From NCBI GenBank assembly GCA_963724765.1, contig CAVRVY010000001.1:480001-544000 (forward strand): a DNA stretch of 64,000 bases. Direction: 5' to 3'. Shown here piece after piece: positions 1 through 64,000 of the stretch (its first letter is position 1; the number at the start of each line of letters is the position of its first letter). Below the pieces are notes generated by a model, which saw nothing but the letters and a program-made list of their open reading frames with translations, was not told where the DNA came from and did no database searches. Source of the DNA: an uncultured delta proteobacterium (GTDB taxonomy: Bacteria; Desulfobacterota; Binatia; Binatales; Binataceae). Made by a program: the position numbers and the translations under genes.

Positions 1-831
1 ATGCCCGCGCCGGAGAGCGCCGCATTCTGTCGCCGGGTCGAGCGGATGGGCTACAAGGTCATCTGGTCGCCCGAGGCCTGGGGACGCGAGCCCTTCGCGC
101 ACGGCGGCTATCTGCTCGCGAACACCGATAGTCTGATTTATGCAACCGGTATTGCCAACGTCTGGGTGCGCGATCCGCTGGCGATGGCCTCGGCGGCCAA
201 AACGCTGGCCGAACTCGCGCCGGACCGCTTCATCCTCGGCATCGGCGTAAGCCATCGCTCGCTGGTCGAGGATCTGCGCGGGCACAAGTACGTCAAGCCC
301 TTCAGCTATCTCAGCGAGTACATCCCGCGGATGAAATCGTCACTGTACAAGGCGGTTGCCCCCAAGGCTGAGCCGCCGCTGGTGATCGCGGCGTTGCATC
401 CCAAATCGCTCGGCCTGGCCGCGCGCGAAGCCCAGGGCACGCATACCTACATGTGTCTCCCGCCGCATACCAAACAGGCGCGCGCCATCATGGGCCCCGA
501 TAAATGGGTATGCGCGAGCGTGGTCGTTATCCTCGAGCGCGACGCCGCCAAGGCGCGCGCCCGCGCCCGCGAGCATCTGAGCTTTTACGCCAACCAGGAT
601 AACTATCGCAGGATCCTGATGGCGCAGGGCTTCACGGCGGCGGATTTCGAAAACGGATGCAGCGATCGTCTGATTGATGCGGTGATCGCCTGGGGTAGCG
701 AGGACAAGGTTAAGGAGCGGATCGATGCTCAGCTCGCGGCCGGCGCGAATCATGTTTGCCTGATGCCCTTGCGCTGCGACGATGTCGCGCTGCCCGATGA
801 GCGTGCGCTGGAAGCATTCGCTCCGCGCTGA
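1..831 (+). CDS. LLM-class (luciferase-like), probably F420-dependent, oxidoreductase; may be 5'-truncated by the window edge
   Basis: ORF with typical LLM motifs: W.PEA.GRE, ATGIANVW.RDP, RFILGIGVSH, and C-terminal WG...AGANHV. Confidence 0.8.
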   Translation: MPAPESAAFCRRVERMGYKVIWSPEAWGREPFAHGGYLLANTDSLIYATGIANVWVRDPLAMASAAKTLAELAPDRFILGIGVSHRSLVEDLRGHKYVKPFSYLSEYIPRMKSSLYKAVAPKAEPPLVIAALHPKSLGLAAREAQGTHTYMCLPPHTKQARAIMGPDKWVCASVVVILERDAAKARARAREHLSFYANQDNYRRILMAQGFTAADFENGCSDRLIDAVIAWGSEDKVKERIDAQLAAGANHVCLMPLRCDDVALPDERALEAFAPR

Positions 832-953
832 TGCGCGCGCTCCGATGCCAGCTCGCTGATTGTGCGTCATCCGCGCGGGATTGAATGGCCATTGACGAGA
901 TTACCGTCGTGCATAGGGCCGGATACGCTGGTGGGCGCGATCTTTCCGGCATC

Positions 954-1562
954 CTAACGCTCATTCATCGCGGCCTTCACACCAGGCACGGCCGATCTCA
1001 TGAAAGACACTCGACACGAGGTTTCGAGGAGGTGGGTCAAATACAGGCATTCATGCAGCGTTTCAGCCAAGGAGAACGTACCGTGGCCTCGGACCGCGAC
1101 AATTTTCGCTTCCTTTAATGCACCCGCAATCTGCACTGCATCCTCGCCCAGCCTTTCCTGGTCTCGGGATTCGAGGACTCGCGTTCGCCCGAGAGCGTCT
1201 TTGGCCTCATTATAGCTGGGAGAAATGTGGTCCTCCCAAATCCAAGTGGCCGCAATTGTGCAAGGCCCATGACAATGCAGAATGGCGCCGCGCTGGTGAT
1301 CGTTCACTCCAAGATATATGGCGCGATGAACATAAAATTCGCACGAGGCTTCGCCTCTTTCTGTCTCCCTGAAATCCATCGCGATCAGATCGGTCTCCGA
1401 ATTGAGCTCTCTCAGAGATCGTCCGGTCTTGGTAATCAGAATGTGCCGGTTGGGAAGCAAAACCGACATATTGCCCGACTTCAAAGAGTTGAGGCCGAGG
1501 TCCCACGTAGCCTGGCCGACTCTGACGAACTCGGCGCCACTAATCGAGGAATCCTGATTCAT
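954..1562 (-). CDS. Class II aldolase/adducin family protein (FucA/MtnB-like)
   Basis: SGNMS, ITKTG, S.E..VH, HCH and RGHG metal-binding pattern. Confidence 0.75.
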   Translation of the reverse strand: MNQDSSISGAEFVRVGQATWDLGLNSLKSGNMSVLLPNRHILITKTGRSLRELNSETDLIAMDFRETERGEASCEFYVHRAIYLGVNDHQRGAILHCHGPCTIAATWIWEDHISPSYNEAKDALGRTRVLESRDQERLGEDAVQIAGALKEAKIVAVRGHGTFSLAETLHECLYLTHLLETSCRVSFMRSAVPGVKAAMNER

Positions 1563-1641
1563 GATTGCGACCTCGTGCGTCTCTTCCTATAGATCGTAAA
1601 ATCGCTTCCGAGCTTGCCACGCAGGTCTGTACTTAGCGGGC

Positions 1642-3378
1642 TCAAATCGCGCGGCGCATATGCCGCTTGTTCGAGCCATTTCCGTGCCGCAGCAACAAAC
1701 CTGGCGTGAACTTCGTCGGCTCGCCATCCACGAACGTGACCTCGCCGTTGACCATGATGTAGCGGTAGCCGCGGGCGCGTTGCACGCGCCGCCATTCGCC
1801 CCCCGGAAGGTCGTGCACCACCGCGCTCGGTTCGATCCCCAAACTGGCGTAGTCGTACATGACGATATCCGCCGCATATCCTTCGCGCAGCACGCCGCGG
1901 TCCGAAAGCCCCGCGCAGGTCGCCGGCCACGTGCTCAATTTCCAATGGGCCTCCTCCAGAGTTAGCATCCCCTGGTCGCGGGTGAATGAGGCCAAAAATT
2001 CGGTCGGATAGCGTCCGCCGCAGAAGAATTTGGTGTGCGCGCCGCCGTCGGAGAGGCCCGGAATTGTATATGGATAGTTGACGACTTCCTTTAGCAGGTC
2101 CAGGCGGGTATGCGGCGGTGGCGCGTCGAACACCGTGCGCAATTCATCGGCAATCGCGATTTCGAGCATCGTATCGACGATATGCCCGTCCGTCTTCCTG
2201 CCGGCGTCCCTCAGGGTCATACCCTCCAGGTGCTTGAACCGAGGCGTAAAAACCTTTTGGATTACGAAATTCTCCAGATCCCCGGTCACCATTCGCTGAC
2301 CGTCGGCGTAATCCCTGAGTTTCGCGCGGCGACATGGGTCACTCAGCTTCATCAGCCGCTCCTGAGTGCTGCCCAGGGTGGCCTCGCGCCAGGCTTCGGA
2401 GTCGTCAAACAGGTTCCAGTCCGCAAAAGTAAAGGTGAAGCTGGTGGTGTTGGTATGAGCCTGCGGATAGACGCGCAGTCCCCTGGCATGGCAGTGGTCG
2501 AACCAGGCAATCAGAAATCGATGGATTTGCGGTTCGCGATCAAATGAGACGAGCGCCTGGTAGAGCAGCGGGCGCCGGCTCAGTTCGGCGAGGGTCTCGA
2601 TCTCTTTCAGATCGTGAAAGGGATCCGCGGTGGCCATCGACAGTTGCATAAAACCCGAATTGCGCCGGCCGAGTTCGCGGGCTAGGTTGCGGCAGGTTTC
2701 GTCGCCCATTACGTCGGTGACCATTGGCGTGCCGTCATAATCGCGCTGGAGGCACACCGGACCGTCCGGGTGCAGACGCTGCGCCGACCAACCGCATCCG
2801 CCGGCGTCCATCGCTTCGCTGAAGAGGCGAACTATCTCGCGCTCTTCGGCGGCGGTGGGCGTCCGATGCTTGGCCTCCTCGGGACTTCCTATGACCCACG
2901 TGATGAGCGGACCGAGCGGGACACACGGCAGCAGATTGACGGCCTTGGGCTGGCGATCCAGGCTGTCGAGAAACTGCGGAAACGTCACCCAATCCCACGG
3001 CAGACCGGCCTTCATCGAGGCATACGGAATGGACTCCAGGCGAGTCATGGTAAGCATCGCACGCTCGCGCTGTTCCGGCCGCACCGGGGCGAAGCCGAAG
3101 CCGCAATTGCCGATCGCGACCGAGGTCACGCCATGCCATCCCGAAATCGAGCAGTGGGGATCCCAAAAAACCTGCGCGTCGTAGTGAGTGTGCAGGTCGA
3201 TGAATCCAGGTGCGACAATCAAGCCGGAAGCATCGATCTCGCTGGCGCCTTCACCGGCGTCCAAGTTGCCAATCTCGGCAATCCTCCCATCCTTGATTCC
3301 GAGGTCGCCGCGATAACGGGGCGCGCGGGTCCCGTCGATGATCATGCCGTTCTTAACGACCGTGTCGAACCTGGGCAT
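1642..3378 (-). CDS. N-acyl-D-amino-acid deacylase family amidohydrolase
   Basis: IIDGT, APGFIDLHTHYD, GVTSV..GNCGFG, SDGGAH and GY.ADIV motifs. Confidence 0.85.
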   Translation of the reverse strand: MPRFDTVVKNGMIIDGTRAPRYRGDLGIKDGRIAEIGNLDAGEGASEIDASGLIVAPGFIDLHTHYDAQVFWDPHCSISGWHGVTSVAIGNCGFGFAPVRPEQRERAMLTMTRLESIPYASMKAGLPWDWVTFPQFLDSLDRQPKAVNLLPCVPLGPLITWVIGSPEEAKHRTPTAAEEREIVRLFSEAMDAGGCGWSAQRLHPDGPVCLQRDYDGTPMVTDVMGDETCRNLARELGRRNSGFMQLSMATADPFHDLKEIETLAELSRRPLLYQALVSFDREPQIHRFLIAWFDHCHARGLRVYPQAHTNTTSFTFTFADWNLFDDSEAWREATLGSTQERLMKLSDPCRRAKLRDYADGQRMVTGDLENFVIQKVFTPRFKHLEGMTLRDAGRKTDGHIVDTMLEIAIADELRTVFDAPPPHTRLDLLKEVVNYPYTIPGLSDGGAHTKFFCGGRYPTEFLASFTRDQGMLTLEEAHWKLSTWPATCAGLSDRGVLREGYAADIVMYDYASLGIEPSAVVHDLPGGEWRRVQRARGYRYIMVNGEVTFVDGEPTKFTPGLLLRHGNGSNKRHMRRAI

Positions 3379-4149
3379 TCACTGGTCCTCTGCGGTTCGG
3401 GACTAAACCGCTATCGACAATCTGTGACTTTTATCTAGGACTTCCATTTCACTCTGATTTCGGGCTGACACCAACGGCCTGCCTGTTCGTTTGTACCAAT
3501 AACCTTCGGCAGCAGCGAAGCCCCCGACACATCGGGATATCGCTCATTTTTCCATAGAATGCCGAAAATTGAGGGCCGGTTGGCGCAGAGGGGGGCTGAA
3601 TCTGGGGCCAGCCAGAGCGCTTTCGGTGTCGTTGAAGCTTAGCGCAGGCATAGCCGGGGCATCGCTGCCGGCAGGAACAACCGCCTCCTAGCGCTATAGA
3701 CGAACAATTAGCTCACCCTTTCCGACGTTGCGCAACGCCGACTTTCGGTCGCGACAGAGAACACGCCGACCGGGCAGGGTTGAGCTGTGACCGCTCGGTC
3801 AACGTGCGCTATCTCTGTACGTCCTGGAGCTTGGGCAGTTTCTGCTGTCATGAGCGCGCCCAACTCGCAAAAATGGGAGAGATCGGCGGATCGAAACCCG
3901 TCTCCTCCTTGCGCCGAAGTCGAACATACGGTGCGGTCCGCTCGTGTCGGTTCCTGCACCGATGGCGTTCGCTGTACCTTCTGAAAAGTCACGCTTGAAA
4001 AAAGGATCGCGAGAATCGTAAGCTCCGGCAAGTCTAGTCGAGATTCGACGAGCACGGTAACGTGCTCCAGGGCTGAGCCGCGCGCGAGGCCGCGGGTCCC
4101 GCTGCCTCGGTTCGCCGCTCGCAGGCATGACAGCAAAACGGAGCACGCC

Positions 4150-4833
4150 ATGACATCGAAGCCTGCCGAATTCCGAGCCGACGAGGCGGCCCTGGTGATC
4201 ATCGACACCCAGGAAAAATGGGTGCCCATGATACCCAACCGGCACACGGTGATTGCCAACATGCGGACCCTGATCAAGTTGGCTCGATGCTTCGAGATGC
4301 CGATCGTGGTGGCGGAGCATCTGCCGTGGGTGATCGGCGAGACGGTGAAGGAGTTGCGCGAGCTCCTGGATTCCAAAACACCAGTCATTAAAAAGATCGT
4401 TTACAATACCTTCGACGATCCGCGCTTCGCCCAGGCGATCGAGCGGACTGGGCGCAAGCAGCTTCTGTTCTGCGGCATCGAGACTCATGTCTGCCTTGGA
4501 CTTCCCGCGCTGGAGGCGGTACGGCGCGGCTACCAGGTTTTCGTGGCGGCGGATTGCACGGGGGCTCAAACGGAGACCGATCGCGATATCGCGTTCCAAC
4601 GTTTCTGGCAGGCGGGGATCGTCCCCACCACCTGGAACACCATAGCTTTCGAAGGGTTGCGCAATATCGAGCTGCACGAAGGCATTCCGGCCAACGCGCG
4701 GTCGCAGGGAGTAAGCAACATTTGGCTCGAGGCGCTGCCTCACGTGCTAAATCAGTTCGCCTATCAGGCCGACAAAGACCCCGCCCGCCAGAGCGCGCCG
4801 CAGGCGTCACCCGGTCGGCGGCGCAGCGCTTAG
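4150..4833 (+). CDS. Isochorismatase family cysteine hydrolase
   Basis: ALVIIDTQ, conserved Lys, GIETHVC catalytic Cys motif; GGAG RBS upstream. Confidence 0.85.
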   Translation: MTSKPAEFRADEAALVIIDTQEKWVPMIPNRHTVIANMRTLIKLARCFEMPIVVAEHLPWVIGETVKELRELLDSKTPVIKKIVYNTFDDPRFAQAIERTGRKQLLFCGIETHVCLGLPALEAVRRGYQVFVAADCTGAQTETDRDIAFQRFWQAGIVPTTWNTIAFEGLRNIELHEGIPANARSQGVSNIWLEALPHVLNQFAYQADKDPARQSAPQASPGRRRSA

Positions 4834-4872
4834 TCCAAGGCCGGCCGCAAGGAGCGAGAAGGACGCAAGCTC

Positions 4873-5364
4873 ATGGCCAGCGACCCGCCAGGCGATCGCA
4901 AACCACCATCGGCGCCGCCGCCGAGTGGCGAAGGTCACCTCCGCACCGTCCATCACGAAGGCTACGACCCCGGCATCAAGTCTCTGTTCGTGCCCGCGAT
5001 CAAGGTCGAGGCCGGCAAACTGGTATTTATCTCGGGCGTGACCTGCGCGCCGGTCTATCATCAGCATCCGCATCGGCCGGAAGACTTCGACGCGATACCC
5101 TCCGACGCTGCCGGACAAGCCGCGATAACCTACCGCCACCTGGGCCAGGCACTCGCCGCTGCAGGCTGCAAGCCTTCGCATGTGGTTTCGCTCACCCGCT
5201 TTCTGACCAATCTGGCCGAGGATCAGGACGCTATCAACCGTGTCCAGGGCGAGTTCTTCAACGGCCATCTGCCTACCAGCACCACGGTGGAAGTAAACCG
5301 GATGGCCACTGATCCGCGAATCAGACTTGAGATCCAGGCAATCGCGGTGGCTCCTCCCTCATAG
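4873..5364 (+). CDS. RidA/YjgF family protein
   Basis: LVFISG, PTST.VEV and LEIQAIA motifs. Confidence 0.85.
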   Translation: MASDPPGDRKPPSAPPPSGEGHLRTVHHEGYDPGIKSLFVPAIKVEAGKLVFISGVTCAPVYHQHPHRPEDFDAIPSDAAGQAAITYRHLGQALAAAGCKPSHVVSLTRFLTNLAEDQDAINRVQGEFFNGHLPTSTTVEVNRMATDPRIRLEIQAIAVAPPS

Positions 5365-5864
5365 AAATTTCTCGGAAATTTCTCGCCTGGTTGAGGGCGC
5401 TCAAGTTGCTCAGTGACGGCGGCAAGCGGAAAGCGTCCCCACGTCGCCACGTGATGATCACCTGCGTCGTCCCGATGCAGATTAGACCGCGCGGCGCCGG
5501 GGTGCGTTTCGTCATCAAAGCAAATGGCTTGGCCTGCGCCGCACGCCGATCGCGCCGCTGAAAGCTGTTAACGGGCGCATTAATTTTCGACCCAGGAAAC
5601 GTCAACCGCCCAATCGCCTCACATAACGCACCTCGAACCGTTTCGCGCGGTTAAAATTCGCGTATGAGCGCGGGCCTATTGAATTGTTAATCTTACAATT
5701 CAGGCTCATCGCTTTTGTCCGAAACGCATTGACTTATTGATGCGATAATCGATCCCCTATGCTTAAACAGGGGCGTATGTCTAGGATCGTCAGCTTTGTG
5801 ACGGCGTGCGCACAGGCTGAGTCCAGCGCGCGACTATTCGCAAACGCTCAAAGGGAGAAAGCGA

Positions 5865-6509
5865 ATGAGAACCACGCTTAACACGGTTGTGGTCGGACTG
5901 GGTCTGCTTATTGTCACAAGCAGTGCGTGGGGCCAGACGGAACCTGGAGTGGTATCAGGAAGACCTGGCAAATGTAAGCCAATAGTCAATGCGGCCTTGA
6001 TGATATCGGGTGGTGAGAAGCTCCAATGCACTTTTGGCAATATCGATGATGTTTATGTTGTCGCAGTAAATGTATCAACTAAATCAAAACCTCGTAGGTA
6101 CATACTAAGCAGCGCCGAGGGCTGCGTGGTGCTGCCTATCACAGCAGCGCTCGGGACGCATATAGAGGTGACAGGGGTTTTGCAGGATACCGACGCAGAG
6201 CCGGGAGCTAGCGGCCTTAGCGACAGCGCATCCTCCGTTAGCGAGAATTGCTTCAATGTCGAGGGATTTTCGGTCGGACTGGGAGCTAACAGCCAATCTG
6301 AATACAATCCGCAAGATCCCGCCAATATCATTAACGCTCAGGGATATGGTTTTTTTTGGTATGACTCCGACAGCGATTTGAAACCGGGACCGTACGATTA
6401 TACGGTCGTGGGCTGCTCGGGGCACTCCTGTCCAACTAAAGCGACGTACTACAACACTGACAGCTTACCGGTTCCACCGGCCTGCGCAGTATTAGACCCA
6501 CTTTCATAA
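5865..6509 (+). CDS. Hypothetical secreted protein (7 Cys)
   Basis: Signal peptide (MRTTLNTVVVGLGLLIVTSSAWG), GGGAG RBS, 214-aa ORF with visibly lower GC; no recognised family. Confidence 0.6.
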   Translation: MRTTLNTVVVGLGLLIVTSSAWGQTEPGVVSGRPGKCKPIVNAALMISGGEKLQCTFGNIDDVYVVAVNVSTKSKPRRYILSSAEGCVVLPITAALGTHIEVTGVLQDTDAEPGASGLSDSASSVSENCFNVEGFSVGLGANSQSEYNPQDPANIINAQGYGFFWYDSDSDLKPGPYDYTVVGCSGHSCPTKATYYNTDSLPVPPACAVLDPLS

Positions 6510-6553
6510 AAAAACTGATTTCTGATGTTGCGCTTTGTCATCGAGTTCGGGTT

Positions 6554-9500
6554 TCATATCCGTGATCCCATGATTGACGTACGGCCGCCCGGGGTTCTCC
6601 GGCTCCGTTCCTTCATGATCGCGAAAAGCACCGGTACGAGTATCAGGACGTGAATCGTCGAGGTGATCATTCCACCGACGATCGGAGCTGCAATCGGCTT
6701 TATCACGTCTGAGCCGATTCCCGACTCCCACAGGATCGGAGCGAGGCTCAGCATCACGACTGTTACGGTCATCAGCTTAGGTCGAAGCCGCTGCACTGCG
6801 CCCTCGATTACCGCCAACTCGATTTCTTCATGAGTCAGCTCGCCTACGGCGATGTGACGATTCAGCGCTTCGTGAAGATAGATGACCATGACGACGCCGG
6901 TTTCGACGGCGATTCCAAACAACGCGATGTACCCGACCCACACGGCGACGCTGAAGTTGAAGTTCATCATGTACTGAAGCAGTAGCCCGCCCGTCATCGC
7001 GTACACGGTCGGAAGAATCAGTACGATCGCTTCAGTCGCGGACCGGAAAAGCATGTAGAGCAAGACAAATATCAGACCGAAGACGATCGGCAGGATGAGC
7101 ATCAGGCGCTTTCGCGCGCGCAACTGGAACTCGTACTCTCCCGACCATTTCAGGTTGTATCCGGCGGGCAGACGCAGATGCCGATCGAGCGCCCGCTGCG
7201 CTTTGTTAACGTAGGTGCCGTAATCCGAAGTTGCGAGATCGACATAGACGTAGCCGGTCAGGAGCCCGTCTTCGTCTCGTATCATCGATGGCCCCGGGCT
7301 CAAACTGATATGCGCGACTTCGCCGAGCGGGATCTGCGCTCCACTAGGCGTCATGATCAATATTCGACGCTGTGCGTTCAGGTCGTTCCGATAGTCCGCG
7401 AGATAGCGCACGTTGATCGGGTAGCGCTCACGGCCTTCGACCGTCGTCGCGATATTCTCGCCGCCCATACCGGAGCTGACCGCCCGCTGAACGTCTCCGA
7501 CGGTCAGGCCATATCTCGCAGCGACAGGGCGATCGACATCAACGTTGATGTAGAATCCTTGAGAGACTCGTTCGGCGAAAATTCCTCGCGTGCCTGGGAC
7601 GCGACCGAGTATTTCCTCGATCTGAGAACCAATCTGCTGAATCCGGTCGACGTCGGGCCCCTGAATTTTGAGTCCGACGGGAGTTTTGATACCGGTCAAC
7701 TCCATGTCGAGCCGGTTCTCGACCGGCATCGTCCATGAGTTGGACAGCCCTGGGAAGTGCAGCCTGTCGTCCATTTCGGCGATGAGCTGATCGTAGGTCA
7801 TGCCCTTTCGCCATTGATCGCGCGGCTTGAGCATGATCGTCGTGTCGTACATGTCCAGCGGTGCGTTGTCGGTGGCGCTGTCCGAACGTCCGACGGAGCC
7901 GAATACGCTTTCGACCTCGGGAAACGTGCGGATGATCTGATCCTGCCTTTGCATCAAATCTACCGCTGACGAGATCGAAATCCCCGGCAGGGTGGTCGGC
8001 ATGTAGAGACTCGACCCCTCATACAGCGGCGGCATGAACTGGCTGCCGATTTTCAAAAGCAGCGGAATTGTGAGCAGCAGGAAAATCACGTTGGCCGCGA
8101 TCGTCAGCGCGCGATGACGCAGGCACCATCGGATCACCGACAGATAGATGGCGTGGAAGAAACGCGAAATGGGGTTGTCGTCCTCGGGGCGCAGGCGCTT
8201 GCCGCGGATGAACAGGACCATAAGCACGGGGACCACGGTGATCGCGAGAACCGAGGAGAAGGCGATGGCGAAAGATTTAATGTAGGCGAGCGGACGAAAC
8301 ATCCGCCCCTCCTGCGATTCGAGCAGGAACACCGGCAGGAACGAGACGACAATAATAATCAGCGAGAAGAAGATCGGGCGGCCGACCTGTTTCGCAGCCG
8401 ATAGCAGGATTCGCTGTCGTTCGGGTCCGGAAACCGACTCGCCTTTCATGGACGCCTGATGCTGCATCTCCGAGAGATGCCGGTACCCGTTTTCGACCAT
8501 AACAATCGAAGCGTCGACCAGTACACCTATAGCCAGCGCCAACCCGCCCAACGACATGATGTTGGAGCTGATCTGCAGATAGTACATCGGGATGAACGTC
8601 GCGATGACCGCGATCGGCAGCGCAAGGATCGGGATCAGCGCCGAACGCACGTGAAAGAGAAAAACGATGATCACGAGACTTACAATGATAGCCTCTTCGA
8701 GCAGGTCGCGTTTCAGGGTGTTGATCGATTCCTGGATGAGTCCGGAACGGTCGTAGCCGGCGACGATTTTGACTCCTCGCCGCATAGTCTTTTGAATCTG
8801 ATCGAGCTTCTGCTTGACCCCGTCGATGACGGTGAGGGCGTTCTGCTCATAGCGCATCACGACGATACCGCCGACCGTCTCGCCGTCGCCATTCCACCCA
8901 GCGGCTCCTTCGCGCAAGTCGGGTCCCAGGCTGACCACACCTAAGTCTCTTATAAGCACCGGTGTGCCGTTGTTGGTTGTCACCGAAATGTTTTCAAGGT
9001 CCGCTATCGAATGGACGTAGCCGAGGCCGCGGATCATGTAATCCGCTCCCGACATCTCGAGGACGCGCCCACCGATCTCACCGTTGCTGTCGCGGATCTT
9101 GTCGATCACGGTCTCCAGCGGGACCTTGAGCGCCAGCAGCCGATTCGGATCGAGTTTGACCTGGTACTGCTTGACGAAGCCGCCGATAGTCGCGACCTCC
9201 GAAACTCCAGGCACGGTTTCAAGCGCATAGCGCACATTCCAATCCTGCAAGCTGCGCAGGTCAGCGAGACTGTGAGTATGGCTCTTATCGACAAGCGCGT
9301 ATTCGTACACCCAGCCAGCACCGGTGGCGTCCGGGCCAATTGCGGGAGTCACGCCAGAGGGAAGCTTGCCGGTTATCTGCTGCAGGTATTCCAGCACACG
9401 GCTCCGCGCCCAATAGATATCGGTGCCGTCTTCGAACACAACGAACACATACGAGTCGTTGGGCATCGTCTGCGCACGGACCGCCTTCACGTGTGGCGCG

Positions 9501-9724
9501 GCTAGCATCGCGGTGACAATAGGATAGGTCACCTGGTCCTCGATAAGATTGGGCGGCTGGCCGATCCATTGAGTGTGGATGATCACCTGGACGTCGGAGA
9601 TGTCCGGCAGAGCGTCGAGCGGGATTCGATCGAGAGACCAGATGCCCGCGACTACGAGCGCCAGCACGCCGAAGAACAGCAGGAAGCGGTTCGAATTACA
9701 CCAGTCGATAGTTCGCTCGATCAT
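6554..9724 (-). CDS. cusA: CusA-type heavy-metal (Cu/Ag) RND efflux permease
   Basis: DALPDISDVQVII, GPDATG, ENG, RLRPKLMT; Met residues at the CusA Cu-site positions (LYMP, PLDM, RLDM); start placed at MIERTI after a GAGG RBS. Confidence 0.95.
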   Translation of the reverse strand: MIERTIDWCNSNRFLLFFGVLALVVAGIWSLDRIPLDALPDISDVQVIIHTQWIGQPPNLIEDQVTYPIVTAMLAAPHVKAVRAQTMPNDSYVFVVFEDGTDIYWARSRVLEYLQQITGKLPSGVTPAIGPDATGAGWVYEYALVDKSHTHSLADLRSLQDWNVRYALETVPGVSEVATIGGFVKQYQVKLDPNRLLALKVPLETVIDKIRDSNGEIGGRVLEMSGADYMIRGLGYVHSIADLENISVTTNNGTPVLIRDLGVVSLGPDLREGAAGWNGDGETVGGIVVMRYEQNALTVIDGVKQKLDQIQKTMRRGVKIVAGYDRSGLIQESINTLKRDLLEEAIIVSLVIIVFLFHVRSALIPILALPIAVIATFIPMYYLQISSNIMSLGGLALAIGVLVDASIVMVENGYRHLSEMQHQASMKGESVSGPERQRILLSAAKQVGRPIFFSLIIIVVSFLPVFLLESQEGRMFRPLAYIKSFAIAFSSVLAITVVPVLMVLFIRGKRLRPEDDNPISRFFHAIYLSVIRWCLRHRALTIAANVIFLLLTIPLLLKIGSQFMPPLYEGSSLYMPTTLPGISISSAVDLMQRQDQIIRTFPEVESVFGSVGRSDSATDNAPLDMYDTTIMLKPRDQWRKGMTYDQLIAEMDDRLHFPGLSNSWTMPVENRLDMELTGIKTPVGLKIQGPDVDRIQQIGSQIEEILGRVPGTRGIFAERVSQGFYINVDVDRPVAARYGLTVGDVQRAVSSGMGGENIATTVEGRERYPINVRYLADYRNDLNAQRRILIMTPSGAQIPLGEVAHISLSPGPSMIRDEDGLLTGYVYVDLATSDYGTYVNKAQRALDRHLRLPAGYNLKWSGEYEFQLRARKRLMLILPIVFGLIFVLLYMLFRSATEAIVLILPTVYAMTGGLLLQYMMNFNFSVAVWVGYIALFGIAVETGVVMVIYLHEALNRHIAVGELTHEEIELAVIEGAVQRLRPKLMTVTVVMLSLAPILWESGIGSDVIKPIAAPIVGGMITSTIHVLILVPVLFAIMKERSRRTPGGRTSIMGSRI

Positions 9725-9734
9725 GCCTCTCCCC

Positions 9735-11219
9735 TCACATCGCCATGGAGCCACTGGCTGACACGTCCATCTGCTTGGTCGCGATCGGATGGCCGTCCTT
9801 CGACGCGGAGATCGTCAGGCTCCAGGTGCCTCCGCTAGGCAGTTCGACATTCGCGGCGTACACACCGTTTCCTTGATCATCTGCGGCGCTTTGCGCACGC
9901 ATCGCCGCCATTCCCATTGCCGGCATCGCCGCCATATACAAGGACACCGTCACTTGCGCGCCCGAGATCGGCGCGCCCGTGGAATCGTGCAGCGTCACGA
10001 TCGCTTTGTTGTGGCCGCGCACCATAGGAGTCGGGTCGCTCGCGAACTCGATGCTGGCTCGGGGAACAGCTTCGGCCGTCTGTCCAGCGGCACTGGCGCC
10101 GATGCCCGCCGGAGGCGGCACGAACGCTCCCGCAGCCGCTTGGAGCTGACTTTCCGAATCGATCAGAAAATTCGCGGAGCTGACGATCTGCTGACCCGGC
10201 GCGAGTCCCTTGAGCACTATGAATTCGTCGCCGACATGCTGTCCCAACTCGACTTCGGCGGGAGTAAGGTACCCGTCGCCGCGGTCGATGAAGGCGACGT
10301 TGTGCGTGCCGGTGCGCAGAACACCGGCGTCCGGGATGACGGTTTGCTCGCCCATCGGGAGGTCGAGAGCAACGTGAGCGAACATCCCCGGAAGAAGCTG
10401 GCCCTTTGGGTTGTCGAACTCGCATCGGACCTTAGCGGTGCGAGTCATCGGATCGATTTGCGGCCAGATGAAATCGACGCGGCCGTCGAAGCTCGTGCCC
10501 GGGTATGCGTCGACGGTAACAGTCGCAGGATCGCCGGAACGGACTTTGCCGATCTCGTCCTGAAACACTGCCGCGTAGATCCACACCTTCGACAGGTCTG
10601 TGATCGTGAACAGGCGCGTGTCCGGCTGCACGTACATGTTGGGCAGCGCGTTACGCTCGACGATGTATCCGCTCATGGGCGAGTCGATTTCGACGGCACG
10701 GCGGACTGAGCGCTCGCGTTCCAGCCGCGCAATCTCGCGCGGCGACACTCCCCAGAGCTTGAGACGTTCCGCGGCGGAATCCACCAGCGATGAGGCATCG
10801 GTGGTTACATCGGCCACGGAGCTATCCTCGACGCGCTTGCGAGCTTCGAGGGCGAGCAAGTATTCGTTCTCGGTGCTCAGGAGGTCCGGGCTGTAAATCG
10901 TAAACAGCGGCTGGCCGCGGCGGACGTGTTGATATGTCGAATTCGCAAACACCTGCTCGATCCAACCGGCGAAACGCGTTTGTACGTAGCCTTGCAGTCG
11001 TTCGTCGGTCTCGATGTTCCCGGTAGTCTCGAGGCGGTCATTCACGTCCTTTTGCACCACGGTCGCGAACTTGAGTCCGATCAATTGCCGCCGCTCCGGT
11101 GTGATCCGGATTGGAGCAAGCTGGGAATCAGCTCCGAAAGCGATTGGCGTCGCGAGGGGCAAAAGCAATGCCAGCGCCACGACTATGCCGAGTCGGTGTT
11201 GTGAAGATGTGCGATTCAT
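9735..11219 (-). CDS. cusB: CusB-type RND periplasmic adaptor with C-terminal Met-rich YtkA/FixH-like domain
   Basis: G.IE, V.RGQPLF.IYSP.L, LPGMF, SANFLIDSESQL; extra domain with MAAMPAMGMAAM and GVY...GTW. Confidence 0.9.
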   Translation of the reverse strand: MNRTSSQHRLGIVVALALLLPLATPIAFGADSQLAPIRITPERRQLIGLKFATVVQKDVNDRLETTGNIETDERLQGYVQTRFAGWIEQVFANSTYQHVRRGQPLFTIYSPDLLSTENEYLLALEARKRVEDSSVADVTTDASSLVDSAAERLKLWGVSPREIARLERERSVRRAVEIDSPMSGYIVERNALPNMYVQPDTRLFTITDLSKVWIYAAVFQDEIGKVRSGDPATVTVDAYPGTSFDGRVDFIWPQIDPMTRTAKVRCEFDNPKGQLLPGMFAHVALDLPMGEQTVIPDAGVLRTGTHNVAFIDRGDGYLTPAEVELGQHVGDEFIVLKGLAPGQQIVSSANFLIDSESQLQAAAGAFVPPPAGIGASAAGQTAEAVPRASIEFASDPTPMVRGHNKAIVTLHDSTGAPISGAQVTVSLYMAAMPAMGMAAMRAQSAADDQGNGVYAANVELPSGGTWSLTISASKDGHPIATKQMDVSASGSMAM

Positions 11220-12520
11220 TTTCGGTCACCGATCACTTGCTGGATTTTGGCGATCGCGATCTCGTGGTCGGCGAGGCTGCGGTAGTACTCTTGGCGGAGG
11301 TTCTGCAAATCGAGAACCGACGAAAGCAGCGTCTGGAAATCGACTTTGCCGACTCGATACGCAGCCATAGCCGAGGCCTCGGACGTTTCAGCCTGCGGAA
11401 TCAGACCGTCGCGATAGATGGACATGATTCGTTCCGAAGTGTGCATAGCGATCAGACTGCTTTCTCCTGCGGAGGAGACTTGCAGTTGCGTTGCACGCGT
11501 CTGCGCGCGGGCGGACTCGGCCTCAAGCGCGGCCTGCTCGATCGCGGGCGTTTGCCTGCGCCAGAAATAGAGCGGAACCTTCGCGCCAAGGCTCAGCATG
11601 TAGTAGTCGCGAAATCCGGGGCCGGTTTTTTGATAGGAATAACCGACGGTGAAATCCGGCCAGTACCCCTGACGCGCGAGCTTCAACGTGTCCGAGCTGC
11701 GTGCTTCCATCGCGCGATCCGCGGCGAGGTCGGGGGAGCCGACGTCGGCCAGCTGCGCGAGCTGCGATGTGCCGAGCTGCAGATGCGTCGCTTCGACCTC
11801 GCCGATGTCGATATTGCGCGAGTCAGAATCGCGCCCGAGGATCTGCTTGAGTTCGAGCTGTTCCTGGTCCTCTTCCTGATGGTGAATCGCGTGCTCCTTC
11901 AGGATCTCGGTGGTCTTAAGCTGCGCTTTGATAAGGTCCTGCTGCAGGCCTTTTCCAACGCGGTAGCGGGTTTCCGCGATCTGCTGGATCTGCCGGAGCT
12001 CCTCCTGATCGCGATCGAGAATCTTGAGCGTCCTTCCGTGATAGAAGAGCTCGTAATAAATCTCTTTGACCTTTTCCTCGACTTCGCGCTCGGCGGCTTC
12101 GTAGCGATACCGGGCGTAGTCGGCGTCTCTTTCCGCTTCGGACTTCTGCAAGCGAAACTTGCCGGGACCCGGGATGTCCTGTGAGGCACCGAAGCCGGTG
12201 TAATAAAAGTCGCTGCTCTCATAACCCGAGAATGGCTGCGGACTTCCGACCGTGAAATGCTGGAGCGACACCTGCGGATCGGGTAGTGTCGCCACCTGGA
12301 TCGGCACGCGAGTGAGCGCCTGCCAGTGCTCTCGCGCGGCGATTACGCCGGGATTGTTAGCAACCGCCTCCCGCACCAGAGCATCGAGGTTCGACGCCGT
12401 ATCTCCGGTTAGAAGCGGAATAGTTTGTGCATTCGCTTGCGATATCGGAGCACATGCGATCGCAACCAGAATCAGGATCACGGCGTGCCGCTTCGCGACA
12501 AGCCGACCAAGTCTCTCCAT
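11216..12520 (-). CDS. TolC/CusC family outer-membrane efflux protein
   Basis: Signal peptide, NNP, LPDP, Q.IPGPGK and YRVGKVDF repeats; overlaps the cusB start. Confidence 0.9.
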   Translation of the reverse strand: MERLGRLVAKRHAVILILVAIACAPISQANAQTIPLLTGDTASNLDALVREAVANNPGVIAAREHWQALTRVPIQVATLPDPQVSLQHFTVGSPQPFSGYESSDFYYTGFGASQDIPGPGKFRLQKSEAERDADYARYRYEAAEREVEEKVKEIYYELFYHGRTLKILDRDQEELRQIQQIAETRYRVGKGLQQDLIKAQLKTTEILKEHAIHHQEEDQEQLELKQILGRDSDSRNIDIGEVEATHLQLGTSQLAQLADVGSPDLAADRAMEARSSDTLKLARQGYWPDFTVGYSYQKTGPGFRDYYMLSLGAKVPLYFWRRQTPAIEQAALEAESARAQTRATQLQVSSAGESSLIAMHTSERIMSIYRDGLIPQAETSEASAMAAYRVGKVDFQTLLSSVLDLQNLRQEYYRSLADHEIAIAKIQQVIGDRK

Positions 12521-12676
12521 ATAACCACCTGGATCGCGTTAGGCCGTCAGACCATCGGCGCTTCACGCCGAGGCGAAGGTCCTACTTGAAATTCAAGACA
12601 GACGCCGCGGTATTTGCTGGTGACCAGCGAATACGGCTGCGCGAGCCTCAGGGACAGTCCGCGATCGCGACGGTGG

Positions 12677-13030
12677 TCAGATTTGTCGAGAACAGAGCAG
12701 CGAGAGGGGATCGAGATTGAGATAGAGATCCTGATGCCAATCGAATTGAAGCGGCGAATTGATCGACACCGCGGATTTCAGCCGAACCATCGTGATTATT
12801 GGCGGTTCCACCGCAGGCGTCGGCATCGATGACAGGAGAAGCGCGCTCGAGGTATCAGTCGAAATATTGCAGCAACTCACCGTGCCAGTGTCGCTATTCC
12901 ACGGACAGATCGTCGAGCAACAATTCCCGGATACAGCTTGAACGGGAGAACAGGCGGCGCCCGCGGTGATCGCCGGAAGCGAGCTGGCAAACACTAAAAT
13001 CAGGAGCACGACTGAAAGTATGCGCCGCAC
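12677..13030 (-). CDS. Small Cys-rich membrane/secreted protein leading the cus operon
   Basis: N-terminal hydrophobic helix, C..CC..C..CC cluster, Pro-rich linker, C-terminal LSLLCSRQI; same strand, directly upstream of TolC. Confidence 0.6.
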   Translation of the reverse strand: MRRILSVVLLILVFASSLPAITAGAACSPVQAVSGNCCSTICPWNSDTGTVSCCNISTDTSSALLLSSMPTPAVEPPIITMVRLKSAVSINSPLQFDWHQDLYLNLDPLSLLCSRQI

Positions 13031-13203
13031 GCGATCAACCTATTCGAGTTGAAGATTGCCGACAAGGCTCCGGAAGTCGAGGCGTGGTTCTCGGCCTCCT
13101 TCGGATTTCGACTCTAAGCGGAATGAACTTCCCACGGCGCGCGCCGAAGCTGACATCGTCCCCAAGGTCTTTACTGCCGTTCGTGGTGAGACTGGATCTC
13201 TCG

Positions 13204-14297
13204 TTATGAAGACGGGACGATAGTTCCTATTGAGTGGGCGTAAAACTTCCTTTGCATCCAGCGGGCTACGTCCACCAAGCCGATCATCACCGGTACTTCT
13301 ATAAGGGGTCCGATAACCGCGGCGAACGCTGCGCCACTATTAATCCCAAACGTCGAAACGGCAACCGCTATCGCGAGTTCGAAATTGTTTGACGCAGCGG
13401 TAAAAGAAAGTGTCGCAGTCTGCGGATAAGTTGCTCCGGCCGCCCGACTCAGGACGAACGACAATGCAAACATGATCGCGAAATACAGCAGCAGCGGGAC
13501 GGCGATGCGGACCACATCAAACGGAAGTTGGAGGATAGCGGCGCCCTTAATCGAAAACATCACGACGATCGTGAAAAGCAGAAAGATCAAGGTGAGCGGG
13601 CTGATCTTCGGAATGAAGTGCTGCCGGTACCAATCTTTCCCTTTCAAGCTGGTTAGGACTTTCCATGTCGCGAAACCCGCGACGAACGGAACGCCGAGAT
13701 AGATGCCGACGCTTTCAGCGATATCGGCAATCGTTACGTGCACGGTCGCTGCGGTGAGGCCGAGCCATCTGGGAAGGACCGTTATGAACACGAACGCATA
13801 AATCGAAAAAACAGCACTTGGAAAATCGAGTTGAAGGCGACTAAGCCGGCACAGTAATCGGCATCGCCCTCGGCCAAATCGTTCCATACGATGACCATCG
13901 CGATGCAGCGGGCTAGACCGATCAGGATTAGTCCGACCATGTACTCCGGCCGGTCGCGCAGAAAGACGATCGCGAGGCCAAACATCAGGATCGGGCCGAT
14001 GATCCAGTTCTGGACCAGCGAAAGAGTTAAAATCTTCCAGTTCCCGAACACATCACCGAACTCGTCGTAGTTCACCTTCGCGAGCGGCGGATACATCATC
14101 AGGATCAGACCGATCGCAATCGGAACTGAGGTCGTTCCGACAGTCAGGCGATCGAATGTGATCTTCACACCGGGAAAGCTGCTACCGAGCATCACGCCGA
14201 CGGCCATGGCGAGAAAGATCCAGAGCGTCAGATATCTGTCCAAAAAGGACAGTCTTCGCAGCGTCGGCGCGTTCGCAAGCGTTAGAGTGGCGCTCAT
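13204..14297 (-). pseudogene. acr3: ACR3 family arsenite efflux transporter split by a 1-nt deletion (real or sequencing error)
   Basis: [41 protein letters not shown]; adding one T to the T6 run (plus-strand A at 13806-13811) restores QVLFFSIYA. Confidence 0.9.
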
Positions 14298-14517
14298 TCG
14301 TGGGCTCCTATCCGCACGGCACGGGCCCGGACAGGCCCAAAAATCCGTATCTTTCAGACGTTCGCAGAATTTTACTCCGGTACATCAACCGAGCGAATCC
14401 GCCATCACGAATTCCAGTTCTGCGGAACGAAGCATTCCAAGATCTTGAGGGCTTTCCGACGGTCATGGCTGCTTAACGTAACGTACGGTCGATACTAGGA
14501 GTTGTGAATCCTATCAC

Positions 14518-14537
14518 GATTTCATATATATGGAATC
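14518..14537. promoter_or_regulatory. Probable ArsR operator palindrome GATTTCAT-ATAT-ATGGAATC
   Basis: Near-perfect inverted repeat abutting the arsR ATG, between divergent acr3 and arsR. Confidence 0.65.
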
Positions 14538-15365
14538 ATGACAAAAGCAAACGTCGTCGCCGCATTGGCCGCGCTCGCACAGGAGACTCGTCTTGATATC
14601 CTCCGCCTTTTGGTCGAGCGAGGTCTCGAAGGAATGCCCGCCGGAGAAATTGGTGAGCGCCTGAAGTTGCCTTCGCCTACCCTGTCATTCCATCTCAATC
14701 AGCTCAGGCACACCGGCCTGGTAACTTCGCGCCGGCAGAGCAGGCTGATCATCTACGGCGCCAAGTTCCGCACGATGAATGGCCTGATCGAATATCTCAC
14801 CGAGAATTGCTGCGCGGGCGAAGCGAGCAATGCAATTCACGGCCGCCCAAAAGGCGTAGCGCCCGGACGCGAATTGAACGTTCTCTTCCTGTGCACCAAC
14901 AACTCCGCTCGCAGCATTATGGCGGAGTGCGCAATGAATCGATGGGGCGGCGGCAAATTTCACGCTTTCAGCGCCGGCAGCAAGCCGCGCGGAACCGTTC
15001 ATCCGATCACCCTCCAGGTGCTGGAAGAACTTAATTACGAGACGGAGGGATTGCGAAGCAAAGACTGGAACGAGTTTGCTCAGCCCGACAGCGCACCCCT
15101 TGATTTCGTTTTTACCCTCTGCGACCGCGCCGCGGCCGAGATCTGCCCGACCTGGCCGGGCCAACCGATAAGAGCGCATTGGGGCGTTCAGGATCCCGTT
15201 GTAGTCGCCGATACGAACGGGGCGAAGCGAAAAGCGTTCGTCAAGGTTTACGCCGAGTTGGAGCAGCGCATCAGAATCTTCACTGCTTTGCCCATCGAGA
15301 CGCTCGAGCGTTTCGCCCTCGAACGCTGGGTGACCGAACTCGGCAAATTGAATCTGGCTGCGTGA
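14538..15365 (+). CDS. arsR-arsC: ArsR regulator fused to an LMWP-type (thioredoxin-dependent) arsenate reductase
   Basis: [19 protein letters not shown] (C-terminal vicinal-Cys ArsR type); then [16 protein letters not shown]....CP and HWG..DP. Confidence 0.92.
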
Positions 15366-16429
15366 TGGAGACAGGAGCGGCCTTGCCTGTACGCGTTGGC
15401 ATTAACGGGTTTGGACGGATGGGTCGGCTCGCATTGCGCGCCGCGTTCGACAACCCCCAGATTCAGATTGTCCATGTCAACGAGTTGAAAGGCGGCCCCG
15501 GGACCGCCGCTCACCTGCTCGAATTCGATAGCGTGCATGGCCGCTGGCGCGTGCCGATAGCACCGGAAGCGCACGGGCTCAAAATAAACGGCGATCGCGT
15601 CGGCTACAGCAACTTCAACGCTCCAGGCGCAGTGCCGTGGGACCAGGCCGGGATCGAAATCGTTCTCGAATGTTCGGGCAAGTTCCTTACTCCGGAGGCG
15701 TTGCAGCCGTATTTCCAGCGGGGTGTCCGCAAAGTGGTGGTAGCCGCGCCGGTAAAGCAGGGCGCGCTGAATGTCGTGATGGGCGTCAACGATCAGTTGT
15801 ATGACCCTGAACGGCACCACATAGTCACTGCCGCCTCGTGCACCACCAATTGCCTGGCCCCCGTGGTCAAAGTCATCCAGCAAAAACTCGGCATCCGGCA
15901 CGGCATCATCACCACCATCCACGACGTGACCAATACCCAAACGGTGGTGGACCGGCCTCACAAGGATCTGCGGCGGGCGCGGTCTGCGCTGATGTCGCTG
16001 GTGCCGACTACTACCGGCTCGGCAACCGCCATCGGTCTCATTTACCCAGAGCTGCAAGGGAAACTTAACGGCCTGGCGATTCGTGTTCCCCTGCTGAATG
16101 CTTCGCTGACCGATTGCGTTTTCGAGGTCGCGCGATCGACCACCGCGGCAGAGGTCAACAAATGCCTGCAGGAGGCGGCGGAGGGGGAACTCCGAGGCAT
16201 CCTGGGTTTCGAGGAACGTCCGCTGGTCTCGGTCGACTACGTGAACGACCCACGATCCTCGATCGTCGATGGCCCTTCGACCATGGTCGTCGACGGCACG
16301 CAAGTCAAAGTTCTGGCTTGGTACGACAACGAGTGGGGCTACGTAAATCGGCTGGTCGAATTGGCGACGAAGGTCGCCGCCAGCTTGTCTGCGATGCGGC
16401 GGAGAGCTGCAAGTTGTTTGGGACAGTGA
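15365..16429 (+). CDS. gap: ArsJ-associated glyceraldehyde-3-phosphate dehydrogenase
   Basis: [29 protein letters not shown] variant, WYDNEWG; TGATG overlap with arsC; directly upstream of arsJ. Confidence 0.92.
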
Positions 16430-17673
16430 GAAATGCCGTACGCAATTATGCCCTGGTCACTGGAGCCTACTGGGGCTTCACGCTCACCGACGGCGCTCTT
16501 AGAATGCTGGTGCTCTTGCACTTCGACCGGCTTGGATACAGCGCGGTCGAGATTGCTTTCCTGTTTCTGTTCTACGAATTTTTCGGCATTGTCACGAACC
16601 TGCTTGGTGGCTGGATAGCCGCGCGCTCCGGATTGAAAGTCACCCTGTACGGCGGTTTGCTTCTGCAAATCGTCGCGTTGATCATGCTCGCCTACCTGCA
16701 GCCGGCCTGGGCTCGATTGACCTCGGTCGCGTATGTCATGGCGGCACAGGCGCTCTCCGGAATCGCCAAGGACCTGACCAAGATGAGCGCCAAGAGCGCC
16801 ATCAAAGTCGTGGTCCCGCAAGGCGAGGACGGGGCCCTCTTCAAATGGGTGGCGCGGCTGACCGGATCCAAGAATGCGCTCAAGGGAGCCGGCTTCTTCC
16901 TCGGGGCGGCCCTTCTTACCGCACTTGGTTTTGTTGGGTCGCTCCTCGCGATGGCCGTGGGTCTCGCGATCGTGCTGCTCGGCACCGTGGCCGCGCTTCC
17001 GAGCGCAATGGGCAAGGCGAAATCGAAGATCAAGTTCACGACTTTGTTTTCTAAGAGCGCCGCGGTGAATTGGCTTTCCGCCGCGCGGCTGTTTTTGTTC
17101 TCTGCGCGCGATGTCTGGTTCGTCGTAGGGTTGCCGGTGTTCCTGGCCTCGACGCTTGGTTGGAGCTTCATGCAAGTCGGGGCCTTCGTCGCCGCGTGGT
17201 TCGTTGGCTACGGCATGATCCAGGCAATCGTGCCTGAAATTCTCCGTCAATTGGGCGCGCGTCAGGGCGTGACCGGAGACACAGCGCGCCTCTGGGCCTT
17301 CGTATTGACCGTCATTCCCGCTGCTTTGGCGTCGGCACTCGAGTTTGGCGCGCGGCCGGCTCCGGCACTTATGATCGGGCTCGGGATCTTCATGATCGTC
17401 TTTGCGATCAATTCCGCCGTGCACTCGTATCTTATTCTTGCCTACTCCGAAGACGATGAAGTCGCGACGAACGTGGGCTTCTATTACATGGCCAACGCCG
17501 GCGGCAGACTTCTGGGCACGCTGCTCTCCGGTGTGATTTTCGAAGCCTATGGATTTACCGGTTGTCTGCTGGCGTCGGGTTTGCTGGTGCTGGCTGCCGG
17601 TCTTTTGTCCTTCAATTTGCCTCGCGTCCGAGCAATTCCCCTGACCGTCAAATTGAAAGAGGCTGACGCCTGA
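16426..17673 (+). CDS. arsJ: Organoarsenical efflux MFS transporter ArsJ
   Basis: [61 protein letters not shown]; GTGA overlap with gap. Confidence 0.93.
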
Positions 17674-17753
17674 GCTGAGGTCACGCTCCGTAAACATCGG
17701 ACCTGGAAGCTCGCGTCAGGTCCTCCAAGACCAAGCGATCGACGGAGAAGTTC

Positions 17754-18926
17754 GTGAAAAGTGAAGCTGCATTGAAAATAACAACTGCGGTTTTCCTGCT
17801 CGCTCTGTTGCCTACGTCAATACCTATTGCCGCAGCACAAACGGATCGGCTGGTGATAAATGGCGATGGCTCAACCTTCGCCTATCCAATGTACAGCAAA
17901 TGGATCGAGGAATATCAGAAGGACAATCCGGCGGTGCATTTCAGTTACGTTTCGAACGGCTCGGGCGCCGGCATCCACGACGTTATGCTGGGCACAGTCG
18001 ACTTTGCCGGCACTGACGGTCCGCTGAACAAAACACAGATGTTGGACTTCAGCACTCATCGGAACTGCGAGGTTCTCCACTTCCCGACCGCCCTGGGAGC
18101 GGATGTTCCCATATACAATATCCCGGGAGTGATTCAGGAGCTCAATTTCACTCCTCAGGCCCTCGCGGGCATATATCTCGGAACCATTACTAAATGGAAT
18201 GATCCCGAGATTGCCAAACCCAATCCGAACGTATCGCTGCCTGCCAACGATATTGTAGTTGTCCATCGGCAAGACGGAAGCGGAACCACCTACGTGTGGA
18301 CCGACTATCTAACCAAAGTCAGCTCGGATTGGCAGCAGCGTGTAGGAACCGGCATCTCGGTCATGTGGCCGGTTGGGAACGCGGCTAAGGGCAACGAAGG
18401 AGTTGTCCAGGTGGTCGCACACACGCCCTATTCGATCGGGTATTCCGAGCTCACGTATGCGGTCCGGAACCGGTTGCTCTACGGGAGCGTAGCCAACCGC
18501 AGTAGGCAATTCATCAAGGCCGATCTGGCGAGCGTCACTGCGGCTGCGGCGGGCGTCGCGGACAAGATGCCTGCGGATTTTCGCGTCTCGATTACCGACG
18601 CGCCCGGTGAAGAAGCCTACCCCATCTCGAGCTTCACCTGGATGCTGATACCTTCCGTTATAACCGACTCGGCGAAGCGCACTGCAATCATAAAGTTTCT
18701 GCGGTGGAGCTTGACCAAAGGCCAGGATTACCTCGAACCCCTGTCCTATGCCCGACTTCCCAGCGCCGTAATCGTCAAGGAAGAGAAGGCGATCGACAGA
18801 ATAAAATCGTCGAGCGGAAGGGAAGCAGCTCAAGAGAGTGCGAAAGTTGTTGCCACGCGAGGCGTCATTCAGAGGTACCACGACGCGATAGCGGTCTGCG
18901 ACATCAGAAATGCCAGTTTTGACTAA
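17754..18926 (+). CDS. pstS: Phosphate ABC transporter substrate-binding protein PstS (no pstCAB adjacent)
   Basis: G.GSTF.YP, GSGAG, DFAGTD, HR.DGSGTT, GNEGV and YPI..FTW motifs; signal peptide. Confidence 0.9.
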   Translation: MKSEAALKITTAVFLLALLPTSIPIAAAQTDRLVINGDGSTFAYPMYSKWIEEYQKDNPAVHFSYVSNGSGAGIHDVMLGTVDFAGTDGPLNKTQMLDFSTHRNCEVLHFPTALGADVPIYNIPGVIQELNFTPQALAGIYLGTITKWNDPEIAKPNPNVSLPANDIVVVHRQDGSGTTYVWTDYLTKVSSDWQQRVGTGISVMWPVGNAAKGNEGVVQVVAHTPYSIGYSELTYAVRNRLLYGSVANRSRQFIKADLASVTAAAAGVADKMPADFRVSITDAPGEEAYPISSFTWMLIPSVITDSAKRTAIIKFLRWSLTKGQDYLEPLSYARLPSAVIVKEEKAIDRIKSSSGREAAQESAKVVATRGVIQRYHDAIAVCDIRNASFD

Positions 18927-19022
18927 GAAGGCGCTCGCTTGAAAAGCCCGGCGCCCGGTGGACTCGCGGTTTCGGTTCAGAGTTCGACGCAAAAGTTCGA
19001 TCAAACCAATGAGAGAAAATTC

Positions 19023-19220
19023 ATGAAAGCCAGAACCCCAAATCTGAGTCAGAAAGATTGGGAACTCTGCTGCACCTATCTCGAGGAAATGAAGCAAAAG
19101 GGCCTTTCGACCCACGAACCATGGGAATTTGAACTTGAGGCCTGGGCGGCGGACCCAAATCGTCATCCGAGGGGATCCACGATCGCCAAGCTGCGCCTCC
19201 GCTTCTCCAACCGTGCGTGA
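19023..19220 (+). CDS. Small hypothetical protein with a vicinal Cys pair
   Basis: 65-aa ORF MKARTPNLSQKDWELCCTY... between pstS and arsR2; GAGAG upstream. Confidence 0.4.
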   Translation: MKARTPNLSQKDWELCCTYLEEMKQKGLSTHEPWEFELEAWAADPNRHPRGSTIAKLRLRFSNRA

Positions 19221-19337
19221 TGCAGAAATTCTCAACGCTGCTGCTCTCCCCACTGACACGGTACAACACTCACTAGGTTCGCGCTGGCACGACGGGTCAT
19301 CGTCTCGTGGCCGCCGCAGAAACTTGATCTGTCCCAC

Positions 19338-19357
19338 ATTTCTATGATACTAGAAAT
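19338..19357. promoter_or_regulatory. Probable ArsR operator palindrome ATTTCTA-TGATAC-TAGAAAT
   Basis: Perfect 7-bp arms ending 6 nt upstream of the arsR2 ATG; similar in size and composition to the 14518 site. Confidence 0.65.
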
Positions 19358-19363
19358 ATCGTA

Positions 19364-19762
19364 ATGAAGCGGCGAATCGAACAGTTCAGCGCCCTAGGCC
19401 AGGAGGACCGCCTGGAGATCTTCCGCCTGCTAGTGCGCGCGGGGCCGCAGGGCAACTGCGTCGACGAGATCAAGCGCCGGCTCAAGATGGCGGGCTCCAC
19501 CCTTTCCCATCATCTCGACGCGCTGACTCGCTCCGGCCTGCTCGCAGCACGGCGCTCCGGTCGCTTCATCTTCTACGCCGTCAACTGGCGCGAGACTGGG
19601 AACCTGATTCGCTTTCTCACCGAGGATTGTTGCGCCGAGATGCACACAAGGCTCGCTCAGACCGCTGGCTCACAGCCGCCAGATAGACGTGGCACCAATC
19701 AAGATTCGTGTTGCGAAGAGGATCAATCGGCCGCCACAAGCACCATGCGCATGCGGCCCTAA
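19364..19762 (+). CDS. arsR: ArsR/SmtB family regulator (second copy)
   Basis: ALGQE.RL.IFRLLV.AG, STLSHHL, FL.EDCC, plus a second C-terminal CC. Confidence 0.9.
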   Translation: MKRRIEQFSALGQEDRLEIFRLLVRAGPQGNCVDEIKRRLKMAGSTLSHHLDALTRSGLLAARRSGRFIFYAVNWRETGNLIRFLTEDCCAEMHTRLAQTAGSQPPDRRGTNQDSCCEEDQSAATSTMRMRP

Positions 19763-19782
19763 ACTGCTGGGAGGCGAGAAAA

Positions 19783-20601
19783 ATGGGAGACCAGCCCACG
19801 ATAAAGGAACAGGTCAGGGAAAATTACGCGCGCGCCGCGCGCCGCGTCGTCAACCAGGAAAGTACCTCGTGCTGTGGCACGGCCGCTCCCGCGGGAAATC
19901 CGATCACCTCGAATCTGTACGCGGACGGCGAAACCGCCGCGCTTCCGGCTCAGGCGGTCGCCGCGTCGCTCGGCTGCGGTAATCCGACTGCGCTCGCCGA
20001 GCTTCGGCCGGGCGATACGGTGCTCGACCTCGGCTCCGGCGGCGGCATCGACGTGCTGCTCTCCGCGCGCCGCGTCGGCCCCACCGGCAAAGCCTACGGC
20101 CTCGACATGACCGACGAAATGCTTGCCCTGGCGCGCGAGAACCAGCGCAAGGCGGGGGCGCAAAACGTCGAGTTCCTGAAGGGCGAGATCGAGAACATCC
20201 CGCTGCCCGATAACTCGGTGGACGTGATCATTTCCAACTGTGTGATCAATCTTTCGGGCGACAAGGATCGCGTGCTGGCCGAAGCGTTTCGCGTGCTGCG
20301 CCCCGGGGGCCGCTTCGCGGTCTCGGACGTGGTAGTGCGCGGCGAGGTCCCGGCCGCCATCCGCCGCAGCGTGGAGTTGTGGATCGGATGCGTCGCCGGA
20401 GCGCTGGAAGAATCGGAGTACCGGGCGAAATTGAGCAGCGCCGGATTTGAGCAGGTCAAGGTCGAGCCGACGCGCATCTATCGAGCGTCCGACGCCATGG
20501 AGTTTTTCAGCCGAGCTGACCTCGACGTCGAAACAATCGCGCCTCTCGTCGACGGCAAATTCATGAGCGCCTTCGTGCGCGCTCGCAAACCAATCTCGTA
20601 G
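19783..20601 (+). CDS. arsM: Arsenite S-adenosylmethionine methyltransferase
   Basis: N-terminal [36 protein letters not shown]; GGGAGG RBS. Confidence 0.93.
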
Positions 20602-20742
20602 GGCTGCTCCATGGCAACGTCCGAAATATCGAGACGGTCTACTGCTGCCGCATGCCGCGTCGGGGAAATTTTCTTTGGCGACCCTGCATCGCGGCGAAGT
20701 GAGCAAACTCATGCAGAACAATCACGAATCTGAGCTGTTGGT
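20386..20742 (+). repeat. Copy 1 of a 357-bp direct repeat (arsM 3' end, intergenic region, sulfurtransferase start)
   Basis: Aligns without gaps to 22437-22793 (offset 2051); about 26 mismatches by hand count. Confidence 0.9.
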
Positions 20743-21544
20743 GACGACGGACTGGTTGGCGGCGCATCTTGACGATCTCGACATCCGTGTCGTTGATACG
20801 CGCAAGGGAGATGGCTACGCGATAGCGCACATGCCTGGCGCGGTCCGCTATCCGGCGCCCATAACCCCATTTCTCAAGGAAAACGGTCGCGTGCCGAGCG
20901 CCGAAAAGTTCGCCGGGATCATGTCAGAGATAGGAGTCGGCGACGAGAATCTCGTTGTCGCGTACGACGATGGAAACAACCTTTTCGCGGCGCGTCTCTG
21001 GTGGGCGCTAAATTATTATGGACATCGCAGAGTGAAGCTGGTGGATGGAGGGTGGGATCTCTGGTTATCAGAAGGTCGCCCCGTCACGGATGCGCCAGAA
21101 AGCGCGAGTCCCGCTCGCTTCACTCCGAAGATCGACGACCACTGTATTGCCGAAGGGGAAACGGTCACAGCGGCGATCGGAAATCCAGCTTGCGGTATTC
21201 TCGACGTTAGATCGGACAAGGAGTGGACCGGCGCCGATCCGATGGGCACGAAGCGCGGCGGACACATTCCAGGCGCGCTTCACTTGGAGTGGCGCGAGAC
21301 GATCGATCAGGCGAGCAAGCGCTTCAAACCCGCGCCGGTGTTGCGACAGATGTTCGCGAAGGCAGGGCTCTCGCCGGAAAAGGAAGTTATCACGTACTGC
21401 CAGGGCGGCATCCGGGCGGCTCACACCGCATTCGCCCTGCGGTTGGCCGGCTACGACCACGTCCGAAACTACGAGCGTTCCTGGGCCGAATGGGGCAACC
21501 GCGAGGACCTTCCGATAGAGCGCCCGCAAGGAGCCGCGAAGTGA
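20711..21544 (+). CDS. Two-domain rhodanese / mercaptopyruvate-type sulfurtransferase
   Basis: LVTTDWL, H(M/I)PGA twice, AARLWW, DGG, active loop [13 protein letters not shown]. Confidence 0.9.
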
Positions 21545-22389
21545 GGGGGCTGCTCTTCCTGTGCGTCCAGAACTCCGCCCGGAGCCAGATGGCGGAAGGG
21601 CTAGCGCGCAGGATTTTCGAAGATGCCGTGCGCGTACAAAGCGCCGGCTCGCGACCGGCCGGAGTCGATTCGCTCGCGGTCGCTGCGATGGCGGAGATTG
21701 GGATCGACATTTCCGCTCAGACATCAAAATCGGTCGAGAGCATCGATCCGCATAGCGTCGATACGGTGATCACGCTTTGCGCCGGGGAAGTATGTCCGGC
21801 CTTCTTAGGCAATGCTCGGCGGCTGCATTAGTCGATTGGGGACCCGGCTGCAGCAGGTCCCTCGCTTAGCGATGGCGGTCGGCTCCCAAAGTTTAGGGTC
21901 GCTCGGGATCAGATCAAAGCACGGCTTGAGGTGCTGGCTGCGTTGCGTGATGTTCCACTTGGTCCGGCCGCCGTGGAATTTCATTCCAGTATCCGAGTGC
22001 ACGATCTGGCCCGCAGCGCGCGGTTCTATTCCTGGTTGCTGGGGACTCAGCCGCGCGAATGGACCCATCGCTACGTGACCTTCATCTGCCCCGAACTCAG
22101 ACTTAACTTTGTACTGTTGGTATCGGACGGGAAGGAGCTCCATCACGACACGCTGTACCATTTCGGCATCGCGCTGTCGGACAGGCGTGCCGTAATCGCG
22201 GCCTATCACCGCGCACGCGAGGTAGGATTGCACATCGAAAAACCGGCTCGCACTACGTGGACTGGGACCCCGCTGCATGAGCTCTGGCTCGAAGATCCTG
22301 ATGGCAACCTGATCGAACTCTACGCCCGTCTGACCGAAGAAGAGATCGCTGAACGCCCGGCCGACGCACAACCTGTGTGGCTGGCATGA
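21541..22389 (+). CDS. ArsC arsenate reductase fused in frame to a VOC (ArsI/CadI-like) domain; one in-frame TAG at 21829-21831
   Basis: [19 protein letters not shown]...VCP, RLH*SIGDP (Trp expected), F...RDQIKAR; then H..IRV.DL..S..FY, YHFG and [12 protein letters not shown], all in one frame. Confidence 0.8.
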
Positions 22390-22436
22390 TCCAGGGACGA
22401 TTCGTTGACAACTGAGATTGAGCAAATGGAAAGGTT

Positions 22437-22793
22437 GGATGTGTCGCCGGAGCGCTGGAAGAGTCGGAGTACCGCGCGAAATTGATCAGCGCCGGATTTG
22501 AACAGGTCGACCTGGAGCCGCCGCGCATCTATCGCCCGGCCGACGCCAGAGGGTTTTTCACCCGTGCGAACCTCGACGTCGAAAAAATCGCGCCTCTGCT
22601 CGACGGCAAATTCATGAGCGCCTTCGTGCGCGCTCGCAAACCAATCTCGTAGGGCTGCTCCATCGCAACGTCCGAAATATCGAGACGGTCTACTGCTGCC
22701 GCATGCCGCGTCGGGGAAATTCTCTTTGGCGACCCTACATCGCGGCGAAGTGAGCAAACTCATGCAGAACAATCACGAATCTGAGCTGTTGGT
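22437..22793 (+). repeat. Copy 2 of the 357-bp repeat; remnant of a second arsM-sulfurtransferase junction
   Basis: Diverged copy of 20386-20742, truncated at both ends. Confidence 0.9.
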
Positions 22794-22794
22794 T

Positions 22795-22913
22795 GTCTCA
22801 CTCGACAAGGACTACCGAGACTTGCCCCGATCCAAGCACCCAGGATCGGAAGAGTCGTCGAAATCGCGAAGGTCGCTGGCCTGCATCACCGCTACAAACG
22901 GCTCGCTGTCTGA
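22795..22913 (+). mobile_element. C-terminal remnant of an IS-like integrase-core transposase
   Basis: Frameshifted SLDKD...PIQAPRIGRVVEIAKVAGLHHRYKRLAV* resembles the ...GGLHHRY.R.A terminus of this family. Confidence 0.6.
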
Positions 22914-22985
22914 CTTGTACTAGCTCCGCTAACCAACGGCGGCTTGCAGCCCATACGCCGGTACACACAAAAACGGTCCAGCGCC

Positions 22986-23768
22986 TTAGAAGGTCCATCC
23001 GACAATCGACTTGAGAAACACCCCGTTACTCGCGCGCGTCACCCCGAGTCCGACGCCGAGATTCAGTTCAAGTTGCGGAATGAAATAGAAATTCAGAGTC
23101 GGCACGATGAAATGCTGCTGCTCCTGCGGCTTTTCCAGCGGCTGAATAGGTCCCATGTCGCCGTAGTACTCGAGCGCCGGCGAAACCCAGCGGTTCAGGT
23201 CATACAGGATCTCGCCTGACGGATCGAATTGAAACCCGTGATGCGTCTGCGGGCCGCTGAACGGCTTTATCAACGGAAAGTCCGCGACCACGCGAAATGG
23301 CTTGTAGGTCGCACCGACGATCGGCCGCAGCTCAAGCGTCAGAGGATTTTCCTCAGCCGCGCGGCGCATGTAGTCGAGCTCGATATTGCCGCCGAACTGC
23401 ACTGGCCACTCGAAGGTCTGCGGGATACCGAAATGAACCTTCGTGCGCGAACCCGAGTATTCGTAATCTCCGTTCGAGAGCTTCGCTGTGGCGAAATACT
23501 GGCCGACCTCGAGCCAGCGCAGGACGCCATATGTGGCCTCGAGCGTCTCGTGTATCTGATGCACGTCCATCTGGCTTTTCGCCAACTGTCCGGTCGCGGT
23601 CGAGGTCGTGTTGGAATGGAGTTCGAGCGTCAGATGACCGACCGGCGCGGTATCGGTGTCGTAAATCTGGATTTCATAGAAGTCGATCGCCTGCAATGGA
23701 CGCGCGGCCGCCAGCATCGCGACGATGCACATCGAGAACGTGAAAACATGGCGGAAAAAATTCGTCAT
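22986..23768 (-). CDS. Putative outer-membrane beta-barrel protein
   Basis: Signal peptide, DFYEIQIY, alternating hydrophobic strands, C-terminal aromatic GWTF. Confidence 0.7.
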   Translation of the reverse strand: MTNFFRHVFTFSMCIVAMLAAARPLQAIDFYEIQIYDTDTAPVGHLTLELHSNTTSTATGQLAKSQMDVHQIHETLEATYGVLRWLEVGQYFATAKLSNGDYEYSGSRTKVHFGIPQTFEWPVQFGGNIELDYMRRAAEENPLTLELRPIVGATYKPFRVVADFPLIKPFSGPQTHHGFQFDPSGEILYDLNRWVSPALEYYGDMGPIQPLEKPQEQQHFIVPTLNFYFIPQLELNLGVGLGVTRASNGVFLKSIVGWTF

Positions 23769-23959
23769 GGGCTCTTGCAGCAGGTTCTTACGCGATTCCT
23801 TGAGTCCGGCGGTCGACGGCTCCACGGGGCGATCGCAGATCAGTGTCCATATCGGCGCTAACCTTGGCAATTGCCGAGACGAACCGATCGGGCAGCGGGC
23901 TCGCGGTCGGCACAGGAGCGTTCGTCGCGAGCTGATTGTCTGCGGTAACGGTCACAGAC

Positions 23960-24042
23960 TGCAACTCGACGATAGGGCGGAGAGCCTCCCAGCTCAAGTC
24001 GCCAGGATTCAACGCGCGACCAGAGAGAACAACTATCTTCAT
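23960..24042 (-). pseudogene. N-terminal fragment of a glycerate/D-2-hydroxyacid dehydrogenase
   Basis: MKIVVLSGRALNPGDLSWEAL matches the MKIVVLDG..LNPGDLSW start of this family; homology then stops. Confidence 0.6.
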
Positions 24043-24215
24043 GAGAGCCACCTGGATCTCGATCTCGGGCCGCTACCCACGAGTGGTGACGCGTCTAGGG
24101 ACCGGGTTCGTGGTGAGTACGATAACGGCCTCCGCTTTATCGGACAGCGCACCGTTCTAAGACGGCCTCGACACTTGCAAACTGGCATAAAATTTCCCAG
24201 CCAGATCAATCTGGC

Positions 24216-24346
24216 TGTCCGAAATTTCAAACGGCAGCGTTGAAATTCTTGGACAGACTGGAATGTCACTGAATCCCGAAGAGGCAGAAATTGGCCGAAG
24301 TCCGGTGCCATCTAATCTATCAGCGGTCGATGGCAAAGCGTTTGCT
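24216..24346 (+). promoter_or_regulatory. Enhancer (two YGT-N12-ACR sites, 22-bp period, 24216-24255) plus sigma54 promoter TGGCAAAGCGTTTGCT (24331-24346), copy A
   Basis: GG-N10-GC spacing; element repeated at 26146 and, inverted, at 32927-33055. Confidence 0.8.
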
Positions 24347-24426
24347 ATGTCCGGTCGTCTTCAAAAATAAGTGCGCCATCGGCATCAATCCCGAATCAAA
24401 CGAAGGCCGCCAAGAAACCCTCGCGC

Positions 24427-25832
24427 ATGAGTAAAAGTGCTCTCACCCTTGGTCACCTTAACATCCGGCTCGTATTGGGGCTGGCGCTGTTCCTACGCGC
24501 ACTACTCCCGATATCAGGCTATCTGTACACACGTGACGCTACCATCTTCTACACGCCTGACACCGCCACTTATATTGTTCCGGCCCGCGAGTTAGTCACC
24601 CATCACCGCTTTTTCTCCGATGGGGCACCGGAAGTCATTCGAACCCCGGGCTATCCTTTGCTGCTTACGGCTGGCCTGCTGTTGGATCGCTTGGAACTCG
24701 TTACAGTCACGCTCCAACTTTTACTTAGTTGCTTCACGTATTCATGGTATATCGGACAGCCTGTCTGTTCTTCGAGCGCGATGACATAGCTATCATTGCC
24801 GCGGTGCTGTATGCGATAGATCCGCTTTCCATATTGTTCGCAAGCCTACTCGCCCCTGAAACTCTTTTTACCGCAATAGTCATGGTCGCAGTCTACTACC
24901 TTGTGAAGTACCTGAGGCGGCAATCACCGGGGGACCTGCTTGCTTCGGCCGGCGCTCTGGCCGCCTCAGTTTATGTCCGACCGATCGGCTACTTTTTGCC
25001 ACTGATAATCGCTGCCGGGCTGGCAACATGGACGTTGATCACTTATGGGCAAAACAAGCTCGGCCTCCTAGCTCCCAGCTGTGCTTTCGTTATTGTTTCC
25101 CTGGGGCTCACCGGTCTCTGGCAGGTTCGGAACAAGGTCGAGTCAGGGTACTCTGGCTTCTCAGCCATCGCTAGCGACAATATGTACTTCATCGGAGCCG
25201 CATCGGTCCTGGCCGCCCAACAGCATGTGCCGTATTACGGGATGAGGGACCGGCTAGGCTATCAGAACCCGCGCGTTTATTTCCATGACCATCCTGAACA
25301 GAAGACCTGGTCTGTAGCGCGGAGAAGCAATTATATGAATCGGGCCGCCGAGCACATTTTGCTGGACAGCTCCTTGACTTATACTTGGATTTATCTCGAT
25401 GGCCTCCTTCGAGGCACCTTCGATCCCGCTTCTACCGAATTTCTCAGATTCTTCGACCTCTATCCTAAGGAGGGCGGTCTTCTGACAGTTGAGGTCGACA
25501 AAGGCATAGTCCCAACTATCGAAGCGCTTTACGCTAATCCACTCCTGTTTTGGAGCACGGCCATAATGCTCCCGCTGCTGCTGATATACCTGTCGTGTGC
25601 GTGCGTAACACTCTGCAGCCGGCTGATACTGAACCCTGCCATTCTCGCCGTTTCTTTAATAATGGGCTACTATATGGCTATTGCGGGTGGCCCCGGCGAC
25701 TGGGCCCGATTCCGTCATCCGGCAATGCCTATTATCTGCATGCTGGCTGGGTATGGTTCACGTGTGGCGCGGAGCCGCTGGGAACCCCCGTTTGCCGCCT
25801 GGTGTCGCATGTGTTTTCAGCAATCTCATTAG
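24427..25832 (+). pseudogene. ArnT/PMT-like (GT-C) membrane glycosyltransferase split by a 1-nt deletion near 24738
   Basis: PD...Y, RTPGYPL, E.LF, YVRP, RFR.P; adding one G restores CFTVFMVYRT. Confidence 0.75.
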
Positions 25833-26145
25833 ACAAGCTTTCAGAGTATCGAATGCGTCGTGGAGGTGGGGCCGTTCGCCGAGCGGCCGCATCGCCAGAG
25901 CGACGGGACGTGGCTCTGACTGTCCGACCATATCGGGGTGATCGCCACGCTCAGGCTGTAGGCGGCGAGCGATGCAGTAAACAGGTCGACGGCAGTCAGA
26001 GAACTGCCGGTCGTTGCGCTGGATCGGCACGACGTATGGGGCTGGTCGCAAATCCACCATTTCGCCTACAGTGCCCGTCGAGGCAGCCGGGTTTGACATC
26101 ACGAACTGATGAGCAACCGATCGTACTTCAACGGTTATCTATGGC

Positions 26146-26271
26146 TGTCCGAAATTTCGAACGGCAGCGTTGAAATTCTCGGACAGACTGGAATGTCGGT
26201 GAATCTCAAGAGCGGAAAAATGGCCGAAGTGCCAGTGCCATTCACCGACGGTCGATGGCAGGGCGTTTGCT
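26146..26271 (+). promoter_or_regulatory. Enhancer (26146-26185) plus sigma54 promoter TGGCAGGGCGTTTGCT (26256-26271), copy B
   Basis: Direct repeat of copy A; GG-N10-GC. Confidence 0.8.
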
Positions 26272-26657
26272 TTTCACGGTCTCCGATCGTCTTCGAATAT
26301 GTGCGCCACATGACCGTGAATCCCGAGGTCGTTTCCTCTCCTTTGGGCATTTTCTTTCGACGATCTTACGAGTTGCTGGCCGTACTGTGCAGTCAGCCGT
26401 TCTGGCGCTATAGTCTGCCGGGACCGGCGACAGTGATTGAAAAGCTGAAACAGAAGATGGCTGGTTTTGAGACTTATCGGCGGGTAAGGGCCACATTAAG
26501 GGTTTGGGCGTGCGGCTGCCATCCGCCGTCGCCGAAGCATCGTTTCCGGTCGCCAAGTGGATAGTTGTGAGCATCGGCGTGTCGGACGCGTCACGATGAC
26601 ACTTGTTCGCGGATGGAAAGCGCGAATGCTGGTGGATTTAGTTCAAGGAGAGATCGA

Positions 26658-26673
26658 AGGCACGGGGCTTGCT
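26658..26673 (+). promoter_or_regulatory. Candidate sigma54 promoter AGGCACGGGGCTTGCT
   Basis: GGCACG-N4-TTGC match about 120 nt upstream of the PPOX gene. Confidence 0.5.
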
Positions 26674-26794
26674 CAGTATCGATTAGGCTCGGCACGACCG
26701 TTCACGAAACATTTCCAGGACCAATATGCTCGAACCTCACACCAACGTAGAGCGCACAGTACTTCGGAAATAACCCAACAGCGGCGAGGGAATA

Positions 26795-27358
26795 ATGAGG
26801 TTGCTCGTCCGAAAGTCGGCGGTCTCACTGCTAATGGTCTTAGCATTGGAAGTTCTTCTGATGAGCAGTGGAGCGCTTAGTCAAGCTTTCCATCGCGATG
26901 CTGACGCGCTTTCACAAGCGAGTGTCATCTATATTGCTACGGTCCGCAAAGACGGCAATCAGAGTAAGGCGGCTCCGGTCTGGTTCACAACGGCATCAGA
27001 CGGCTTAGTCCTAATTCAAACGGCTACAACTACATGGAAGGCAAAACGGATTCGGCGTGGCAGCCCTGTTATTGTGTGGATAGGTAAGCGGGGCGGTCCC
27101 GCATTTATCGGCAAGGCAAAGATCACGAGCGATCCAGCGGTCAATAATCAGATAGTCAATGACTACCCGCAAAAATACCTTCTTGCGCGGCTTGGCTTCC
27201 ACAAGCCGACCCAGGAAATGTTCACCGAGGGACGCATTGTCGCGATAAAGATTACTCCGGTACGTGACTTGCCGGAAGGGTTTGCTTCTGCACCGGGGAC
27301 TCCGGCTCCTGAAGTAAGCGACGCGCGTGGTAATCGGACGAGCTCTTCCGCACGCTGA
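26795..27358 (+). CDS. Pyridoxamine 5'-phosphate oxidase-like (split-barrel) protein with signal peptide
   Basis: IAT.RKDG...APVWF, KAKRIRR...V; N-terminal hydrophobic segment. Confidence 0.75.
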   Translation: MRLLVRKSAVSLLMVLALEVLLMSSGALSQAFHRDADALSQASVIYIATVRKDGNQSKAAPVWFTTASDGLVLIQTATTTWKAKRIRRGSPVIVWIGKRGGPAFIGKAKITSDPAVNNQIVNDYPQKYLLARLGFHKPTQEMFTEGRIVAIKITPVRDLPEGFASAPGTPAPEVSDARGNRTSSSAR

Positions 27359-27398
27359 TGATGCGGTTCAGGCCTTCTCGCCGAGCAAGCTCTGCCGC

Positions 27399-27947
27399 GT
27401 GTCGGCGCAGGCTGCGAACCTGCTGAGCGCGCTTCGTTTCGTGCTTGCGGCGGTCTGGATAGCCGCATTCATGGCCGGCGACCGCGGCTTGGGAATTCTG
27501 GGTCCGATAGCTATAGTTGGCGCGCTCTCGGATTTCCTCGATGGCCGCGTCGCGCGACGGATGCGTCGCGCCGACGGATTTGGGCGGTGGCTCGACGGGT
27601 TCGCCGATATCACCTTTGTGGCTACAGCGCTCTCATGTGAGGCGGCAGCAGGGGCAATTCCGTTCTATGTACCAACCCTCGTCGTCGTTTCATTTGGTCA
27701 ATACACGATTGACTCCATAATGATTAGTCGCTCTTTGACGCCCGTCAAGAGCCGATTCGGACATTGGGGCGGCGTGCTCAACTTCAGCCTCGTAATTGTC
27801 CTGGCATTTGCGCCACCCCCGCAGTGGCCCGGTGTTCTGATCCGCGAAGCCTCTCCGCTTCTTGCCATCTTCTATCTGGCAGCAATCGCCGAGCGGGTAC
27901 TGAGTTACTGGCGGTTGTCTCCGATTAGCCCTGTTCAGGCCGGGTAA
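27399..27947 (+). CDS. CDP-alcohol phosphatidyltransferase
   Basis: AN.LS.LR and D.LDG.VAR.......G..LD..AD signature; start codon uncertain. Confidence 0.85.
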   Translation: MSAQAANLLSALRFVLAAVWIAAFMAGDRGLGILGPIAIVGALSDFLDGRVARRMRRADGFGRWLDGFADITFVATALSCEAAAGAIPFYVPTLVVVSFGQYTIDSIMISRSLTPVKSRFGHWGGVLNFSLVIVLAFAPPPQWPGVLIREASPLLAIFYLAAIAERVLSYWRLSPISPVQAG

Positions 27948-28056
27948 TGCAGCCTGCCTCAGGAGCAAAGGGTGTACTCCATTGATATGTTGATGTTCCG
28001 TGGAACACTCACTCGAATCCTTTGACTGCAGAAGAGCGCTCGGTCATGAAGATGCA

Positions 28057-29034
28057 CTAGGCGGATGGCATTTGCTGAATTGCGGTCAATTCGCGGGCCG
28101 CGCGTGCTAAGAAAAGCAGTCCAATCAATCCGTTACAGAACATAAAAGTGAAGTGTGCAGCGAGACTGTACGCCAGAATCCTCGCCTCCGGGGCACTCCC
28201 CGAAAAGAAGAGAATCCAGGCCGCCTGACTGGTACCCAGATGTGCCGCTGCGATGGGCAGCGCCGCTGCAAGAAATACGAGCGGGAGAAACAGCACCAAC
28301 TTCATGAGTGGAATGGTGATTCCGTATAATGCAAGAGCGAAGTGCTGTGTTAAAAGCGACGCAAGGAAACCGGGAGCCTTTATGCCAAGGACAACGGCGT
28401 AGTCCCATGGTCGGGCGGCTAGAAACGTGCCGGCCACAGCACCAAGCTTGCTGTCCTCAATCCATGCTCGCACCCGATTGTTCCGCCTTGCAAGCGCAAA
28501 AACACCGATGATGCTAGCGAGCGTCAACCAGGCGACAACATACGCAATTCGCAGGAAATGGACTATTTCCAGTTGTCGCGGTGAGTTAGGATGATAGAAC
28601 ACTACGCCTAGCGTCGAGAACAGGAAAAGCTGATAGATCTCCATCAGCCCGATAAGCAGAATTGAGCTGAGTATTTGGAGGAATGGAACTCCGGCCTTGC
28701 GATGCAAATACCAGGTAACGCCGCCCTGCCCGAGGTTGGTGTTGATCATTGAGAGCAGGTACATGCTGGCGCGGATCGGCATGATATCGCGAAGTCGCAT
28801 CGGGCTATTGAAGCGGCGAACGACCCACGTCAGGCAGAGAGAATCGATAATCCAATAGAAGGCACAAAACGGGAGAAAGACAACGAAGAACTTCAGCACC
28901 GGCGCCTGGGCGAGCGCCGCCGCGACATCGGCGACGGGTATGAGCCAGAAGATGAATGCAAAAATAAGTAGCGTCCCGATGTATGGAAGAGCCCTTCTCC
29001 CCAGACGTGACACAGGTGACGCAACAAACGCCAT
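28057..29034 (-). CDS. Lysylphosphatidylglycerol-synthase-TM (flippase-like, UPF0104) membrane protein
   Basis: About 8 TM helices; N.N.GQGG and LP....LG motifs. Confidence 0.65.
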   Translation of the reverse strand: MAFVASPVSRLGRRALPYIGTLLIFAFIFWLIPVADVAAALAQAPVLKFFVVFLPFCAFYWIIDSLCLTWVVRRFNSPMRLRDIMPIRASMYLLSMINTNLGQGGVTWYLHRKAGVPFLQILSSILLIGLMEIYQLFLFSTLGVVFYHPNSPRQLEIVHFLRIAYVVAWLTLASIIGVFALARRNNRVRAWIEDSKLGAVAGTFLAARPWDYAVVLGIKAPGFLASLLTQHFALALYGITIPLMKLVLFLPLVFLAAALPIAAAHLGTSQAAWILFFSGSAPEARILAYSLAAHFTFMFCNGLIGLLFLARAARELTAIQQMPSA

Positions 29035-29349
29035 ACTATTGGACCTCAGACGGGGCTAATAATGCGCTGGATCATTATCTGACATGAGCATGGCTGCAAT
29101 GCGATTCAAGTCGCCACTCAACGCCTTGGCGAGGTGCTTGGGTTCGCAGTGAAACACGGCGACGCGCTGACGGCGGATCCGCAAATTCGGGAGGTGCTGG
29201 GCACTTCCTGGTTCGACTGCCACTCGACCCAGCAGCTCAACTGTCCCGCCCGCCCTCACTTCCAAGGTTTACTCAATTGAGCGGGAGTCTCGCGCCGCAC
29301 CCGTTACGAAGCTGCTTCCTCTCTGTGCCTGTGCTCTTGGAGTCACGAT

Positions 29350-30108
29350 TCATCGCGGCGGTACAATAATGGTCACCTTCCGCGCCTGTGGACCCATTGC
29401 CCATGTGATGTAGCCGCTCGTTTCGACCTTGACTTGAACCAAGTCGGAAACCTTGAACAGGTGCGGCGGAATTGTCCGGAGCACTGGCAGCATATAAGCA
29501 AAAATTGAGAACATCCTCGGTGAAGCCCCCGTCTCGGGCTCTCTGGTTGAGTTTATGATCTGAGTTGGTGACAGCACGTTCGGACTTTCGACACCCCATT
29601 CCACGTAAGGGACGAGAAAATCACATGCCGCTGTTACCTGATCGCCCAATAGATGACCGTGTACCTGGATCGTTATCTCGTGGAGGCTCCCTTGCACCTC
29701 CATCAGACCCGTTATCTGTCCGTAAAAATTATTTTGCGAGTCGCGAATACCCTGGATCTTCTGCGGGATGAAAGTGATTTCGGGATAGCGGGCGACATCG
29801 AGCACGCCATTCCTTATGATGGCATCGCGCAACTGTTCTTTGCTGTCCTCGCTGGCGGCGTCTATTTCGATTTTACCGGTGGCATTGCCAGTTTCGGGAT
29901 CGACGCGAATGTTTCCGCTTTTGAGTGCGAACCGGCCGTTGGTCGTGTGGAGGTTTCCTAGTAGCGTGAAATCGATATTGGTGTGCGCAGGATCGAGTTG
30001 AACAATGTCGGTCTGCGGCAGGGCATTCGATTGCGCATGGGCAATCGGAATCGGCTGTGCATTCAGGGCTGCGACTGCAGCCGCAAAAACATAGGATCTC
30101 AACATCAT
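29350..30108 (-). CDS. YceI family lipid/polyisoprenoid-binding periplasmic protein
   Basis: Signal peptide, LDPAHT.I.F, G.F, RD, LD..RYP.I.F motifs; C-terminal extension. Confidence 0.8.
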   Translation of the reverse strand: MMLRSYVFAAAVAALNAQPIPIAHAQSNALPQTDIVQLDPAHTNIDFTLLGNLHTTNGRFALKSGNIRVDPETGNATGKIEIDAASEDSKEQLRDAIIRNGVLDVARYPEITFIPQKIQGIRDSQNNFYGQITGLMEVQGSLHEITIQVHGHLLGDQVTAACDFLVPYVEWGVESPNVLSPTQIINSTREPETGASPRMFSIFAYMLPVLRTIPPHLFKVSDLVQVKVETSGYITWAMGPQARKVTIIVPPR

Positions 30109-30240
30109 AGCGCTTCGCCTATAACTCCGGGAGTTCAACTGTTGAACCTGAGCAGTCTCCCAAAACCAACCCGCGATCTCGTTAATGTCGATCGAAATTG
30201 CAGAAATGACAGAAATGATCCTCCTGACCATCTACAACTC

Positions 30241-31371
30241 CTATCTCTGAGCGGGACTCACGCAAACGAAATGGCGAGCAAATCTGGCGATAACACCAGG
30301 CGGAATGGCGCTTAGCGATAATGCCGCCGTATGAACGCCGAGCATGAACCCGAACATCTGCGATTGCGAATTCAGTGCATGTAACACCCGACGCCGTAGC
30401 CCCGCCCGAGCACCGACGCAGAGCATTAGGTTGGCCATGCGTCTAGGCACACGAGTGATATGCCGGTGAACAATCTGATATTTCGCAAGATCCTGCTGCT
30501 CGACGGCCTCGGCGAGCGTGAGGGCCTGGCGGAACCCAAGTGAAAGACCTTCGCCTGTAAGAGCGTCGACCGACCCGGAGGCGTCCCCGACTAGCGCGAC
30601 TCGGTCGCGGACGACAGAACGTATCTCGCTGGACCCGGAAACTGCTCCCCGGACGGAACTGGTCGCACGCGCACCCCTTAGGCGTCGACAAAGCTCCGGA
30701 AAGAGCTCGATCAGTTCCGCCATAGGTCCGCAATGGGCGCTTGCGAAAACTGAAATGCACACTTCGTTCCAGGCTATGGGTGTCACAACCGCCTGCCCCA
30801 GGTTATGCCAATGCACTTCGACGAAATCGGTCCACGGCCTCGCCCGGAAATGCTGCCGAAGTCCGATTCTGCGGCGAGCGTTCGAAGGTAGTCGAAATCC
30901 TGCCCATCGCCTGACGCGCGATTCGCGGCCATCTGCGCCCACGATCCATCGACATGGCACATTTCGTCCGGCTATCCGGACCCCGGCGCTGCTCACGCCA
31001 GTAACGGGCTCACCCCAGCGCGTGACGACGCCAGCTTCCTCAGCTCGAAGGGCCAACATTTGATGAAGGACGGGGCGTCGAATACCGAGACCATGTCCCA
31101 CAACTGCAGGAAAATAAGCTTCGGCGGATAATCCCGCATCTATAAAGCGGATGCCATAAAAGGGAAGAGCGTTACTATTACTAGTGTCTACTTGTACACC
31201 TAGGACACGAAGGGCCGAGACTCCTTCAGGCATAACGCCTTCGCCACAGGGCTTGTCGATCGGCGGCTGAGCCTTATCTGCGACGAGTACTTCGAGGCCA
31301 CGCTGGCGAGCTGCGATCGCAGCGGCAAGTCCGACGGGGCCGCCGCCGACAACGACAAGGTCCGGTGCCAT
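30241..31371 (-). CDS. FAD-dependent oxidoreductase/monooxygenase of a type III PKS operon
   Basis: VVGGGPVG, DKPCGEG, GADG..S.VR and LVGDASG.VDALTGEG motifs. Confidence 0.88.
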   Translation of the reverse strand: MAPDLVVVGGGPVGLAAAIAARQRGLEVLVADKAQPPIDKPCGEGVMPEGVSALRVLGVQVDTSNSNALPFYGIRFIDAGLSAEAYFPAVVGHGLGIRRPVLHQMLALRAEEAGVVTRWGEPVTGVSSAGVRIAGRNVPCRWIVGADGRESRVRRWAGFRLPSNARRRIGLRQHFRARPWTDFVEVHWHNLGQAVVTPIAWNEVCISVFASAHCGPMAELIELFPELCRRLRGARATSSVRGAVSGSSEIRSVVRDRVALVGDASGSVDALTGEGLSLGFRQALTLAEAVEQQDLAKYQIVHRHITRVPRRMANLMLCVGARAGLRRRVLHALNSQSQMFGFMLGVHTAALSLSAIPPGVIARFARHFVCVSPAQR

Positions 31372-31375
31372 CTAC

Positions 31376-32425
31376 TTACCAGCGAATCAGAATCAATTCG
31401 GAGCAGAACCCCGGGCCCATCGCCGCAAGCAGACCGAGCGTACCCGGCTTAGGCCGACAGGACGTCATCGTCTCTTCCAGGACGAGCAACACGGACGCCG
31501 ACGATATGTTGCCGTGTCGGCGCAGACAGTCCCACGACAGCTTTAAGTCATGGTCGGAAAGACCCAGCGCGCGTTCGACCGCCTCCAAAATCTTTGGCCC
31601 GCCCGTATGAATAACCCAGTTGCCGATATCGCTCCGGCTCAGGGCAAAGTCAGCCAGAAAGCGATCGAGGTCGGCACCTAAGTGCTGCTGAATAAGCTCC
31701 GGTAGTTTCGGAGACAAAACGATCCGGAAACCCTTTTCAGAGATGTCCCAGCCCATGATCTCCTCGGAATTGGGGTAGAAGACGGAGCGAGTTCCGAGAA
31801 TTGCGGGTCCGACGGACGGCCTCTCCGCGCCAACGACGATTACCGCTGCAGCACCATCGCCAAAGAGACCTGTCGAGATCAGATTTGGAGTCGACACGTC
31901 GTCGCGCTGCAGCGTCAGCGAACAGACCTCGACCGCCAGCAGCGCGGCGGCTTGTGTGGGATAAGCCCTCACGTAGTCAGCCGCGCGGGTTAGGCCAGTC
32001 GCTCCACCGACACAGCCCAGGCCAAAGATTGGCGTCCGCTTGATATCGGGCCGCAGTGTCATTCGGTTGATCAGGCGCGCGTCAAGTGACGGGCTCGCCA
32101 CTCCAGTGATCGAAACGACGAAGAGGGCATCGAGGTCGCGGCGCGTCACACCGGCGCGCTCCAATGCGCCATCTACCGCCTTTTCTCCTAGTTGCTCGGC
32201 GATCTCGATCCAGGCGCAGTTGGACTGCCCCCACGTTTCGAAGCGCTTGTAGTCTGCGAGTGAGAAGGCAAAATTGCGATAGTCGACACCGGTCCGCGAA
32301 TGCAGGCGTGTGAGAAGTTCGGGGCACTGGAGCTTCTCACCCCAATGAGCCCGCAGAGCGTCGGTGATTAAGTATTGATGGTAGCGATGAGATGGAAACG
32401 CGCCTGCTGCTCCAGCGATCTTCAT
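31376..32425 (-). CDS. Type III polyketide synthase (alkylresorcinol/alkylpyrone type)
   Basis: Catalytic triad GLGCVGG, HTGG, GNISS; LFGDGAAA; MGPGFCSE. Confidence 0.93.
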   Translation of the reverse strand: MKIAGAAGAFPSHRYHQYLITDALRAHWGEKLQCPELLTRLHSRTGVDYRNFAFSLADYKRFETWGQSNCAWIEIAEQLGEKAVDGALERAGVTRRDLDALFVVSITGVASPSLDARLINRMTLRPDIKRTPIFGLGCVGGATGLTRAADYVRAYPTQAAALLAVEVCSLTLQRDDVSTPNLISTGLFGDGAAAVIVVGAERPSVGPAILGTRSVFYPNSEEIMGWDISEKGFRIVLSPKLPELIQQHLGADLDRFLADFALSRSDIGNWVIHTGGPKILEAVERALGLSDHDLKLSWDCLRRHGNISSASVLLVLEETMTSCRPKPGTLGLLAAMGPGFCSELILIRW

Positions 32426-32624
32426 TCTTCACTCTCCAGCAATAAGCACTCACGATGCACAGTCGGCGATTTCTTCTTACCGATTCCACTGTTCGTGACA
32501 TTTCGCTTTTGTTCACGCACTCGTCGAAGACGCCGCCTTTGAAACAGAAGAAAGGGCTGGTGAAACGCACGCGTAGGAGAAGCGCGAATCTGCGGTTCTC
32601 AGCCGCTTCCACACCACACACAGG

Positions 32625-32920
32625 CCATATCCAGGGACCACGCAGTCGATAGGCATCGCGGGATGCCGGAACCGGCCGAGTCAGTGGGCCCGCCTGGAAT
32701 CGTCAAAAATGCCTCGAACAAGGCCCTCGAAATTAAGTCGACCGCCTGGAGAGCGCGATGCACGCAGATCCCAGATACATGAGCTGCAGTGCAAACAGCA
32801 CGACGGTGCTCCATGCGAGCAGCGGATTAAGGAGCAGCGTTTCCAGAGTTTTGATGATGCCTTTATCGACCTCTACCTCGAGAGGACCGCCGTCTTTAGG
32901 GTAGAGGTCGAAGAAGCTTA
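32625..32920 (-). pseudogene. Degraded C-terminal fragment paralogous to the GT-C gene at 24427-25832
   Basis: FFDLYPKDGGPLEVEVDKGI..., IPGGP and RFRHPAMPI match the C-terminus of that gene. Confidence 0.85.
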
Positions 32921-32926
32921 GGAGAG

Positions 32927-33055
32927 AGCAAACGTCTTGCCATCGACCGCCGCCGGAACTAAATGGTAGAAAACTTGGGCATCTTCCCATCTCCGGGTTC
33001 AATAGAATTGCAGCCTGTCCAAGAATTTGGACGCTGCTGTCCGAAGTTTGCGACA
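32927..33055 (-). promoter_or_regulatory. Enhancer (33016-33055) plus sigma54 promoter TGGCAAGACGTTTGCT (32927-32942), copy C, pointing toward the PKS operon
   Basis: Inverted third copy with the same 22-bp site period and GG-N10-GC. Confidence 0.8.
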
Positions 33056-33462
33056 ATCAGATCAACTTGATAAGCCTGAAGTTGCTCAAGGCTTTATTTT
33101 TTGCAACAGAAAGCACCCCGCCCACGCTCTTTGCCGCGGCATGCGATCTGCTTATGTGCCAAAAGCAAGAGCGGCGTGGATAAACGAATCTGATTGGACT
33201 TTCGTTGGTCGGTTCCGGTGCGCAAGCAACAGCTTTTATTTCGCGACCCTAAATGCTCGAGCTGCTGGCGGCTGCGAGCAAGCGCCGCTCTTTAAGATTT
33301 TGGCTCGGTACTTGGCGACAGCACGGCACAGGCGGCAACCTGCAGCATGCGAAGCATCGAGATGCGCTGCGTGGTTGGATGGTTCACAGCGTTGTTCATG
33401 TTTTTGATGCTCGGCGTCCGCTGGCCCAGCTCCGGTTCTGAGGTAGGGATAAACTATAGCTT

Positions 33463-34356
33463 TTGAGTATAGCTACGGTGCATCCCCTGACGAAAAGAAG
33501 TTCAATTGGCTTGCTCGCTCCCGTCTTTCTGCTGCTCTTCGCTTCGGGTCTGGCGAATGCCCAGCCGCCGAGCGTCTCGGCAGTTGGCAATGAACTGACA
33601 TCCGATTTCAAATACCTCGTCAACAATACCCTGTTGGACGCAGAGGATGCCTTTACCTCGCCTTTATACGTGGCGGCGCCCGACAGTGCGCTGCGCTCAC
33701 CCAAGTTTTACCTGGTGCTGGCGGGCGCGGGCGCAATCTTCGGCGGCTCGTTCGCGCTGGACCAGACGATGCGCAGTCACCTGGGCGGCATGAGCAGTAG
33801 CGACGCGGACCTTTTGCAGAACGTCAGCTACGGCTCGGTCAGCGCTGCGACGGCGCTCCTGTACGGCTACGGGCTTTGGAACGATGATCATCGAGCAAGA
33901 GAATACGCGCTTACCGCTGGCGAGGGGGCGGGAATAGCAACGCTCGTTGACATTGGGATTAAGGCGGGGTTTGGCCGCCTGCGGCCAAGCCAAACGGGCA
34001 GCCACACCGCGTTTTTCCATGGTGGGCAGTCGTTTGTCTCGGGCGACGTAACGCCGATGTTCGCCCTCGCCGCCGGAGTGAGCGAATACTACGACAATCG
34101 CTGGTCCGTGGCCGTACCGATCTACTCGCTCGCGCTGCTCGACGGTTTCGGTCGTATGGGGAACAACGCCCATTGGTTCTCGGACGTGGTCGGCGCCGCG
34201 CTGCTCGGCGTCGGCACCACGGAGCTCCTTCTTTGGCTCCACAAGCGCCACGAGGCGGAACCGAGCCGGTGGCGGATCTTCTCGATGAGCGCGCCTTCGG
34301 GGCCGAGGGCTAGCACCCAACCGTCAGTTGGGATGGGCGTAGCTTATAACTGGTAG
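33463..34356 (+). CDS. PAP2 family membrane phosphatase-like protein
   Basis: K......RP, SFVSGD (PSGH variant), R.....HW.SDV; N-terminal signal; start uncertain. Confidence 0.8.
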   Translation: MSIATVHPLTKRSSIGLLAPVFLLLFASGLANAQPPSVSAVGNELTSDFKYLVNNTLLDAEDAFTSPLYVAAPDSALRSPKFYLVLAGAGAIFGGSFALDQTMRSHLGGMSSSDADLLQNVSYGSVSAATALLYGYGLWNDDHRAREYALTAGEGAGIATLVDIGIKAGFGRLRPSQTGSHTAFFHGGQSFVSGDVTPMFALAAGVSEYYDNRWSVAVPIYSLALLDGFGRMGNNAHWFSDVVGAALLGVGTTELLLWLHKRHEAEPSRWRIFSMSAPSGPRASTQPSVGMGVAYNW

Positions 34357-34546
34357 ACGGCGGGGAATCGCTCAACGGCTCCCTGCAAGATGATTTTTCC
34401 GGCGCAGCGGCGAGACGACCGCTTGAGATATGAAAACGGTTGCCGATAACGACTAAAATGGGGAACTTCAAAGGTGTGGTCTCGGACAGGTCCGTCGCAC
34501 AGTCTCCTGCGGGCACCTCAGTTTTCGGCAGTAGGCGTTCGGCTCG

Positions 34547-35926
34547 ATGAAGGCCGGCTTAAAGGAGCGGAGTGCGCTATTCTGCATGGTGGCCGCGATC
34601 GCTGGACATAAACGCGCTATGGGCCAATGGCCTTTCAGCACCCTTGCGCTGACAATCGGCCATGGCGATTCCGATTTCGTGGCGAGCGACTTTGAGTCTT
34701 TTCGCCGCCAGGAGTTCCTATTTGCCCTCCTGAATCTGCTCCTGATCGGTGCGCTGTTGGCACTACAAGCCTTCTCCCGATTCGTTCGCGGCAGACCTGC
34801 AGCTTCCGTCGTCTGGGTTCTGGCAGTTGGCTTGGTGATGCAAGCGGTTCACCTTACATGGTTAAACTGGAGAACTGCACCACTGTCGCTCCCGAAGCGG
34901 AGGGTCTTCACGTTCTGGTCGCTCGGGTTCAACTCAGCGCTCGCCTTTGTTCTTACCTTCATCACCATAAGAGGCGATACCGCTTACTACGCTCTGATGC
35001 TGCTGCCGGTGCTCGAAGCCGCATTTAGGCTTGGCCTTGGCGCCACAATCGCGGTGGCAGTGCTGGCGGACTTCGTCTGTTTCCTCGGAGCTTATGGGAT
35101 GAAGTTCGGCGAGTACATCGAAGCTGGCGCAATGTCCGTGATTTTTACAGTAATGGGAGTTCTCGTATGGCTTTTGGTCAACAATCTCCGTCAGCGCGAG
35201 GCGCGATTCGTGCGCAACCTCGAGGAACTTGAGCGGACCCGCCTGCAACTGCTTTCCGAAGAAAAGCTCGCGGCGGTGGGTCGACTGTCGAGGGCAATCG
35301 CACACGAAATTCGAAATCCCGTCGCAATGATTGCTAGTTCGCTCGCGACTGCCGCACGCGCAGGCCAGGACGAGGCCGAACGGAAGGAAATGTTCGCAAT
35401 CGCGGCCAAGGAAGCCACCCGTCTTGAGCGGCTCACTAGCGATTTTCTCGTTTACGCTCGTCCACGGGCGCCGCAAATCGGCCATGCGAACCTCGCCGAT
35501 ATCCTCAACTACGTCGCAACCCTCTCCCGTGCTCACGCGGCAAATAATGGCGTGGCAATTGATGTTCTTGCCGACCGTGACCTGGAAGGGGACTTCGACG
35601 CCGGGCAGGTTCAGCAGGCGCTTTTGAATCTGGTTCTGAACGCAATCGACGCATGCCGCCGTGGCGACTCGGTCGGACTCAAGGCTGAAAAGAACGGAGG
35701 CGCCGCGATACGGATCGATGTGATCGATCCAGCCGGTCCGATCCCAGGTGACACGGTCGGCCGCATTTTTGAACCGCTATTTACTACCAAGCAGGGAGGA
35801 AACGGGCTCGGCCTCGCCATCGCACGCAATATCGTCCGTGCGCATGGCGGCGACATAGTGCTCAGAATCAACGAGCCGAGCCTCGTATGCTTTTCGATCG
35901 AAATCCCCGGGCATTCTCCCAACTAA
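34547..35926 (+). CDS. Membrane-embedded sensor histidine kinase
   Basis: About 5-6 TM helices, EKLAAVG, AHEIRNP, NLVLNA, IFEP.FTTK, GLGL; start uncertain. Confidence 0.92.
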   Translation: MKAGLKERSALFCMVAAIAGHKRAMGQWPFSTLALTIGHGDSDFVASDFESFRRQEFLFALLNLLLIGALLALQAFSRFVRGRPAASVVWVLAVGLVMQAVHLTWLNWRTAPLSLPKRRVFTFWSLGFNSALAFVLTFITIRGDTAYYALMLLPVLEAAFRLGLGATIAVAVLADFVCFLGAYGMKFGEYIEAGAMSVIFTVMGVLVWLLVNNLRQREARFVRNLEELERTRLQLLSEEKLAAVGRLSRAIAHEIRNPVAMIASSLATAARAGQDEAERKEMFAIAAKEATRLERLTSDFLVYARPRAPQIGHANLADILNYVATLSRAHAANNGVAIDVLADRDLEGDFDAGQVQQALLNLVLNAIDACRRGDSVGLKAEKNGGAAIRIDVIDPAGPIPGDTVGRIFEPLFTTKQGGNGLGLAIARNIVRAHGGDIVLRINEPSLVCFSIEIPGHSPN

Positions 35927-35947
35927 ATCGCACTGTGGGAATACACG

Positions 35948-37354
35948 ATGGGCAAGATATTGATCGTAGATGACGAGCCGCACCTGCGGCGGATCCTAAC
36001 CTCCAATCTGAAGCATGAGGGCCATGAGATAGTCGAGGCAGCCGGCGTCAGCGACGCGCGGCGTGCCCTAACCGAGTTTCGTTTTGATGCAGTCATAACG
36101 GACCAGAAAATGGGCGATGGCGAAGGGTTGGATGTTCTAGCCTCCGCGCACGAGACGGATTCTGCTTTATCAGTCGTCTTCCTGACAGCGTTTGCTACCA
36201 TAGAGCTCGCGGTCGAAAGCATGCGCCGTGGCTCCTTTGATTTCATCACCAAGCCATTCGCGCCTGAAGTCCTGCTTGCGTCCACTAGCCGTGCGGTGGA
36301 GCACACCAGACTCTTACGCGAGAATGGTAGGCTCCGTGACGAGGTATTACGCCTCGAAGGTTCCTCGGAGATTACGGGACGGAGCTCTGCGATTCGCGAG
36401 CTTCGCGAGAAGATCACACGCGTTGCACCAACGAACGTGACGGTTTTCATCACTGGAGAAACAGGTACCGGCAAGGAACTTGTAGCCCGCGCGGTTCACT
36501 GCAGTAGCGGTCGCGCTTCAAAACCTCTCGTTGCCGTCAACTGTGCAGCTTTTACCGAGACACTTCTGGAAAGCGAATTGTTCGGCCACGAGCGCGGGGC
36601 ATTCACTGGTGCCGATCGCGCGCGCGAGGGCCTGTTCGAGGCCGCGCACGAAGGCACGCTCTTCCTGGACGAGGCCGGAGAGTTGTCCATGCCCGCGCAG
36701 GCAAAGCTGCTGCGCGTGCTCACGGACGGGCTGGTGACGCGAATCGGCTCGACCAAGCCGCGCCAGGTCGATGTCCGGCTTATTGTCGCGACACATCGCG
36801 ATTTGAAGCAACGGGTGCAGGATGGTCTCTTTCGGGACGACCTGTATTACCGTCTCGCCGTCGTGCCGCTGGAGGTTCCCCCTCTTCGCGAGCGCAGAGA
36901 AGACATACCAGCACTATGCGAACTTTTTCTAATGCACGCGGCACGTGATCTAAAGGTGGCACCGCGGAGGATCGGCGCAGACGCGATGCGCACCCTCCTG
37001 AGCTACGACTTCCCAGGTAATATTCGCGAACTGAGGAATCTCATTGAACGAGCTTGTATTCTCTCGATTGGGGCTGAGATCACATCGGAGAATTTTCCCA
37101 TGGCAGCCCAGATCCGCACTGCCGGCGTTCCCGTCGACCGCGCGAGCCCGATCACTCCTAATGAAGTCGCCGAAATGATGTCCGAGACCCTGGACCTGCG
37201 CGAGTTCTTGGCCTCGCTCGAAAAGGCGGTCATTCAACGAGCGCTCAGAGCCACTAGTGGAGCGCAGGCTGAGGCTGCACGGAGGCTTGGCCTTTCGCGA
37301 AGTGACGTTTCCTACAAGCTGGGAAAGCACAACATCAAAACGGCCGCGAGCTGA
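35948..37354 (+). CDS. NtrC-family sigma54-dependent response regulator
   Basis: REC (ILIVDDE), GETGTGKE, ESELFGHERGAFTGA, LFLDE, FR.DLYYRL, PGNIREL and Fis-type HTH. Confidence 0.95.
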   Translation: MGKILIVDDEPHLRRILTSNLKHEGHEIVEAAGVSDARRALTEFRFDAVITDQKMGDGEGLDVLASAHETDSALSVVFLTAFATIELAVESMRRGSFDFITKPFAPEVLLASTSRAVEHTRLLRENGRLRDEVLRLEGSSEITGRSSAIRELREKITRVAPTNVTVFITGETGTGKELVARAVHCSSGRASKPLVAVNCAAFTETLLESELFGHERGAFTGADRAREGLFEAAHEGTLFLDEAGELSMPAQAKLLRVLTDGLVTRIGSTKPRQVDVRLIVATHRDLKQRVQDGLFRDDLYYRLAVVPLEVPPLRERREDIPALCELFLMHAARDLKVAPRRIGADAMRTLLSYDFPGNIRELRNLIERACILSIGAEITSENFPMAAQIRTAGVPVDRASPITPNEVAEMMSETLDLREFLASLEKAVIQRALRATSGAQAEAARRLGLSRSDVSYKLGKHNIKTAAS

Positions 37355-37395
37355 GTCTGGAACCGACGATAGCGTGCACGATGGATCTTGCTCTT

Positions 37396-37583
37396 ATACG
37401 GAGCCTCAATTGGCGCGTCGGTTAGGCGGCACATCGAGCTCGACTACACGCGCCGCCGAGGAGAACCCGATGACGCCTGAGCTGCGGCCATCATCGGTGC
37501 TGAACCTTGGTGTCGGAGTTGGGCCTACCCGAGGTGCGCAACGGTTTATTCCTGAAATCGATCGTGGTCTGGACCCCGCCTAA
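37396..37583 (+). pseudogene. Degraded, internally deleted paralog of the beta-barrel gene at 22986-23768
   Basis: DNA/peptide matches to IELDY.RAAEENP.T.ELRP and LNLGVG.G.TR..NG.FLKSIV.WT. Confidence 0.8.
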
Positions 37584-37649
37584 GATGAAAAATACCGTCG
37601 CAGACCCAACGACAGCTGTTGCCGCTGCCGGGAAGGAAGACCACCCGTT

Positions 37650-38606
37650 ATGTCGTTTCCCGGTCTGATTGAAGCTGCTCACCTTCGGAAAAGCTACGGC
37701 GCACGTTTGGCCATAGATGACCTGACCTTCAGCGTGAAGTCCGGCGAAGTTGTCGGTTTGCTTGGTCCCAATGGCGCCGGTAAAACCACTACCCTGTCGA
37801 TTCTCGCGACGCTGGCCGCACCCGATGCCGGCGAAGTTCGGATTGCCGGGATCGATTCGCGTGTGGCTCCTGATAGTCTGCGGCGAAAGCTCGGCTTTGT
37901 TCCGCAGTCTATAGCTCTCTACCCGCCACTAAGCGCATTTCGAAACTTGGAAGTCTTCGCTCGCGTCCATGGGCTGACTCGACGGCTGGCAGAAGCCCGC
38001 AGCATCGAAGCCCTCGACTCCGTCGGACTTCGCGATCGCGCAGATGATCCCGTCTGGACGCTCTCGGGCGGAATGAAGCGGCGGCTCAATCTCGCCTGCG
38101 GGATGGTTCATCGACCAGAGGTGCTGCTCCTCGACGAACCGACCGTCGGCGTCGATCCGCAGTCACGCGAACGCATCTTGACGACGATTCGTGCTTTGAC
38201 TGATTCCGGCGTCGCGGTGCTCTACAGCACGCATTACATGGAGGAGGTCGAACGCATGTGCGATCGCGCTTTCCTGATTGACCGGGGCAAGCTGATGGCC
38301 CAAGGCACGGTCGCTCAGCTGATCGAGCTGGGCGGTCGCCATCCTCGCATGAAGATTACGTTCGAAACCCCGCCACGACCTGGATGGTACGACGGTCTAT
38401 CGGGGGTAAGAGAGCTCGCGCCGGCGACTGCCGAAACCACGGTCGCGCTCGAACTCACAAACCTCAGGCAGGTCAGCGAATTGCTGGAGCGGGCACACAA
38501 CGTTGGTGGCCAACCGCTGGAATTCGCGGTGCATAGTCCCAACTTGTCCGACGCTTTTATCGCGTTAACCGGTCACGCGCTGCGCGACGCGACTCCTGAG
38601 ATTTAA
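37650..38606 (+). CDS. ABC exporter ATP-binding protein
   Basis: GPNGAGKTT, LSGGMKRR, LLDEPT.GVDP, THYM.E. Confidence 0.93.
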   Translation: MSFPGLIEAAHLRKSYGARLAIDDLTFSVKSGEVVGLLGPNGAGKTTTLSILATLAAPDAGEVRIAGIDSRVAPDSLRRKLGFVPQSIALYPPLSAFRNLEVFARVHGLTRRLAEARSIEALDSVGLRDRADDPVWTLSGGMKRRLNLACGMVHRPEVLLLDEPTVGVDPQSRERILTTIRALTDSGVAVLYSTHYMEEVERMCDRAFLIDRGKLMAQGTVAQLIELGGRHPRMKITFETPPRPGWYDGLSGVRELAPATAETTVALELTNLRQVSELLERAHNVGGQPLEFAVHSPNLSDAFIALTGHALRDATPEI

Positions 38607-38619
38607 CGAGGATTCGCTA

Positions 38620-40335
38620 ATGCTGCGCGCGGCATGGATAGTATTTCAGAACGAATTTCGCCTTCTTGAGCAAGATCGCGCGGCGTTGTTCATGCTGGCT
38701 CTGGCTCCCCTGGTAATCATCACGGTAGCGGGACTCTCGCTTGGCAATATATACGGCGCCCAGCCCGGCTCGGAGCCGTATTCCATTATAGTCGTGGACG
38801 ACGATCACGGACGGCTGGCGCGTGCGCTCGTTGAAGCGTTCAGTCGTGACCATTCAGTGTCGGTCGTGTCGGTGGCGAATCTAAATGAGGCGCGCGCAAT
38901 CGTCAGCGGGCGGGCCCGCGCGCCACTTTGTATCGTGATCCCATCAGGAACAACAGACGCCTTTGAAGCCGGTCGCGACGTCCACCTGATGCTATACATC
39001 GACCCAGTGAAACGGCTGGAAGCCGGGGCCATCGAGCTTGATCTAGACCGCCTGTGCCGCGAGGTCACGGCTCGCGCTCACGACCTTGCGCGGAAGAAAA
39101 TGGCGGAACAGGCATCCCATCTCCGTGATCAGCTCGCGCAGGCCACCGATCAGATGAAAGCCAGCGCGGCTCAGCTGGATCGGCTTCGGCGGCAATTCGA
39201 ACGCGCCCGCGCCACTGCTCAATCGGAAATGATCGTGCAGACCCGCCAGGCAATCGAGCGAATCAGGGCCGAAACCATTTTGCAGGTTGATCGCTCCCTC
39301 GCGCAGACCAGGATTGCCGTCGAGCGCGACCTTGCCGCCCGCCACGACGCGCTGATTGCCGTGAGTCGCTACCTCGAACAACTCCAGGCAAGCCGGCACG
39401 ACTTCGAGACGTGGCTCGCGGAGCTCAAGTTCGCCGCTGGCTCTCATGCAAGCCAAATTCCCCCTCCACCGCAGTGGCCAGCCCAGCCCGATAGAGCGCA
39501 GTTGGCCGAACTCTCAAAGCCGCTCGATTTTGCCGCGCCGCGCGTCGATGCGGCGGCGTCCGTTGCGCTCCCGAATATAGCGATCAGGTTGCCGCGTCTA
39601 CCGGAGCTTCCTGATCTTCGTTCGATTCCTGATCTTGGCTATGCAGTTTCGCAGACGGCATCGCCCCTGCCGGGGATCCTCGGATGGCACGAACGTTCGA
39701 TCACCGGTGGCGATGCCGAGGTGAATGCGTTCGACCAGTATGTGCCGGGGTTCGGAATCACGTTCCTCTTGGTCGATATGCTCTGGGGCGTCGGCGTGGG
39801 TCTGATCGATGAACGCGACTGGGGCACCCTCGCGCGCCTGCGCGTCAGCGGCGCGCCGGCCTCGGGAATGATGCTCGGAAAACTGATGTCGCGTTTTCTA
39901 ATCGGCCTCGGTCAGATGGTCCTCCTGTTCGGCGCCGGCTGGGCTCTGTTCGGAATATCCCTCGGACGTAATTCGTGGGCTTTGCTGTTCCCGGCGGCGG
40001 CAATTTCATTTGCGGCTGCCGCATTCAGTCTCGTCATCGCCTGCGTCGCCAACACTCGCGATGCCGTGCTGCCGATCGGCGCGATGGCTGCGCTTGCGAT
40101 GTCAGCGATTGGCGGGTGCTGGTGGCCGCTCGACTTCGAGCCTTATTGGATGCGCGCGCTCGCGCTTGGGATGCCCACAACGTGGACGATGGAGGGGTTC
40201 AACAACTTGATGATTCGCGGGCTCGATCCGTTAAGTACCGCGTGCCCTGCGGCGATTACGTTTGCAATCGGTACGGTCTTTCTCGCTATGGGAATTCTTA
40301 GCTCCTCGCGAATATACGATCACGCGGGTCAATGA
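38620..40335 (+). CDS. ABC-2 type permease with a long coiled-coil/Pro-rich extracytoplasmic insertion
   Basis: N-terminal TM, VVDDD, YVPG, ER..GTL.RL, GG.WWP, PT.W. Confidence 0.85.
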   Translation: MLRAAWIVFQNEFRLLEQDRAALFMLALAPLVIITVAGLSLGNIYGAQPGSEPYSIIVVDDDHGRLARALVEAFSRDHSVSVVSVANLNEARAIVSGRARAPLCIVIPSGTTDAFEAGRDVHLMLYIDPVKRLEAGAIELDLDRLCREVTARAHDLARKKMAEQASHLRDQLAQATDQMKASAAQLDRLRRQFERARATAQSEMIVQTRQAIERIRAETILQVDRSLAQTRIAVERDLAARHDALIAVSRYLEQLQASRHDFETWLAELKFAAGSHASQIPPPPQWPAQPDRAQLAELSKPLDFAAPRVDAAASVALPNIAIRLPRLPELPDLRSIPDLGYAVSQTASPLPGILGWHERSITGGDAEVNAFDQYVPGFGITFLLVDMLWGVGVGLIDERDWGTLARLRVSGAPASGMMLGKLMSRFLIGLGQMVLLFGAGWALFGISLGRNSWALLFPAAAISFAAAAFSLVIACVANTRDAVLPIGAMAALAMSAIGGCWWPLDFEPYWMRALALGMPTTWTMEGFNNLMIRGLDPLSTACPAAITFAIGTVFLAMGILSSSRIYDHAGQ

Positions 40336-40817
40336 GCCGGGAGAGCTATTTGCTGCGAGGTCCACTGAAGCACGACATTCTTTTGTGCGTCACTCAGCTT
40401 GGCCGACGGATGAAAGAAGTCGTAATCTGCGGGTGGCATCGATCCGCTGTCCACGACCGCTTCAATCTCCGAGGCCATCGCGTTGCGCTGCTTTACATCC
40501 AGAGTCGCCCAGTCCGAGAAGTTCAGGACCTCTCGTCCTTTGTGCGCGCCGAACAGATACGACGGCGCAAGCTTCGCACTCCAGGAGCCGCTGCCGCGGT
40601 CGGAATGGCAATCGAAGCAAGAATTCGCGAGAGTTTGGTAGACCTGCGGGTCTGCTGCGAGACTATCGGTCGGAGCAGATCCTCGCTGCATCGCTGTCGA
40701 GTTGCTGCTACTCGAACATCCCGCGAGCAGTATCGCGATCCAAAAAGAAGCGCCGATACAGACTGCAAACAGACGGGGGCGCCAAATTCCAGCGGTATCG
40801 GAAATCAATCGATGCAT
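40329..40817 (-). CDS. Monoheme cytochrome c (haem-binding domain) lipoprotein
   Basis: Lipobox LAGC, CFDCH, LNFS.W and MPP..Y..FHP.AKL; ends overlapping the permease stop. Confidence 0.85.
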   Translation of the reverse strand: MHRLISDTAGIWRPRLFAVCIGASFWIAILLAGCSSSSNSTAMQRGSAPTDSLAADPQVYQTLANSCFDCHSDRGSGSWSAKLAPSYLFGAHKGREVLNFSDWATLDVKQRNAMASEIEAVVDSGSMPPADYDFFHPSAKLSDAQKNVVLQWTSQQIALPAH

Positions 40818-40848
40818 AGCAATCTTTCCCTAAATAAGACGTGCAGCA

Positions 40849-40864
40849 CGCAAGATGGATGCCA
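40849..40864 (-). promoter_or_regulatory. Candidate sigma54 promoter TGGCATCCATCTTGCG for the cytochrome c gene
   Basis: GG-N10-GC about 30 nt upstream of the ATG. Confidence 0.6.
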
Positions 40865-40964
40865 TGCTGCGCGTCCCAAATCCTTCAGAGCCCGGCAGTT
40901 CCTGCTATCCAGACGGCTCTCGACCAAACGAAAATTCGTGCCACCGCGACGAGGAGGATCTAGA

Positions 40965-42338
40965 ATGGCAAGTTCTCCGCTTGCCCAATACCCCAGCGAC
41001 GGAATGAGACTTTACGAAAAGTGCGTAAATCCGCAATGGGTCCGATTGCTCGATGTGTTGCAAATGAACGTGCGTTATAGCCGCTGCATCGGAACCGAGC
41101 TTCACACCGAAGACGGCCGCCAAATTCTCGACTTTAATTCAGGCTATTGCGTTCACAACGCTGGCCACAATCATCCGCGGATCAAAGCGGCGATCATCGC
41201 GGAACTCGAGCGCGATGGCGCCGCGATGCTCCAGACCGGTGTGCCGGAACTTGCAGGAGTTCTCGGCGCGCAGTTGTGCGAGCGCGCCGGCGGCAAGCTC
41301 ACCAAGGCGTTCTTCGCGAGTTCCGGCAGCGAGGGAGTCGAGGCGGCGATCAAATTCTCCCGAGCCCATACCGGTCGCGTCGGGATGCTTTCGGCCAAGG
41401 GCAGCTTCCATGGCCTCACATGCGGAGCACTCTCGCTCATGTCCGATGCGTTCTGGAAGGATGGGTTCGGTCCCATGCTTCCGGACGTCGAGATGGTCAG
41501 CTTTGACGCACCCGACGAACTTGCGACTAAGCTTGCGTCGAAACGCTTTGCTGCTTTCATCGTGGAGCCGGTACAGGTTGAGGCTGGAGTGCGCATACCC
41601 GACAGCGAATATCTGCAACAGGCGCAGGCGCTATGTCGTCGCTATGGCACTTTGTTCGTGCTGGACGAAGTGCAGACCGGACTCCACCGCACAGGGCCAT
41701 TCCTTGCGGCGCATCATTTCGCGCTCGACCCTGACATGATCATCCTGGCGAAGGCGCTCAGCGGAGGCCTGATACCGGTCGGAGCGGTGCTCATGACCGA
41801 CGCGGTGTACAACTCGACCTACAGCTCTTTCAAGCGCTCAATCGTTCACACTTCGACTTACAGCGAGAATGCGCTGGCGATGCGCGCGGGTCTCGCGACC
41901 CTCGAAGTGCTGGAATCGGAGAGGTTAGGCGAGCGCGCCACGAGATTGGGCCAGCAATTGCGATACATGCTGGCCGCGCGAATCGCCGACTACGAAATGA
42001 TTGGCGAGATTCGCGGCATCGGAATGCTGACGGCGATCGAGTTCCGCGCGCCGAAGCGGTTGCGACTCAGAATCCCGTTCGAAGCTTTTGCCCGGATTCA
42101 TCCGGCGATGTTCGGTCAAGTACTCGTTATGCATCTGTTTCGCGACAAGGGATTTCTCACGCAGATCTGCGGCAACAATTTCATGGCGCTCAAGATCGCA
42201 CCCCCGCTGATCGTTACCGACAACCAGCTTGAACAGTTTGTGGGCGCCTTTTGCGACATTGTCGAGTTGATGCACTCGGGAGGTCGATTTTGGGGGGAAG
42301 CGCTTGGCATGGCTCGCCGCGTGATCGGCGCCATTTGA
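40965..42338 (+). CDS. Class III PLP aminotransferase (ornithine/HpnO-like)
   Basis: D..SG....GHNHP, SGSEGVE.A.K, FHG.T, DEVQTG, AKALSGG; GAGGAGG RBS. Confidence 0.9.
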   Translation: MASSPLAQYPSDGMRLYEKCVNPQWVRLLDVLQMNVRYSRCIGTELHTEDGRQILDFNSGYCVHNAGHNHPRIKAAIIAELERDGAAMLQTGVPELAGVLGAQLCERAGGKLTKAFFASSGSEGVEAAIKFSRAHTGRVGMLSAKGSFHGLTCGALSLMSDAFWKDGFGPMLPDVEMVSFDAPDELATKLASKRFAAFIVEPVQVEAGVRIPDSEYLQQAQALCRRYGTLFVLDEVQTGLHRTGPFLAAHHFALDPDMIILAKALSGGLIPVGAVLMTDAVYNSTYSSFKRSIVHTSTYSENALAMRAGLATLEVLESERLGERATRLGQQLRYMLAARIADYEMIGEIRGIGMLTAIEFRAPKRLRLRIPFEAFARIHPAMFGQVLVMHLFRDKGFLTQICGNNFMALKIAPPLIVTDNQLEQFVGAFCDIVELMHSGGRFWGEALGMARRVIGAI

Positions 42339-42496
42339 AGACTTCACTTTCCTCGAAAGCTCACACTTTCTGCCGGGCACGCCGGTGCTCTCGTTCGGCA
42401 GTTCGCTGCCAGCACCCACTACACGGGCTACATTCAGCCGATCGACTTTTTTGGCGATGGACCGCACCGTTATGATCGCGGCTTCTCCGCTATCTA

Positions 42497-43578
42497 TTAA
42501 GTTCTGTATAATATAGTGACAAATGCTCTGGTCGGTGCTAATATGTGGCGCATGGGTAATCCAGCGGGTGTGCGGCGGGATTTCGCTGCGTTGGAAGAGC
42601 GGCGGATGGAGGCGGCGCGATTACTGCGACAAGGGCTTAGCCAGTCCGAGGTCGCGCGAGAGTTGGGCGTACACCGCCAGTCGGTTAGCCGCTGGGCGCG
42701 GGAACTTGGAGCATCGGGAGTGCGCGGCCTGCGCAAGGCCGGACGCACCGGGCGTCCAGCGAAGCTCATCCCGGCCCAGTTGCGCGACCTCGAGCGCGCA
42801 CTCAAGCGCGGACCCGAGGCGTTCGGATTTGCCAGCGGACTGTGGACCGCGAGTCGGGTGCGCGATCTCATCGAGTACCGGACCGGGGTGCGATACCACG
42901 AGGACCACGTCTGGCGCATCCTGCGCAAGCTTAACTGGACCTGCCAGCGTCCCACTGGAAAAGCGCTCGAGCGCGACGAGCAGGCAATCCGGCAGTGGAA
43001 GAAGTACCGCTGGCCGCAGATTAAAAAAAAGCGCTCTGCGAGCGGCGCACCATCGTGTTCATCGACGAAAGCGGACTGAGCGAACGGCCGCATCGGGTGC
43101 GGACCTGGGCGCCGCGCGGGCAGACTCCGGTGCTGCAGTATCACTTCAACTGGAAGGTGCTGTCGGCCACAGCCGGCATCACCTGGTGGAACTTTTACTT
43201 CCGGCTCTATCCCACAACCATCCGCGCCCCTCAGGTGGTGGACTTCCTCGGCCACCTGTTGCGTCATCTGCCGGGGAAGCTGTTGGTGGTGTGGGACGGA
43301 CTGCCGGCGCATCGGGCGCGCTTGGTAACCGAATTTATCCGCGCGCAGCGTGGCCGGCTGGCGCTCGAGTGGCTGCCGGGTTACGCGCCGGAACTCAACC
43401 CGGTGGAGTACATCTGGGGTTACTGGAAACACCACGAACTGCCCAACTTCTGTCCCCGCGATTTCACCCAGCTCAGCCATCAGGCCCGCCGCGCGCTGCG
43501 CCGCATGCGTCGGCGCCCACGCTTGGTGAGATCCTTCTGGCATCAAGCAAAACTGTCACTATAAAATGCAGGACTTAA
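42497..43578 (+). mobile_element. Intact IS630-family insertion sequence with TA duplication
   Basis: 25-bp imperfect terminal IRs (TTAAGTTCTGTATAATATAGTGACA / TGTCACTATAAAATGCAGGACTTAA) flanked by TA at 42495-6 and 43579-80. Confidence 0.92.
42543..43564 (+). CDS. IS630 transposase, two ORFs joined by a -1 frameshift at the A8 run (43023-43030)
   Basis: HTH orfA ending ..IKKK; orfB with FIDESG, VWDG and APELNPVE DDE triad. Confidence 0.88.
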
Positions 43579-43997
43579 TAAGTCGGGCTTTGTCGACCAC
43601 ACTTCTAATGATCGTGCTCGATCGTGAAATTCATAGAGAAGATAATGGGATCTGCGCCACTCTCCGCCCGGAGTCGCGACAGTACCTAATCCAATTATGT
43701 CGGCGTCATCTGCTTACGCGCCAACAAATAGTCCAGCCATTGAAGATCTTACAACGATGATCAATTTCTGATTGGAATCGAAGGGAATATCGTAGAAAGA
43801 AATAGGGACGCCAGGTGTTGACTCTGAAGCCACTTTTTGGATAGCAGTTTTGAGCGTCTAACGAGTTGTCTTATCGATAAGGAGCCTGTGTTCTTGTTGC
43901 TCTGTAAATAAGCATGCATCACTCATTGCTCGCGTGAGCGCTGCTCAGTGGGCATGGTTACCGCCGACGCGCGGCCAAGGAAGAGGAGGTATGGAAA

Positions 43998-44675
43998 GTG
44001 CGGAAGGTGCTGAGAAAGTTAGCAGTCTACCTCCTTTGTACTGCGGTTGCGGTCCTCACCGCGAGTTGCTCATCAATGTCGCCCAAGCGCCAACAGGCCT
44101 GCCTAATTGGCGCGGGGGTCGGCGCCCTCGCGACCGGCGGCATCATGGCTGCAGCGATCGCGGGGGGGCATGGACATTCGGGATCTTACGAATTGGGTGT
44201 CCCGCTCGCGGCCTTTGGTGGTGCGATCGCTGGCGCAATCGTCGGATGCTCGTGGGTGAAGGAAGAGCCGCCGCCGACCCCGCCACCTCCGCCGCCGCCG
44301 CCACCTCCTCCGCCGCCACCGCCTCCTCCGCCGCCGGAGAAGATCATCCTGCGTGGCGTCCACTTTGACTTTGACAAGTCAAACATCCGCCCGCAGGATG
44401 CGGCCGTGCTCGACGAGGCCGCGGAAACCCTGAAGTCGCACCAGAACGTGTCGGTCAACGTCAATGGCTATTGCGACGCGATCGGCTCGGTCAGGTACAA
44501 CCTAAGGCTCTCCGAGCGCCGGTCCAACGCGGTCGTGAGGTACCTCGCCGACCACGGTGTGGCGGAAGGCCGCCTGAGCCCGCACGGCTATGGGAAGACG
44601 GACTTCGTCGCCACCAACAAGACGGCCGAAGGACGCGCCCAGAACCGCCGGGTCGAACTGGTGCCGAATCAGTAG
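43998..44675 (+). CDS. OmpA-domain lipoprotein with glycine zipper and poly-proline linker
   Basis: Lipobox TASC, Gly-rich segment, P19 run, F.FDKS, N..LS.RR, GRAQNRRVE. Confidence 0.9.
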   Translation: MRKVLRKLAVYLLCTAVAVLTASCSSMSPKRQQACLIGAGVGALATGGIMAAAIAGGHGHSGSYELGVPLAAFGGAIAGAIVGCSWVKEEPPPTPPPPPPPPPPPPPPPPPPPEKIILRGVHFDFDKSNIRPQDAAVLDEAAETLKSHQNVSVNVNGYCDAIGSVRYNLRLSERRSNAVVRYLADHGVAEGRLSPHGYGKTDFVATNKTAEGRAQNRRVELVPNQ

Positions 44676-45050
44676 CAGCGCGACCAGGCAGCGTCGATGG
44701 CGGCGCTGCCTAACTCGCGCGGCCACGCAACGTGGGGGCGTTATTTAGGTGGCCTCGATGACGCGAGAGTCACGAATGCAGCCGCGACTCGTTGGGTGGC
44801 GCCGTTGCTACGGTTTAGATCGCGGGCTGAGGTAGCGGATACAGATCAGACTGGGACCCCATGCGCTAACGCATGTCCCGGCCATGCCGGCGCTCCCGAT
44901 AATCGTTTCACTCGTTGGACTGCCAGAGCTTGATTAGGCGGGTTAATTGCGGAGAGAGTAGAAGGTGCTTTTCTATTGGACGATCGCTTGTGCAGGGCGA
45001 CTTGCACACGACTTTGCCAGCAGACGAAAACGAAGCGGAGACGTTAATAC

Positions 45051-45406
45051 ATGAAGTACCGTAACGCACTGCCAATCGCGTTTTCAGGTTTGCTGTATGC
45101 TTCTGCGGCCCTGGCCCAGACTAATGACCAGGCTGTAGAAGAAGGCGCTGGAGTAATTGCCTGGATCGTTGTCGGGCTGATTGGTGGCTACCTTGCTAGT
45201 CGGGTCGTGAACAAGACGGGCGAAGGCACGCTGCGAGACATCATTCTGGGCATAGTGGGCGGTATTATCGGTGGAATAATCTTCCGCAGCTTTGGCGGAC
45301 ACGGTGTGACGGGATTCAACCTTGGAGCATCCTTGTCGCGTTCATAGGCGGCATCGTTGTGCTTTTGATCTATCACGCTGTGCGCGGACAGCGCACGGGA
45401 AGATAA
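45051..45406 (+). pseudogene. GlsB/YeaQ/YmgE (transglycosylase-associated) membrane protein split by a 1-nt deletion near 45322
   Basis: IAWIVVGLIGG.LAS, DIILGIVG; adding one T restores GFNLWSILVAFIGG..VLLIYH. Confidence 0.8.
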
Positions 45407-45544
45407 CATAACCGGCGTTGTTCTCAACGGCCGGTTCAGGAACCTCAAGACACGTCTCTCGCATGAGACGAAGCCCTCACGTTCGTAGGAGCGGGATAGC
45501 GCGCGATCTCTTCTGCCGCACGCGCGATCACCATCTCGTGGACG

Positions 45545-46130
45545 TCACCAGTACCTCGCGGTGGCAATAGGCAGTCGGCACGAGTAGTCATTGCCACGGT
45601 ACCGCACCGCCGACAACGAGTTGCTCCGCGCGGCCTGCTTCTTGCCAGCGTCGTAAGGAGCTTGCGGCAGTGACAGCAGCGCGCAGCGATCCCGCACCAG
45701 CCAGCCGCTCGCCGATGGTATCATCATGGTTCCGCAGTCGGTCGCCCCACCGGCGCCGGCAGCACTCCAGCGACTGCGCGCTCAGCTCCGCGAAGCTGCC
45801 CACTTGCGGGCTCGGCACCAAGAAGTTGCGCCGCGCGTAACCGACCAACCCTTTGACCTTGCCCTTGTCGTTACCCTTGCCCGGGCCGGCCGAAGCGGTC
45901 GGTGAACAGGTAATGGGACTGCAGCTCGCTGAAGGTCCGCGTCCGTTGCCGCCGGCCGTCGCCCAAGATGCGCGCCACCGCCAGCTTGGTTTTGTCGTAC
46001 AGGATCGAACGCGGCACTCCGCCGAAGAACTCGAAGCTGACGTTGTGCCCTTCGCAGAAGACCTCCGTGCTCTCCGCCGGATAGGCCTGCACCAGACGGC
46101 CGTCGCTGTGCGGCAGGTTAAGTCCGGCAA
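45545..46130 (-). mobile_element. IS21-family IstA transposase remnant (frameshifted)
   Basis: LPHSD, AYPAE.TE.F.EGH, FFGGVP.SILYD, LQSHYLF..RFGRPG, GNDKGKV..LVGY.RRNF, VRY..NDYS. Confidence 0.85.
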
Positions 46131-46176
46131 CACCGGTAAATCCAGACGCTCTCGCAGAAGCGGTGTCGACGTCAAT

Positions 46177-46340
46177 TACCACACCGCGGGTTGCAGGTCC
46201 GTGTCGAGGAGCGAATCCACGCTTTGGAGAAACGCGTGAGTTCATTTCGCGCTTCTGCTACCACACCGCGGGTTGCAGGTCCGTGTCGAGGAGCGAATCC
46301 ACGCTTTGGAGAAACGCGTGAGTTCATTTCGCGCTTCTGC
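46177..46340 (+). repeat. Perfect 82-bp tandem duplication
   Basis: 46177-46258 is identical to 46259-46340. Confidence 0.92.
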
Positions 46341-46436
46341 TTGCGCTGCAGACTGCATCGGTGCTACGTGACGCTGGGATGCTACCTAGTTGCGCAACAT
46401 TGAAGGGAGCGGCGGACCTCCCCGCCGACGACGCAT

Positions 46437-47294
46437 GTGACGGGAACGTTCGTATTTGCGATCGTGGGCGAGCCCCACGTTCGCGCGGTGAACATCGCGC
46501 TCACGTACCTGAAACGTTTCTCACGCTCCAATATCGTTGTAGTAATGGGGCGAAGCAAACTTCGCCCCGCCCACGATCAGGTTATCGATGTCGACCTCCC
46601 AGACCAGCTCGATGATCGCGAAGCCAGCATATTTCTAAAGACCAGCTTACTCGAAGTATTAGGGTCAGTTCGCTCTCCATTCTGCTATCTAGACAGTGAC
46701 GTGATAGCTGTGAACGACGACGTCGATTCTATCTTCAAGCACAAGCATGGTCCCATAACCTTCGCGTCTGACAATATTTCGATCGATATGTTCAGTCGAT
46801 ATGCGGTTAATTGTGGATGCCAGGAGAGTACCTGCGATCACTTACGTGAGTCTATTCTACGTAAATTCGGTGTTCCCGTCACATCGGGCGACTGGCGGCT
46901 TTGGAACGGTGGAGTATTTCTGTTCGACAAAGACTCTGCTGATTTCTTGACAGTCTGGCACGAGCTCACCCGACAAATACTGACCGACTCGCTTTGGCGA
47001 ACGCGCGACCAGGGGACGCTGGCAACCACGGTCTGGAAGTGCGGCTTGCAGGATCAGCCTAGGTTGCCGCGTGCTTTCAATCTCATTGTTGACCGCTTCT
47101 GGGGGCTGCCTCTGTCCGAGCGCTTGAACATCTCACCAAACCGTTTTCATGTTTGGAACGACTATTCGCTGACGGGAGAGGGAGGGCGACCGCGTCCGTC
47201 ACTACTTCACTTCGTAAACGGCGGCGTCGGTCAAGCGGGCTGGCAAAACTGGGACGAGGTGGAGTCTCTTTTGCTATCTTCACAGAGAGCGTGA
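46437..47294 (+). CDS. Putative GT-A fold glycosyltransferase (GT8-like)
   Basis: YLDSD DxD motif, WNGGV, DQG, FN and HF motifs. Confidence 0.7.
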   Translation: MTGTFVFAIVGEPHVRAVNIALTYLKRFSRSNIVVVMGRSKLRPAHDQVIDVDLPDQLDDREASIFLKTSLLEVLGSVRSPFCYLDSDVIAVNDDVDSIFKHKHGPITFASDNISIDMFSRYAVNCGCQESTCDHLRESILRKFGVPVTSGDWRLWNGGVFLFDKDSADFLTVWHELTRQILTDSLWRTRDQGTLATTVWKCGLQDQPRLPRAFNLIVDRFWGLPLSERLNISPNRFHVWNDYSLTGEGGRPRPSLLHFVNGGVGQAGWQNWDEVESLLLSSQRA

Positions 47295-47410
47295 GCTGGT
47301 TTCGTTGACTTTTGTGCGTACCGAGAATTCGAATCCGTGAGCCCGTTGGCCGCCGCGGAGGCTGGCCGGCGGAAGATCCACATGGCCACAGCTTCATGCG
47401 TCATGTCCCA

Positions 47411-49177
47411 TTACAGGTGCTCTGCAGGTTGGATGTTCTGTGCAGTGAAAACAGACAGCATTCCCCACTCCGTAGGTATGTCTTTCCTGGTAGCGCAGAC
47501 CCGGTATTTAGCAGGCGCAGGTAGTTCTGTAGGGCCAGGAATGATAAGCCATACCGGATAGTATTTACTTGCCACGGTATGATCGTTCAGGCCGCTAAGG
47601 TCATGAGCCAGAACAAGGAGATCGCCGGAACGTAACGCAGCCAGCCTTTGCGCGACGCTTATACCATTGAACGTTTTATCCCGGAGAAAGTTGTCTTCTG
47701 CGACATTCGGCACGAATCCACTACTTCCCGGCGGCAATATTCGTAAAAAAGGCGAACTCCGCCCAAGGTCGATTATAAGTGGTGCCGACTCCTTCGCACA
47801 CCAGGATACTGACACGGGACGGGATCGAGAATACGACCTGGCGATGGTCGCTACGAGGGGAGTGAACAGCGAGAGCACAACGATCGTAGCACTAATAATA
47901 ACAACTGTTTTGGCCGATGAGGAAAAATGCCGACTGCGGGTTGTAGAGACGCCAAACGTTCTATAAATAGCCCAGGCGCCGAGGCCTACTAACAAAGCTT
48001 GGAGAGCGTTGGTCGAAGCAAAAGTCCTGTAAGCATCCGCATTCCAGAAGGTAAACGCCGATGAGAACGCGCAACCAATAAAGGTTAGCATACACAACTG
48101 TTCGATCCTGGAACGGCTTGGTCTCAAAGCATATATCAACCCGATTGCCTCCAGTACGATGAATGGTGCACGGTACCACTGTGCATACCTATAGGCAGCA
48201 CAGCATTCCCATGGATACGTGCTGATATAGAGTAATTGATCTTTGAAAAAGCGAAGGACAAAGCTCCACATGCCTATGAGCAGCGGATAAGGGTTTGCCC
48301 TGATCATTGCAACAGCCTGTTCCATCGCGACATCGGCACGCAAACCGGGAGCACCAGGCCTCAGCACAGCCGTCCACGCTTGCCCCCCTTCGGCCAGCCC
48401 ATAAAGCACGTACCCGAAATGATCGAATGGAACAGTTCCAGGGGCTGTGTAAGACCATTTCAATAAGGCTGCGACTGCAAATCCAGACGCCACACCTGCG
48501 GCTGACAGAAGCGTCGGCGCAATTGCGAAGCCTCGTTCTCCTCTGAAACGCCGGCCGGCCCAGAGCACGAGCACAGGCAGCACAAAGAAGGGGCCAGGAC
48601 GAGCCTCCAAGCCAAGAGTAATAAGGAAAAGCCCCGTAGCGAAAAGTGGTGGCTTTTGATCATCAGTTCCCACCAATAGGAGAGTCGCTCCCAGCACGCC
48701 ATAAAGAAAGCCCGTCGGCTCCGCCATCATGGTGGTTGTAAATCTGCCTATAAAGGCAATCATCACGAGGGTCGCGATGGCAGCCGGCGTGATACCCAGT
48801 CTGTACACAACTTCCCGGACGAATAGAAATGTTGCGACTGCGACCAGAACCGTCCGCAAAATCAAGACCAATTGTAAATTTTGGCCGGAAATGTCGAGTA
48901 GCGCGGCGAAGAACACTTCATTTACAATTCGAGTCGCGCTGAATCCATCCAGCTTTCCATCGAAAAGGAGGCGAAGGCCGCCACTAAACCACCACGATGC
49001 ATCAGACCACGGAAGGTAACCGCCAATGCAGAGGTATGTCGTTTCGCCCGTCGACCAGAAAAGCCAGAGCATTTGAAAAAAAGCAAGAAATATCGCGACG
49101 AATCCTAGGATTTCGCTAAATATGATAAAATTGCCCTTCGGCCGAAAAGAAATATGTCTGCCGAATCGGCTAATCAC
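47411..49177 (-). CDS. Multi-pass membrane protein, possibly a GT-C type glycan transferase
   Basis: GG.LPWSDA, EP.G, ARPG, more than 10 hydrophobic segments; visibly lower GC. Confidence 0.55.
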   Translation of the reverse strand: MISRFGRHISFRPKGNFIIFSEILGFVAIFLAFFQMLWLFWSTGETTYLCIGGYLPWSDASWWFSGGLRLLFDGKLDGFSATRIVNEVFFAALLDISGQNLQLVLILRTVLVAVATFLFVREVVYRLGITPAAIATLVMIAFIGRFTTTMMAEPTGFLYGVLGATLLLVGTDDQKPPLFATGLFLITLGLEARPGPFFVLPVLVLWAGRRFRGERGFAIAPTLLSAAGVASGFAVAALLKWSYTAPGTVPFDHFGYVLYGLAEGGQAWTAVLRPGAPGLRADVAMEQAVAMIRANPYPLLIGMWSFVLRFFKDQLLYISTYPWECCAAYRYAQWYRAPFIVLEAIGLIYALRPSRSRIEQLCMLTFIGCAFSSAFTFWNADAYRTFASTNALQALLVGLGAWAIYRTFGVSTTRSRHFSSSAKTVVIISATIVVLSLFTPLVATIARSYSRSRPVSVSWCAKESAPLIIDLGRSSPFLRILPPGSSGFVPNVAEDNFLRDKTFNGISVAQRLAALRSGDLLVLAHDLSGLNDHTVASKYYPVWLIIPGPTELPAPAKYRVCATRKDIPTEWGMLSVFTAQNIQPAEHL

Positions 49178-49289
49178 TGCTATCTCTCATGGCGGTCTAG
49201 GCAGCTCGCCGGACGACTTGAACCAAACGTTGAATCGCGCGTCGCCTCGATGGCGATGCTATAATCGATAATATTGTACTATGTGATTA

Positions 49290-50603
49290 TTAAACGGTGT
49301 CTCGTTGACGTTCACGCTGGCGGCGCCTGCGGCTGCGCAGATAGGTATCGAGCGTGCGCCAAGGACGCGTGATGCGCCAGTAACGCGAGCGATAAACGGC
49401 CTCCAGCTCCTGATGCACGTGTTGAGAGTCCGCGCGGCTCCGTTCGAGTTCGCCTCGAGCCTGTGCCAGTTCCGTTTGTGCATGCGTCAACTCAGTAGTG
49501 GCCGCTGCGACTTCCTGCGCCAGCTCTGTGCGGACCGCTACCAACTCCGCACGGACCGCTACGAACTCCGCACGGATCGCTGCGAGCTCAGACTGAGCTC
49601 GCTCGAGCTCGGTCCTGGCACCCGCCAATGCCGATTGTGCGAGATCCAAATCGATGTGGGCCTGCATCGCATCCGCTTGCTTCTGACTAAATTGAGCCTG
49701 AAGCTGGGTCAGCGTGGCACGGGTTTGCACGTTTTCGAGGCCGATGTTTCTGATCCGCTCGAGCCAGCATGCCGCGACGTACGAATCGTATGGCGCCAGC
49801 TCATGGTGCAGACTGTCGAGGATTGCACGCCCATGTTCGCCAGGGCCGCTTCCCGGCTTGAGCGCCCTATACGCCGATACGATCCATTTGCGCAGAGGCG
49901 GCGGAAAGCGGTCGAAGTACAGGCTTTCGTGATGGCGAAGCCCGCGTTCGAGGAAATCCGCGGCACCATCCGCGACGTCCCCATGGGGCTTTGGCCACAC
50001 GATGCCGAAGGCCTGCGCGACGCGTTGCGACTCGGCTCGCGAGTCGTCCAGAAGATCGCCATAGCGGATCGTGATCCGTGGCATCGCGCGTGAATGCCGC
50101 TCGGCCTCCAGCACATAGCGCAGCCACAGCAGTCCGCTCTTGTCGGCGGAGAATCCATTGCGCAGTGCCAGCGATTCCGCCACTTCCGCTGGATGCCTCA
50201 GAACAGAGATTGCCCGCACCGGCACGCCAAGCTCGTCGAGCATCCCGAGCCAAATCGGTAACAGGCGACAGAGCCTTGGATCCTTAGCGCCCCATAACGG
50301 CTCAGTCATTAGGTCGCGCCGGATAATCTCCATCAGCTGCGTGCGAAAGGTTCGGACTCTACGATCGTACTCCCATCCCTCGGGGAGCGGACGCGGATCG
50401 TCCCACGAGGAGCCGAAGACAGCCATCAGCTCGTCGTGTATTCCCACGATCTCGGCGTGTTCGAAGTATCCCTTGGGCTGAGCGGAATCCTCGGCCATCA
50501 GGTAGGGCCCCAGGTTGACGCCGAGCGTCTCCAGCCAACCGGCGGTGGCGGAGGTGCCACTGCGATGCATCCCCAGCACTAGTATCGCCGTGCTGTCAGC
50601 CAT
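49290..50603 (-). CDS. Sulfotransferase-family protein with C-terminal coiled coil
   Basis: LGMHRSGTS, GYFE, KDPR, RHP.EVA.SL; heptad tail and S..WRIT.P.R motif. Confidence 0.85.
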   Translation of the reverse strand: MADSTAILVLGMHRSGTSATAGWLETLGVNLGPYLMAEDSAQPKGYFEHAEIVGIHDELMAVFGSSWDDPRPLPEGWEYDRRVRTFRTQLMEIIRRDLMTEPLWGAKDPRLCRLLPIWLGMLDELGVPVRAISVLRHPAEVAESLALRNGFSADKSGLLWLRYVLEAERHSRAMPRITIRYGDLLDDSRAESQRVAQAFGIVWPKPHGDVADGAADFLERGLRHHESLYFDRFPPPLRKWIVSAYRALKPGSGPGEHGRAILDSLHHELAPYDSYVAACWLERIRNIGLENVQTRATLTQLQAQFSQKQADAMQAHIDLDLAQSALAGARTELERAQSELAAIRAEFVAVRAELVAVRTELAQEVAAATTELTHAQTELAQARGELERSRADSQHVHQELEAVYRSRYWRITRPWRTLDTYLRSRRRRQRERQRDTV

Positions 50604-50693
50604 AACGCTCGCCTGGAGACGTTGCGCGAAAGCATCGACTTCGAAGGCCCCGATAGCGGCAGCGGTATCAGGCCGCTGCGAGATTCCCGGCCG

Positions 50694-53090
50694 TCACCCG
50701 TCCTGAGAAGTATCAGACGAACTGGATGGCCGGCGCAAATCTCTGAGCGCGCTCCCGAAGCCATGGGCGAAGCGGTGGTAGTTGCCCCTTAACAGTTCCC
50801 GGACGACGGGCGGCAGTCGCTTCAGGCGCCGCTGGGGTAGATTGGCGCGGACGGCATTGTAGTCCGTCCATTCCTTGAGGAGCGAGGCGATCCTGCGATT
50901 TCCGCCCATCATGAGACGCTGCCGCACTATCCCCAGGAGATCTGCTTCGCTCAGGAGCGTAGCATCAGGGCCATTGGAAATGGCGACCGGTGCGCGGTGA
51001 CTCTGCCGGCTCAGGGTCAGTGACAGCTTGACCAGATCCCGGAATGCTGGCGGCATCGCCTGCAAATACGGTCGCAGCCGGTGAGTCCTGTTGCCGTTGC
51101 CGTTGTTGGCGGCACCGTTTAGAACCGCGGGATTGTCGACCCGATACCAACCCAGCGCTCTGGGCACTACCTCCAGGCGCAAGCCCGAAAGAACTGCCTT
51201 GGCGAGGAATTCCCAGTCTTCGCACGGTCTCCAGTCAGCCGTGGCGAATCCGCCGACTCGGAGCAGGGCCTCCTTGCGCAGAAAGATACCGCCTTGGCCG
51301 TAGTAATTGTGAAAGACTCCAGGAATCAGCGCGGCGCCGAGAAACAGACGGCAACCGAGGCTGATCCCCTCATCAGGTGGGCCGTCGCCGGTGCAGAGAT
51401 CGAGAAGAGAGGTTAGTACATCCGCGTCCGTACGCTCGGCGACCTCGACCAAGGTGCGGATTTGCTCGGGCTTGGCGACCGTATGGCCGTCCATGAAGAG
51501 CAGGTAGTCGCCGTTGGCGTGCGCGGCCACGACGTCGCGCATGTCGCTGAGGCAGCCCGTGCGCCGGGTGATCATGCGCAGTCCCTTTTTGCCGGCCGCG
51601 GCATCGATGCGCTCAAGCTCGGAGTCGCTATCGCTGTCACCATCGGGAACGGCCACAATGATCTCAAGGTTGCGCCAGGACTGCGCCTGCAACGCGGCAA
51701 GCGACTGGCGCAACAACTCGGGACGTGACGGCTGCGTCAGACATACGCTGACCAGAGGCTCCGCCGTACGCATGTCCATGGCCTGGGCTTCGGAGCTGGG
51801 TCCGGGCTCGGGCCGAGTGTGCCACGCCACCCATTGGCGGCGATTCTCCTCGGGATCGACGGCTGGCTCAGCGAGCGCGACGCCATCGCGCAACGCCGCG
51901 CACAGCCGCTCAGCGAGCGCGAAGGGACTGATGGGGAAGGTCACCCGATCCACATCATGAACCGCAATCGCTTCAGGGATTCCGCCGGAGCGGCTGGCCA
52001 CAAATGGAATCCGCGCGCAAAGGCATTCCAGTATGGCGTTGGGAAGGTTGTCTACCAGCGAGGGAATCACTGCAAGCCGTCCCCCCTGGCGCAGGAAAGC
52101 GAGCGCCCCTTGCTGGTCGCGGTCGGAGATTATTTGCCAGGCAAACGGCCAGCCACTGGCGCGCTCCTCGATATAGCCGGTAGCGTCGCGGCCGACGATA
52201 TTCGCGCTCTTGCCGAGGAAGCTTACCGTGAAACGCGGCGCGTTCATGCCGACCAGCAGATCGAGCGCGTCGCAAAACAGCGCGAGCCCCTTGCGCTCCT
52301 CCAGCCGTCCGAAAAAGGTCAGCCCTGTCACTCGCTGTGGGGCGCTGGTCTCGACGCGGTCCTTCCAGGCGGTCCATAACTCGGGCGACAGGACATACTG
52401 CTGCACGTACGTTGCGCGCGGGAGACGCCAACCGTTAGCCTGCAACCAGCCGAGCAGATACTGGCTCGGACTCACGACCGCATCGGCGAGGGCGACCGAC
52501 TCGCGTTCCATGAAGTCGATCACCGGCTCGTCGACGGTCAGTGGTAGCTCGCTATTGATCTCCCGAATCCACGAAATCGGGCTGTGCACACCAACGCAGA
52601 GCACGGTATTACGAAAGTCCAGTCCCTGATGCTTGGCCAGCACGCTATAGTAGGCGTGTCCCAGAAGCTCGGGAAAATGAATAACGTCGAAGTCACGGGC
52701 GTTCAGCCAGCGATAGGCGTCGAACGAGATGCCGATGCTTTGCGGAACTTCTGCCGGATGAGTGGACGTGGGTAGCGGACAGAACTGGATGCCGCGGCGG
52801 CGGTAATAGTCCTGCCATTCGGAAATGGTGCCGTTTTCGCACCAGTTCCTGAACAGATAGAGCAAGGTTACCTGATGCCCCGCCTCGGCCAGCGCGCCGG
52901 CTAGCGCCGAATAACCAGTTCCGATACCGCCGTTGCGCGAGGGGCCGAGAAGTTCGTAACTTGCAATACACACGCGCGCCGGATTCGGCGAACACGCGTC
53001 TCGATCGCTGATCACGGGTAATTGGGGGAAAACAGCCATAAATTCAGACTGCTTTGTGAATTCTGTCCGCGTACCCCGCCGAGAATTCAT
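50694..53090 (-). CDS. Bifunctional GT4 + GT2 glycosyltransferase
   Basis: GGIGT, FFGRLEERKG, PS..DNLP...LE, then PLVSV, LLFMD, EDWEF. Confidence 0.85.
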   Translation of the reverse strand: MNSRRGTRTEFTKQSEFMAVFPQLPVISDRDACSPNPARVCIASYELLGPSRNGGIGTGYSALAGALAEAGHQVTLLYLFRNWCENGTISEWQDYYRRRGIQFCPLPTSTHPAEVPQSIGISFDAYRWLNARDFDVIHFPELLGHAYYSVLAKHQGLDFRNTVLCVGVHSPISWIREINSELPLTVDEPVIDFMERESVALADAVVSPSQYLLGWLQANGWRLPRATYVQQYVLSPELWTAWKDRVETSAPQRVTGLTFFGRLEERKGLALFCDALDLLVGMNAPRFTVSFLGKSANIVGRDATGYIEERASGWPFAWQIISDRDQQGALAFLRQGGRLAVIPSLVDNLPNAILECLCARIPFVASRSGGIPEAIAVHDVDRVTFPISPFALAERLCAALRDGVALAEPAVDPEENRRQWVAWHTRPEPGPSSEAQAMDMRTAEPLVSVCLTQPSRPELLRQSLAALQAQSWRNLEIIVAVPDGDSDSDSELERIDAAAGKKGLRMITRRTGCLSDMRDVVAAHANGDYLLFMDGHTVAKPEQIRTLVEVAERTDADVLTSLLDLCTGDGPPDEGISLGCRLFLGAALIPGVFHNYYGQGGIFLRKEALLRVGGFATADWRPCEDWEFLAKAVLSGLRLEVVPRALGWYRVDNPAVLNGAANNGNGNRTHRLRPYLQAMPPAFRDLVKLSLTLSRQSHRAPVAISNGPDATLLSEADLLGIVRQRLMMGGNRRIASLLKEWTDYNAVRANLPQRRLKRLPPVVRELLRGNYHRFAHGFGSALRDLRRPSSSSDTSQDG

Positions 53091-53092
53091 AA

Positions 53093-53878
53093 TCAAGGAA
53101 GCTTGCGGTATGCGGCCTGGAAGGTATTGGCCGTTCCGATCAGCGAGGAGTCGGTGCGGCAGCAGTACCGTGTGAAGCACCACAGCAGCGGATACAGGAT
53201 GGCCTTGCGAACGCGGCTCTTTTTCTCCTCGAGATAGTCCCAGATGATCCAACCAAGAGTCTGCGCAATCGTATGCGTTGGATGGATCGCGATCACTTCC
53301 AGCCCGCTCTCCGTACCGAGCCTCCGCATCCCCTCCCCGGTACAGCGGCGAAAATCTCCAGGGCACGAATGAAAGGGTTGCAAGAACGGTATCGCCACCA
53401 CCAGGTGACCGCCGGGGCGCAGCACCCTGATCATCTCACGAATCACCGGTTCAGGAGCCTCGACGTGCTCGAGCACAGCATTACATAGAATCGAGTCGAA
53501 CTCCGCGGCCGCGAACGGCATTTTCTCAAGCGGACCGATCAGGGCATCCGGGATTTCCGATGCGATGTCGTAGTTGACGACCTCCGTCGCGCCGAAGCCT
53601 CGCAGCGTCTCGGTGATATCGCGATTGCCGCATCCGGCGTTTAACGTCCGCCCGCCAAAATACGTCCGCAAAGGCTCGAGCTCCCACTCCAGCGGCTGGA
53701 AGTGAACCGGCCCGATCCGGAAGAAACGGGGAGCCGCGATGCCAGCGCGCCGGGCGTCGAACGCGCGCGGGGCAGGCCGCACCACCATATCACCGACGCC
53801 GTTCGCGGAATCGCTGCGGGCTCGAAGAACGCTCGACGATTGTCGCGGATGCGGCTCCGCAAGACTCTTGGCTACCAT
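53093..53878 (-). CDS. Class I SAM-dependent methyltransferase
   Basis: LNAGCG, FD.I.C.AVLEHV, RVLRPGG, PFLQPFH..P.DF.R; start uncertain. Confidence 0.85.
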   Translation of the reverse strand: MVAKSLAEPHPRQSSSVLRARSDSANGVGDMVVRPAPRAFDARRAGIAAPRFFRIGPVHFQPLEWELEPLRTYFGGRTLNAGCGNRDITETLRGFGATEVVNYDIASEIPDALIGPLEKMPFAAAEFDSILCNAVLEHVEAPEPVIREMIRVLRPGGHLVVAIPFLQPFHSCPGDFRRCTGEGMRRLGTESGLEVIAIHPTHTIAQTLGWIIWDYLEEKKSRVRKAILYPLLWCFTRYCCRTDSSLIGTANTFQAAYRKLP

Positions 53879-54393
53879 TTTTATCCCATCAGGCGGCGGC
53901 GATCGGGCGAGGCGCCGCTTTATACCGGCGGGCCATCCGAGCAAGCTCGGCCGGCAATGCGAAATCGCCTCTATGAACAGAGATCATAAGCACCGTACCG
54001 CCTCGCGCTTAACCTCGTACCTTTGTGGGCAGGGCTGCCCAAACCCATTCTGATTAGGAGCTCGCAGAAAACCAGATCAAAACAAGCATCTGGACCAACT
54101 CGATGTCAGTAGAAGCCGTATCACATCGGCGCAAGGTGATTCAAACGTTGAGCCCCCAAGAATTAAAATAGGTGGCGTTAGAATTAATTGAAGCGCAATG
54201 CAGGTCTAACCAGGGCGGCGCCCCTCGCCGATGCCAAGGCCGTAGGCGATCGAGCGCGGAGAGCCGGGTGCGGCCGGGGCGCTCGCGGCGGGTGAGCTTC
54301 CTTAAAACTTTGAAAGCGTAGAAAAATCGCTAGAGTTGTGGGTCGCCGCCGTATGGTCGCCGGCATGCTCATGCTTATTTGCGCGAACCTGCA

Positions 54394-55983
54394 TCACTGT
54401 GCTTCGGAGCAACCTGTTGGCGAAGGCGTCACTTTCTGAAATCCGACCTGCCCGCACTGCCCTGCAAACAGATAGTTGTAGCAGGTCAAGGGATCGCGGC
54501 CGGTGTTGACGAAAATCTGCCCGGTCTTGGTGGTATCGATCCATTGCGAAAAGGTGGGCCCCGGGCCGGCTGGCGAGGTTGTCTGCTGCACCGTGGTGTA
54601 GGTATAGGAGGCGGCAGAGCTGCCGGTACTGCCCATCAGGACATTCATGGTCAGGTTGGCCGGCACCTTGTGGTTGGAGTCGAAAGTCCCGGCCGGCCGT
54701 TGCTTGAAGGGCAGATCGATGAACATCTCGTTGATTCCAACATCCAGCAGGCCGGTGCCGCAGAATTGATTGGGCGTCGGGAGTTGGGGAAAGCCGTAAC
54801 AGGCCCGTTGGGCGTTCCAATCGCCGGGGACACTGGTGTTAGCCGTCAGGTTGATCCGGTTGTAGTTGGTGGTCGAGTTTATACCCAGGGTCACGCCATC
54901 TGCGGCCAATATGTAGCCGGGCCCGATGTCCGTGCCGTTACTGGTATCGGTTACATGCAAAAACGCGTTTGCGGTCGGACTGTCGAAAAGGTCGCCCGTC
55001 GTAATCTTACGGTTGAAGCCAACTCCCATGTAATGAATGCTGAATTGGGAGGTGCAGTTGGTCGGAGTCAACTTGGTGCAATTATCAACCTTACAAAACT
55101 TGTCAACACCTAGCACTATAATCGGATTGGTCTGAACGGTAGTGGTGCTGCTCCCGCTGGTAACCTGAATATCCACCGGGGCAAGATAATAGTTGCCGAA
55201 GTAAGCGTTGTTGCTGCTGTCGTAACATTTCACGCCCTGGCCTGCGGGACCGATTACTAAGGTGTTAGCGCCTCCATCGCTCTCTGGCAAATCGCTGGTG
55301 TTCACGATCGTTCCCAACGAACCGGTGTCGATGGTGTAAGTCTGGAGATGGCCTTTGACGCTGGTCGGATTGGTGTAGCCGACGGCACCTTCTATCTGAA
55401 GCTCATTAGGCACTGTACTGGTGAGGGGAACCGAATAATTTATCCTGCCAAGTGTGCAGGGCGGTGTGGTTTGCATCAAAACCTGGGTTACGCCGATCGC
55501 AGCGCCTCCTGTAACCGGATCTGCTATCCAGGCGTTGATTGAAATATTATTCGGGAAGAATGCACCGTTATAGGTGAAAGTGGCCGCCGAACCGCTGGTT
55601 ATAGGGTTGCTGGTGGGCACAATGACCCCGCTCGGAGCCCCATAGACGTCCACCTGGATAGGGTTGCTGGCGCTGGGGGTGATTGGATTCCCGTTGATGT
55701 CAAACGCGCTCATGTTGATCGTAAACTGTGAGGACACGGGGTCGCTACCCGAAGCAACATCCGCGGTAACGGGATTATTCACATAGGTGACTGCGGGCGA
55801 AAAGATCACCGCGTCGGGGGCTGGAATAACCGTAGCTGTCGGAGTCGGAGTCTGAGTCTGAGTCGGAGTGGCCGTCGCGGTCGGCGTGGGGTTGTCTCCG
55901 CAGCCAGCCGCTGAAAAGGCGATCAAAATCACGCATACCGACAGCAATGACGGAAGTGCCAACCGACAATCCGATCTGCTCAT
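54394..55983 (-). CDS. Secreted lipoprotein with Thr/Pro linker and a putative pepsin-like aspartic peptidase domain
   Basis: Lipobox AAGC, (TP/TA/TQ)n repeat, IDTGS and LLDVG motifs, MGVGF. Confidence 0.55.
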   Translation of the reverse strand: MSRSDCRLALPSLLSVCVILIAFSAAGCGDNPTPTATATPTQTQTPTPTATVIPAPDAVIFSPAVTYVNNPVTADVASGSDPVSSQFTINMSAFDINGNPITPSASNPIQVDVYGAPSGVIVPTSNPITSGSAATFTYNGAFFPNNISINAWIADPVTGGAAIGVTQVLMQTTPPCTLGRINYSVPLTSTVPNELQIEGAVGYTNPTSVKGHLQTYTIDTGSLGTIVNTSDLPESDGGANTLVIGPAGQGVKCYDSSNNAYFGNYYLAPVDIQVTSGSSTTTVQTNPIIVLGVDKFCKVDNCTKLTPTNCTSQFSIHYMGVGFNRKITTGDLFDSPTANAFLHVTDTSNGTDIGPGYILAADGVTLGINSTTNYNRINLTANTSVPGDWNAQRACYGFPQLPTPNQFCGTGLLDVGINEMFIDLPFKQRPAGTFDSNHKVPANLTMNVLMGSTGSSAASYTYTTVQQTTSPAGPGPTFSQWIDTTKTGQIFVNTGRDPLTCYNYLFAGQCGQVGFQKVTPSPTGCSEAQ

Positions 55984-56466
55984 TTAGCCACAGCTCCTTT
56001 AATGAAGAATCGACATGAATGCCCCGCGCTTGCGCCCCTGGCCTGTCAGGAGCGCTCGGGCGCCTCGAATTGGGCGGCGGGAGGCGTTTTATGGATAATG
56101 AAATCTGGGTCGAGCTTATGCCGGGTTTCATCCTCGCCTTATCGAAGAGATTGAGCAGGATATCCCGGTTACGGTCGTTTGCTCCATCGGCTTGCCGCGT
56201 AGCTCGGGCCGTAGCTGCTGCTCAACGCTCGCAAAATAGCTGTTGAAACGACGTACAGCCAGCGCAGAGACAGCGCGGACGGCGTAATTATTGAGGGGCA
56301 CACGTCATTATCCGGAAAGCTTGCAGTCGAGTTGATCGGGTGAGCGTGATGCTCGCGCCACAGAAAGCTTCAATACTGATCGTGTCGGCGCAGCCACGCC
56401 ATCGAGAAGTCGAATCCGACCTCGTCGCGGCGTTTGGGGGAAGGTCGAGGAAATGGTAGGCGCGGT

Positions 56467-57213
56467 TCAGCGCCTGCCGGTTCCCAGGTCGTCCGAATAC
56501 CCGGCCTTCAGGCGAGACCACTGGGCGGTGGGACGTCCATCGGTACGGGTATTTTGCTTGCCTTTAAACCGTTGTGGCCAGCGGGTCGGCGAGTCCTCCC
56601 ACGTCTCCTGCCGCCCGTAGACGGTCAAGTCGAGCAACCGATAGCTGTTATCCATCGCCTCGACGCCGCGCCTCGTCGTCCAGTAAGTCTCGAAGACCTT
56701 GGATCCTTGTCGCAGGTAACAAACGATGTGCATCATGCCCACCCGGCGTCCAACCAAGAGGGTGTCGAGCGACTCCTGGGCCGAGTACCAAGGCATCTCC
56801 CAGCCCATGAAGTCGCGGTACCGGGCGCTCTCTTCGTACGGGCCTTGGCAAAACGTGGCGTAGGTGACGTCGCGAGAATGAATATAGGACAGCTCGCGGA
56901 TCTGCGATGTAACCCAGGTGCACCCCTCGCACTGCTCCGGCGCAGGGTGGCCGGTGTGCCACATGAAGTAGTAGGCGATGAGCATCCGGCGTCCCTCAAA
57001 CGCGTCCAATAGTGTCACCGCGCCACGTTCGCCAATGAGCGGTGTGGCGCCATCCACCTCGACCATGGGGAGCCGTCGGCGGCCGGCCGCAATGGCATCG
57101 CCTTCTCTTGTGTGAGCCTTTTCTCGAACCCGCAATGCGTCCAGCTCCGCCTGGAAGGTGCTCCGATCGACTACCTTAGGGGCTCTAGGTTCATCTCTCA
57201 TAAAGTCTTTCAT
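56467..57213 (-). CDS. DUF899 family thioredoxin-like protein
   Basis: REKAHTR..DA.AA.RRRLPMV, F.GR..L..Y.FMW, CEGC, DLT.YGRQE.WEDSP. Confidence 0.85.
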   Translation of the reverse strand: MKDFMRDEPRAPKVVDRSTFQAELDALRVREKAHTREGDAIAAGRRRLPMVEVDGATPLIGERGAVTLLDAFEGRRMLIAYYFMWHTGHPAPEQCEGCTWVTSQIRELSYIHSRDVTYATFCQGPYEESARYRDFMGWEMPWYSAQESLDTLLVGRRVGMMHIVCYLRQGSKVFETYWTTRRGVEAMDNSYRLLDLTVYGRQETWEDSPTRWPQRFKGKQNTRTDGRPTAQWSRLKAGYSDDLGTGRR

Positions 57214-57323
57214 CGTTCTCTCCGTTAGCCTTCTCGCTCGTGTCGTTAATGAACCCGGAATTCCGTTTTGACTCTCCGATTTAAACTTCCGTATAGGCCG
57301 GACGACCTCTCTCCGCAAGGGTT

Positions 57324-57548
57324 TCAGCCGGTTTTGATCGAGGGTGTTCCCAGCGGGGACGAGATGGTTTTTTCGAGATACAGCGACTCGGAGTTCTGTG
57401 CGCGATCGACGCCGCCCGAAACGGTGAGATAATTTTCCGGCGTCGCGTCATTCCCGATGAAGTCACTGACGTACGATCGCGGGGTAGGGTCGGCGCGCGC
57501 CGCCCTGGCGCACATTAATGTCGATGCTATCCCGAATAGTATGAACAA
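57324..57548 (-). pseudogene. Fragment of a secreted/outer-membrane protein, apparently truncated
   Basis: Signal-like ...CARAARA followed by a short polar segment; abuts the IS remnant. Confidence 0.3.
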
Positions 57549-57549
57549 C

Positions 57550-57920
57550 GCCGCCTTTGAAACTGCGAATCGATCGCTGGCTGTTGGTACGGCTGTGTCG
57601 ACTGTACCCGTCGCTTCTGGACGCGATCACGATCCGCTGGCACCGACGCGGTTTTCGCGCCTACTGGCGCTGGAAGCCCCGCCACGTCGGCGGCCGTCCA
57701 CGGATTGATTCCTAGATGCGATGCGAGCGCTGATCCGGCGGATGAGCCGCGAGAAGCCGCTCTGTGGCGCATCGCGGATCCGCGGCGAATTGTTGATGCT
57801 TGAATCGAGTCGCTGAATCAACCGTCGGCAGGTATATGGTCCGGCGCCGCCGACCACCGTCCCACGGTTGGAAGACTTTTCTGCGTAATCATGGCGCTGG
57901 CATCGCTTCGCTGGACTCTG
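57550..57920 (+). mobile_element. N-terminal remnant of an IS-like integrase-core transposase
   Basis: Broken frames give DRWLLV.L.RLYPS, WHRRGFRAYWRWK, GGRPRID, LIRRMSRE.PL.GA.RI.GELLML, STV.RYM, WKTFLRNH. Confidence 0.8.
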
Positions 57921-58076
57921 TCCGGTGCTTGCAAGTTCGACCTAGACTAACTTATCAACTGGTACCAAACATCGGGCAGCCCATCGGCACCGCGAGCTTC
58001 GCGCTGTCGGGGTCTGGTATCGGAACCAAGGGAGCGGAGTCAGATTTTGAATCATAGTTACGCTGATGACACTGGA

Positions 58077-60566
58077 ATGAAGACAGCGCTCAAGAATAAA
58101 TCGGCTCAAAGTATAGTCGTTGTTCTCGTCGCTATCGCCGAATTGCTGTTCAGCGTTGGCGCGCAATCGCAAGAGCCGGTTGCCGTCGCCGGGAACCATC
58201 CTTTGGCGAGCATCCAAACCTGGCAGCCGGCTGCGGCCGGACTCCAACTCCATCTGATGGCGGTGCTGGGGTTGCGCGACACCGACCAGCTCGAGCAACT
58301 GAAGGACCAACTCCAGCAACCGGGCTCCCCTGCATACCATCAATGGCTGAGTAGCGCTGACTTCGCGCGTCGGTTTGGCCCAACCGGCGCTCAACTGCAC
58401 GCCGTGACCGATTGGCTCAGAGGCAGCGGCTTCACGATTGACTCCGCCGACCTCGGCACGCGGGAAGTACGATTCAGCGGGTCAGTGGAGCAAGTGCAGC
58501 AGGCGCTGGGCACCGCGATCGTGAGCAACGGTTCGCAGTTTGCCAACCTTACCGATCCACAGATTCCGGCCGGCCTGGCCGGCTCGATCGTGGCGATTTT
58601 CGGCCTGAACAATCTAGGTCCCAGTCCGGCGGCGACGCCCACGCCGGCCGCGGCGCTCGGAGCGATGTCGCCGCTCGCAATAGTTCCCGGCAACAAGCAC
58701 TTTTCGCCGCAGGATTTCTGGCTCTTCTACAACGAGGCTCCCCCTACCAACCCGGGCGCCAACGGCGGCACCACGGCGCCCGATTGTATCGCGCTGCTGG
58801 AGATCGCCACCTTGCCGGCCGTTCCGTCACCGTCCGCTTCGCCAACACCCTCGGTGCTCAATATCTTCACCAGCCAGTTCAATATTCCCACCACCCAAAT
58901 CGAGATCGTTCCGACTGATCCAAACACCCCGCCGAGCCAGCCCGGGGATAATGAGCCGCCGCTCGATGTAGAGTGGGCTCATTCGGTAGCGCCCAATACA
59001 CCGGTCCGCCTATACGTCGCTACTATTCCGAATTCCAGCACTCCAGCCTTCGATACGCTATCGCTGGCAGTCAGCCAGAACGTCTGTGGCGTGATCAGTT
59101 CGAGCATCGACGATCAGCATCCCTGCCCCGATTTGGCGCAGATTCACGCCTATGCCCAGGCTGATACGCAAGCCGTGATACAGGGTCAGACGTTATTTCA
59201 CTCCTCCGGCGACTACGGCTCCTTCTATCCCTGCGGACAACCGGCGAGCACACCGGGGCAGACCGGAGTCCAGCCCAGTATCGAGGAAAGTTCGGCCAGC
59301 TCCGACGTGACCGTGGTCGGCGGCACCCAGTTCAATCCGGTTTACGATGCTAACGGCAACACCTCGGTCCTGGCGCCAGGATTCGAACAGGTGTGGCAGA
59401 ACTTCACTTCACTACCGACGCCGACCCCTTCGGCGCCTGCGAAAGGCACCAGCGGCGGGGGGATCAGTGTGGTTTTCCCGGCTCCGTCTTGGCAGGCCAC
59501 CATCATCCCCTACGGGCTTACCGCACCGCTCACCATGCGTGGCGTGCCGGACGTTTCGGCCGCCGCCAGCTCCAGTCAGCCGGGCTATTGGATTGCCACC
59601 ACCAAGCCCTGCCCGGATAGCGTCACAACCTGCTTTATCGGCGACGGAGGAACCAGCGCCAGTTCGCCGATCTGGGCTGGAATTTCGCGCTTGCTCGCGC
59701 AAAGTTTTAACACCACGCGCCTAGGCAATATCAATCCGCAACTCTATCAACTGGCGGCCAGCCGAAGTCCGGCCCTGGTCGACGTGTCGCAATTCGGCAA
59801 TAACTGCACGTTCGATACCTGCAGTGCCTACCCGGGTTATCAGGTTGGCCCGGGCTACGATTTGGGCACCGGCCTGGGCAGTCCCAACATCCAAAACCTG
59901 ATCGCGGCATTCCAGCCGACTGCCGGGGCGCACGCCAGCGCCTCCAACAGCGTTTCCAACGGACGAATCGGCCAGACCGTGCCCGGAGGCACCTTGAGCG
60001 TGACCAACACCACCAACTCGACCGAGACGATCAATACAGTGACCGTGGCATTGAGCAACCCGGGCTTGTTCTCCAACCTGACCATGAGCGGCTCAGTGAA
60101 CGGCGCAGCAACACAAATCGCCTTCACCGGGACTCTGGGCAACAATACGGGTTTCACCTTCAATCCGCCGCTAAGCATGCCGGCTGGCGCCGTGGCGCAG
60201 TTCACGCTGAACGCCACACTCTCGCCTAACGCGGCGCGGGCCGACACTCCGGTGAACTATGCCAGTCTGCTGCCCGGAGGCAGATCGCGCAGCGCGCTGC
60301 CGATGGGCGCAGCCTTGGGACTGCTGGGAGTCGGCCTTCTGGCGGCGCCCGATGGTCGGCGCCGGCGCGTGATCGTAATCGCGGCGCTGATCACGTTGCT
60401 GGCCTCCAGCCAGATTGGCTGCGGCGGCAGCAGTTCGGGTATTGTCGTGCTGAATTCTTCGCAGCAGCAGGTGCCGGCGGGCGGCGTTGCCACAACCAAC
60501 GCGTACGGAGCGGTGGGCGTGCAAGGCTTGCCGGCCACCATGAGCACGATCCGATTAGTCAGCTAG
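58077..60566 (+). CDS. Sedolisin/kumamolisin (S53) peptidase with pro-domain and C-terminal membrane segments
   Basis: PGSP.YHQWL...F..RFGP pro-domain, E...LDVEW.H..AP, SSGD.G, GGTQ, RGVPDVS, GGTSASSP, YD..TGLGS. Confidence 0.92.
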   Translation: MKTALKNKSAQSIVVVLVAIAELLFSVGAQSQEPVAVAGNHPLASIQTWQPAAAGLQLHLMAVLGLRDTDQLEQLKDQLQQPGSPAYHQWLSSADFARRFGPTGAQLHAVTDWLRGSGFTIDSADLGTREVRFSGSVEQVQQALGTAIVSNGSQFANLTDPQIPAGLAGSIVAIFGLNNLGPSPAATPTPAAALGAMSPLAIVPGNKHFSPQDFWLFYNEAPPTNPGANGGTTAPDCIALLEIATLPAVPSPSASPTPSVLNIFTSQFNIPTTQIEIVPTDPNTPPSQPGDNEPPLDVEWAHSVAPNTPVRLYVATIPNSSTPAFDTLSLAVSQNVCGVISSSIDDQHPCPDLAQIHAYAQADTQAVIQGQTLFHSSGDYGSFYPCGQPASTPGQTGVQPSIEESSASSDVTVVGGTQFNPVYDANGNTSVLAPGFEQVWQNFTSLPTPTPSAPAKGTSGGGISVVFPAPSWQATIIPYGLTAPLTMRGVPDVSAAASSSQPGYWIATTKPCPDSVTTCFIGDGGTSASSPIWAGISRLLAQSFNTTRLGNINPQLYQLAASRSPALVDVSQFGNNCTFDTCSAYPGYQVGPGYDLGTGLGSPNIQNLIAAFQPTAGAHASASNSVSNGRIGQTVPGGTLSVTNTTNSTETINTVTVALSNPGLFSNLTMSGSVNGAATQIAFTGTLGNNTGFTFNPPLSMPAGAVAQFTLNATLSPNAARADTPVNYASLLPGGRSRSALPMGAALGLLGVGLLAAPDGRRRRVIVIAALITLLASSQIGCGGSSSGIVVLNSSQQQVPAGGVATTNAYGAVGVQGLPATMSTIRLVS

Positions 60567-60746
60567 TCCGCTGAACCGGAGTTATCTGTTCGCCGGTGAC
60601 GCGCAAAGAATCCATTTACCGGCCTTACGACGCGCCGCTGCCCCGCGAGCGACGCTGCGGCCCTACCCAATTCGAGGCGCCCGAGCGCTCCTGATAGGCC
60701 GAAACGCAAGCGGGCGCAAGCTGGCGCGCTCTCTACGGCGCGCTTT

Positions 60747-61193
60747 CTATTTGATGTAGATCACGCCGAACTGGTTGTCGGTCACATGGCCCGCTTCGTC
60801 CATCGTGAAGTTCGAGGTGATGTAGCCGCTGGCGCCGCCAAACTGCCCTTCACCGCCCTCGACCCGCCACGTCACGGCTCCCGACTTGAGCTTCGGCTCC
60901 GGGCTGTCACTGAGATATCCCTGTCCCACCGTGCTGAAGCGCAGGCAATGATTGCCATCGCCGAAACGGATGCTGCCCGATTCCACAAATGACGTCTCGC
61001 CGGTGACCGTCACTTCCGACTCGAATGAGGCCTTGCCGCCGTCCGCCGGCTGCACGCTGCTGTGCACACCTTCGGAGCCGATCACGGTGGTCAGTGTGCA
61101 GCTCGGAGAACTCGTCATAGCCTTGAGCACATTCGGCGATTTGCCAGGCCCACCCTGTCCCTTGAACTGCATGGCATAGATGATCTGCTTCAT
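60747..61193 (-). CDS. Conserved-looking hypothetical beta-strand protein
   Basis: GGAGGAG RBS, host-like codon usage, V.GG.GQF.GA.G motif. Confidence 0.7.
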   Translation of the reverse strand: MKQIIYAMQFKGQGGPGKSPNVLKAMTSSPSCTLTTVIGSEGVHSSVQPADGGKASFESEVTVTGETSFVESGSIRFGDGNHCLRFSTVGQGYLSDSPEPKLKSGAVTWRVEGGEGQFGGASGYITSNFTMDEAGHVTDNQFGVIYIK

Positions 61194-61308
61194 AGCTCGG
61201 TCTCCTCCGTGATGGTTTCCCGCGCTTGGCGGGTGAGTAACTGCAAATCAGTGAAAAGGCAATGTTGCTTTCGTCCGTCCTGCGCTTTGCACGCGCGAAA
61301 TCAGGAAT

Positions 61309-63333
61309 CTAATATTCGATCGGTCTGACAGTGTACTTGTAGAGGTCCTTCCAATAGCGCTCCAGCACGCTATCGTCGGCGCAGCGCGTGCATTCCAGGT
61401 CCATATCGGATACCGCTATAAGCCCCTTCTTGATTAGTGTTTCGGCGTAAGCGCCGCGATCGATGAGCTTGGTGACCCCGCGCTCAGCGGCGATTTGCCG
61501 CCGCAGGCGCTCCGTCGCTTCTGCATCGATCGCGAAGGTCACCGGATCGATTGCCACGCCGTAATGATCGCGGGCGCTTTGCGGCGAGACTAGGCGGCGG
61601 ACCACGTCCATCCGTACCTCCTCGAGCGCGCGCTCCAACGGATCTCCCCAGCCACCGCCACCGGGCGTAGCCAGACGCACCGTGTCGCCCGCCTTGATCG
61701 GTACGACGTCGCGGCTGAAGTAGACGTACTCCTCACGCGGCGTGCCGGGATTCTTGACCGAATATCCGGGGGCGCCGGGTTTGCCCCCTTTGATACCGAT
61801 ACAGCCGAACGCGGTGCGCTCGGTCACCGTGAGGTAAAAGCCGTCGACCAGGCTGCGCATCTCCTTGATGTAGCCGAGGCCGCCCCGGTACTTGCCAGCG
61901 CCGCCCGAATCGCAGGCCAGGCCGACGCGTTCGACCACCACCGGAAAGCGCTGCTCGATGAACTCGGCGGGCAGGTTTTTGGAGTAGGGCACCAGGTCGA
62001 CCGCGTCGGTGCCGTCGGCATAGGGACGCGCGCCCGATCCGGCACCGAAAATCTCGCGCAACAGGAACAGCTTACCTTGGGCGTCGCGCCCGCAGAATCC
62101 GTAGATCTGGATGTTCTGCATGTCGGCGACCACATGGCCGTCGAACGCCTTGGCCATCGCCACTGTGTAGGCGCTGATGGTGCGCAGCATACAGGTCATG
62201 CGGCTGACCACCGGCGCGGGAAATTCCGCGCTGAGTACGGTGCGCTTGGGCACATAGCAGCGAAAGACCTGGCTCACGCCGTCGTTGATGATCACACCGG
62301 GAATCTGCGCCTTGAAAAATGCGCCGAGCCATTTCGAGTAGTGACGGCCGTCGAGCGGCCAGTTGACCGGTCCCTGGGTTTGCGGGCTGGTGCCGTCGAA
62401 GTCGAGGATTATTTTTTCGGGATACTTGCGTACGGTTAGCTTCAGCTTGACCGGCTTGTCCAGCGTAAGGCCGTCGTTTTCGACGAAATCCTCGCCCACG
62501 AATTCGCCGTCGGGCACCAGCGGCAGTCCCTCGCTTCGCAACACCTCGGCGCAGCGGTCGATGATCGCGTAAAAGGCCGCTTCGACCCGGTCGCCGCCGA
62601 AGCGCTCGCATAGCTCACGCACACGCCGTCTGATCACCTCATTGGCGCCGACGAAGGCGTCGATATCGCCACGCATGTCCTCAGGAAAGCGGCTGTTGCG
62701 GAGCAGGATGTCGTAAATGCCCTCCTGCAAGACCCGGCGAGAATAGAGCTTGACCGGCGGGCAAATCGTCCCCTCCTCGAAGATACTGGTCGAGGTGTTG
62801 GGCCAGGAGCCCGGCACTCGCCCGCCCACGTCATTGACGTGACCGAAAATCTGCGCGAACGCGATCAACCGGCCGTCCCAGAAAATCGGTGTGACCACGC
62901 AGTAATCGGGCAGATGGCCGATAGTGCCGGCGGACCCGTAAACATCGTTGTAGATGAAAACGTCGCCCTCGGCGATCTGGTCGAGCGGGAACTTCATCCG
63001 GATCGGATCGGCGGTGGCTGCCCATGACACCCGCGAAACCGACAGGCAATCGGCCGAGTTGAGCGACGCGCGATAGTCGTGCTGCTCGCGCACGATCGTG
63101 GAGCGGGCGGCGCGCTCGACCGCCGCCTCGGCCTCGACTATAGCGGCGTCCACGCCGCCGTCGACAATGTCGACGAGGATCGGATCCAGCCCGGTGCGCA
63201 GTTCCTTGATCAGCCGCGCGGCTTCGGGATCCATCGCGACCTGTCCATAGCGGAAGGGCGCGTAGTCGGCGAACGCGCGCGCCTCGTCGGCTTTGTCGTA
63301 GTAGGTTTGGGACATCTTCCGCTCATCTGACAT
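61309..63333 (-). CDS. Hydantoinase B / oxoprolinase family protein
   Basis: S..VRE..D, GD.FI.ND.Y, HLPD, H..DVGG..PGS, DSGGAG.YRGG, TPGGGG.GDP. Confidence 0.9.
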   Translation of the reverse strand: MSDERKMSQTYYDKADEARAFADYAPFRYGQVAMDPEAARLIKELRTGLDPILVDIVDGGVDAAIVEAEAAVERAARSTIVREQHDYRASLNSADCLSVSRVSWAATADPIRMKFPLDQIAEGDVFIYNDVYGSAGTIGHLPDYCVVTPIFWDGRLIAFAQIFGHVNDVGGRVPGSWPNTSTSIFEEGTICPPVKLYSRRVLQEGIYDILLRNSRFPEDMRGDIDAFVGANEVIRRRVRELCERFGGDRVEAAFYAIIDRCAEVLRSEGLPLVPDGEFVGEDFVENDGLTLDKPVKLKLTVRKYPEKIILDFDGTSPQTQGPVNWPLDGRHYSKWLGAFFKAQIPGVIINDGVSQVFRCYVPKRTVLSAEFPAPVVSRMTCMLRTISAYTVAMAKAFDGHVVADMQNIQIYGFCGRDAQGKLFLLREIFGAGSGARPYADGTDAVDLVPYSKNLPAEFIEQRFPVVVERVGLACDSGGAGKYRGGLGYIKEMRSLVDGFYLTVTERTAFGCIGIKGGKPGAPGYSVKNPGTPREEYVYFSRDVVPIKAGDTVRLATPGGGGWGDPLERALEEVRMDVVRRLVSPQSARDHYGVAIDPVTFAIDAEATERLRRQIAAERGVTKLIDRGAYAETLIKKGLIAVSDMDLECTRCADDSVLERYWKDLYKYTVRPIEY

Positions 63334-63379
63334 ATGACTTCTCTTTCCGCGGCCTCAGCGTGTACGGAAGCCGCGCAGC

Positions 63380-64000
63380 TCAGCTTCGGGACATGACCAG
63401 ATTGCCGAAAGGGTCGATCGTGCCCTGCCATCCCGGCTCGATAACCGTGGTCGAGTCGTATTGCTCGACAATCGAAGGACCAGTGACGGTATTTCCCGCC
63501 AGCATCAGCTCTCGGGCATATATAGGACAGTCGGCGGTCTCGCGGCCCTGGTTTACATGGATGCGGCTGGTGGCTTTGAGCGCAGCACCGGCATCGGGAC
63601 TGCCCGCGCGCAGTTGAGGTACCGGCGGTCGCTTGATTAGACCAAGCCCGGTAACCCCGATGTTGACCAGCTCGGCGACCTCCTTACCTTCATACGAGTA
63701 GCCGTAGAGATCGCGATGATTCGCATGAAAGGTCGCGATCGCTTGAGCGATCGCGTCGGCAAGTTCTTCGCTGCGCTCACGCGGAACCAGCGGCACGCGT
63801 AACTCGTAGCCCTGGCCCGCATAGCGAAGATCCGCGAAGTGCATCAGGCGAACCTGGTCGAGCGCGATTCCGCCGCGGGTGAGACGCTCGCGGATGCGCG
63901 ATTCGAGGTCGCGCAGCTCGTGCCTTATCTGATCGAGGTCGATCCGGTCCTCGCGTTGCACGTCGGTATGTACTAGGTCGACCCGCACATCAGTCAGCAG
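63380..64000 (-). CDS. Hydantoinase A / oxoprolinase family protein, C-terminal part (runs off the window)
   Basis: DLRYAGQGYEL, F...H..LYG, GP.IVEQ.DSTTV. Confidence 0.85.
   Translation of the reverse strand: MLTDVRVDLVHTDVQREDRIDLDQIRHELRDLESRIRERLTRGGIALDQVRLMHFADLRYAGQGYELRVPLVPRERSEELADAIAQAIATFHANHRDLYGYSYEGKEVAELVNIGVTGLGLIKRPPVPQLRAGSPDAGAALKATSRIHVNQGRETADCPIYARELMLAGNTVTGPSIVEQYDSTTVIEPGWQGTIDPFGNLVMSRS

Follow-up and report, generated by a model that had tools for sequence, protein, structure and literature searches.

Two neighboring ORFs in the 64,000-nucleotide stretch of DNA analysed here (the window, to which all positions refer), one ending at 21831 and the other starting at 21931, raise the question of whether they belong to a single gene and, if so, what its product does. 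The first-pass annotation had taken them for one gene of ~282 codons, with the missing C-terminus of ArsC encoded in the gap, and both statements hold: a single reading frame spans 21541-22389 (+), its sole internal stop being a TAG at codon 97 (context in translation RRLH*SIGDP), the interval between the two ORFs codes for SIGDP...F...RDQIKAR, and the Pfam LMWPc match (residues 5-131 of the read-through chain) runs across the stop and is followed by a Pfam Glyoxalase match (residues 148-260). The GTG start of this arsC-VOC fusion gene overlaps the TGA of the upstream rhodanese gene (Table 1).

An interrupted arsC-VOC gene in an ars island

A homologue search that scored 7999 candidates retrieved 5012 proteins at an E of 0.001 or lower, and intact full-length fusions proved abundant: the 120 homologues listed (64-90% identity) all carry both the LMWPc and the Glyoxalase domain as well as Trp at position 97, the closest named ones among the matches listed are from Ca. 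Binataceae, and a GTDB scan confirmed 287 of 318 pattern matches as ArsC-VOC places. In the best 80 of these 287 places, codon 97 is TGG at all 76 loci that span it (four fetched loci were left out because their alignment does not span the codon), with no internal stop in the aligned stretch; the nearest locus (L001, 89% identical over 2.6 kb) has TGG. W97* is the only frame break of the window gene. Of 136 conserved columns the gene deviates at 3, and the 120 homologues average 3.0 (sd 2.2); with no excess to show for it, prolonged decay after the lesion was rejected. The stop removes Asp101 and the last helix of ArsC; unless the TAG is a base error, the window copy would yield a truncated ArsC. 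We conclude that the window copy is either a recent nonsense allele in a decaying island or a base-calling error, both of which fit. A programmed TAG, either read through (by a suppressor or pyrrolysine) or marking a deliberate split with restart at GTG 21931, is scarcely credible: that GTG does open a 152-codon VOC ORF, and stand-alone VOC forms occur, but the TAG is not conserved in relatives, it costs the ArsC domain the parts just named, and TAG is an ordinary, working terminator in the window, being the stop codon of arsM and of 16 of 60 long ORFs. A tRNA gene scan of the 64-kb window found none there, which likewise speaks against it.

Around the gene lies an ars island, in a bacterium resembling Ca. 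Binataceae. In close relatives, including L001, a Cys-Cys arsI that is absent from the window lies between arsR and arsM, and the split in the window's acr3 comes from a single base missing in a T run near 13806-13810, by comparison with four of four relatives. The remnant second copy downstream of the fusion is absent after the gene in L001; a plain assembly duplicate is unlikely, the remnant being just 92% identical to the window's own arsM end. A promoter and terminator scan of 19000-23200 gave nothing above shuffles.

Table 1. Features of the window in the order of their coordinates, with residue numbers referring to the read-through chain.
Feature	Position	Strand	Remark
acr3 arsenite exporter, split	13204..14297	-	both halves match TIGR00832
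arsR-arsC fusion, ArsJ-associated gapdh, arsJ, pstS	14538..18926	+	domain/family matches
arsR	19364..19762	+	heads arsM-rhodanese-fusion unit
arsM, arsenite methyltransferase	19783..20601	+	NF008823 369 bits, above cut-off; ends in TAG
rhodanese/mercaptopyruvate-sulfurtransferase-like gene, two-domain	20675..21544	+	domain matches; overlaps fusion start
arsC-VOC fusion gene	21541..22389	+	282 codons + stop, interrupted at codon 97
LMW-phosphatase-fold ArsC domain, residues 1-135	21541..21945	+	Pfam PF01451 E 2.8e-16
Cys8-X5-Arg14 loop of ArsC domain	Cys8 codon 21562-21564	+	
Cys80-X4-Cys85 of ArsC domain	21778-21795	+	
in-frame TAG in place of invariant Trp97 codon	21829..21831	+	nonsense allele or base error
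VOC domain of Cys-free ArsI-sister clade	21964..22386	+	PF00903
putative metal ligand His148	21982-21984	+	
putative metal ligand His207	22159-22161	+	
active-site lid K234-P-A-R-T-T-W240-T-G-T-P-L-H-E247	22240..22281	+	
putative metal ligand Glu259	22315-22317	+	
remnant second copy: arsM 3' end, spacer, rhodanese start	22437..22793	+	92% identical to 20386-20685

The ArsC domain and a Cys-free VOC clade

By homology, the ArsC domain is likely an arsenate reductase in intact members. It carries Asp101-Pro102 (Asp101 lies beyond the TAG in the window copy), and C8, R14, C80, C85 and D101 are kept in 117-120 of the 120 fusions listed. The domain stays under the TIGR02691 cut-off (105 bits vs 174) and those of PRK13530 and TIGR02689. 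With the family profile the leading matches are ArsC of B. subtilis and pI258 (E 7e-32), and the structure predicted by AlphaFold for an intact homologue (pLDDT 90, pTM 0.80) has pI258/B. subtilis ArsC as its top Foldseek matches, at 37-40% identity.

The VOC domain retains the metal site described for ArsI. As the first-pass annotation had stated, the His/His/Glu ligands are kept: His148 and His207 occur in 120/120 homologues and Glu259 in 119/120 (one gap), and all three align with the ArsI metal ligands; the patterns WTHRY[AV]TF and LHHDTLYH served to find the GTDB loci and bias the conservation counts of those loci at the residues matched. The same annotation had read TTWTG in place of the TTCCY of ArsI and CadI, and the absence of the Cys pair stands (no VOC domain of the 120 has one, the single CC among them being at residue 7), but the second T of the window's motif is a variable position. 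W240 and T241 occupy the positions of ArsI Cys98/Cys99, and W240 is found in 120/120; residue 241 is Arg in 65, Met in 31, Leu in 11 and Lys in 8 of the 120, with no Cys among the common residues, so that the family lid motif reads R-T-T-W-[R/M/L/K]-G-T-P-L-H-E-L-W. Two further ArsI residues that had not been remarked on are replaced as well: L245 stands at the Gln103 position and E247 at the Lys105 position, each in 120/120. In ArsI, according to a review, changing Cys to Ser abolishes binding and activity, the K105A, K105R and K105E substitutions abolish catalysis, Lys105 is needed for O2 activation and Gln103 is a second-shell residue (available sections of PMC12607644); the same ArsI metal ligands are given in the accessible part of PMC6138428. 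Tyr178 (113/120) aligns with ArsI Tyr38, the ArsI Trp107 equivalent is kept in the clade, and His176, His201, Asp203 and His246 are also conserved.

The lid has a mean charge of +0.7 in 19 clade rows, compared with -1.4 in 22 ArsI/CadI rows, a small difference, and the window's own loop has a net charge of 0. In a distant alignment, K234, T238, E247 and W249 match FosA3 K93, S97, S101 and Y103. FosA Lys90 has a phosphonate role. Ser94, Ser98 and Tyr100 of FosA, which match those FosA3 loop positions, form the K+/fosfomycin site (PMC11933065, in the part available). Glu56 of E. coli GloA aligns with Asn189 of the fusion, leaving the four-ligand GloI site (His5, Glu56, His74, Glu122) incomplete.

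We then placed the VOC domain among its relatives. Its best solved relative is T. curvata ArsI (E 2e-8, against 5e-3 for glyoxalase I), Foldseek matches support its VOC fold with a TM of about 0.8 over the target, and its top look-alikes in the ESM Atlas are ArsI/CadI clusters (0.95-0.96), while a wide structural search gave ArsI (Z 12.0, rmsd 3.8, 110 aligned) tied with a Mn-bound glyoxalase (Z 11.3), and the mitomycin-binding MRD is among the Foldseek matches. The NCBIfam model NF041414 scores 54.6 bits on the window domain and 39-58 bits on nine further family members, against a cut-off of 116, and the NCBIfam FosA and GloA models reach at most 26 bits on family members. Among the 150 representatives listed, 65 span the VOC domain, and these comprise 43 of the Cys-Cys type, 16 of the Cys-free type and 6 others. 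A 55-row tree unites 23 Cys-free rows in one clade (support 99/95), joined to 22 Cys-Cys ArsI/CadI rows (98/97), the ingroup rows having been chosen by similarity to the query and the nine-row outgroup (GloA, FosA3, six plasmid VOC domains and P0378) being thin, with two long-branch rows. On the question of whether the domain belongs with non-arsenic glyoxalases, the tree places it beside ArsI/CadI and apart from the glyoxalase I, FosA and dioxygenase rows that were sampled. Within this sampling it represents a distinct and tightly conserved Cys-free clade, which is the sister group of ArsI/CadI. We do not count this clade as a member of ArsI/CadI, its closest sampled relative, because Cys98/Cys99 and Gln103/Lys105 are not found in it and its NF041414 scores lie below the cut-off; nor is it ArsI, because it forms a clade of its own, is predicted to form a swapped dimer and, at 15 of 80 loci, occurs together with a canonical Cys-Cys arsI. 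It may resemble ArsI/CadI in acting on an arsenical through a His-His-Glu metal site.

Intact members are predicted to form a domain-swapped homodimer. Modeling two copies of an intact homologue with Fe gave a score of 0.93, the best of three controls scoring 0.00; the threshold used is attained by 20 of 30 proteins whose structures were solved as pairs and by 1 of 23 solved as single chains, counts that apply here only roughly. Contacts coincide between runs to at least 99%, with a pLDDT of 92 or more. In this model, residues 210-211 of one chain pair with strand 146-148 of the other, the metal site would combine His148 of one chain with His207/Glu259 of the other, and Trp97 and helix 123-135 rest against the VOC domain of the partner. 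GloI and FosA share the swapped VOC-strand arrangement, and the dimer result may reflect likeness to solved VOC dimers.

The arsenic link proposed in the first-pass annotation is supported by the neighborhoods of the best 80 of the 287 GTDB places (Pseudomonadota 42, Myxococcota 23, unplaced Deltaproteobacteria 7, Binatota 3, Bdellovibrionota 3, unassigned 2): a core ars gene (acr3, arsA, arsD, arsH, arsM, Grx-arsC or arsJ) is present in 68/80 loci, at most 1.5 kb away in 67, and in 45 of the 48 loci having at least 5 kb on both sides. Most of the 12 loci without one are short or cut off, and three have long flanks. Neighbors comprise acr3 (60), arsA (32), OsmC-like genes (28), arsD (19), USP (17), Cys-Cys arsI (15), rhodanese (14), arsH (11), arsM (9) and arsJ (5), counts that are not independent events because kin share operons. 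The co-occurrence with canonical arsI argues for a non-redundant job of ArsC-VOC. On plasmids, 3 of 30 matching records hold the Cys-free VOC type, among them a stand-alone VOC gene in an ars transposon of Sulfuriferula (arsR-arsC-arsD-arsA-VOC-CBS-transporter) and a Methylocella gene with no ars neighbors annotated. Two single chains of 650 residues, each on one contig, read Acr3-ArsC-VOC and may be read-through artefacts. The same architecture was sought in long upstream ORFs (>330 aa) of 17 loci and rejected, as no Acr3 or other marker lies outside the VOC domain there; the four of these ORFs inspected are off-frame readings in GC-rich DNA.

Candidate roles of the VOC domain

Does the VOC site depend on the ArsC cysteines? 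The first-pass annotation had offered that the three ArsC cysteines present the arsenical for C-As cleavage, and the family speaks against this. The 120 shorter matches listed fall into 58 with a decayed N-domain, 40 ArsC fragments and 22 short sequences. The decayed N-domains have CX5R or CX4C in 0/58 and no Cys at all in 28/58, yet the equivalents of the triad, Glu247, Trp240 and Arg237 are invariant in all 56 aligned rows; the profile alignment runs through ArsC residues 32-135 with a score dominated by the VOC domain, and a wide structure search with this N-domain returned receiver-like matches at a Z of about 7, with no ArsC among the 50 rows listed. Locus L023 has lost all three ArsC cysteines in an intact frame while its VOC site is invariant, and L031 and L032 have lost the third. 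Where the fusion's ArsC is decayed or absent, a separate arsC is found in the operon (two such genes in the ars operon of the decayed form L066, and the arsC of the Sulfuriferula transposon). The VOC site is thus maintained without ArsC thiols. All three cysteines are nevertheless kept in 71/80 loci, so the ArsC domain is under selection in most members. This retention, together with that in the 120 fusions and the tight packing of the two domains in the model (pTM as above), is what favors channelling, in which ArsC would reduce a pentavalent organoarsenical and its three Cys would offer the trivalent product to the VOC iron, at which the C-As bond would be cleaved. We consider such channelling highly improbable, given the invariant VOC site without ArsC Cys and in stand-alone genes, the Glu at the Lys105 position, the joining of the VOC domain to the C-terminal end of the last ArsC helix, at the pole that should face away from the P-loop (judging from the fold), and the absence of Cys8/80/85 from the listed inter-chain contacts, where an unlisted residue counts as uncertain.

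Our preferred reading, put forward tentatively, is that the VOC domain may be a metalloenzyme that works without Cys, binding an anionic arsenical and supplying ArsC and Acr3 with inorganic arsenic. We infer an oxyanion substrate from the retained metal site, the loss of both the thiols and the O2-activating Lys, and a basic lid that aligns with the FosA3 loop. The arsenic oxyanion would be held by the metal and by basic and hydroxyl lid residues (Lys234, Arg237, Thr238, Thr239, Arg/Lys241), not by thiols; candidate substrates are a pentavalent methylarsenical, a thioarsenate or an arsenate ester, from which the VOC domain would release inorganic arsenic by breaking a C-As, As-S or As-O bond. 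The fused or a neighboring ArsC would reduce the freed arsenic for export by Acr3/ArsA, the VOC domain acting first and ArsC second, linked by proximity and not by covalent hand-over. What makes this the best explanation, short of an even chance as it is, are the separate clade beside ArsI/CadI, the ars context, the site that is invariant without ArsC Cys, the triple fusions and the dimer. That the substrate differs from that of ArsI, as had been proposed earlier, is likely, with the Cys pair, Gln103 and Lys105 all replaced. The neighborhood cannot name the substrate, since canonical arsI also adjoins acr3 and arsC, as in the B. subtilis arsR-arsI-acr3-arsC operon (available sections of PMC12607644), and the OsmC-like, USP and rhodanese neighbors fit a general stress role equally well. 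A bolder and distinctly unlikely form makes the family a second kind of C-As cleaving enzyme, which would attack MAs(V) and DMAs(V) directly, without thiols or prior reduction to MAs(III), and pass inorganic arsenic to the fused ArsC and Acr3; if true, Pseudomonadota, Myxococcota, Binatota and Bdellovibrionota would share a one-operon demethylation route that bypasses toxic MAs(III).

Other roles were weighed against the preferred anionic-arsenical reading. As(III) binders normally use thiols. This counts against a non-catalytic role, in which the domain would serve as a His-rich binder of metals or metalloids (As, Sb, Cd) or as a dimerisation scaffold for ArsC, in the manner of drug-binding VOC proteins; we judge it unlikely also because stand-alone forms have no ArsC to scaffold and the lid and second-shell residues are invariant as in enzyme sites, even though extra His176, His201, Asp203 and His246 are conserved, MRD is among the structural matches, and the decayed N-domains keep the Trp97-equivalent strand and the last helix, whose predicted dimer contacts would explain their retention. 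Just as unlikely is stress repair on a non-arsenic substrate, in which electrophiles arising under arsenic stress would be cleared by an isomerase of the glyoxalase or epimerase kind or by a thiol transferase like FosA, Glu247 and Glu259 serving as paired carboxylates: the predicted swapped dimer resembles GloI and FosA, whereas ArsI is active as a monomer (PMC12607644, sections available), OsmC-like, USP, rhodanese and AhpD genes lie nearby, and ArsI and the Mn-bound glyoxalase tie in the wide structural search, but with Asn189 in place of GloA Glu56 the domain lacks the four-ligand GloI site, its sequence lies far nearer to ArsI than to GloI, the tree joins the clade to ArsI/CadI, and the fusions with ArsC and Acr3 point to a place in the arsenic pathway itself. 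ArsI being the nearest family, and the triad, Tyr178 and the Trp107 equivalent being kept, one may also think of a dioxygenase-type C-As lyase for trivalent organoarsenicals that holds arsenic by His, Tyr or Trp instead of Cys; it is very unlikely in view of the invariant Glu at the position where ArsI substitutions abolish catalysis (including K105E), the loss of binding and activity in the Cys-to-Ser ArsI, and the canonical arsI that accompanies the fusion in 15/80 loci.

Significance and relation to known systems

ArsC-VOC is apparently an unstudied, widespread arsenic-resistance gene whose VOC domain probably does a job other than that of ArsI in arsenic detoxification. Database names of the gene are only 'VOC family protein' or 'arsenate reductase', and although ars operons are well studied, it bears these generic names at 287 GTDB places. 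Our literature search, in which subscription journals, the main ArsI outlet, were scarcely covered, returned no description of an ArsC-VOC fusion or a Cys-free ArsI relative, and the sections available of PMC5258700, PMC9582695 and bioRxiv 10.64898/2026.08.27.747368 hold nothing on the family; Burkholderiales ars clusters contain 'glo' genes without assigned role, and the part available of PMC3954881, which notes them, does not say whether they carry the Cys pair. The retained ArsI metal site, with its substrate-binding and activating residues replaced, points to a separate reaction in microbial arsenic cycling. Using Pfam00903 as a stand-in for arsI, as in PMC6514093 (seen from its available sections), would count ArsC-VOC genes as demethylases. 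The family can be tested now in cultured carriers, namely Kordiimonas marina (L012), Vreelandella vilamensis (L051), Pelagibius litoralis (L058), Marinobacter (L055), Minicystis rosea (P0077), Methylocella tundrae and Sulfuriferula AH1. The sole contribution of the window's own broken copy is to have pointed to this family.

The fusion can be set against four known systems. ArsI (T. curvata, PDB 5C4P/5CB9/6XCK; Bacillus YqcK) and CadI, the nearest family by sequence, structure and tree, share with it the two-module VOC fold, the His/Gln-His-Glu triad, the Tyr38 and Trp107 equivalents and the ars-operon location, whereas the clade lacks Cys98/Cys99, has Leu for Gln103 and Glu for Lys105, carries a basic lid, is about 30% identical and is usually fused behind ArsC; the predicted swapped dimer also differs from the monomer reported for active ArsI (PMC12607644, in part). 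With FosA and glyoxalase I it has in common the predicted domain-swapped dimer and a FosA-like three-ligand site, but both fall outside the Cys-free clade in the tree, GloA Glu56 is not kept, and in comparison with the FosA K+/phosphonate loop the triad and a Lys/Thr pair align while Ser98 is Glu, Tyr100 is Trp and Arg119 has no match. The ArsC domain resembles the thioredoxin-type enzymes of pI258 and B. subtilis in its C-X5-R loop, two resolving Cys and Asp-Pro; it differs in being joined to a VOC domain, in having decayed in some lineages and in the spacing of its resolving Cys, C-X4-C in the fusion and C-X6-C in the pI258 type. Such short spacing also occurs in Cg_ArsC1' (C162, C166; PMC6514093, available sections), so that reductase activity of the fusion ArsC stays likely. 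Finally, like the ArsR-ArsC, Acr3-ArsC, AqpS-ArsC and ArsN-ArsC fusions already described, ArsC-VOC joins ArsC to another ars component, but its partner is a Cys-free VOC domain, which is not listed in the available parts of PMC6205960 and PMC6514093 that describe those fusions.

Genes around the fusion

In L001, the locus nearest to the window, a canonical arsI encoding the Cys-Cys pair lies between arsR and arsM (L001 3934-4827) and has no counterpart in the window (19656-19799); L002, another locus with a relative of the fusion, likewise carries a Cys-Cys arsI between arsR and arsM, plus a sigZ-like gene. Downstream of the fusion, the second arsM segment listed in the table shows about 80-85% similarity at the beginning and near-identity towards the end, with an abrupt break at 22793. 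A rhodanese gene is present in 14 of the 80 fetched loci (the best 80 of 287 GTDB places) and in related loci is usually located just upstream of the fusion; a sulfurtransferase encoded among ars genes in one operon might be a sign of thioarsenic chemistry. Other recurrent members of these ars operons include a small OsmC-like gene (28 of the 80 loci, for example, L062:3888-4286), often the immediate neighbour of the fusion. Tandem USP genes (17 loci; L070:7374-8306), a SigZ-like sigma factor gene (12 loci; L046:8150-8776) and a class II glutamine amidotransferase gene (6 loci; L039:9242-10111) recur beside the operons.

Features of the window (window coordinates)
Feature	Position	Strand	Remark
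CusCBA-like RND metal-efflux genes	6554-12520	-	next to ars island
acr3	13204-14297	-	split; one base missing from T homopolymer near 13806-13810
Rhodanese gene	20675-21544		overlaps fusion start
Second, diverged copy of arsM 3' end, spacer and first rhodanese codons	22437-22793
PMT_2-family membrane glycosyltransferase	24427-25832	+	apparently divided between two overlapping ORFs
Type III polyketide synthase, FAD-dependent oxidoreductase, YceI and lysylphosphatidylglycerol-synthase-like genes	28057-32425	-	small cluster

Split genes

The split acr3 is either an assembly error or a pseudogene, and the two-ORF glycosyltransferase gene possibly represents a further frameshift.

Variant architectures among homologues

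A form of 238-245 residues occurs in Bdellovibrionota and Thioalkalivibrio (proteins P0209, P0237 and P0239, loci L066 and L077), its N-domain lacking Cys and carrying a conserved motif of its own, NWDLLFSVLGPND. P0392 and P0393 are Acr3-ArsC-VOC triple fusions that differ from each other in Acr3 type. P0262, P0264 and P0268 are stand-alone, deep-branching members with Gln at position 247, and P0331, P0338 and P0280 have Cys-Cys ArsI-type domains, which either carry a longer C-terminal domain as fusion partner (318-359 aa) or occur as a tandem duplicate (431 aa).

Follow-up and report, generated by a model that had tools for sequence, protein, structure and literature searches.

Three non-coding elements in a 64,000-nt stretch of DNA from an uncultured soil bacterium (the whole stretch analysed, hereafter the window) are probably sigma-54-type promoters, each equipped with an upstream pair of dyads that is predicted to serve as UAS for the NtrC-family regulator encoded in the same cluster (Table 1). 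The elements, of ~130 bp each, begin at 24216 and 26146 on the plus strand and at 33055 on the minus strand, and each holds two 18-bp dyads of consensus TGTCCGAAATTTCGGACA, or TGTC-N10-GACA, with starts 22 bp apart. TGGCA-N6-TTGCT follows 75, 70 and 73 bp past the second dyad, respectively, with the canonical sigma-54 spacing of GG at -24 and GC at -12 (TGGCAC-N5-TTGCW) in all three. Dyad centres fall ~80-85 and ~102-107 bp upstream of the -24 T, which is the usual UAS layout of tandem dyads on the same DNA face ~80-150 bp upstream. An earlier, sequence-only reading had described these three copies, and its positions, the 22-bp dyad offset and the 70-75 bp distance all hold. Its further claim that the sites are better kept than the spacers is borne out as well: across the three copies, 31 of 40 enhancer columns and 13 of 16 columns of the -24/-12 block are invariant, versus 28 of 76 spacer columns and 8 of 36 upstream columns, and the same contrast is seen across genera.

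Table 1. Regulatory elements and genes of the locus, in window coordinates.
Feature	Position	Strand	Remarks
Enhancer 1	24216..24255		dyad starts 24216/24238, scoring 24.1 and 21.1 bits; profile R1 E 1.5e-13
P1, -24/-12 element TGGCAAAGCGTTTGCT	24331..24346	+	sigma-54-type
GT-C fold glycosyltransferase (PMT_2)	24427..25832	+	1-bp deletion at ~24738 breaks frame
Enhancer 2	26146..26185		two 18-bp dyads, starts 26146/26168; profile R1 E 6.8e-15
P2, -24/-12 element TGGCAGGGCGTTTGCT	26256..26271	+	sigma-54-type
395-bp stretch in P2 leader	26367..26761	+	absent from closest relative G014; contains the 26658-26673 match
-24/-12 match AGGCAC-N5-TTGCT	26658-26673	+	~480 bp from enhancer 2
PNPOx-like flavoprotein	26795-27358	+	downstream of P2
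CDP-alcohol phosphatidyltransferase	27327-27947	+	downstream of P2
LPG_synthase_TM-family membrane protein	28057..29034	-	strand shared with PKS operon
YceI-domain protein	29350-30231	-	PKS operon
FAD monooxygenase	30241-31371	-	PKS operon
Type III PKS	31376-32425	-	PKS operon
GT-C gene remnant in PKS-operon leader	32742..32921	-	in-frame, 70.6% to 25443-25622, without start codon
P3, -24/-12 element TGGCAAGACGTTTGCT	32927..32942	-	faces PKS operon
Enhancer 3	33016..33055		two 18-bp dyads, starts 33038/33016, common to divergent P3 and P3'; profile R1 E 3.2e-12
P3', weaker sigma-54-like element CGGCATGCGATCTGCT	33137..33152	+	faces PAP2-kinase-activator
PAP2-family phosphatase	33463..34356	+	signal-peptide-like N-terminus
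Sensor histidine kinase	34547..35926	+	~six hydrophobic segments in residues 54-215
NtrC-family response-regulator bEBP	35948..37354	+	receiver, AAA+ with GAFTGA, HTH_8
ABC-2 type exporter ATPase	37650-38606	+	
ABC-2 type exporter permease	38620-40335	+	
-24/-12 match	40864 to 40849	-	before haem-binding-domain gene
Class-III aminotransferase (PigE-like)	40965..42338	+	

The elements are confined to this locus. A BLAST search of the complete 5.4-Mb genome with copy 2 returned these three places alone at E < 0.1, all six sites of at least 20 bits found genome-wide with a symmetric weight matrix lie here, and so do eight of the nine places in the genome where a site and a sigma-54-like promoter go together; TGGCA-N6-TTGCW by itself has 29 matches in the genome when both strands are counted, of which 3 lie in the locus. 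Scatter of the motif as a MITE or REP, the pattern named beforehand as contrary to an enhancer, is absent, with three copies in 5.4 Mb, all within one 9-kb stretch, and a MITE/REP element, which needs many dispersed copies, was rejected on this count. More broadly, an explanation as a mobile or repetitive element of small size, or else as an RNA hairpin acting as terminator or attenuator, is exceedingly improbable, although in copies 1 and 2 the 40-nt block does fold into one extended hairpin, with -24.7 kcal/mol (z -6.3) in the first and -24.2 kcal/mol (z -5.0) in the second. Copy 3, however, folds differently, no T-run follows the block in any of the three copies, and the spacings of 31-43 bp seen in relatives disrupt a single hairpin. 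Covariation is likewise not above that of shuffles (score 0.105, where shuffles average 0.107 and 257 of 500 attain the observed value), and an intrinsic terminator or structured RNA was rejected on these grounds.

Comparison with relatives was made with a profile of the 50-bp site pair (R1), applied to a first set of 40 relatives plus the window's own genome, with matches counted at E 1e-3 or better, and then to a family sample of 150 genomes. Orthologues of the activator are clearly set apart from paralogues: 13 of the 40 relatives carry one at 69-94% identity, the best paralogue reaching at most 48%, and orthologues (at least 69% identity, E 1e-140 or better) are present in 50 of 151 sampled family genomes. 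The scan of genome and relatives for co-occurrence of motif and activator, proposed with the sequence-only reading, came out in its favour. R1 matched 9 of 14 first-set genomes with the orthologue and none of the 27 without it, and 19 of the 22 matched genomes in the family sample carry the orthologue, usually within 10 kb, counts in which seven genomes served both to build R1 and to be scored and in which related genomes are not independent. Twelve of these 19 lie outside the R1 building set, and in 10 of the 12 the match is within 10 kb of the orthologue. R1 found no match in 31 of the 50 orthologue-bearing genomes of the family sample; among the five such genomes of the first set, the weight matrix shows, next to the orthologue, lone sites or sites at other spacings in four, and finds none there in the fifth (L094). 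Matches without an orthologue at threshold occur in three genomes, G081, where decayed remnants of kinase and activator adjoin the sites, G083 and G137.

Across genera the sites and the -24/-12 element persist, and the spacers cannot be aligned. Dyad spacing in relatives is 21-23, 31-33 or 43 bp, so that helical phase is retained, and in most promoters the -24 T is 78-85 bp away from the closest dyad centre. These observations bear on the suggestion that the three elements are duplicates of one promoter cassette, alike by descent and not kept by a shared regulator. Between copies 1 and 2 identity is 79-83% across 135-175 bp, spacer and first 50 bp of leader included, and a GT-C gene fragment lies downstream of P3, showing that rearrangements have moved pieces around. 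Yet distant genera keep the dyads and -24/-12 element alone, the spacing shifts by steps of about one helical turn, and the same sites precede unrelated genes (MlaA, Exo_endo_phos, aminotransferase), all of which make duplication alone a very improbable account.

The regulator to which we assign the sites has the expected parts. As the sequence-only reading had noted, an NtrC-type activator and its kinase lie inside the locus, the kinase gene directly upstream, and the motifs of the activator could be read as intact: GAFTGA, the Walker A GETGTGKE, the receiver Asp in ...VITDQKM... and the HTH (Response_reg 82.7 bits, Sigma54_activat 232 bits, HTH_8 41.7 bits). The block of ~six membrane helices in the kinase (residues 54-215) matched no Pfam family. 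A single rpoN gene is present (Sigma54_DBD 203.8 bits in a 527-aa open frame), together with ~28 bEBPs. Against NCBIfam the activator scores below every curated equivalog cut-off (NtrC 417/558.6, AtoC 412/714, ZraR 366/760, GlrR 330/763 and PrsR (PEP-CTERM) 351/502.6 bits), and it was rejected as a member of each of these named groups.

Assignment of the sites to this one bEBP among the ~28 is a prediction from proximity and co-occurrence, and the dyads could instead bind another regulator, either a different bEBP or a non-bEBP repressor or activator, with the local two-component system controlling something else. The number of bEBPs leaves room for this, and G083 has two site pairs and no orthologue at E 1e-140 or better, although that genome is only 75% complete. 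TGTC-N10-GACA is moreover listed as the box of enterobacterial GlrR in Table 1 of PMC4987338, and as far as that table goes the dyad architecture is not exclusive to one protein. Nevertheless the sites track the activator orthologue in the matched genomes, they stand directly before the kinase-activator operon in the window and in seven relatives' loci, and the activator's HTH is conserved among orthologues and without close counterpart among the genome's paralogues, so that a different binder seems unlikely. Together, the locus-confined motif, orthologue co-occurrence, site conservation and recurring targets support in silico the earlier proposal of an enhancer for the locus-encoded activator.

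The third enhancer appears to work in both directions. P3' (CGGCAT-N5-CTGCT, with CTGC in place of TTGC at -12) has counterparts in seven relatives' loci, each behind a shared enhancer and directed at the kinase operon, with 67-93 bp between the element and the closest dyad centre (90-91 bp in five of the seven); its orientation towards PAP2, kinase and activator and its retention in relatives suggest autoregulation. This bidirectional enhancer with P3' is new here, as are the GT-C frameshift and the status of two further -24/-12 matches at 26658 and 40849. Both of these sequences are present as the sequence-only reading had it, but as regulon promoters they are unsupported, with no dyad within 220 bp of either, and the -12 element of the 40849 match is altered in the closest relative.

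Of the targets proposed earlier, the GT-C transferase and the PKS-monooxygenase-YceI operon are both preceded by sites, but the GT-C gene is frameshifted in this genome; the deletion appears in identical letters in a contig of run X1, and the gene is intact in the closest relative (G014). There, too, the PNPOx-like and CDP-alcohol phosphatidyltransferase genes stand in the same order behind the P2 counterpart. The type III PKS has both Chal_sti_synt domains (N 59.5 bits and C 69.4 bits in Pfam), resembles M. tuberculosis Pks11 most closely (4JAO; E 5e-93, residues 3-349) and by sequence belongs with the long-chain alkylpyrone/alkylresorcinol type. In other genomes the sites precede recurring families, namely GT-C, the type III PKS cassette, PAP2, MlaA/MlaC, YceI, ABC exporter and Exo_endo_phos. 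They stand before GT-C in G014, G003, G004, G016, G002, G024 and G083, and before the aminotransferase and/or PKS cassette in G003, G004, G016, G021, G023 and L049; the site-preceded PKS of G002 is 145 kb away from the regulator genes. The cassette itself is common in soil-bacterial MAGs, and 79 of 80 retrieved loci have no activator orthologue within 10 kb. No enhancer of its own was found in the window for the ABC-2 exporter, for which relative G023 has one. The aminotransferase, whose start was corrected from 40332 to 40965, is the gene immediately after an enhancer and sigma-54 promoter in five relatives' loci, and not so in the window.

From the elements, their uniqueness and conservation and their co-occurrence with the regulator, all of which are observed, we infer activator binding, activation, autoregulation, signal and products as follows. 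The membrane-embedded kinase would phosphorylate the regulator, dimers of which would bind both dyads, whose centres lie ~80 and ~105 bp ahead of the -24 element on one face of the DNA, and assemble an ATPase ring that opens sigma-54 closed complexes at four promoters. P1 would then serve the GT-C transferase, P2 the PNPOx-like protein and CDP-alcohol phosphatidyltransferase, P3 the type III PKS, FAD monooxygenase and YceI, and P3' the PAP2, kinase and activator genes, giving positive autoregulation. The system would likely alter the lipids of the envelope (a long-chain phenolic or quinone-type polyketide lipid, lipid glycosylation, dephosphorylation and transport), a role suggested by family names alone.

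Comparable arrangements are known in parts. In NtrBC/glnAp2, tandem dyads lie ~100-140 bp upstream of the sigma-54 promoter start and a phosphorylated response-regulator ATPase activates; the window has the same tandem layout, and NtrC is the best NCBIfam match of its activator, but with a score under the cut-off, another site sequence, a membrane-bound kinase and unrelated targets. The PmrAB/PhoPQ lipid A modification regulons (ArnT, PAP2-type phosphatases) are governed by OmpR-family regulators at sigma-70 promoters and are alike by analogy, as two-component systems over an envelope GT-C fold transferase and a PAP2 phosphatase, whereas the window system is NtrC-family and sigma-54, and its GT-C protein has no PDB or NCBIfam relative by sequence. 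Phenolic-lipid and polyketide-quinone operons include srsABC of Streptomyces griseus, ars of Azotobacter and pkq/Pks10-11 of mycobacteria; as in these, the window PKS adjoins a flavin monooxygenase, but its cassette has YceI, relatives add a class-III aminotransferase, and no methyltransferase was seen beside it. A literature search returned no published sigma-54 or two-component control of a type III PKS cassette as found here. At glmY there are three GlrR sites, in contrast to two per enhancer in the window. GlrKR (QseEF) at glmY/glmZ otherwise shares the TGTC-N10-GACA dyad (given for it in the table of PMC4987338), a sigma-54 promoter and an NtrC-family response regulator, but the window activator falls well short of the GlrR cut-off and its predicted targets are lipid genes that encode proteins, where GlrKR controls small RNAs. 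ZraSR-zraP of Escherichia coli and Salmonella, also a sensor kinase with an NtrC-family response-regulator bEBP, offers the divergent sigma-54 promoters that are predicted in the window, and ZraR controls its own operon and a target gene from such promoters under envelope stress, as outlined in a section of PMC4987338. ZraR (366 bits), ZraS (145 bits) and PDB 1OJL (E 1.2e-81) are among the best named matches, with scores so far under the equivalog cut-offs (760 and 479) that the window proteins are not orthologues. Unlike ZraSR, the window has a sensor of ~six membrane helices without Pfam family, and four promoters at three enhancers whose targets are lipid and envelope enzymes in place of a periplasmic chaperone.

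In summary, the locus appears to be a further, newly found case of a familiar type of gene switch, in which the sites likely dock the activator encoded in the same cluster. The mechanism is conventional, and the value therefore lies in a regulon that is clean and backed by comparison between genomes, not in any new principle; it is consistent with the published view that sigma-54 mainly governs the outside of the cell (PMC3162934). Should this reading be right, it would give an experimental handle on an uncultured soil lineage, namely four promoters with a defined site on the DNA and the activator that goes with it, and a first regulatory context for the type III PKS phenolic-lipid cassette. 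A more speculative possibility, which we put forward tentatively, is a previously undescribed two-component system for the envelope, acting through sigma-54 in an uncultured soil family. Its kinase would sense within the membrane via a six-helix domain of no known family, autoamplify through the bidirectional enhancer and switch on a membrane-hardening programme as one unit, in which an aminated long-chain polyketide lipid (phenolic or quinone) would be made and exported, lipids would be dephosphorylated, and GT-C glycosylation and Mla-type lipid trafficking would also take part. Were this true, the activator would be the first known regulator of the widespread aminotransferase-PKS-flavoprotein-YceI cassette.

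Three non-coding elements, enhancers 1 to 3, each carry two 18-bp dyads whose starts lie exactly 22 bp apart, followed 70-75 bp past the second dyad by the sigma-54-type promoter sequence TGGCA-N6-TTGCT (P1, P2 and P3; see table). This arrangement had been proposed in a sequence-only reading of the DNA, and its coordinates and spacings were all confirmed. Symmetrised over 22 sites from seven genomes, the dyad consensus is TGTCCGAAATTTCGGACA, i.e., TGTC-N10-GACA. The same reading held that the sites are better conserved than the spacers, as is borne out by the columns identical across the three copies: 31 of 40 in the enhancer block and 13 of 16 in the -24/-12 element, vs 28 of 76 in the spacer, with 8 of 36 in the upstream flank. 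Its activator with an intact GAFTGA, and the accompanying kinase, were likewise both read inside the locus.

The window spans positions 480001-544000 of contig C1 in the host genome (5.4 Mb, 62% G+C, four contigs). With copy 2 as query against this genome, BLAST found nothing below E 0.1 besides the three copies. A symmetric weight matrix gave 23 sites of at least 15 bits genome-wide; all six sites of at least 20 bits fall in the locus, as do eight of the nine cases in which a site is followed 40-220 bp downstream by a sigma-54-like match. TGGCA-N6-TTGCW itself occurs 29 times over both strands. A MITE or REP origin was rejected, given only three copies in the genome and the confinement of all sites of at least 20 bits to the locus. 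An RNA hairpin or terminator was also rejected for lack of covariation and of a T-run; copies 1 and 2 could form a long RNA hairpin, copy 3 could not. Outside the locus, a lone dyad-like site of 17.1 bits is present at 47113, with no sigma-54-like match noted near it.

Features of the locus, in window positions (starts only for enhancers and promoters)
Feature	Position	Strand	Remark
294-aa ORF	22986-23870		
Enhancer 1	24216	+	
P1	24331	+	
GT-C/PMT_2 transferase	24427-25832	+	P1 unit
Enhancer 2	26146	+	
P2	26256	+	
PNPOx-like protein	26795-27358	+	P2 unit
CDP-alcohol phosphatidyltransferase	27327-27947	+	P2 unit
LPG_synthase_TM protein	28057-29034	-	after YceI gene
YceI-domain protein	29350-30231	-	P3 unit
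FAD monooxygenase	30241-31371	-	P3 unit
Type III PKS	31376-32425	-	P3 unit
P3	32942	-	
Enhancer 3	33055	-	
P3'	33137	+	opposite side of enhancer 3
PAP2	33463-34356	+	first of the plus-strand genes from enhancer 3, with kinase, activator and exporter
Histidine kinase	34547-35926	+	
NtrC-family bEBP (activator)	35948-37354	+	GAFTGA, Walker A, receiver Asp and Fis-type HTH read
ABC-2 exporter	37650-40335	+	
Haem_bd protein	40329-40817	-	CxxCH, lipoprotein-like
Class-III aminotransferase	40965-42338	+	further on

About six hydrophobic segments lie in residues 54-215 of the kinase N-terminus, and the kinase sensor domain had no match in Pfam, not even with E relaxed to 1. The nearest match of the PKS is M. 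tuberculosis Pks11 (E 5e-93, full length), the top NCBIfam model for the aminotransferase is the PigE aminotransferase, with a score under the cut-off, and the GT-C protein has no PDB relative by sequence and no NCBIfam family. A longer aminotransferase ORF from 40332 is an artefact, since its opening 200 codons run antisense to the Haem_bd gene; the true start lies behind a GAGGAGG ribosome-binding site. The 294-aa ORF, found beside the system in relatives too, has no Pfam or NCBIfam family, and no sigma-54-like promoter faces it from enhancer 1. A scan of 23800-42600 gave 11 sigma-70 promoters vs 7.6 in shuffles and 16 terminators vs 18.4, counts at shuffle level and thus of no use for delimiting transcription units.

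When 11 elements were aligned, conservation was seen in the dyads and at -24/-12, and the spacers of four relatives (G020, G003, G016, G024) were unalignable with those of the window. Dyad starts are mostly 21-23 bp apart; the spacing is 31 bp in G004, G003 and G016, whereas G009 has 33 bp and a second G002 locus 43 bp. These values amount to two, three or four turns of the helix. At most promoters the T of TGGCA lies 78-85 bp from the closest dyad centre (84.5, 79.5 and 82.5 bp in the window). That the three elements are alike through paralogy alone is very improbable, as it leaves unexplained the retention of sites ahead of unrelated genes despite diverged spacers.

Activator orthologues were found in 13 of 40 relatives of a first set, at 69-94% identity (paralogues reach at most 48%), all 13 in the host's own family. 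In about 20 kb fetched around each (L082-L094), dyad sites adjoin the orthologue in 12 of 13 loci, paired in 8, and all sites except one have a sigma-54-like match 60-140 bp off; no site was found in L094, a 12-kb contig end. A profile of the 50-bp site pair built on sequence alone (R1; 11 sequences from 7 genomes) matched, at E <=1e-3, 9 of the 14 first-set genomes with the orthologue, host included, vs 0 of 27 without. In a sample of the family, 50 of 151 genomes, spread over 13 of 30 genera, carry the orthologue (E <=1e-140). R1 matches 22 of 150 family genomes, 19 of which have the orthologue; 12 of those 19 lie outside the R1 training set, and in 10 of the 12 the match shares a contig with the orthologue at a distance of no more than 10 kb, counts that include related genomes not independent of one another. 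Of the 50 orthologue genomes, 31 gave no R1 match. Among the five first-set loci of this kind, sites are single or differently spaced in four and none was found in L094. The three R1 matches without an orthologue are in G081, G083 (75% complete) and G137 (on a 3.6-kb contig). In G081 (L097, contig C144, 8974-9738), decayed kinase and activator fragments, scattered over several frames and both strands, adjoin an intact site pair and sigma-54 promoter ahead of a YceI gene, which suggests recent loss of the regulator.

A single rpoN gene is present in the host genome, along with about 28 strong matches to Sigma54_activat. The HTH is near-invariant across orthologues (...GAQAEAARRLGLSRS.LSYKL.KH...), and none of the genome's paralogues resembles it (best 37.5% over 48 residues). 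Binding of the dyads by some regulator other than the local activator is considered unlikely.

The genes behind an enhancer and promoter in relatives include the GT-C transferase (G014, the closest relative, and G004, G003, G016, G002, G024, G083), the aminotransferase, alone or with the PKS cassette (G004, G003, G016, G021, G023, L049), the type III PKS 145 kb from the regulator (G002), an ABC exporter (G023), YceI (G081), Exo_endo_phos (G024, G083), MlaC (G002) and MlaA (G083).

A divergent promoter overlooked by the sequence-only reading, P3' (CGGCATGCGATCTGCT), has its nearest dyad centre 90.5 bp away and points toward PAP2, the kinase and the activator. L082, L084, L085, L086, L087, L089 and L093 have counterparts of the form C/GGGCAT-N5-YTGCK directed at the kinase operon; their distance to the closest dyad centre is 67-93 bp (90-91 bp in five of the seven), and in G020 the sole promoter behind the site pair points to that operon. 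We infer positive autoregulation through a bidirectional enhancer 3, a layout shared with zraP-zraSR (PMC4987338).

Some details of the locus detract from or qualify the sequence-only reading. Compared with its intact counterpart in G014, the GT-C gene lacks 1 bp near 24738 (24730-24745; one G of GG), leaving two ORFs, 24427-24789 and 24729-25832; a 212-nt contig of sequencing run X1, which may be the sample of origin, spans the deletion with the same letters. Two further -24/-12 matches noted earlier, at 26658 and 40849, are both present. The first, a good sigma-54-like match, lies in the P2 leader within a 395-bp stretch (26367-26761) that G014 lacks and that recurs nowhere else in the host genome. 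The second (40849-40864) was not counted in the regulon, being on the minus strand before the Haem_bd gene, without a dyad site, and with TTGC altered to TAGC in G014. Small differences from the window occur at 26387-26422 in an X1 contig.

The PKS leader, from P3 to the PKS start, is 490 nt and holds an in-frame remnant (32742-32921, minus strand) with 70.6% identity to an internal segment of GT-C (25443-25622); it lacks a start codon, is also present in G014, and is followed past its stop codon by a small hairpin and T-run (32724-32711). An inverted 87-bp repeat, 80% identical, links 23311-23397 and 37421-37500, the latter copy being a fragment of the 294-aa ORF just past the activator gene. 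It looks like a rearrangement scar, because in G009 a whole gene of this type occupies the place after the activator. In the adjoining arsenic-gene area, a 357-bp direct repeat (20386-20742 and 22437-22793; 92.7% identical) has two partial copies on contig C3.

The activator scores under the NCBIfam cut-offs of NtrC, AtoC, ZraR, GlrR and PrsR, and is an NtrC-family bEBP outside all named equivalogs. The TGTC-N10-GACA architecture is common to the window dyads and the GlrR type. The system had not been recognised as a described one, and a literature search, thin on subscription journals, likewise found no description of this kinase-activator-enhancer system and no report tying a type III PKS/alkylresorcinol cluster to sigma-54 or a bEBP.

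In summary, the prediction of a real sigma-54 regulon with a readable enhancer is comparatively well supported, and from the family names a role in envelope lipid remodelling may reasonably be inferred. Among 80 loci around PKS homologues from public MAGs (1.53 Mb total), only L049 has an activator orthologue (69%) within 10 kb, together with the site pair; the remaining 79 gave three single matrix matches of at least 17 bits, about the chance rate. The PKS cassette is much more widespread than the regulator, and the lineage therefore appears to have coupled a pre-existing lipid cassette to a sigma-54 system of its own.
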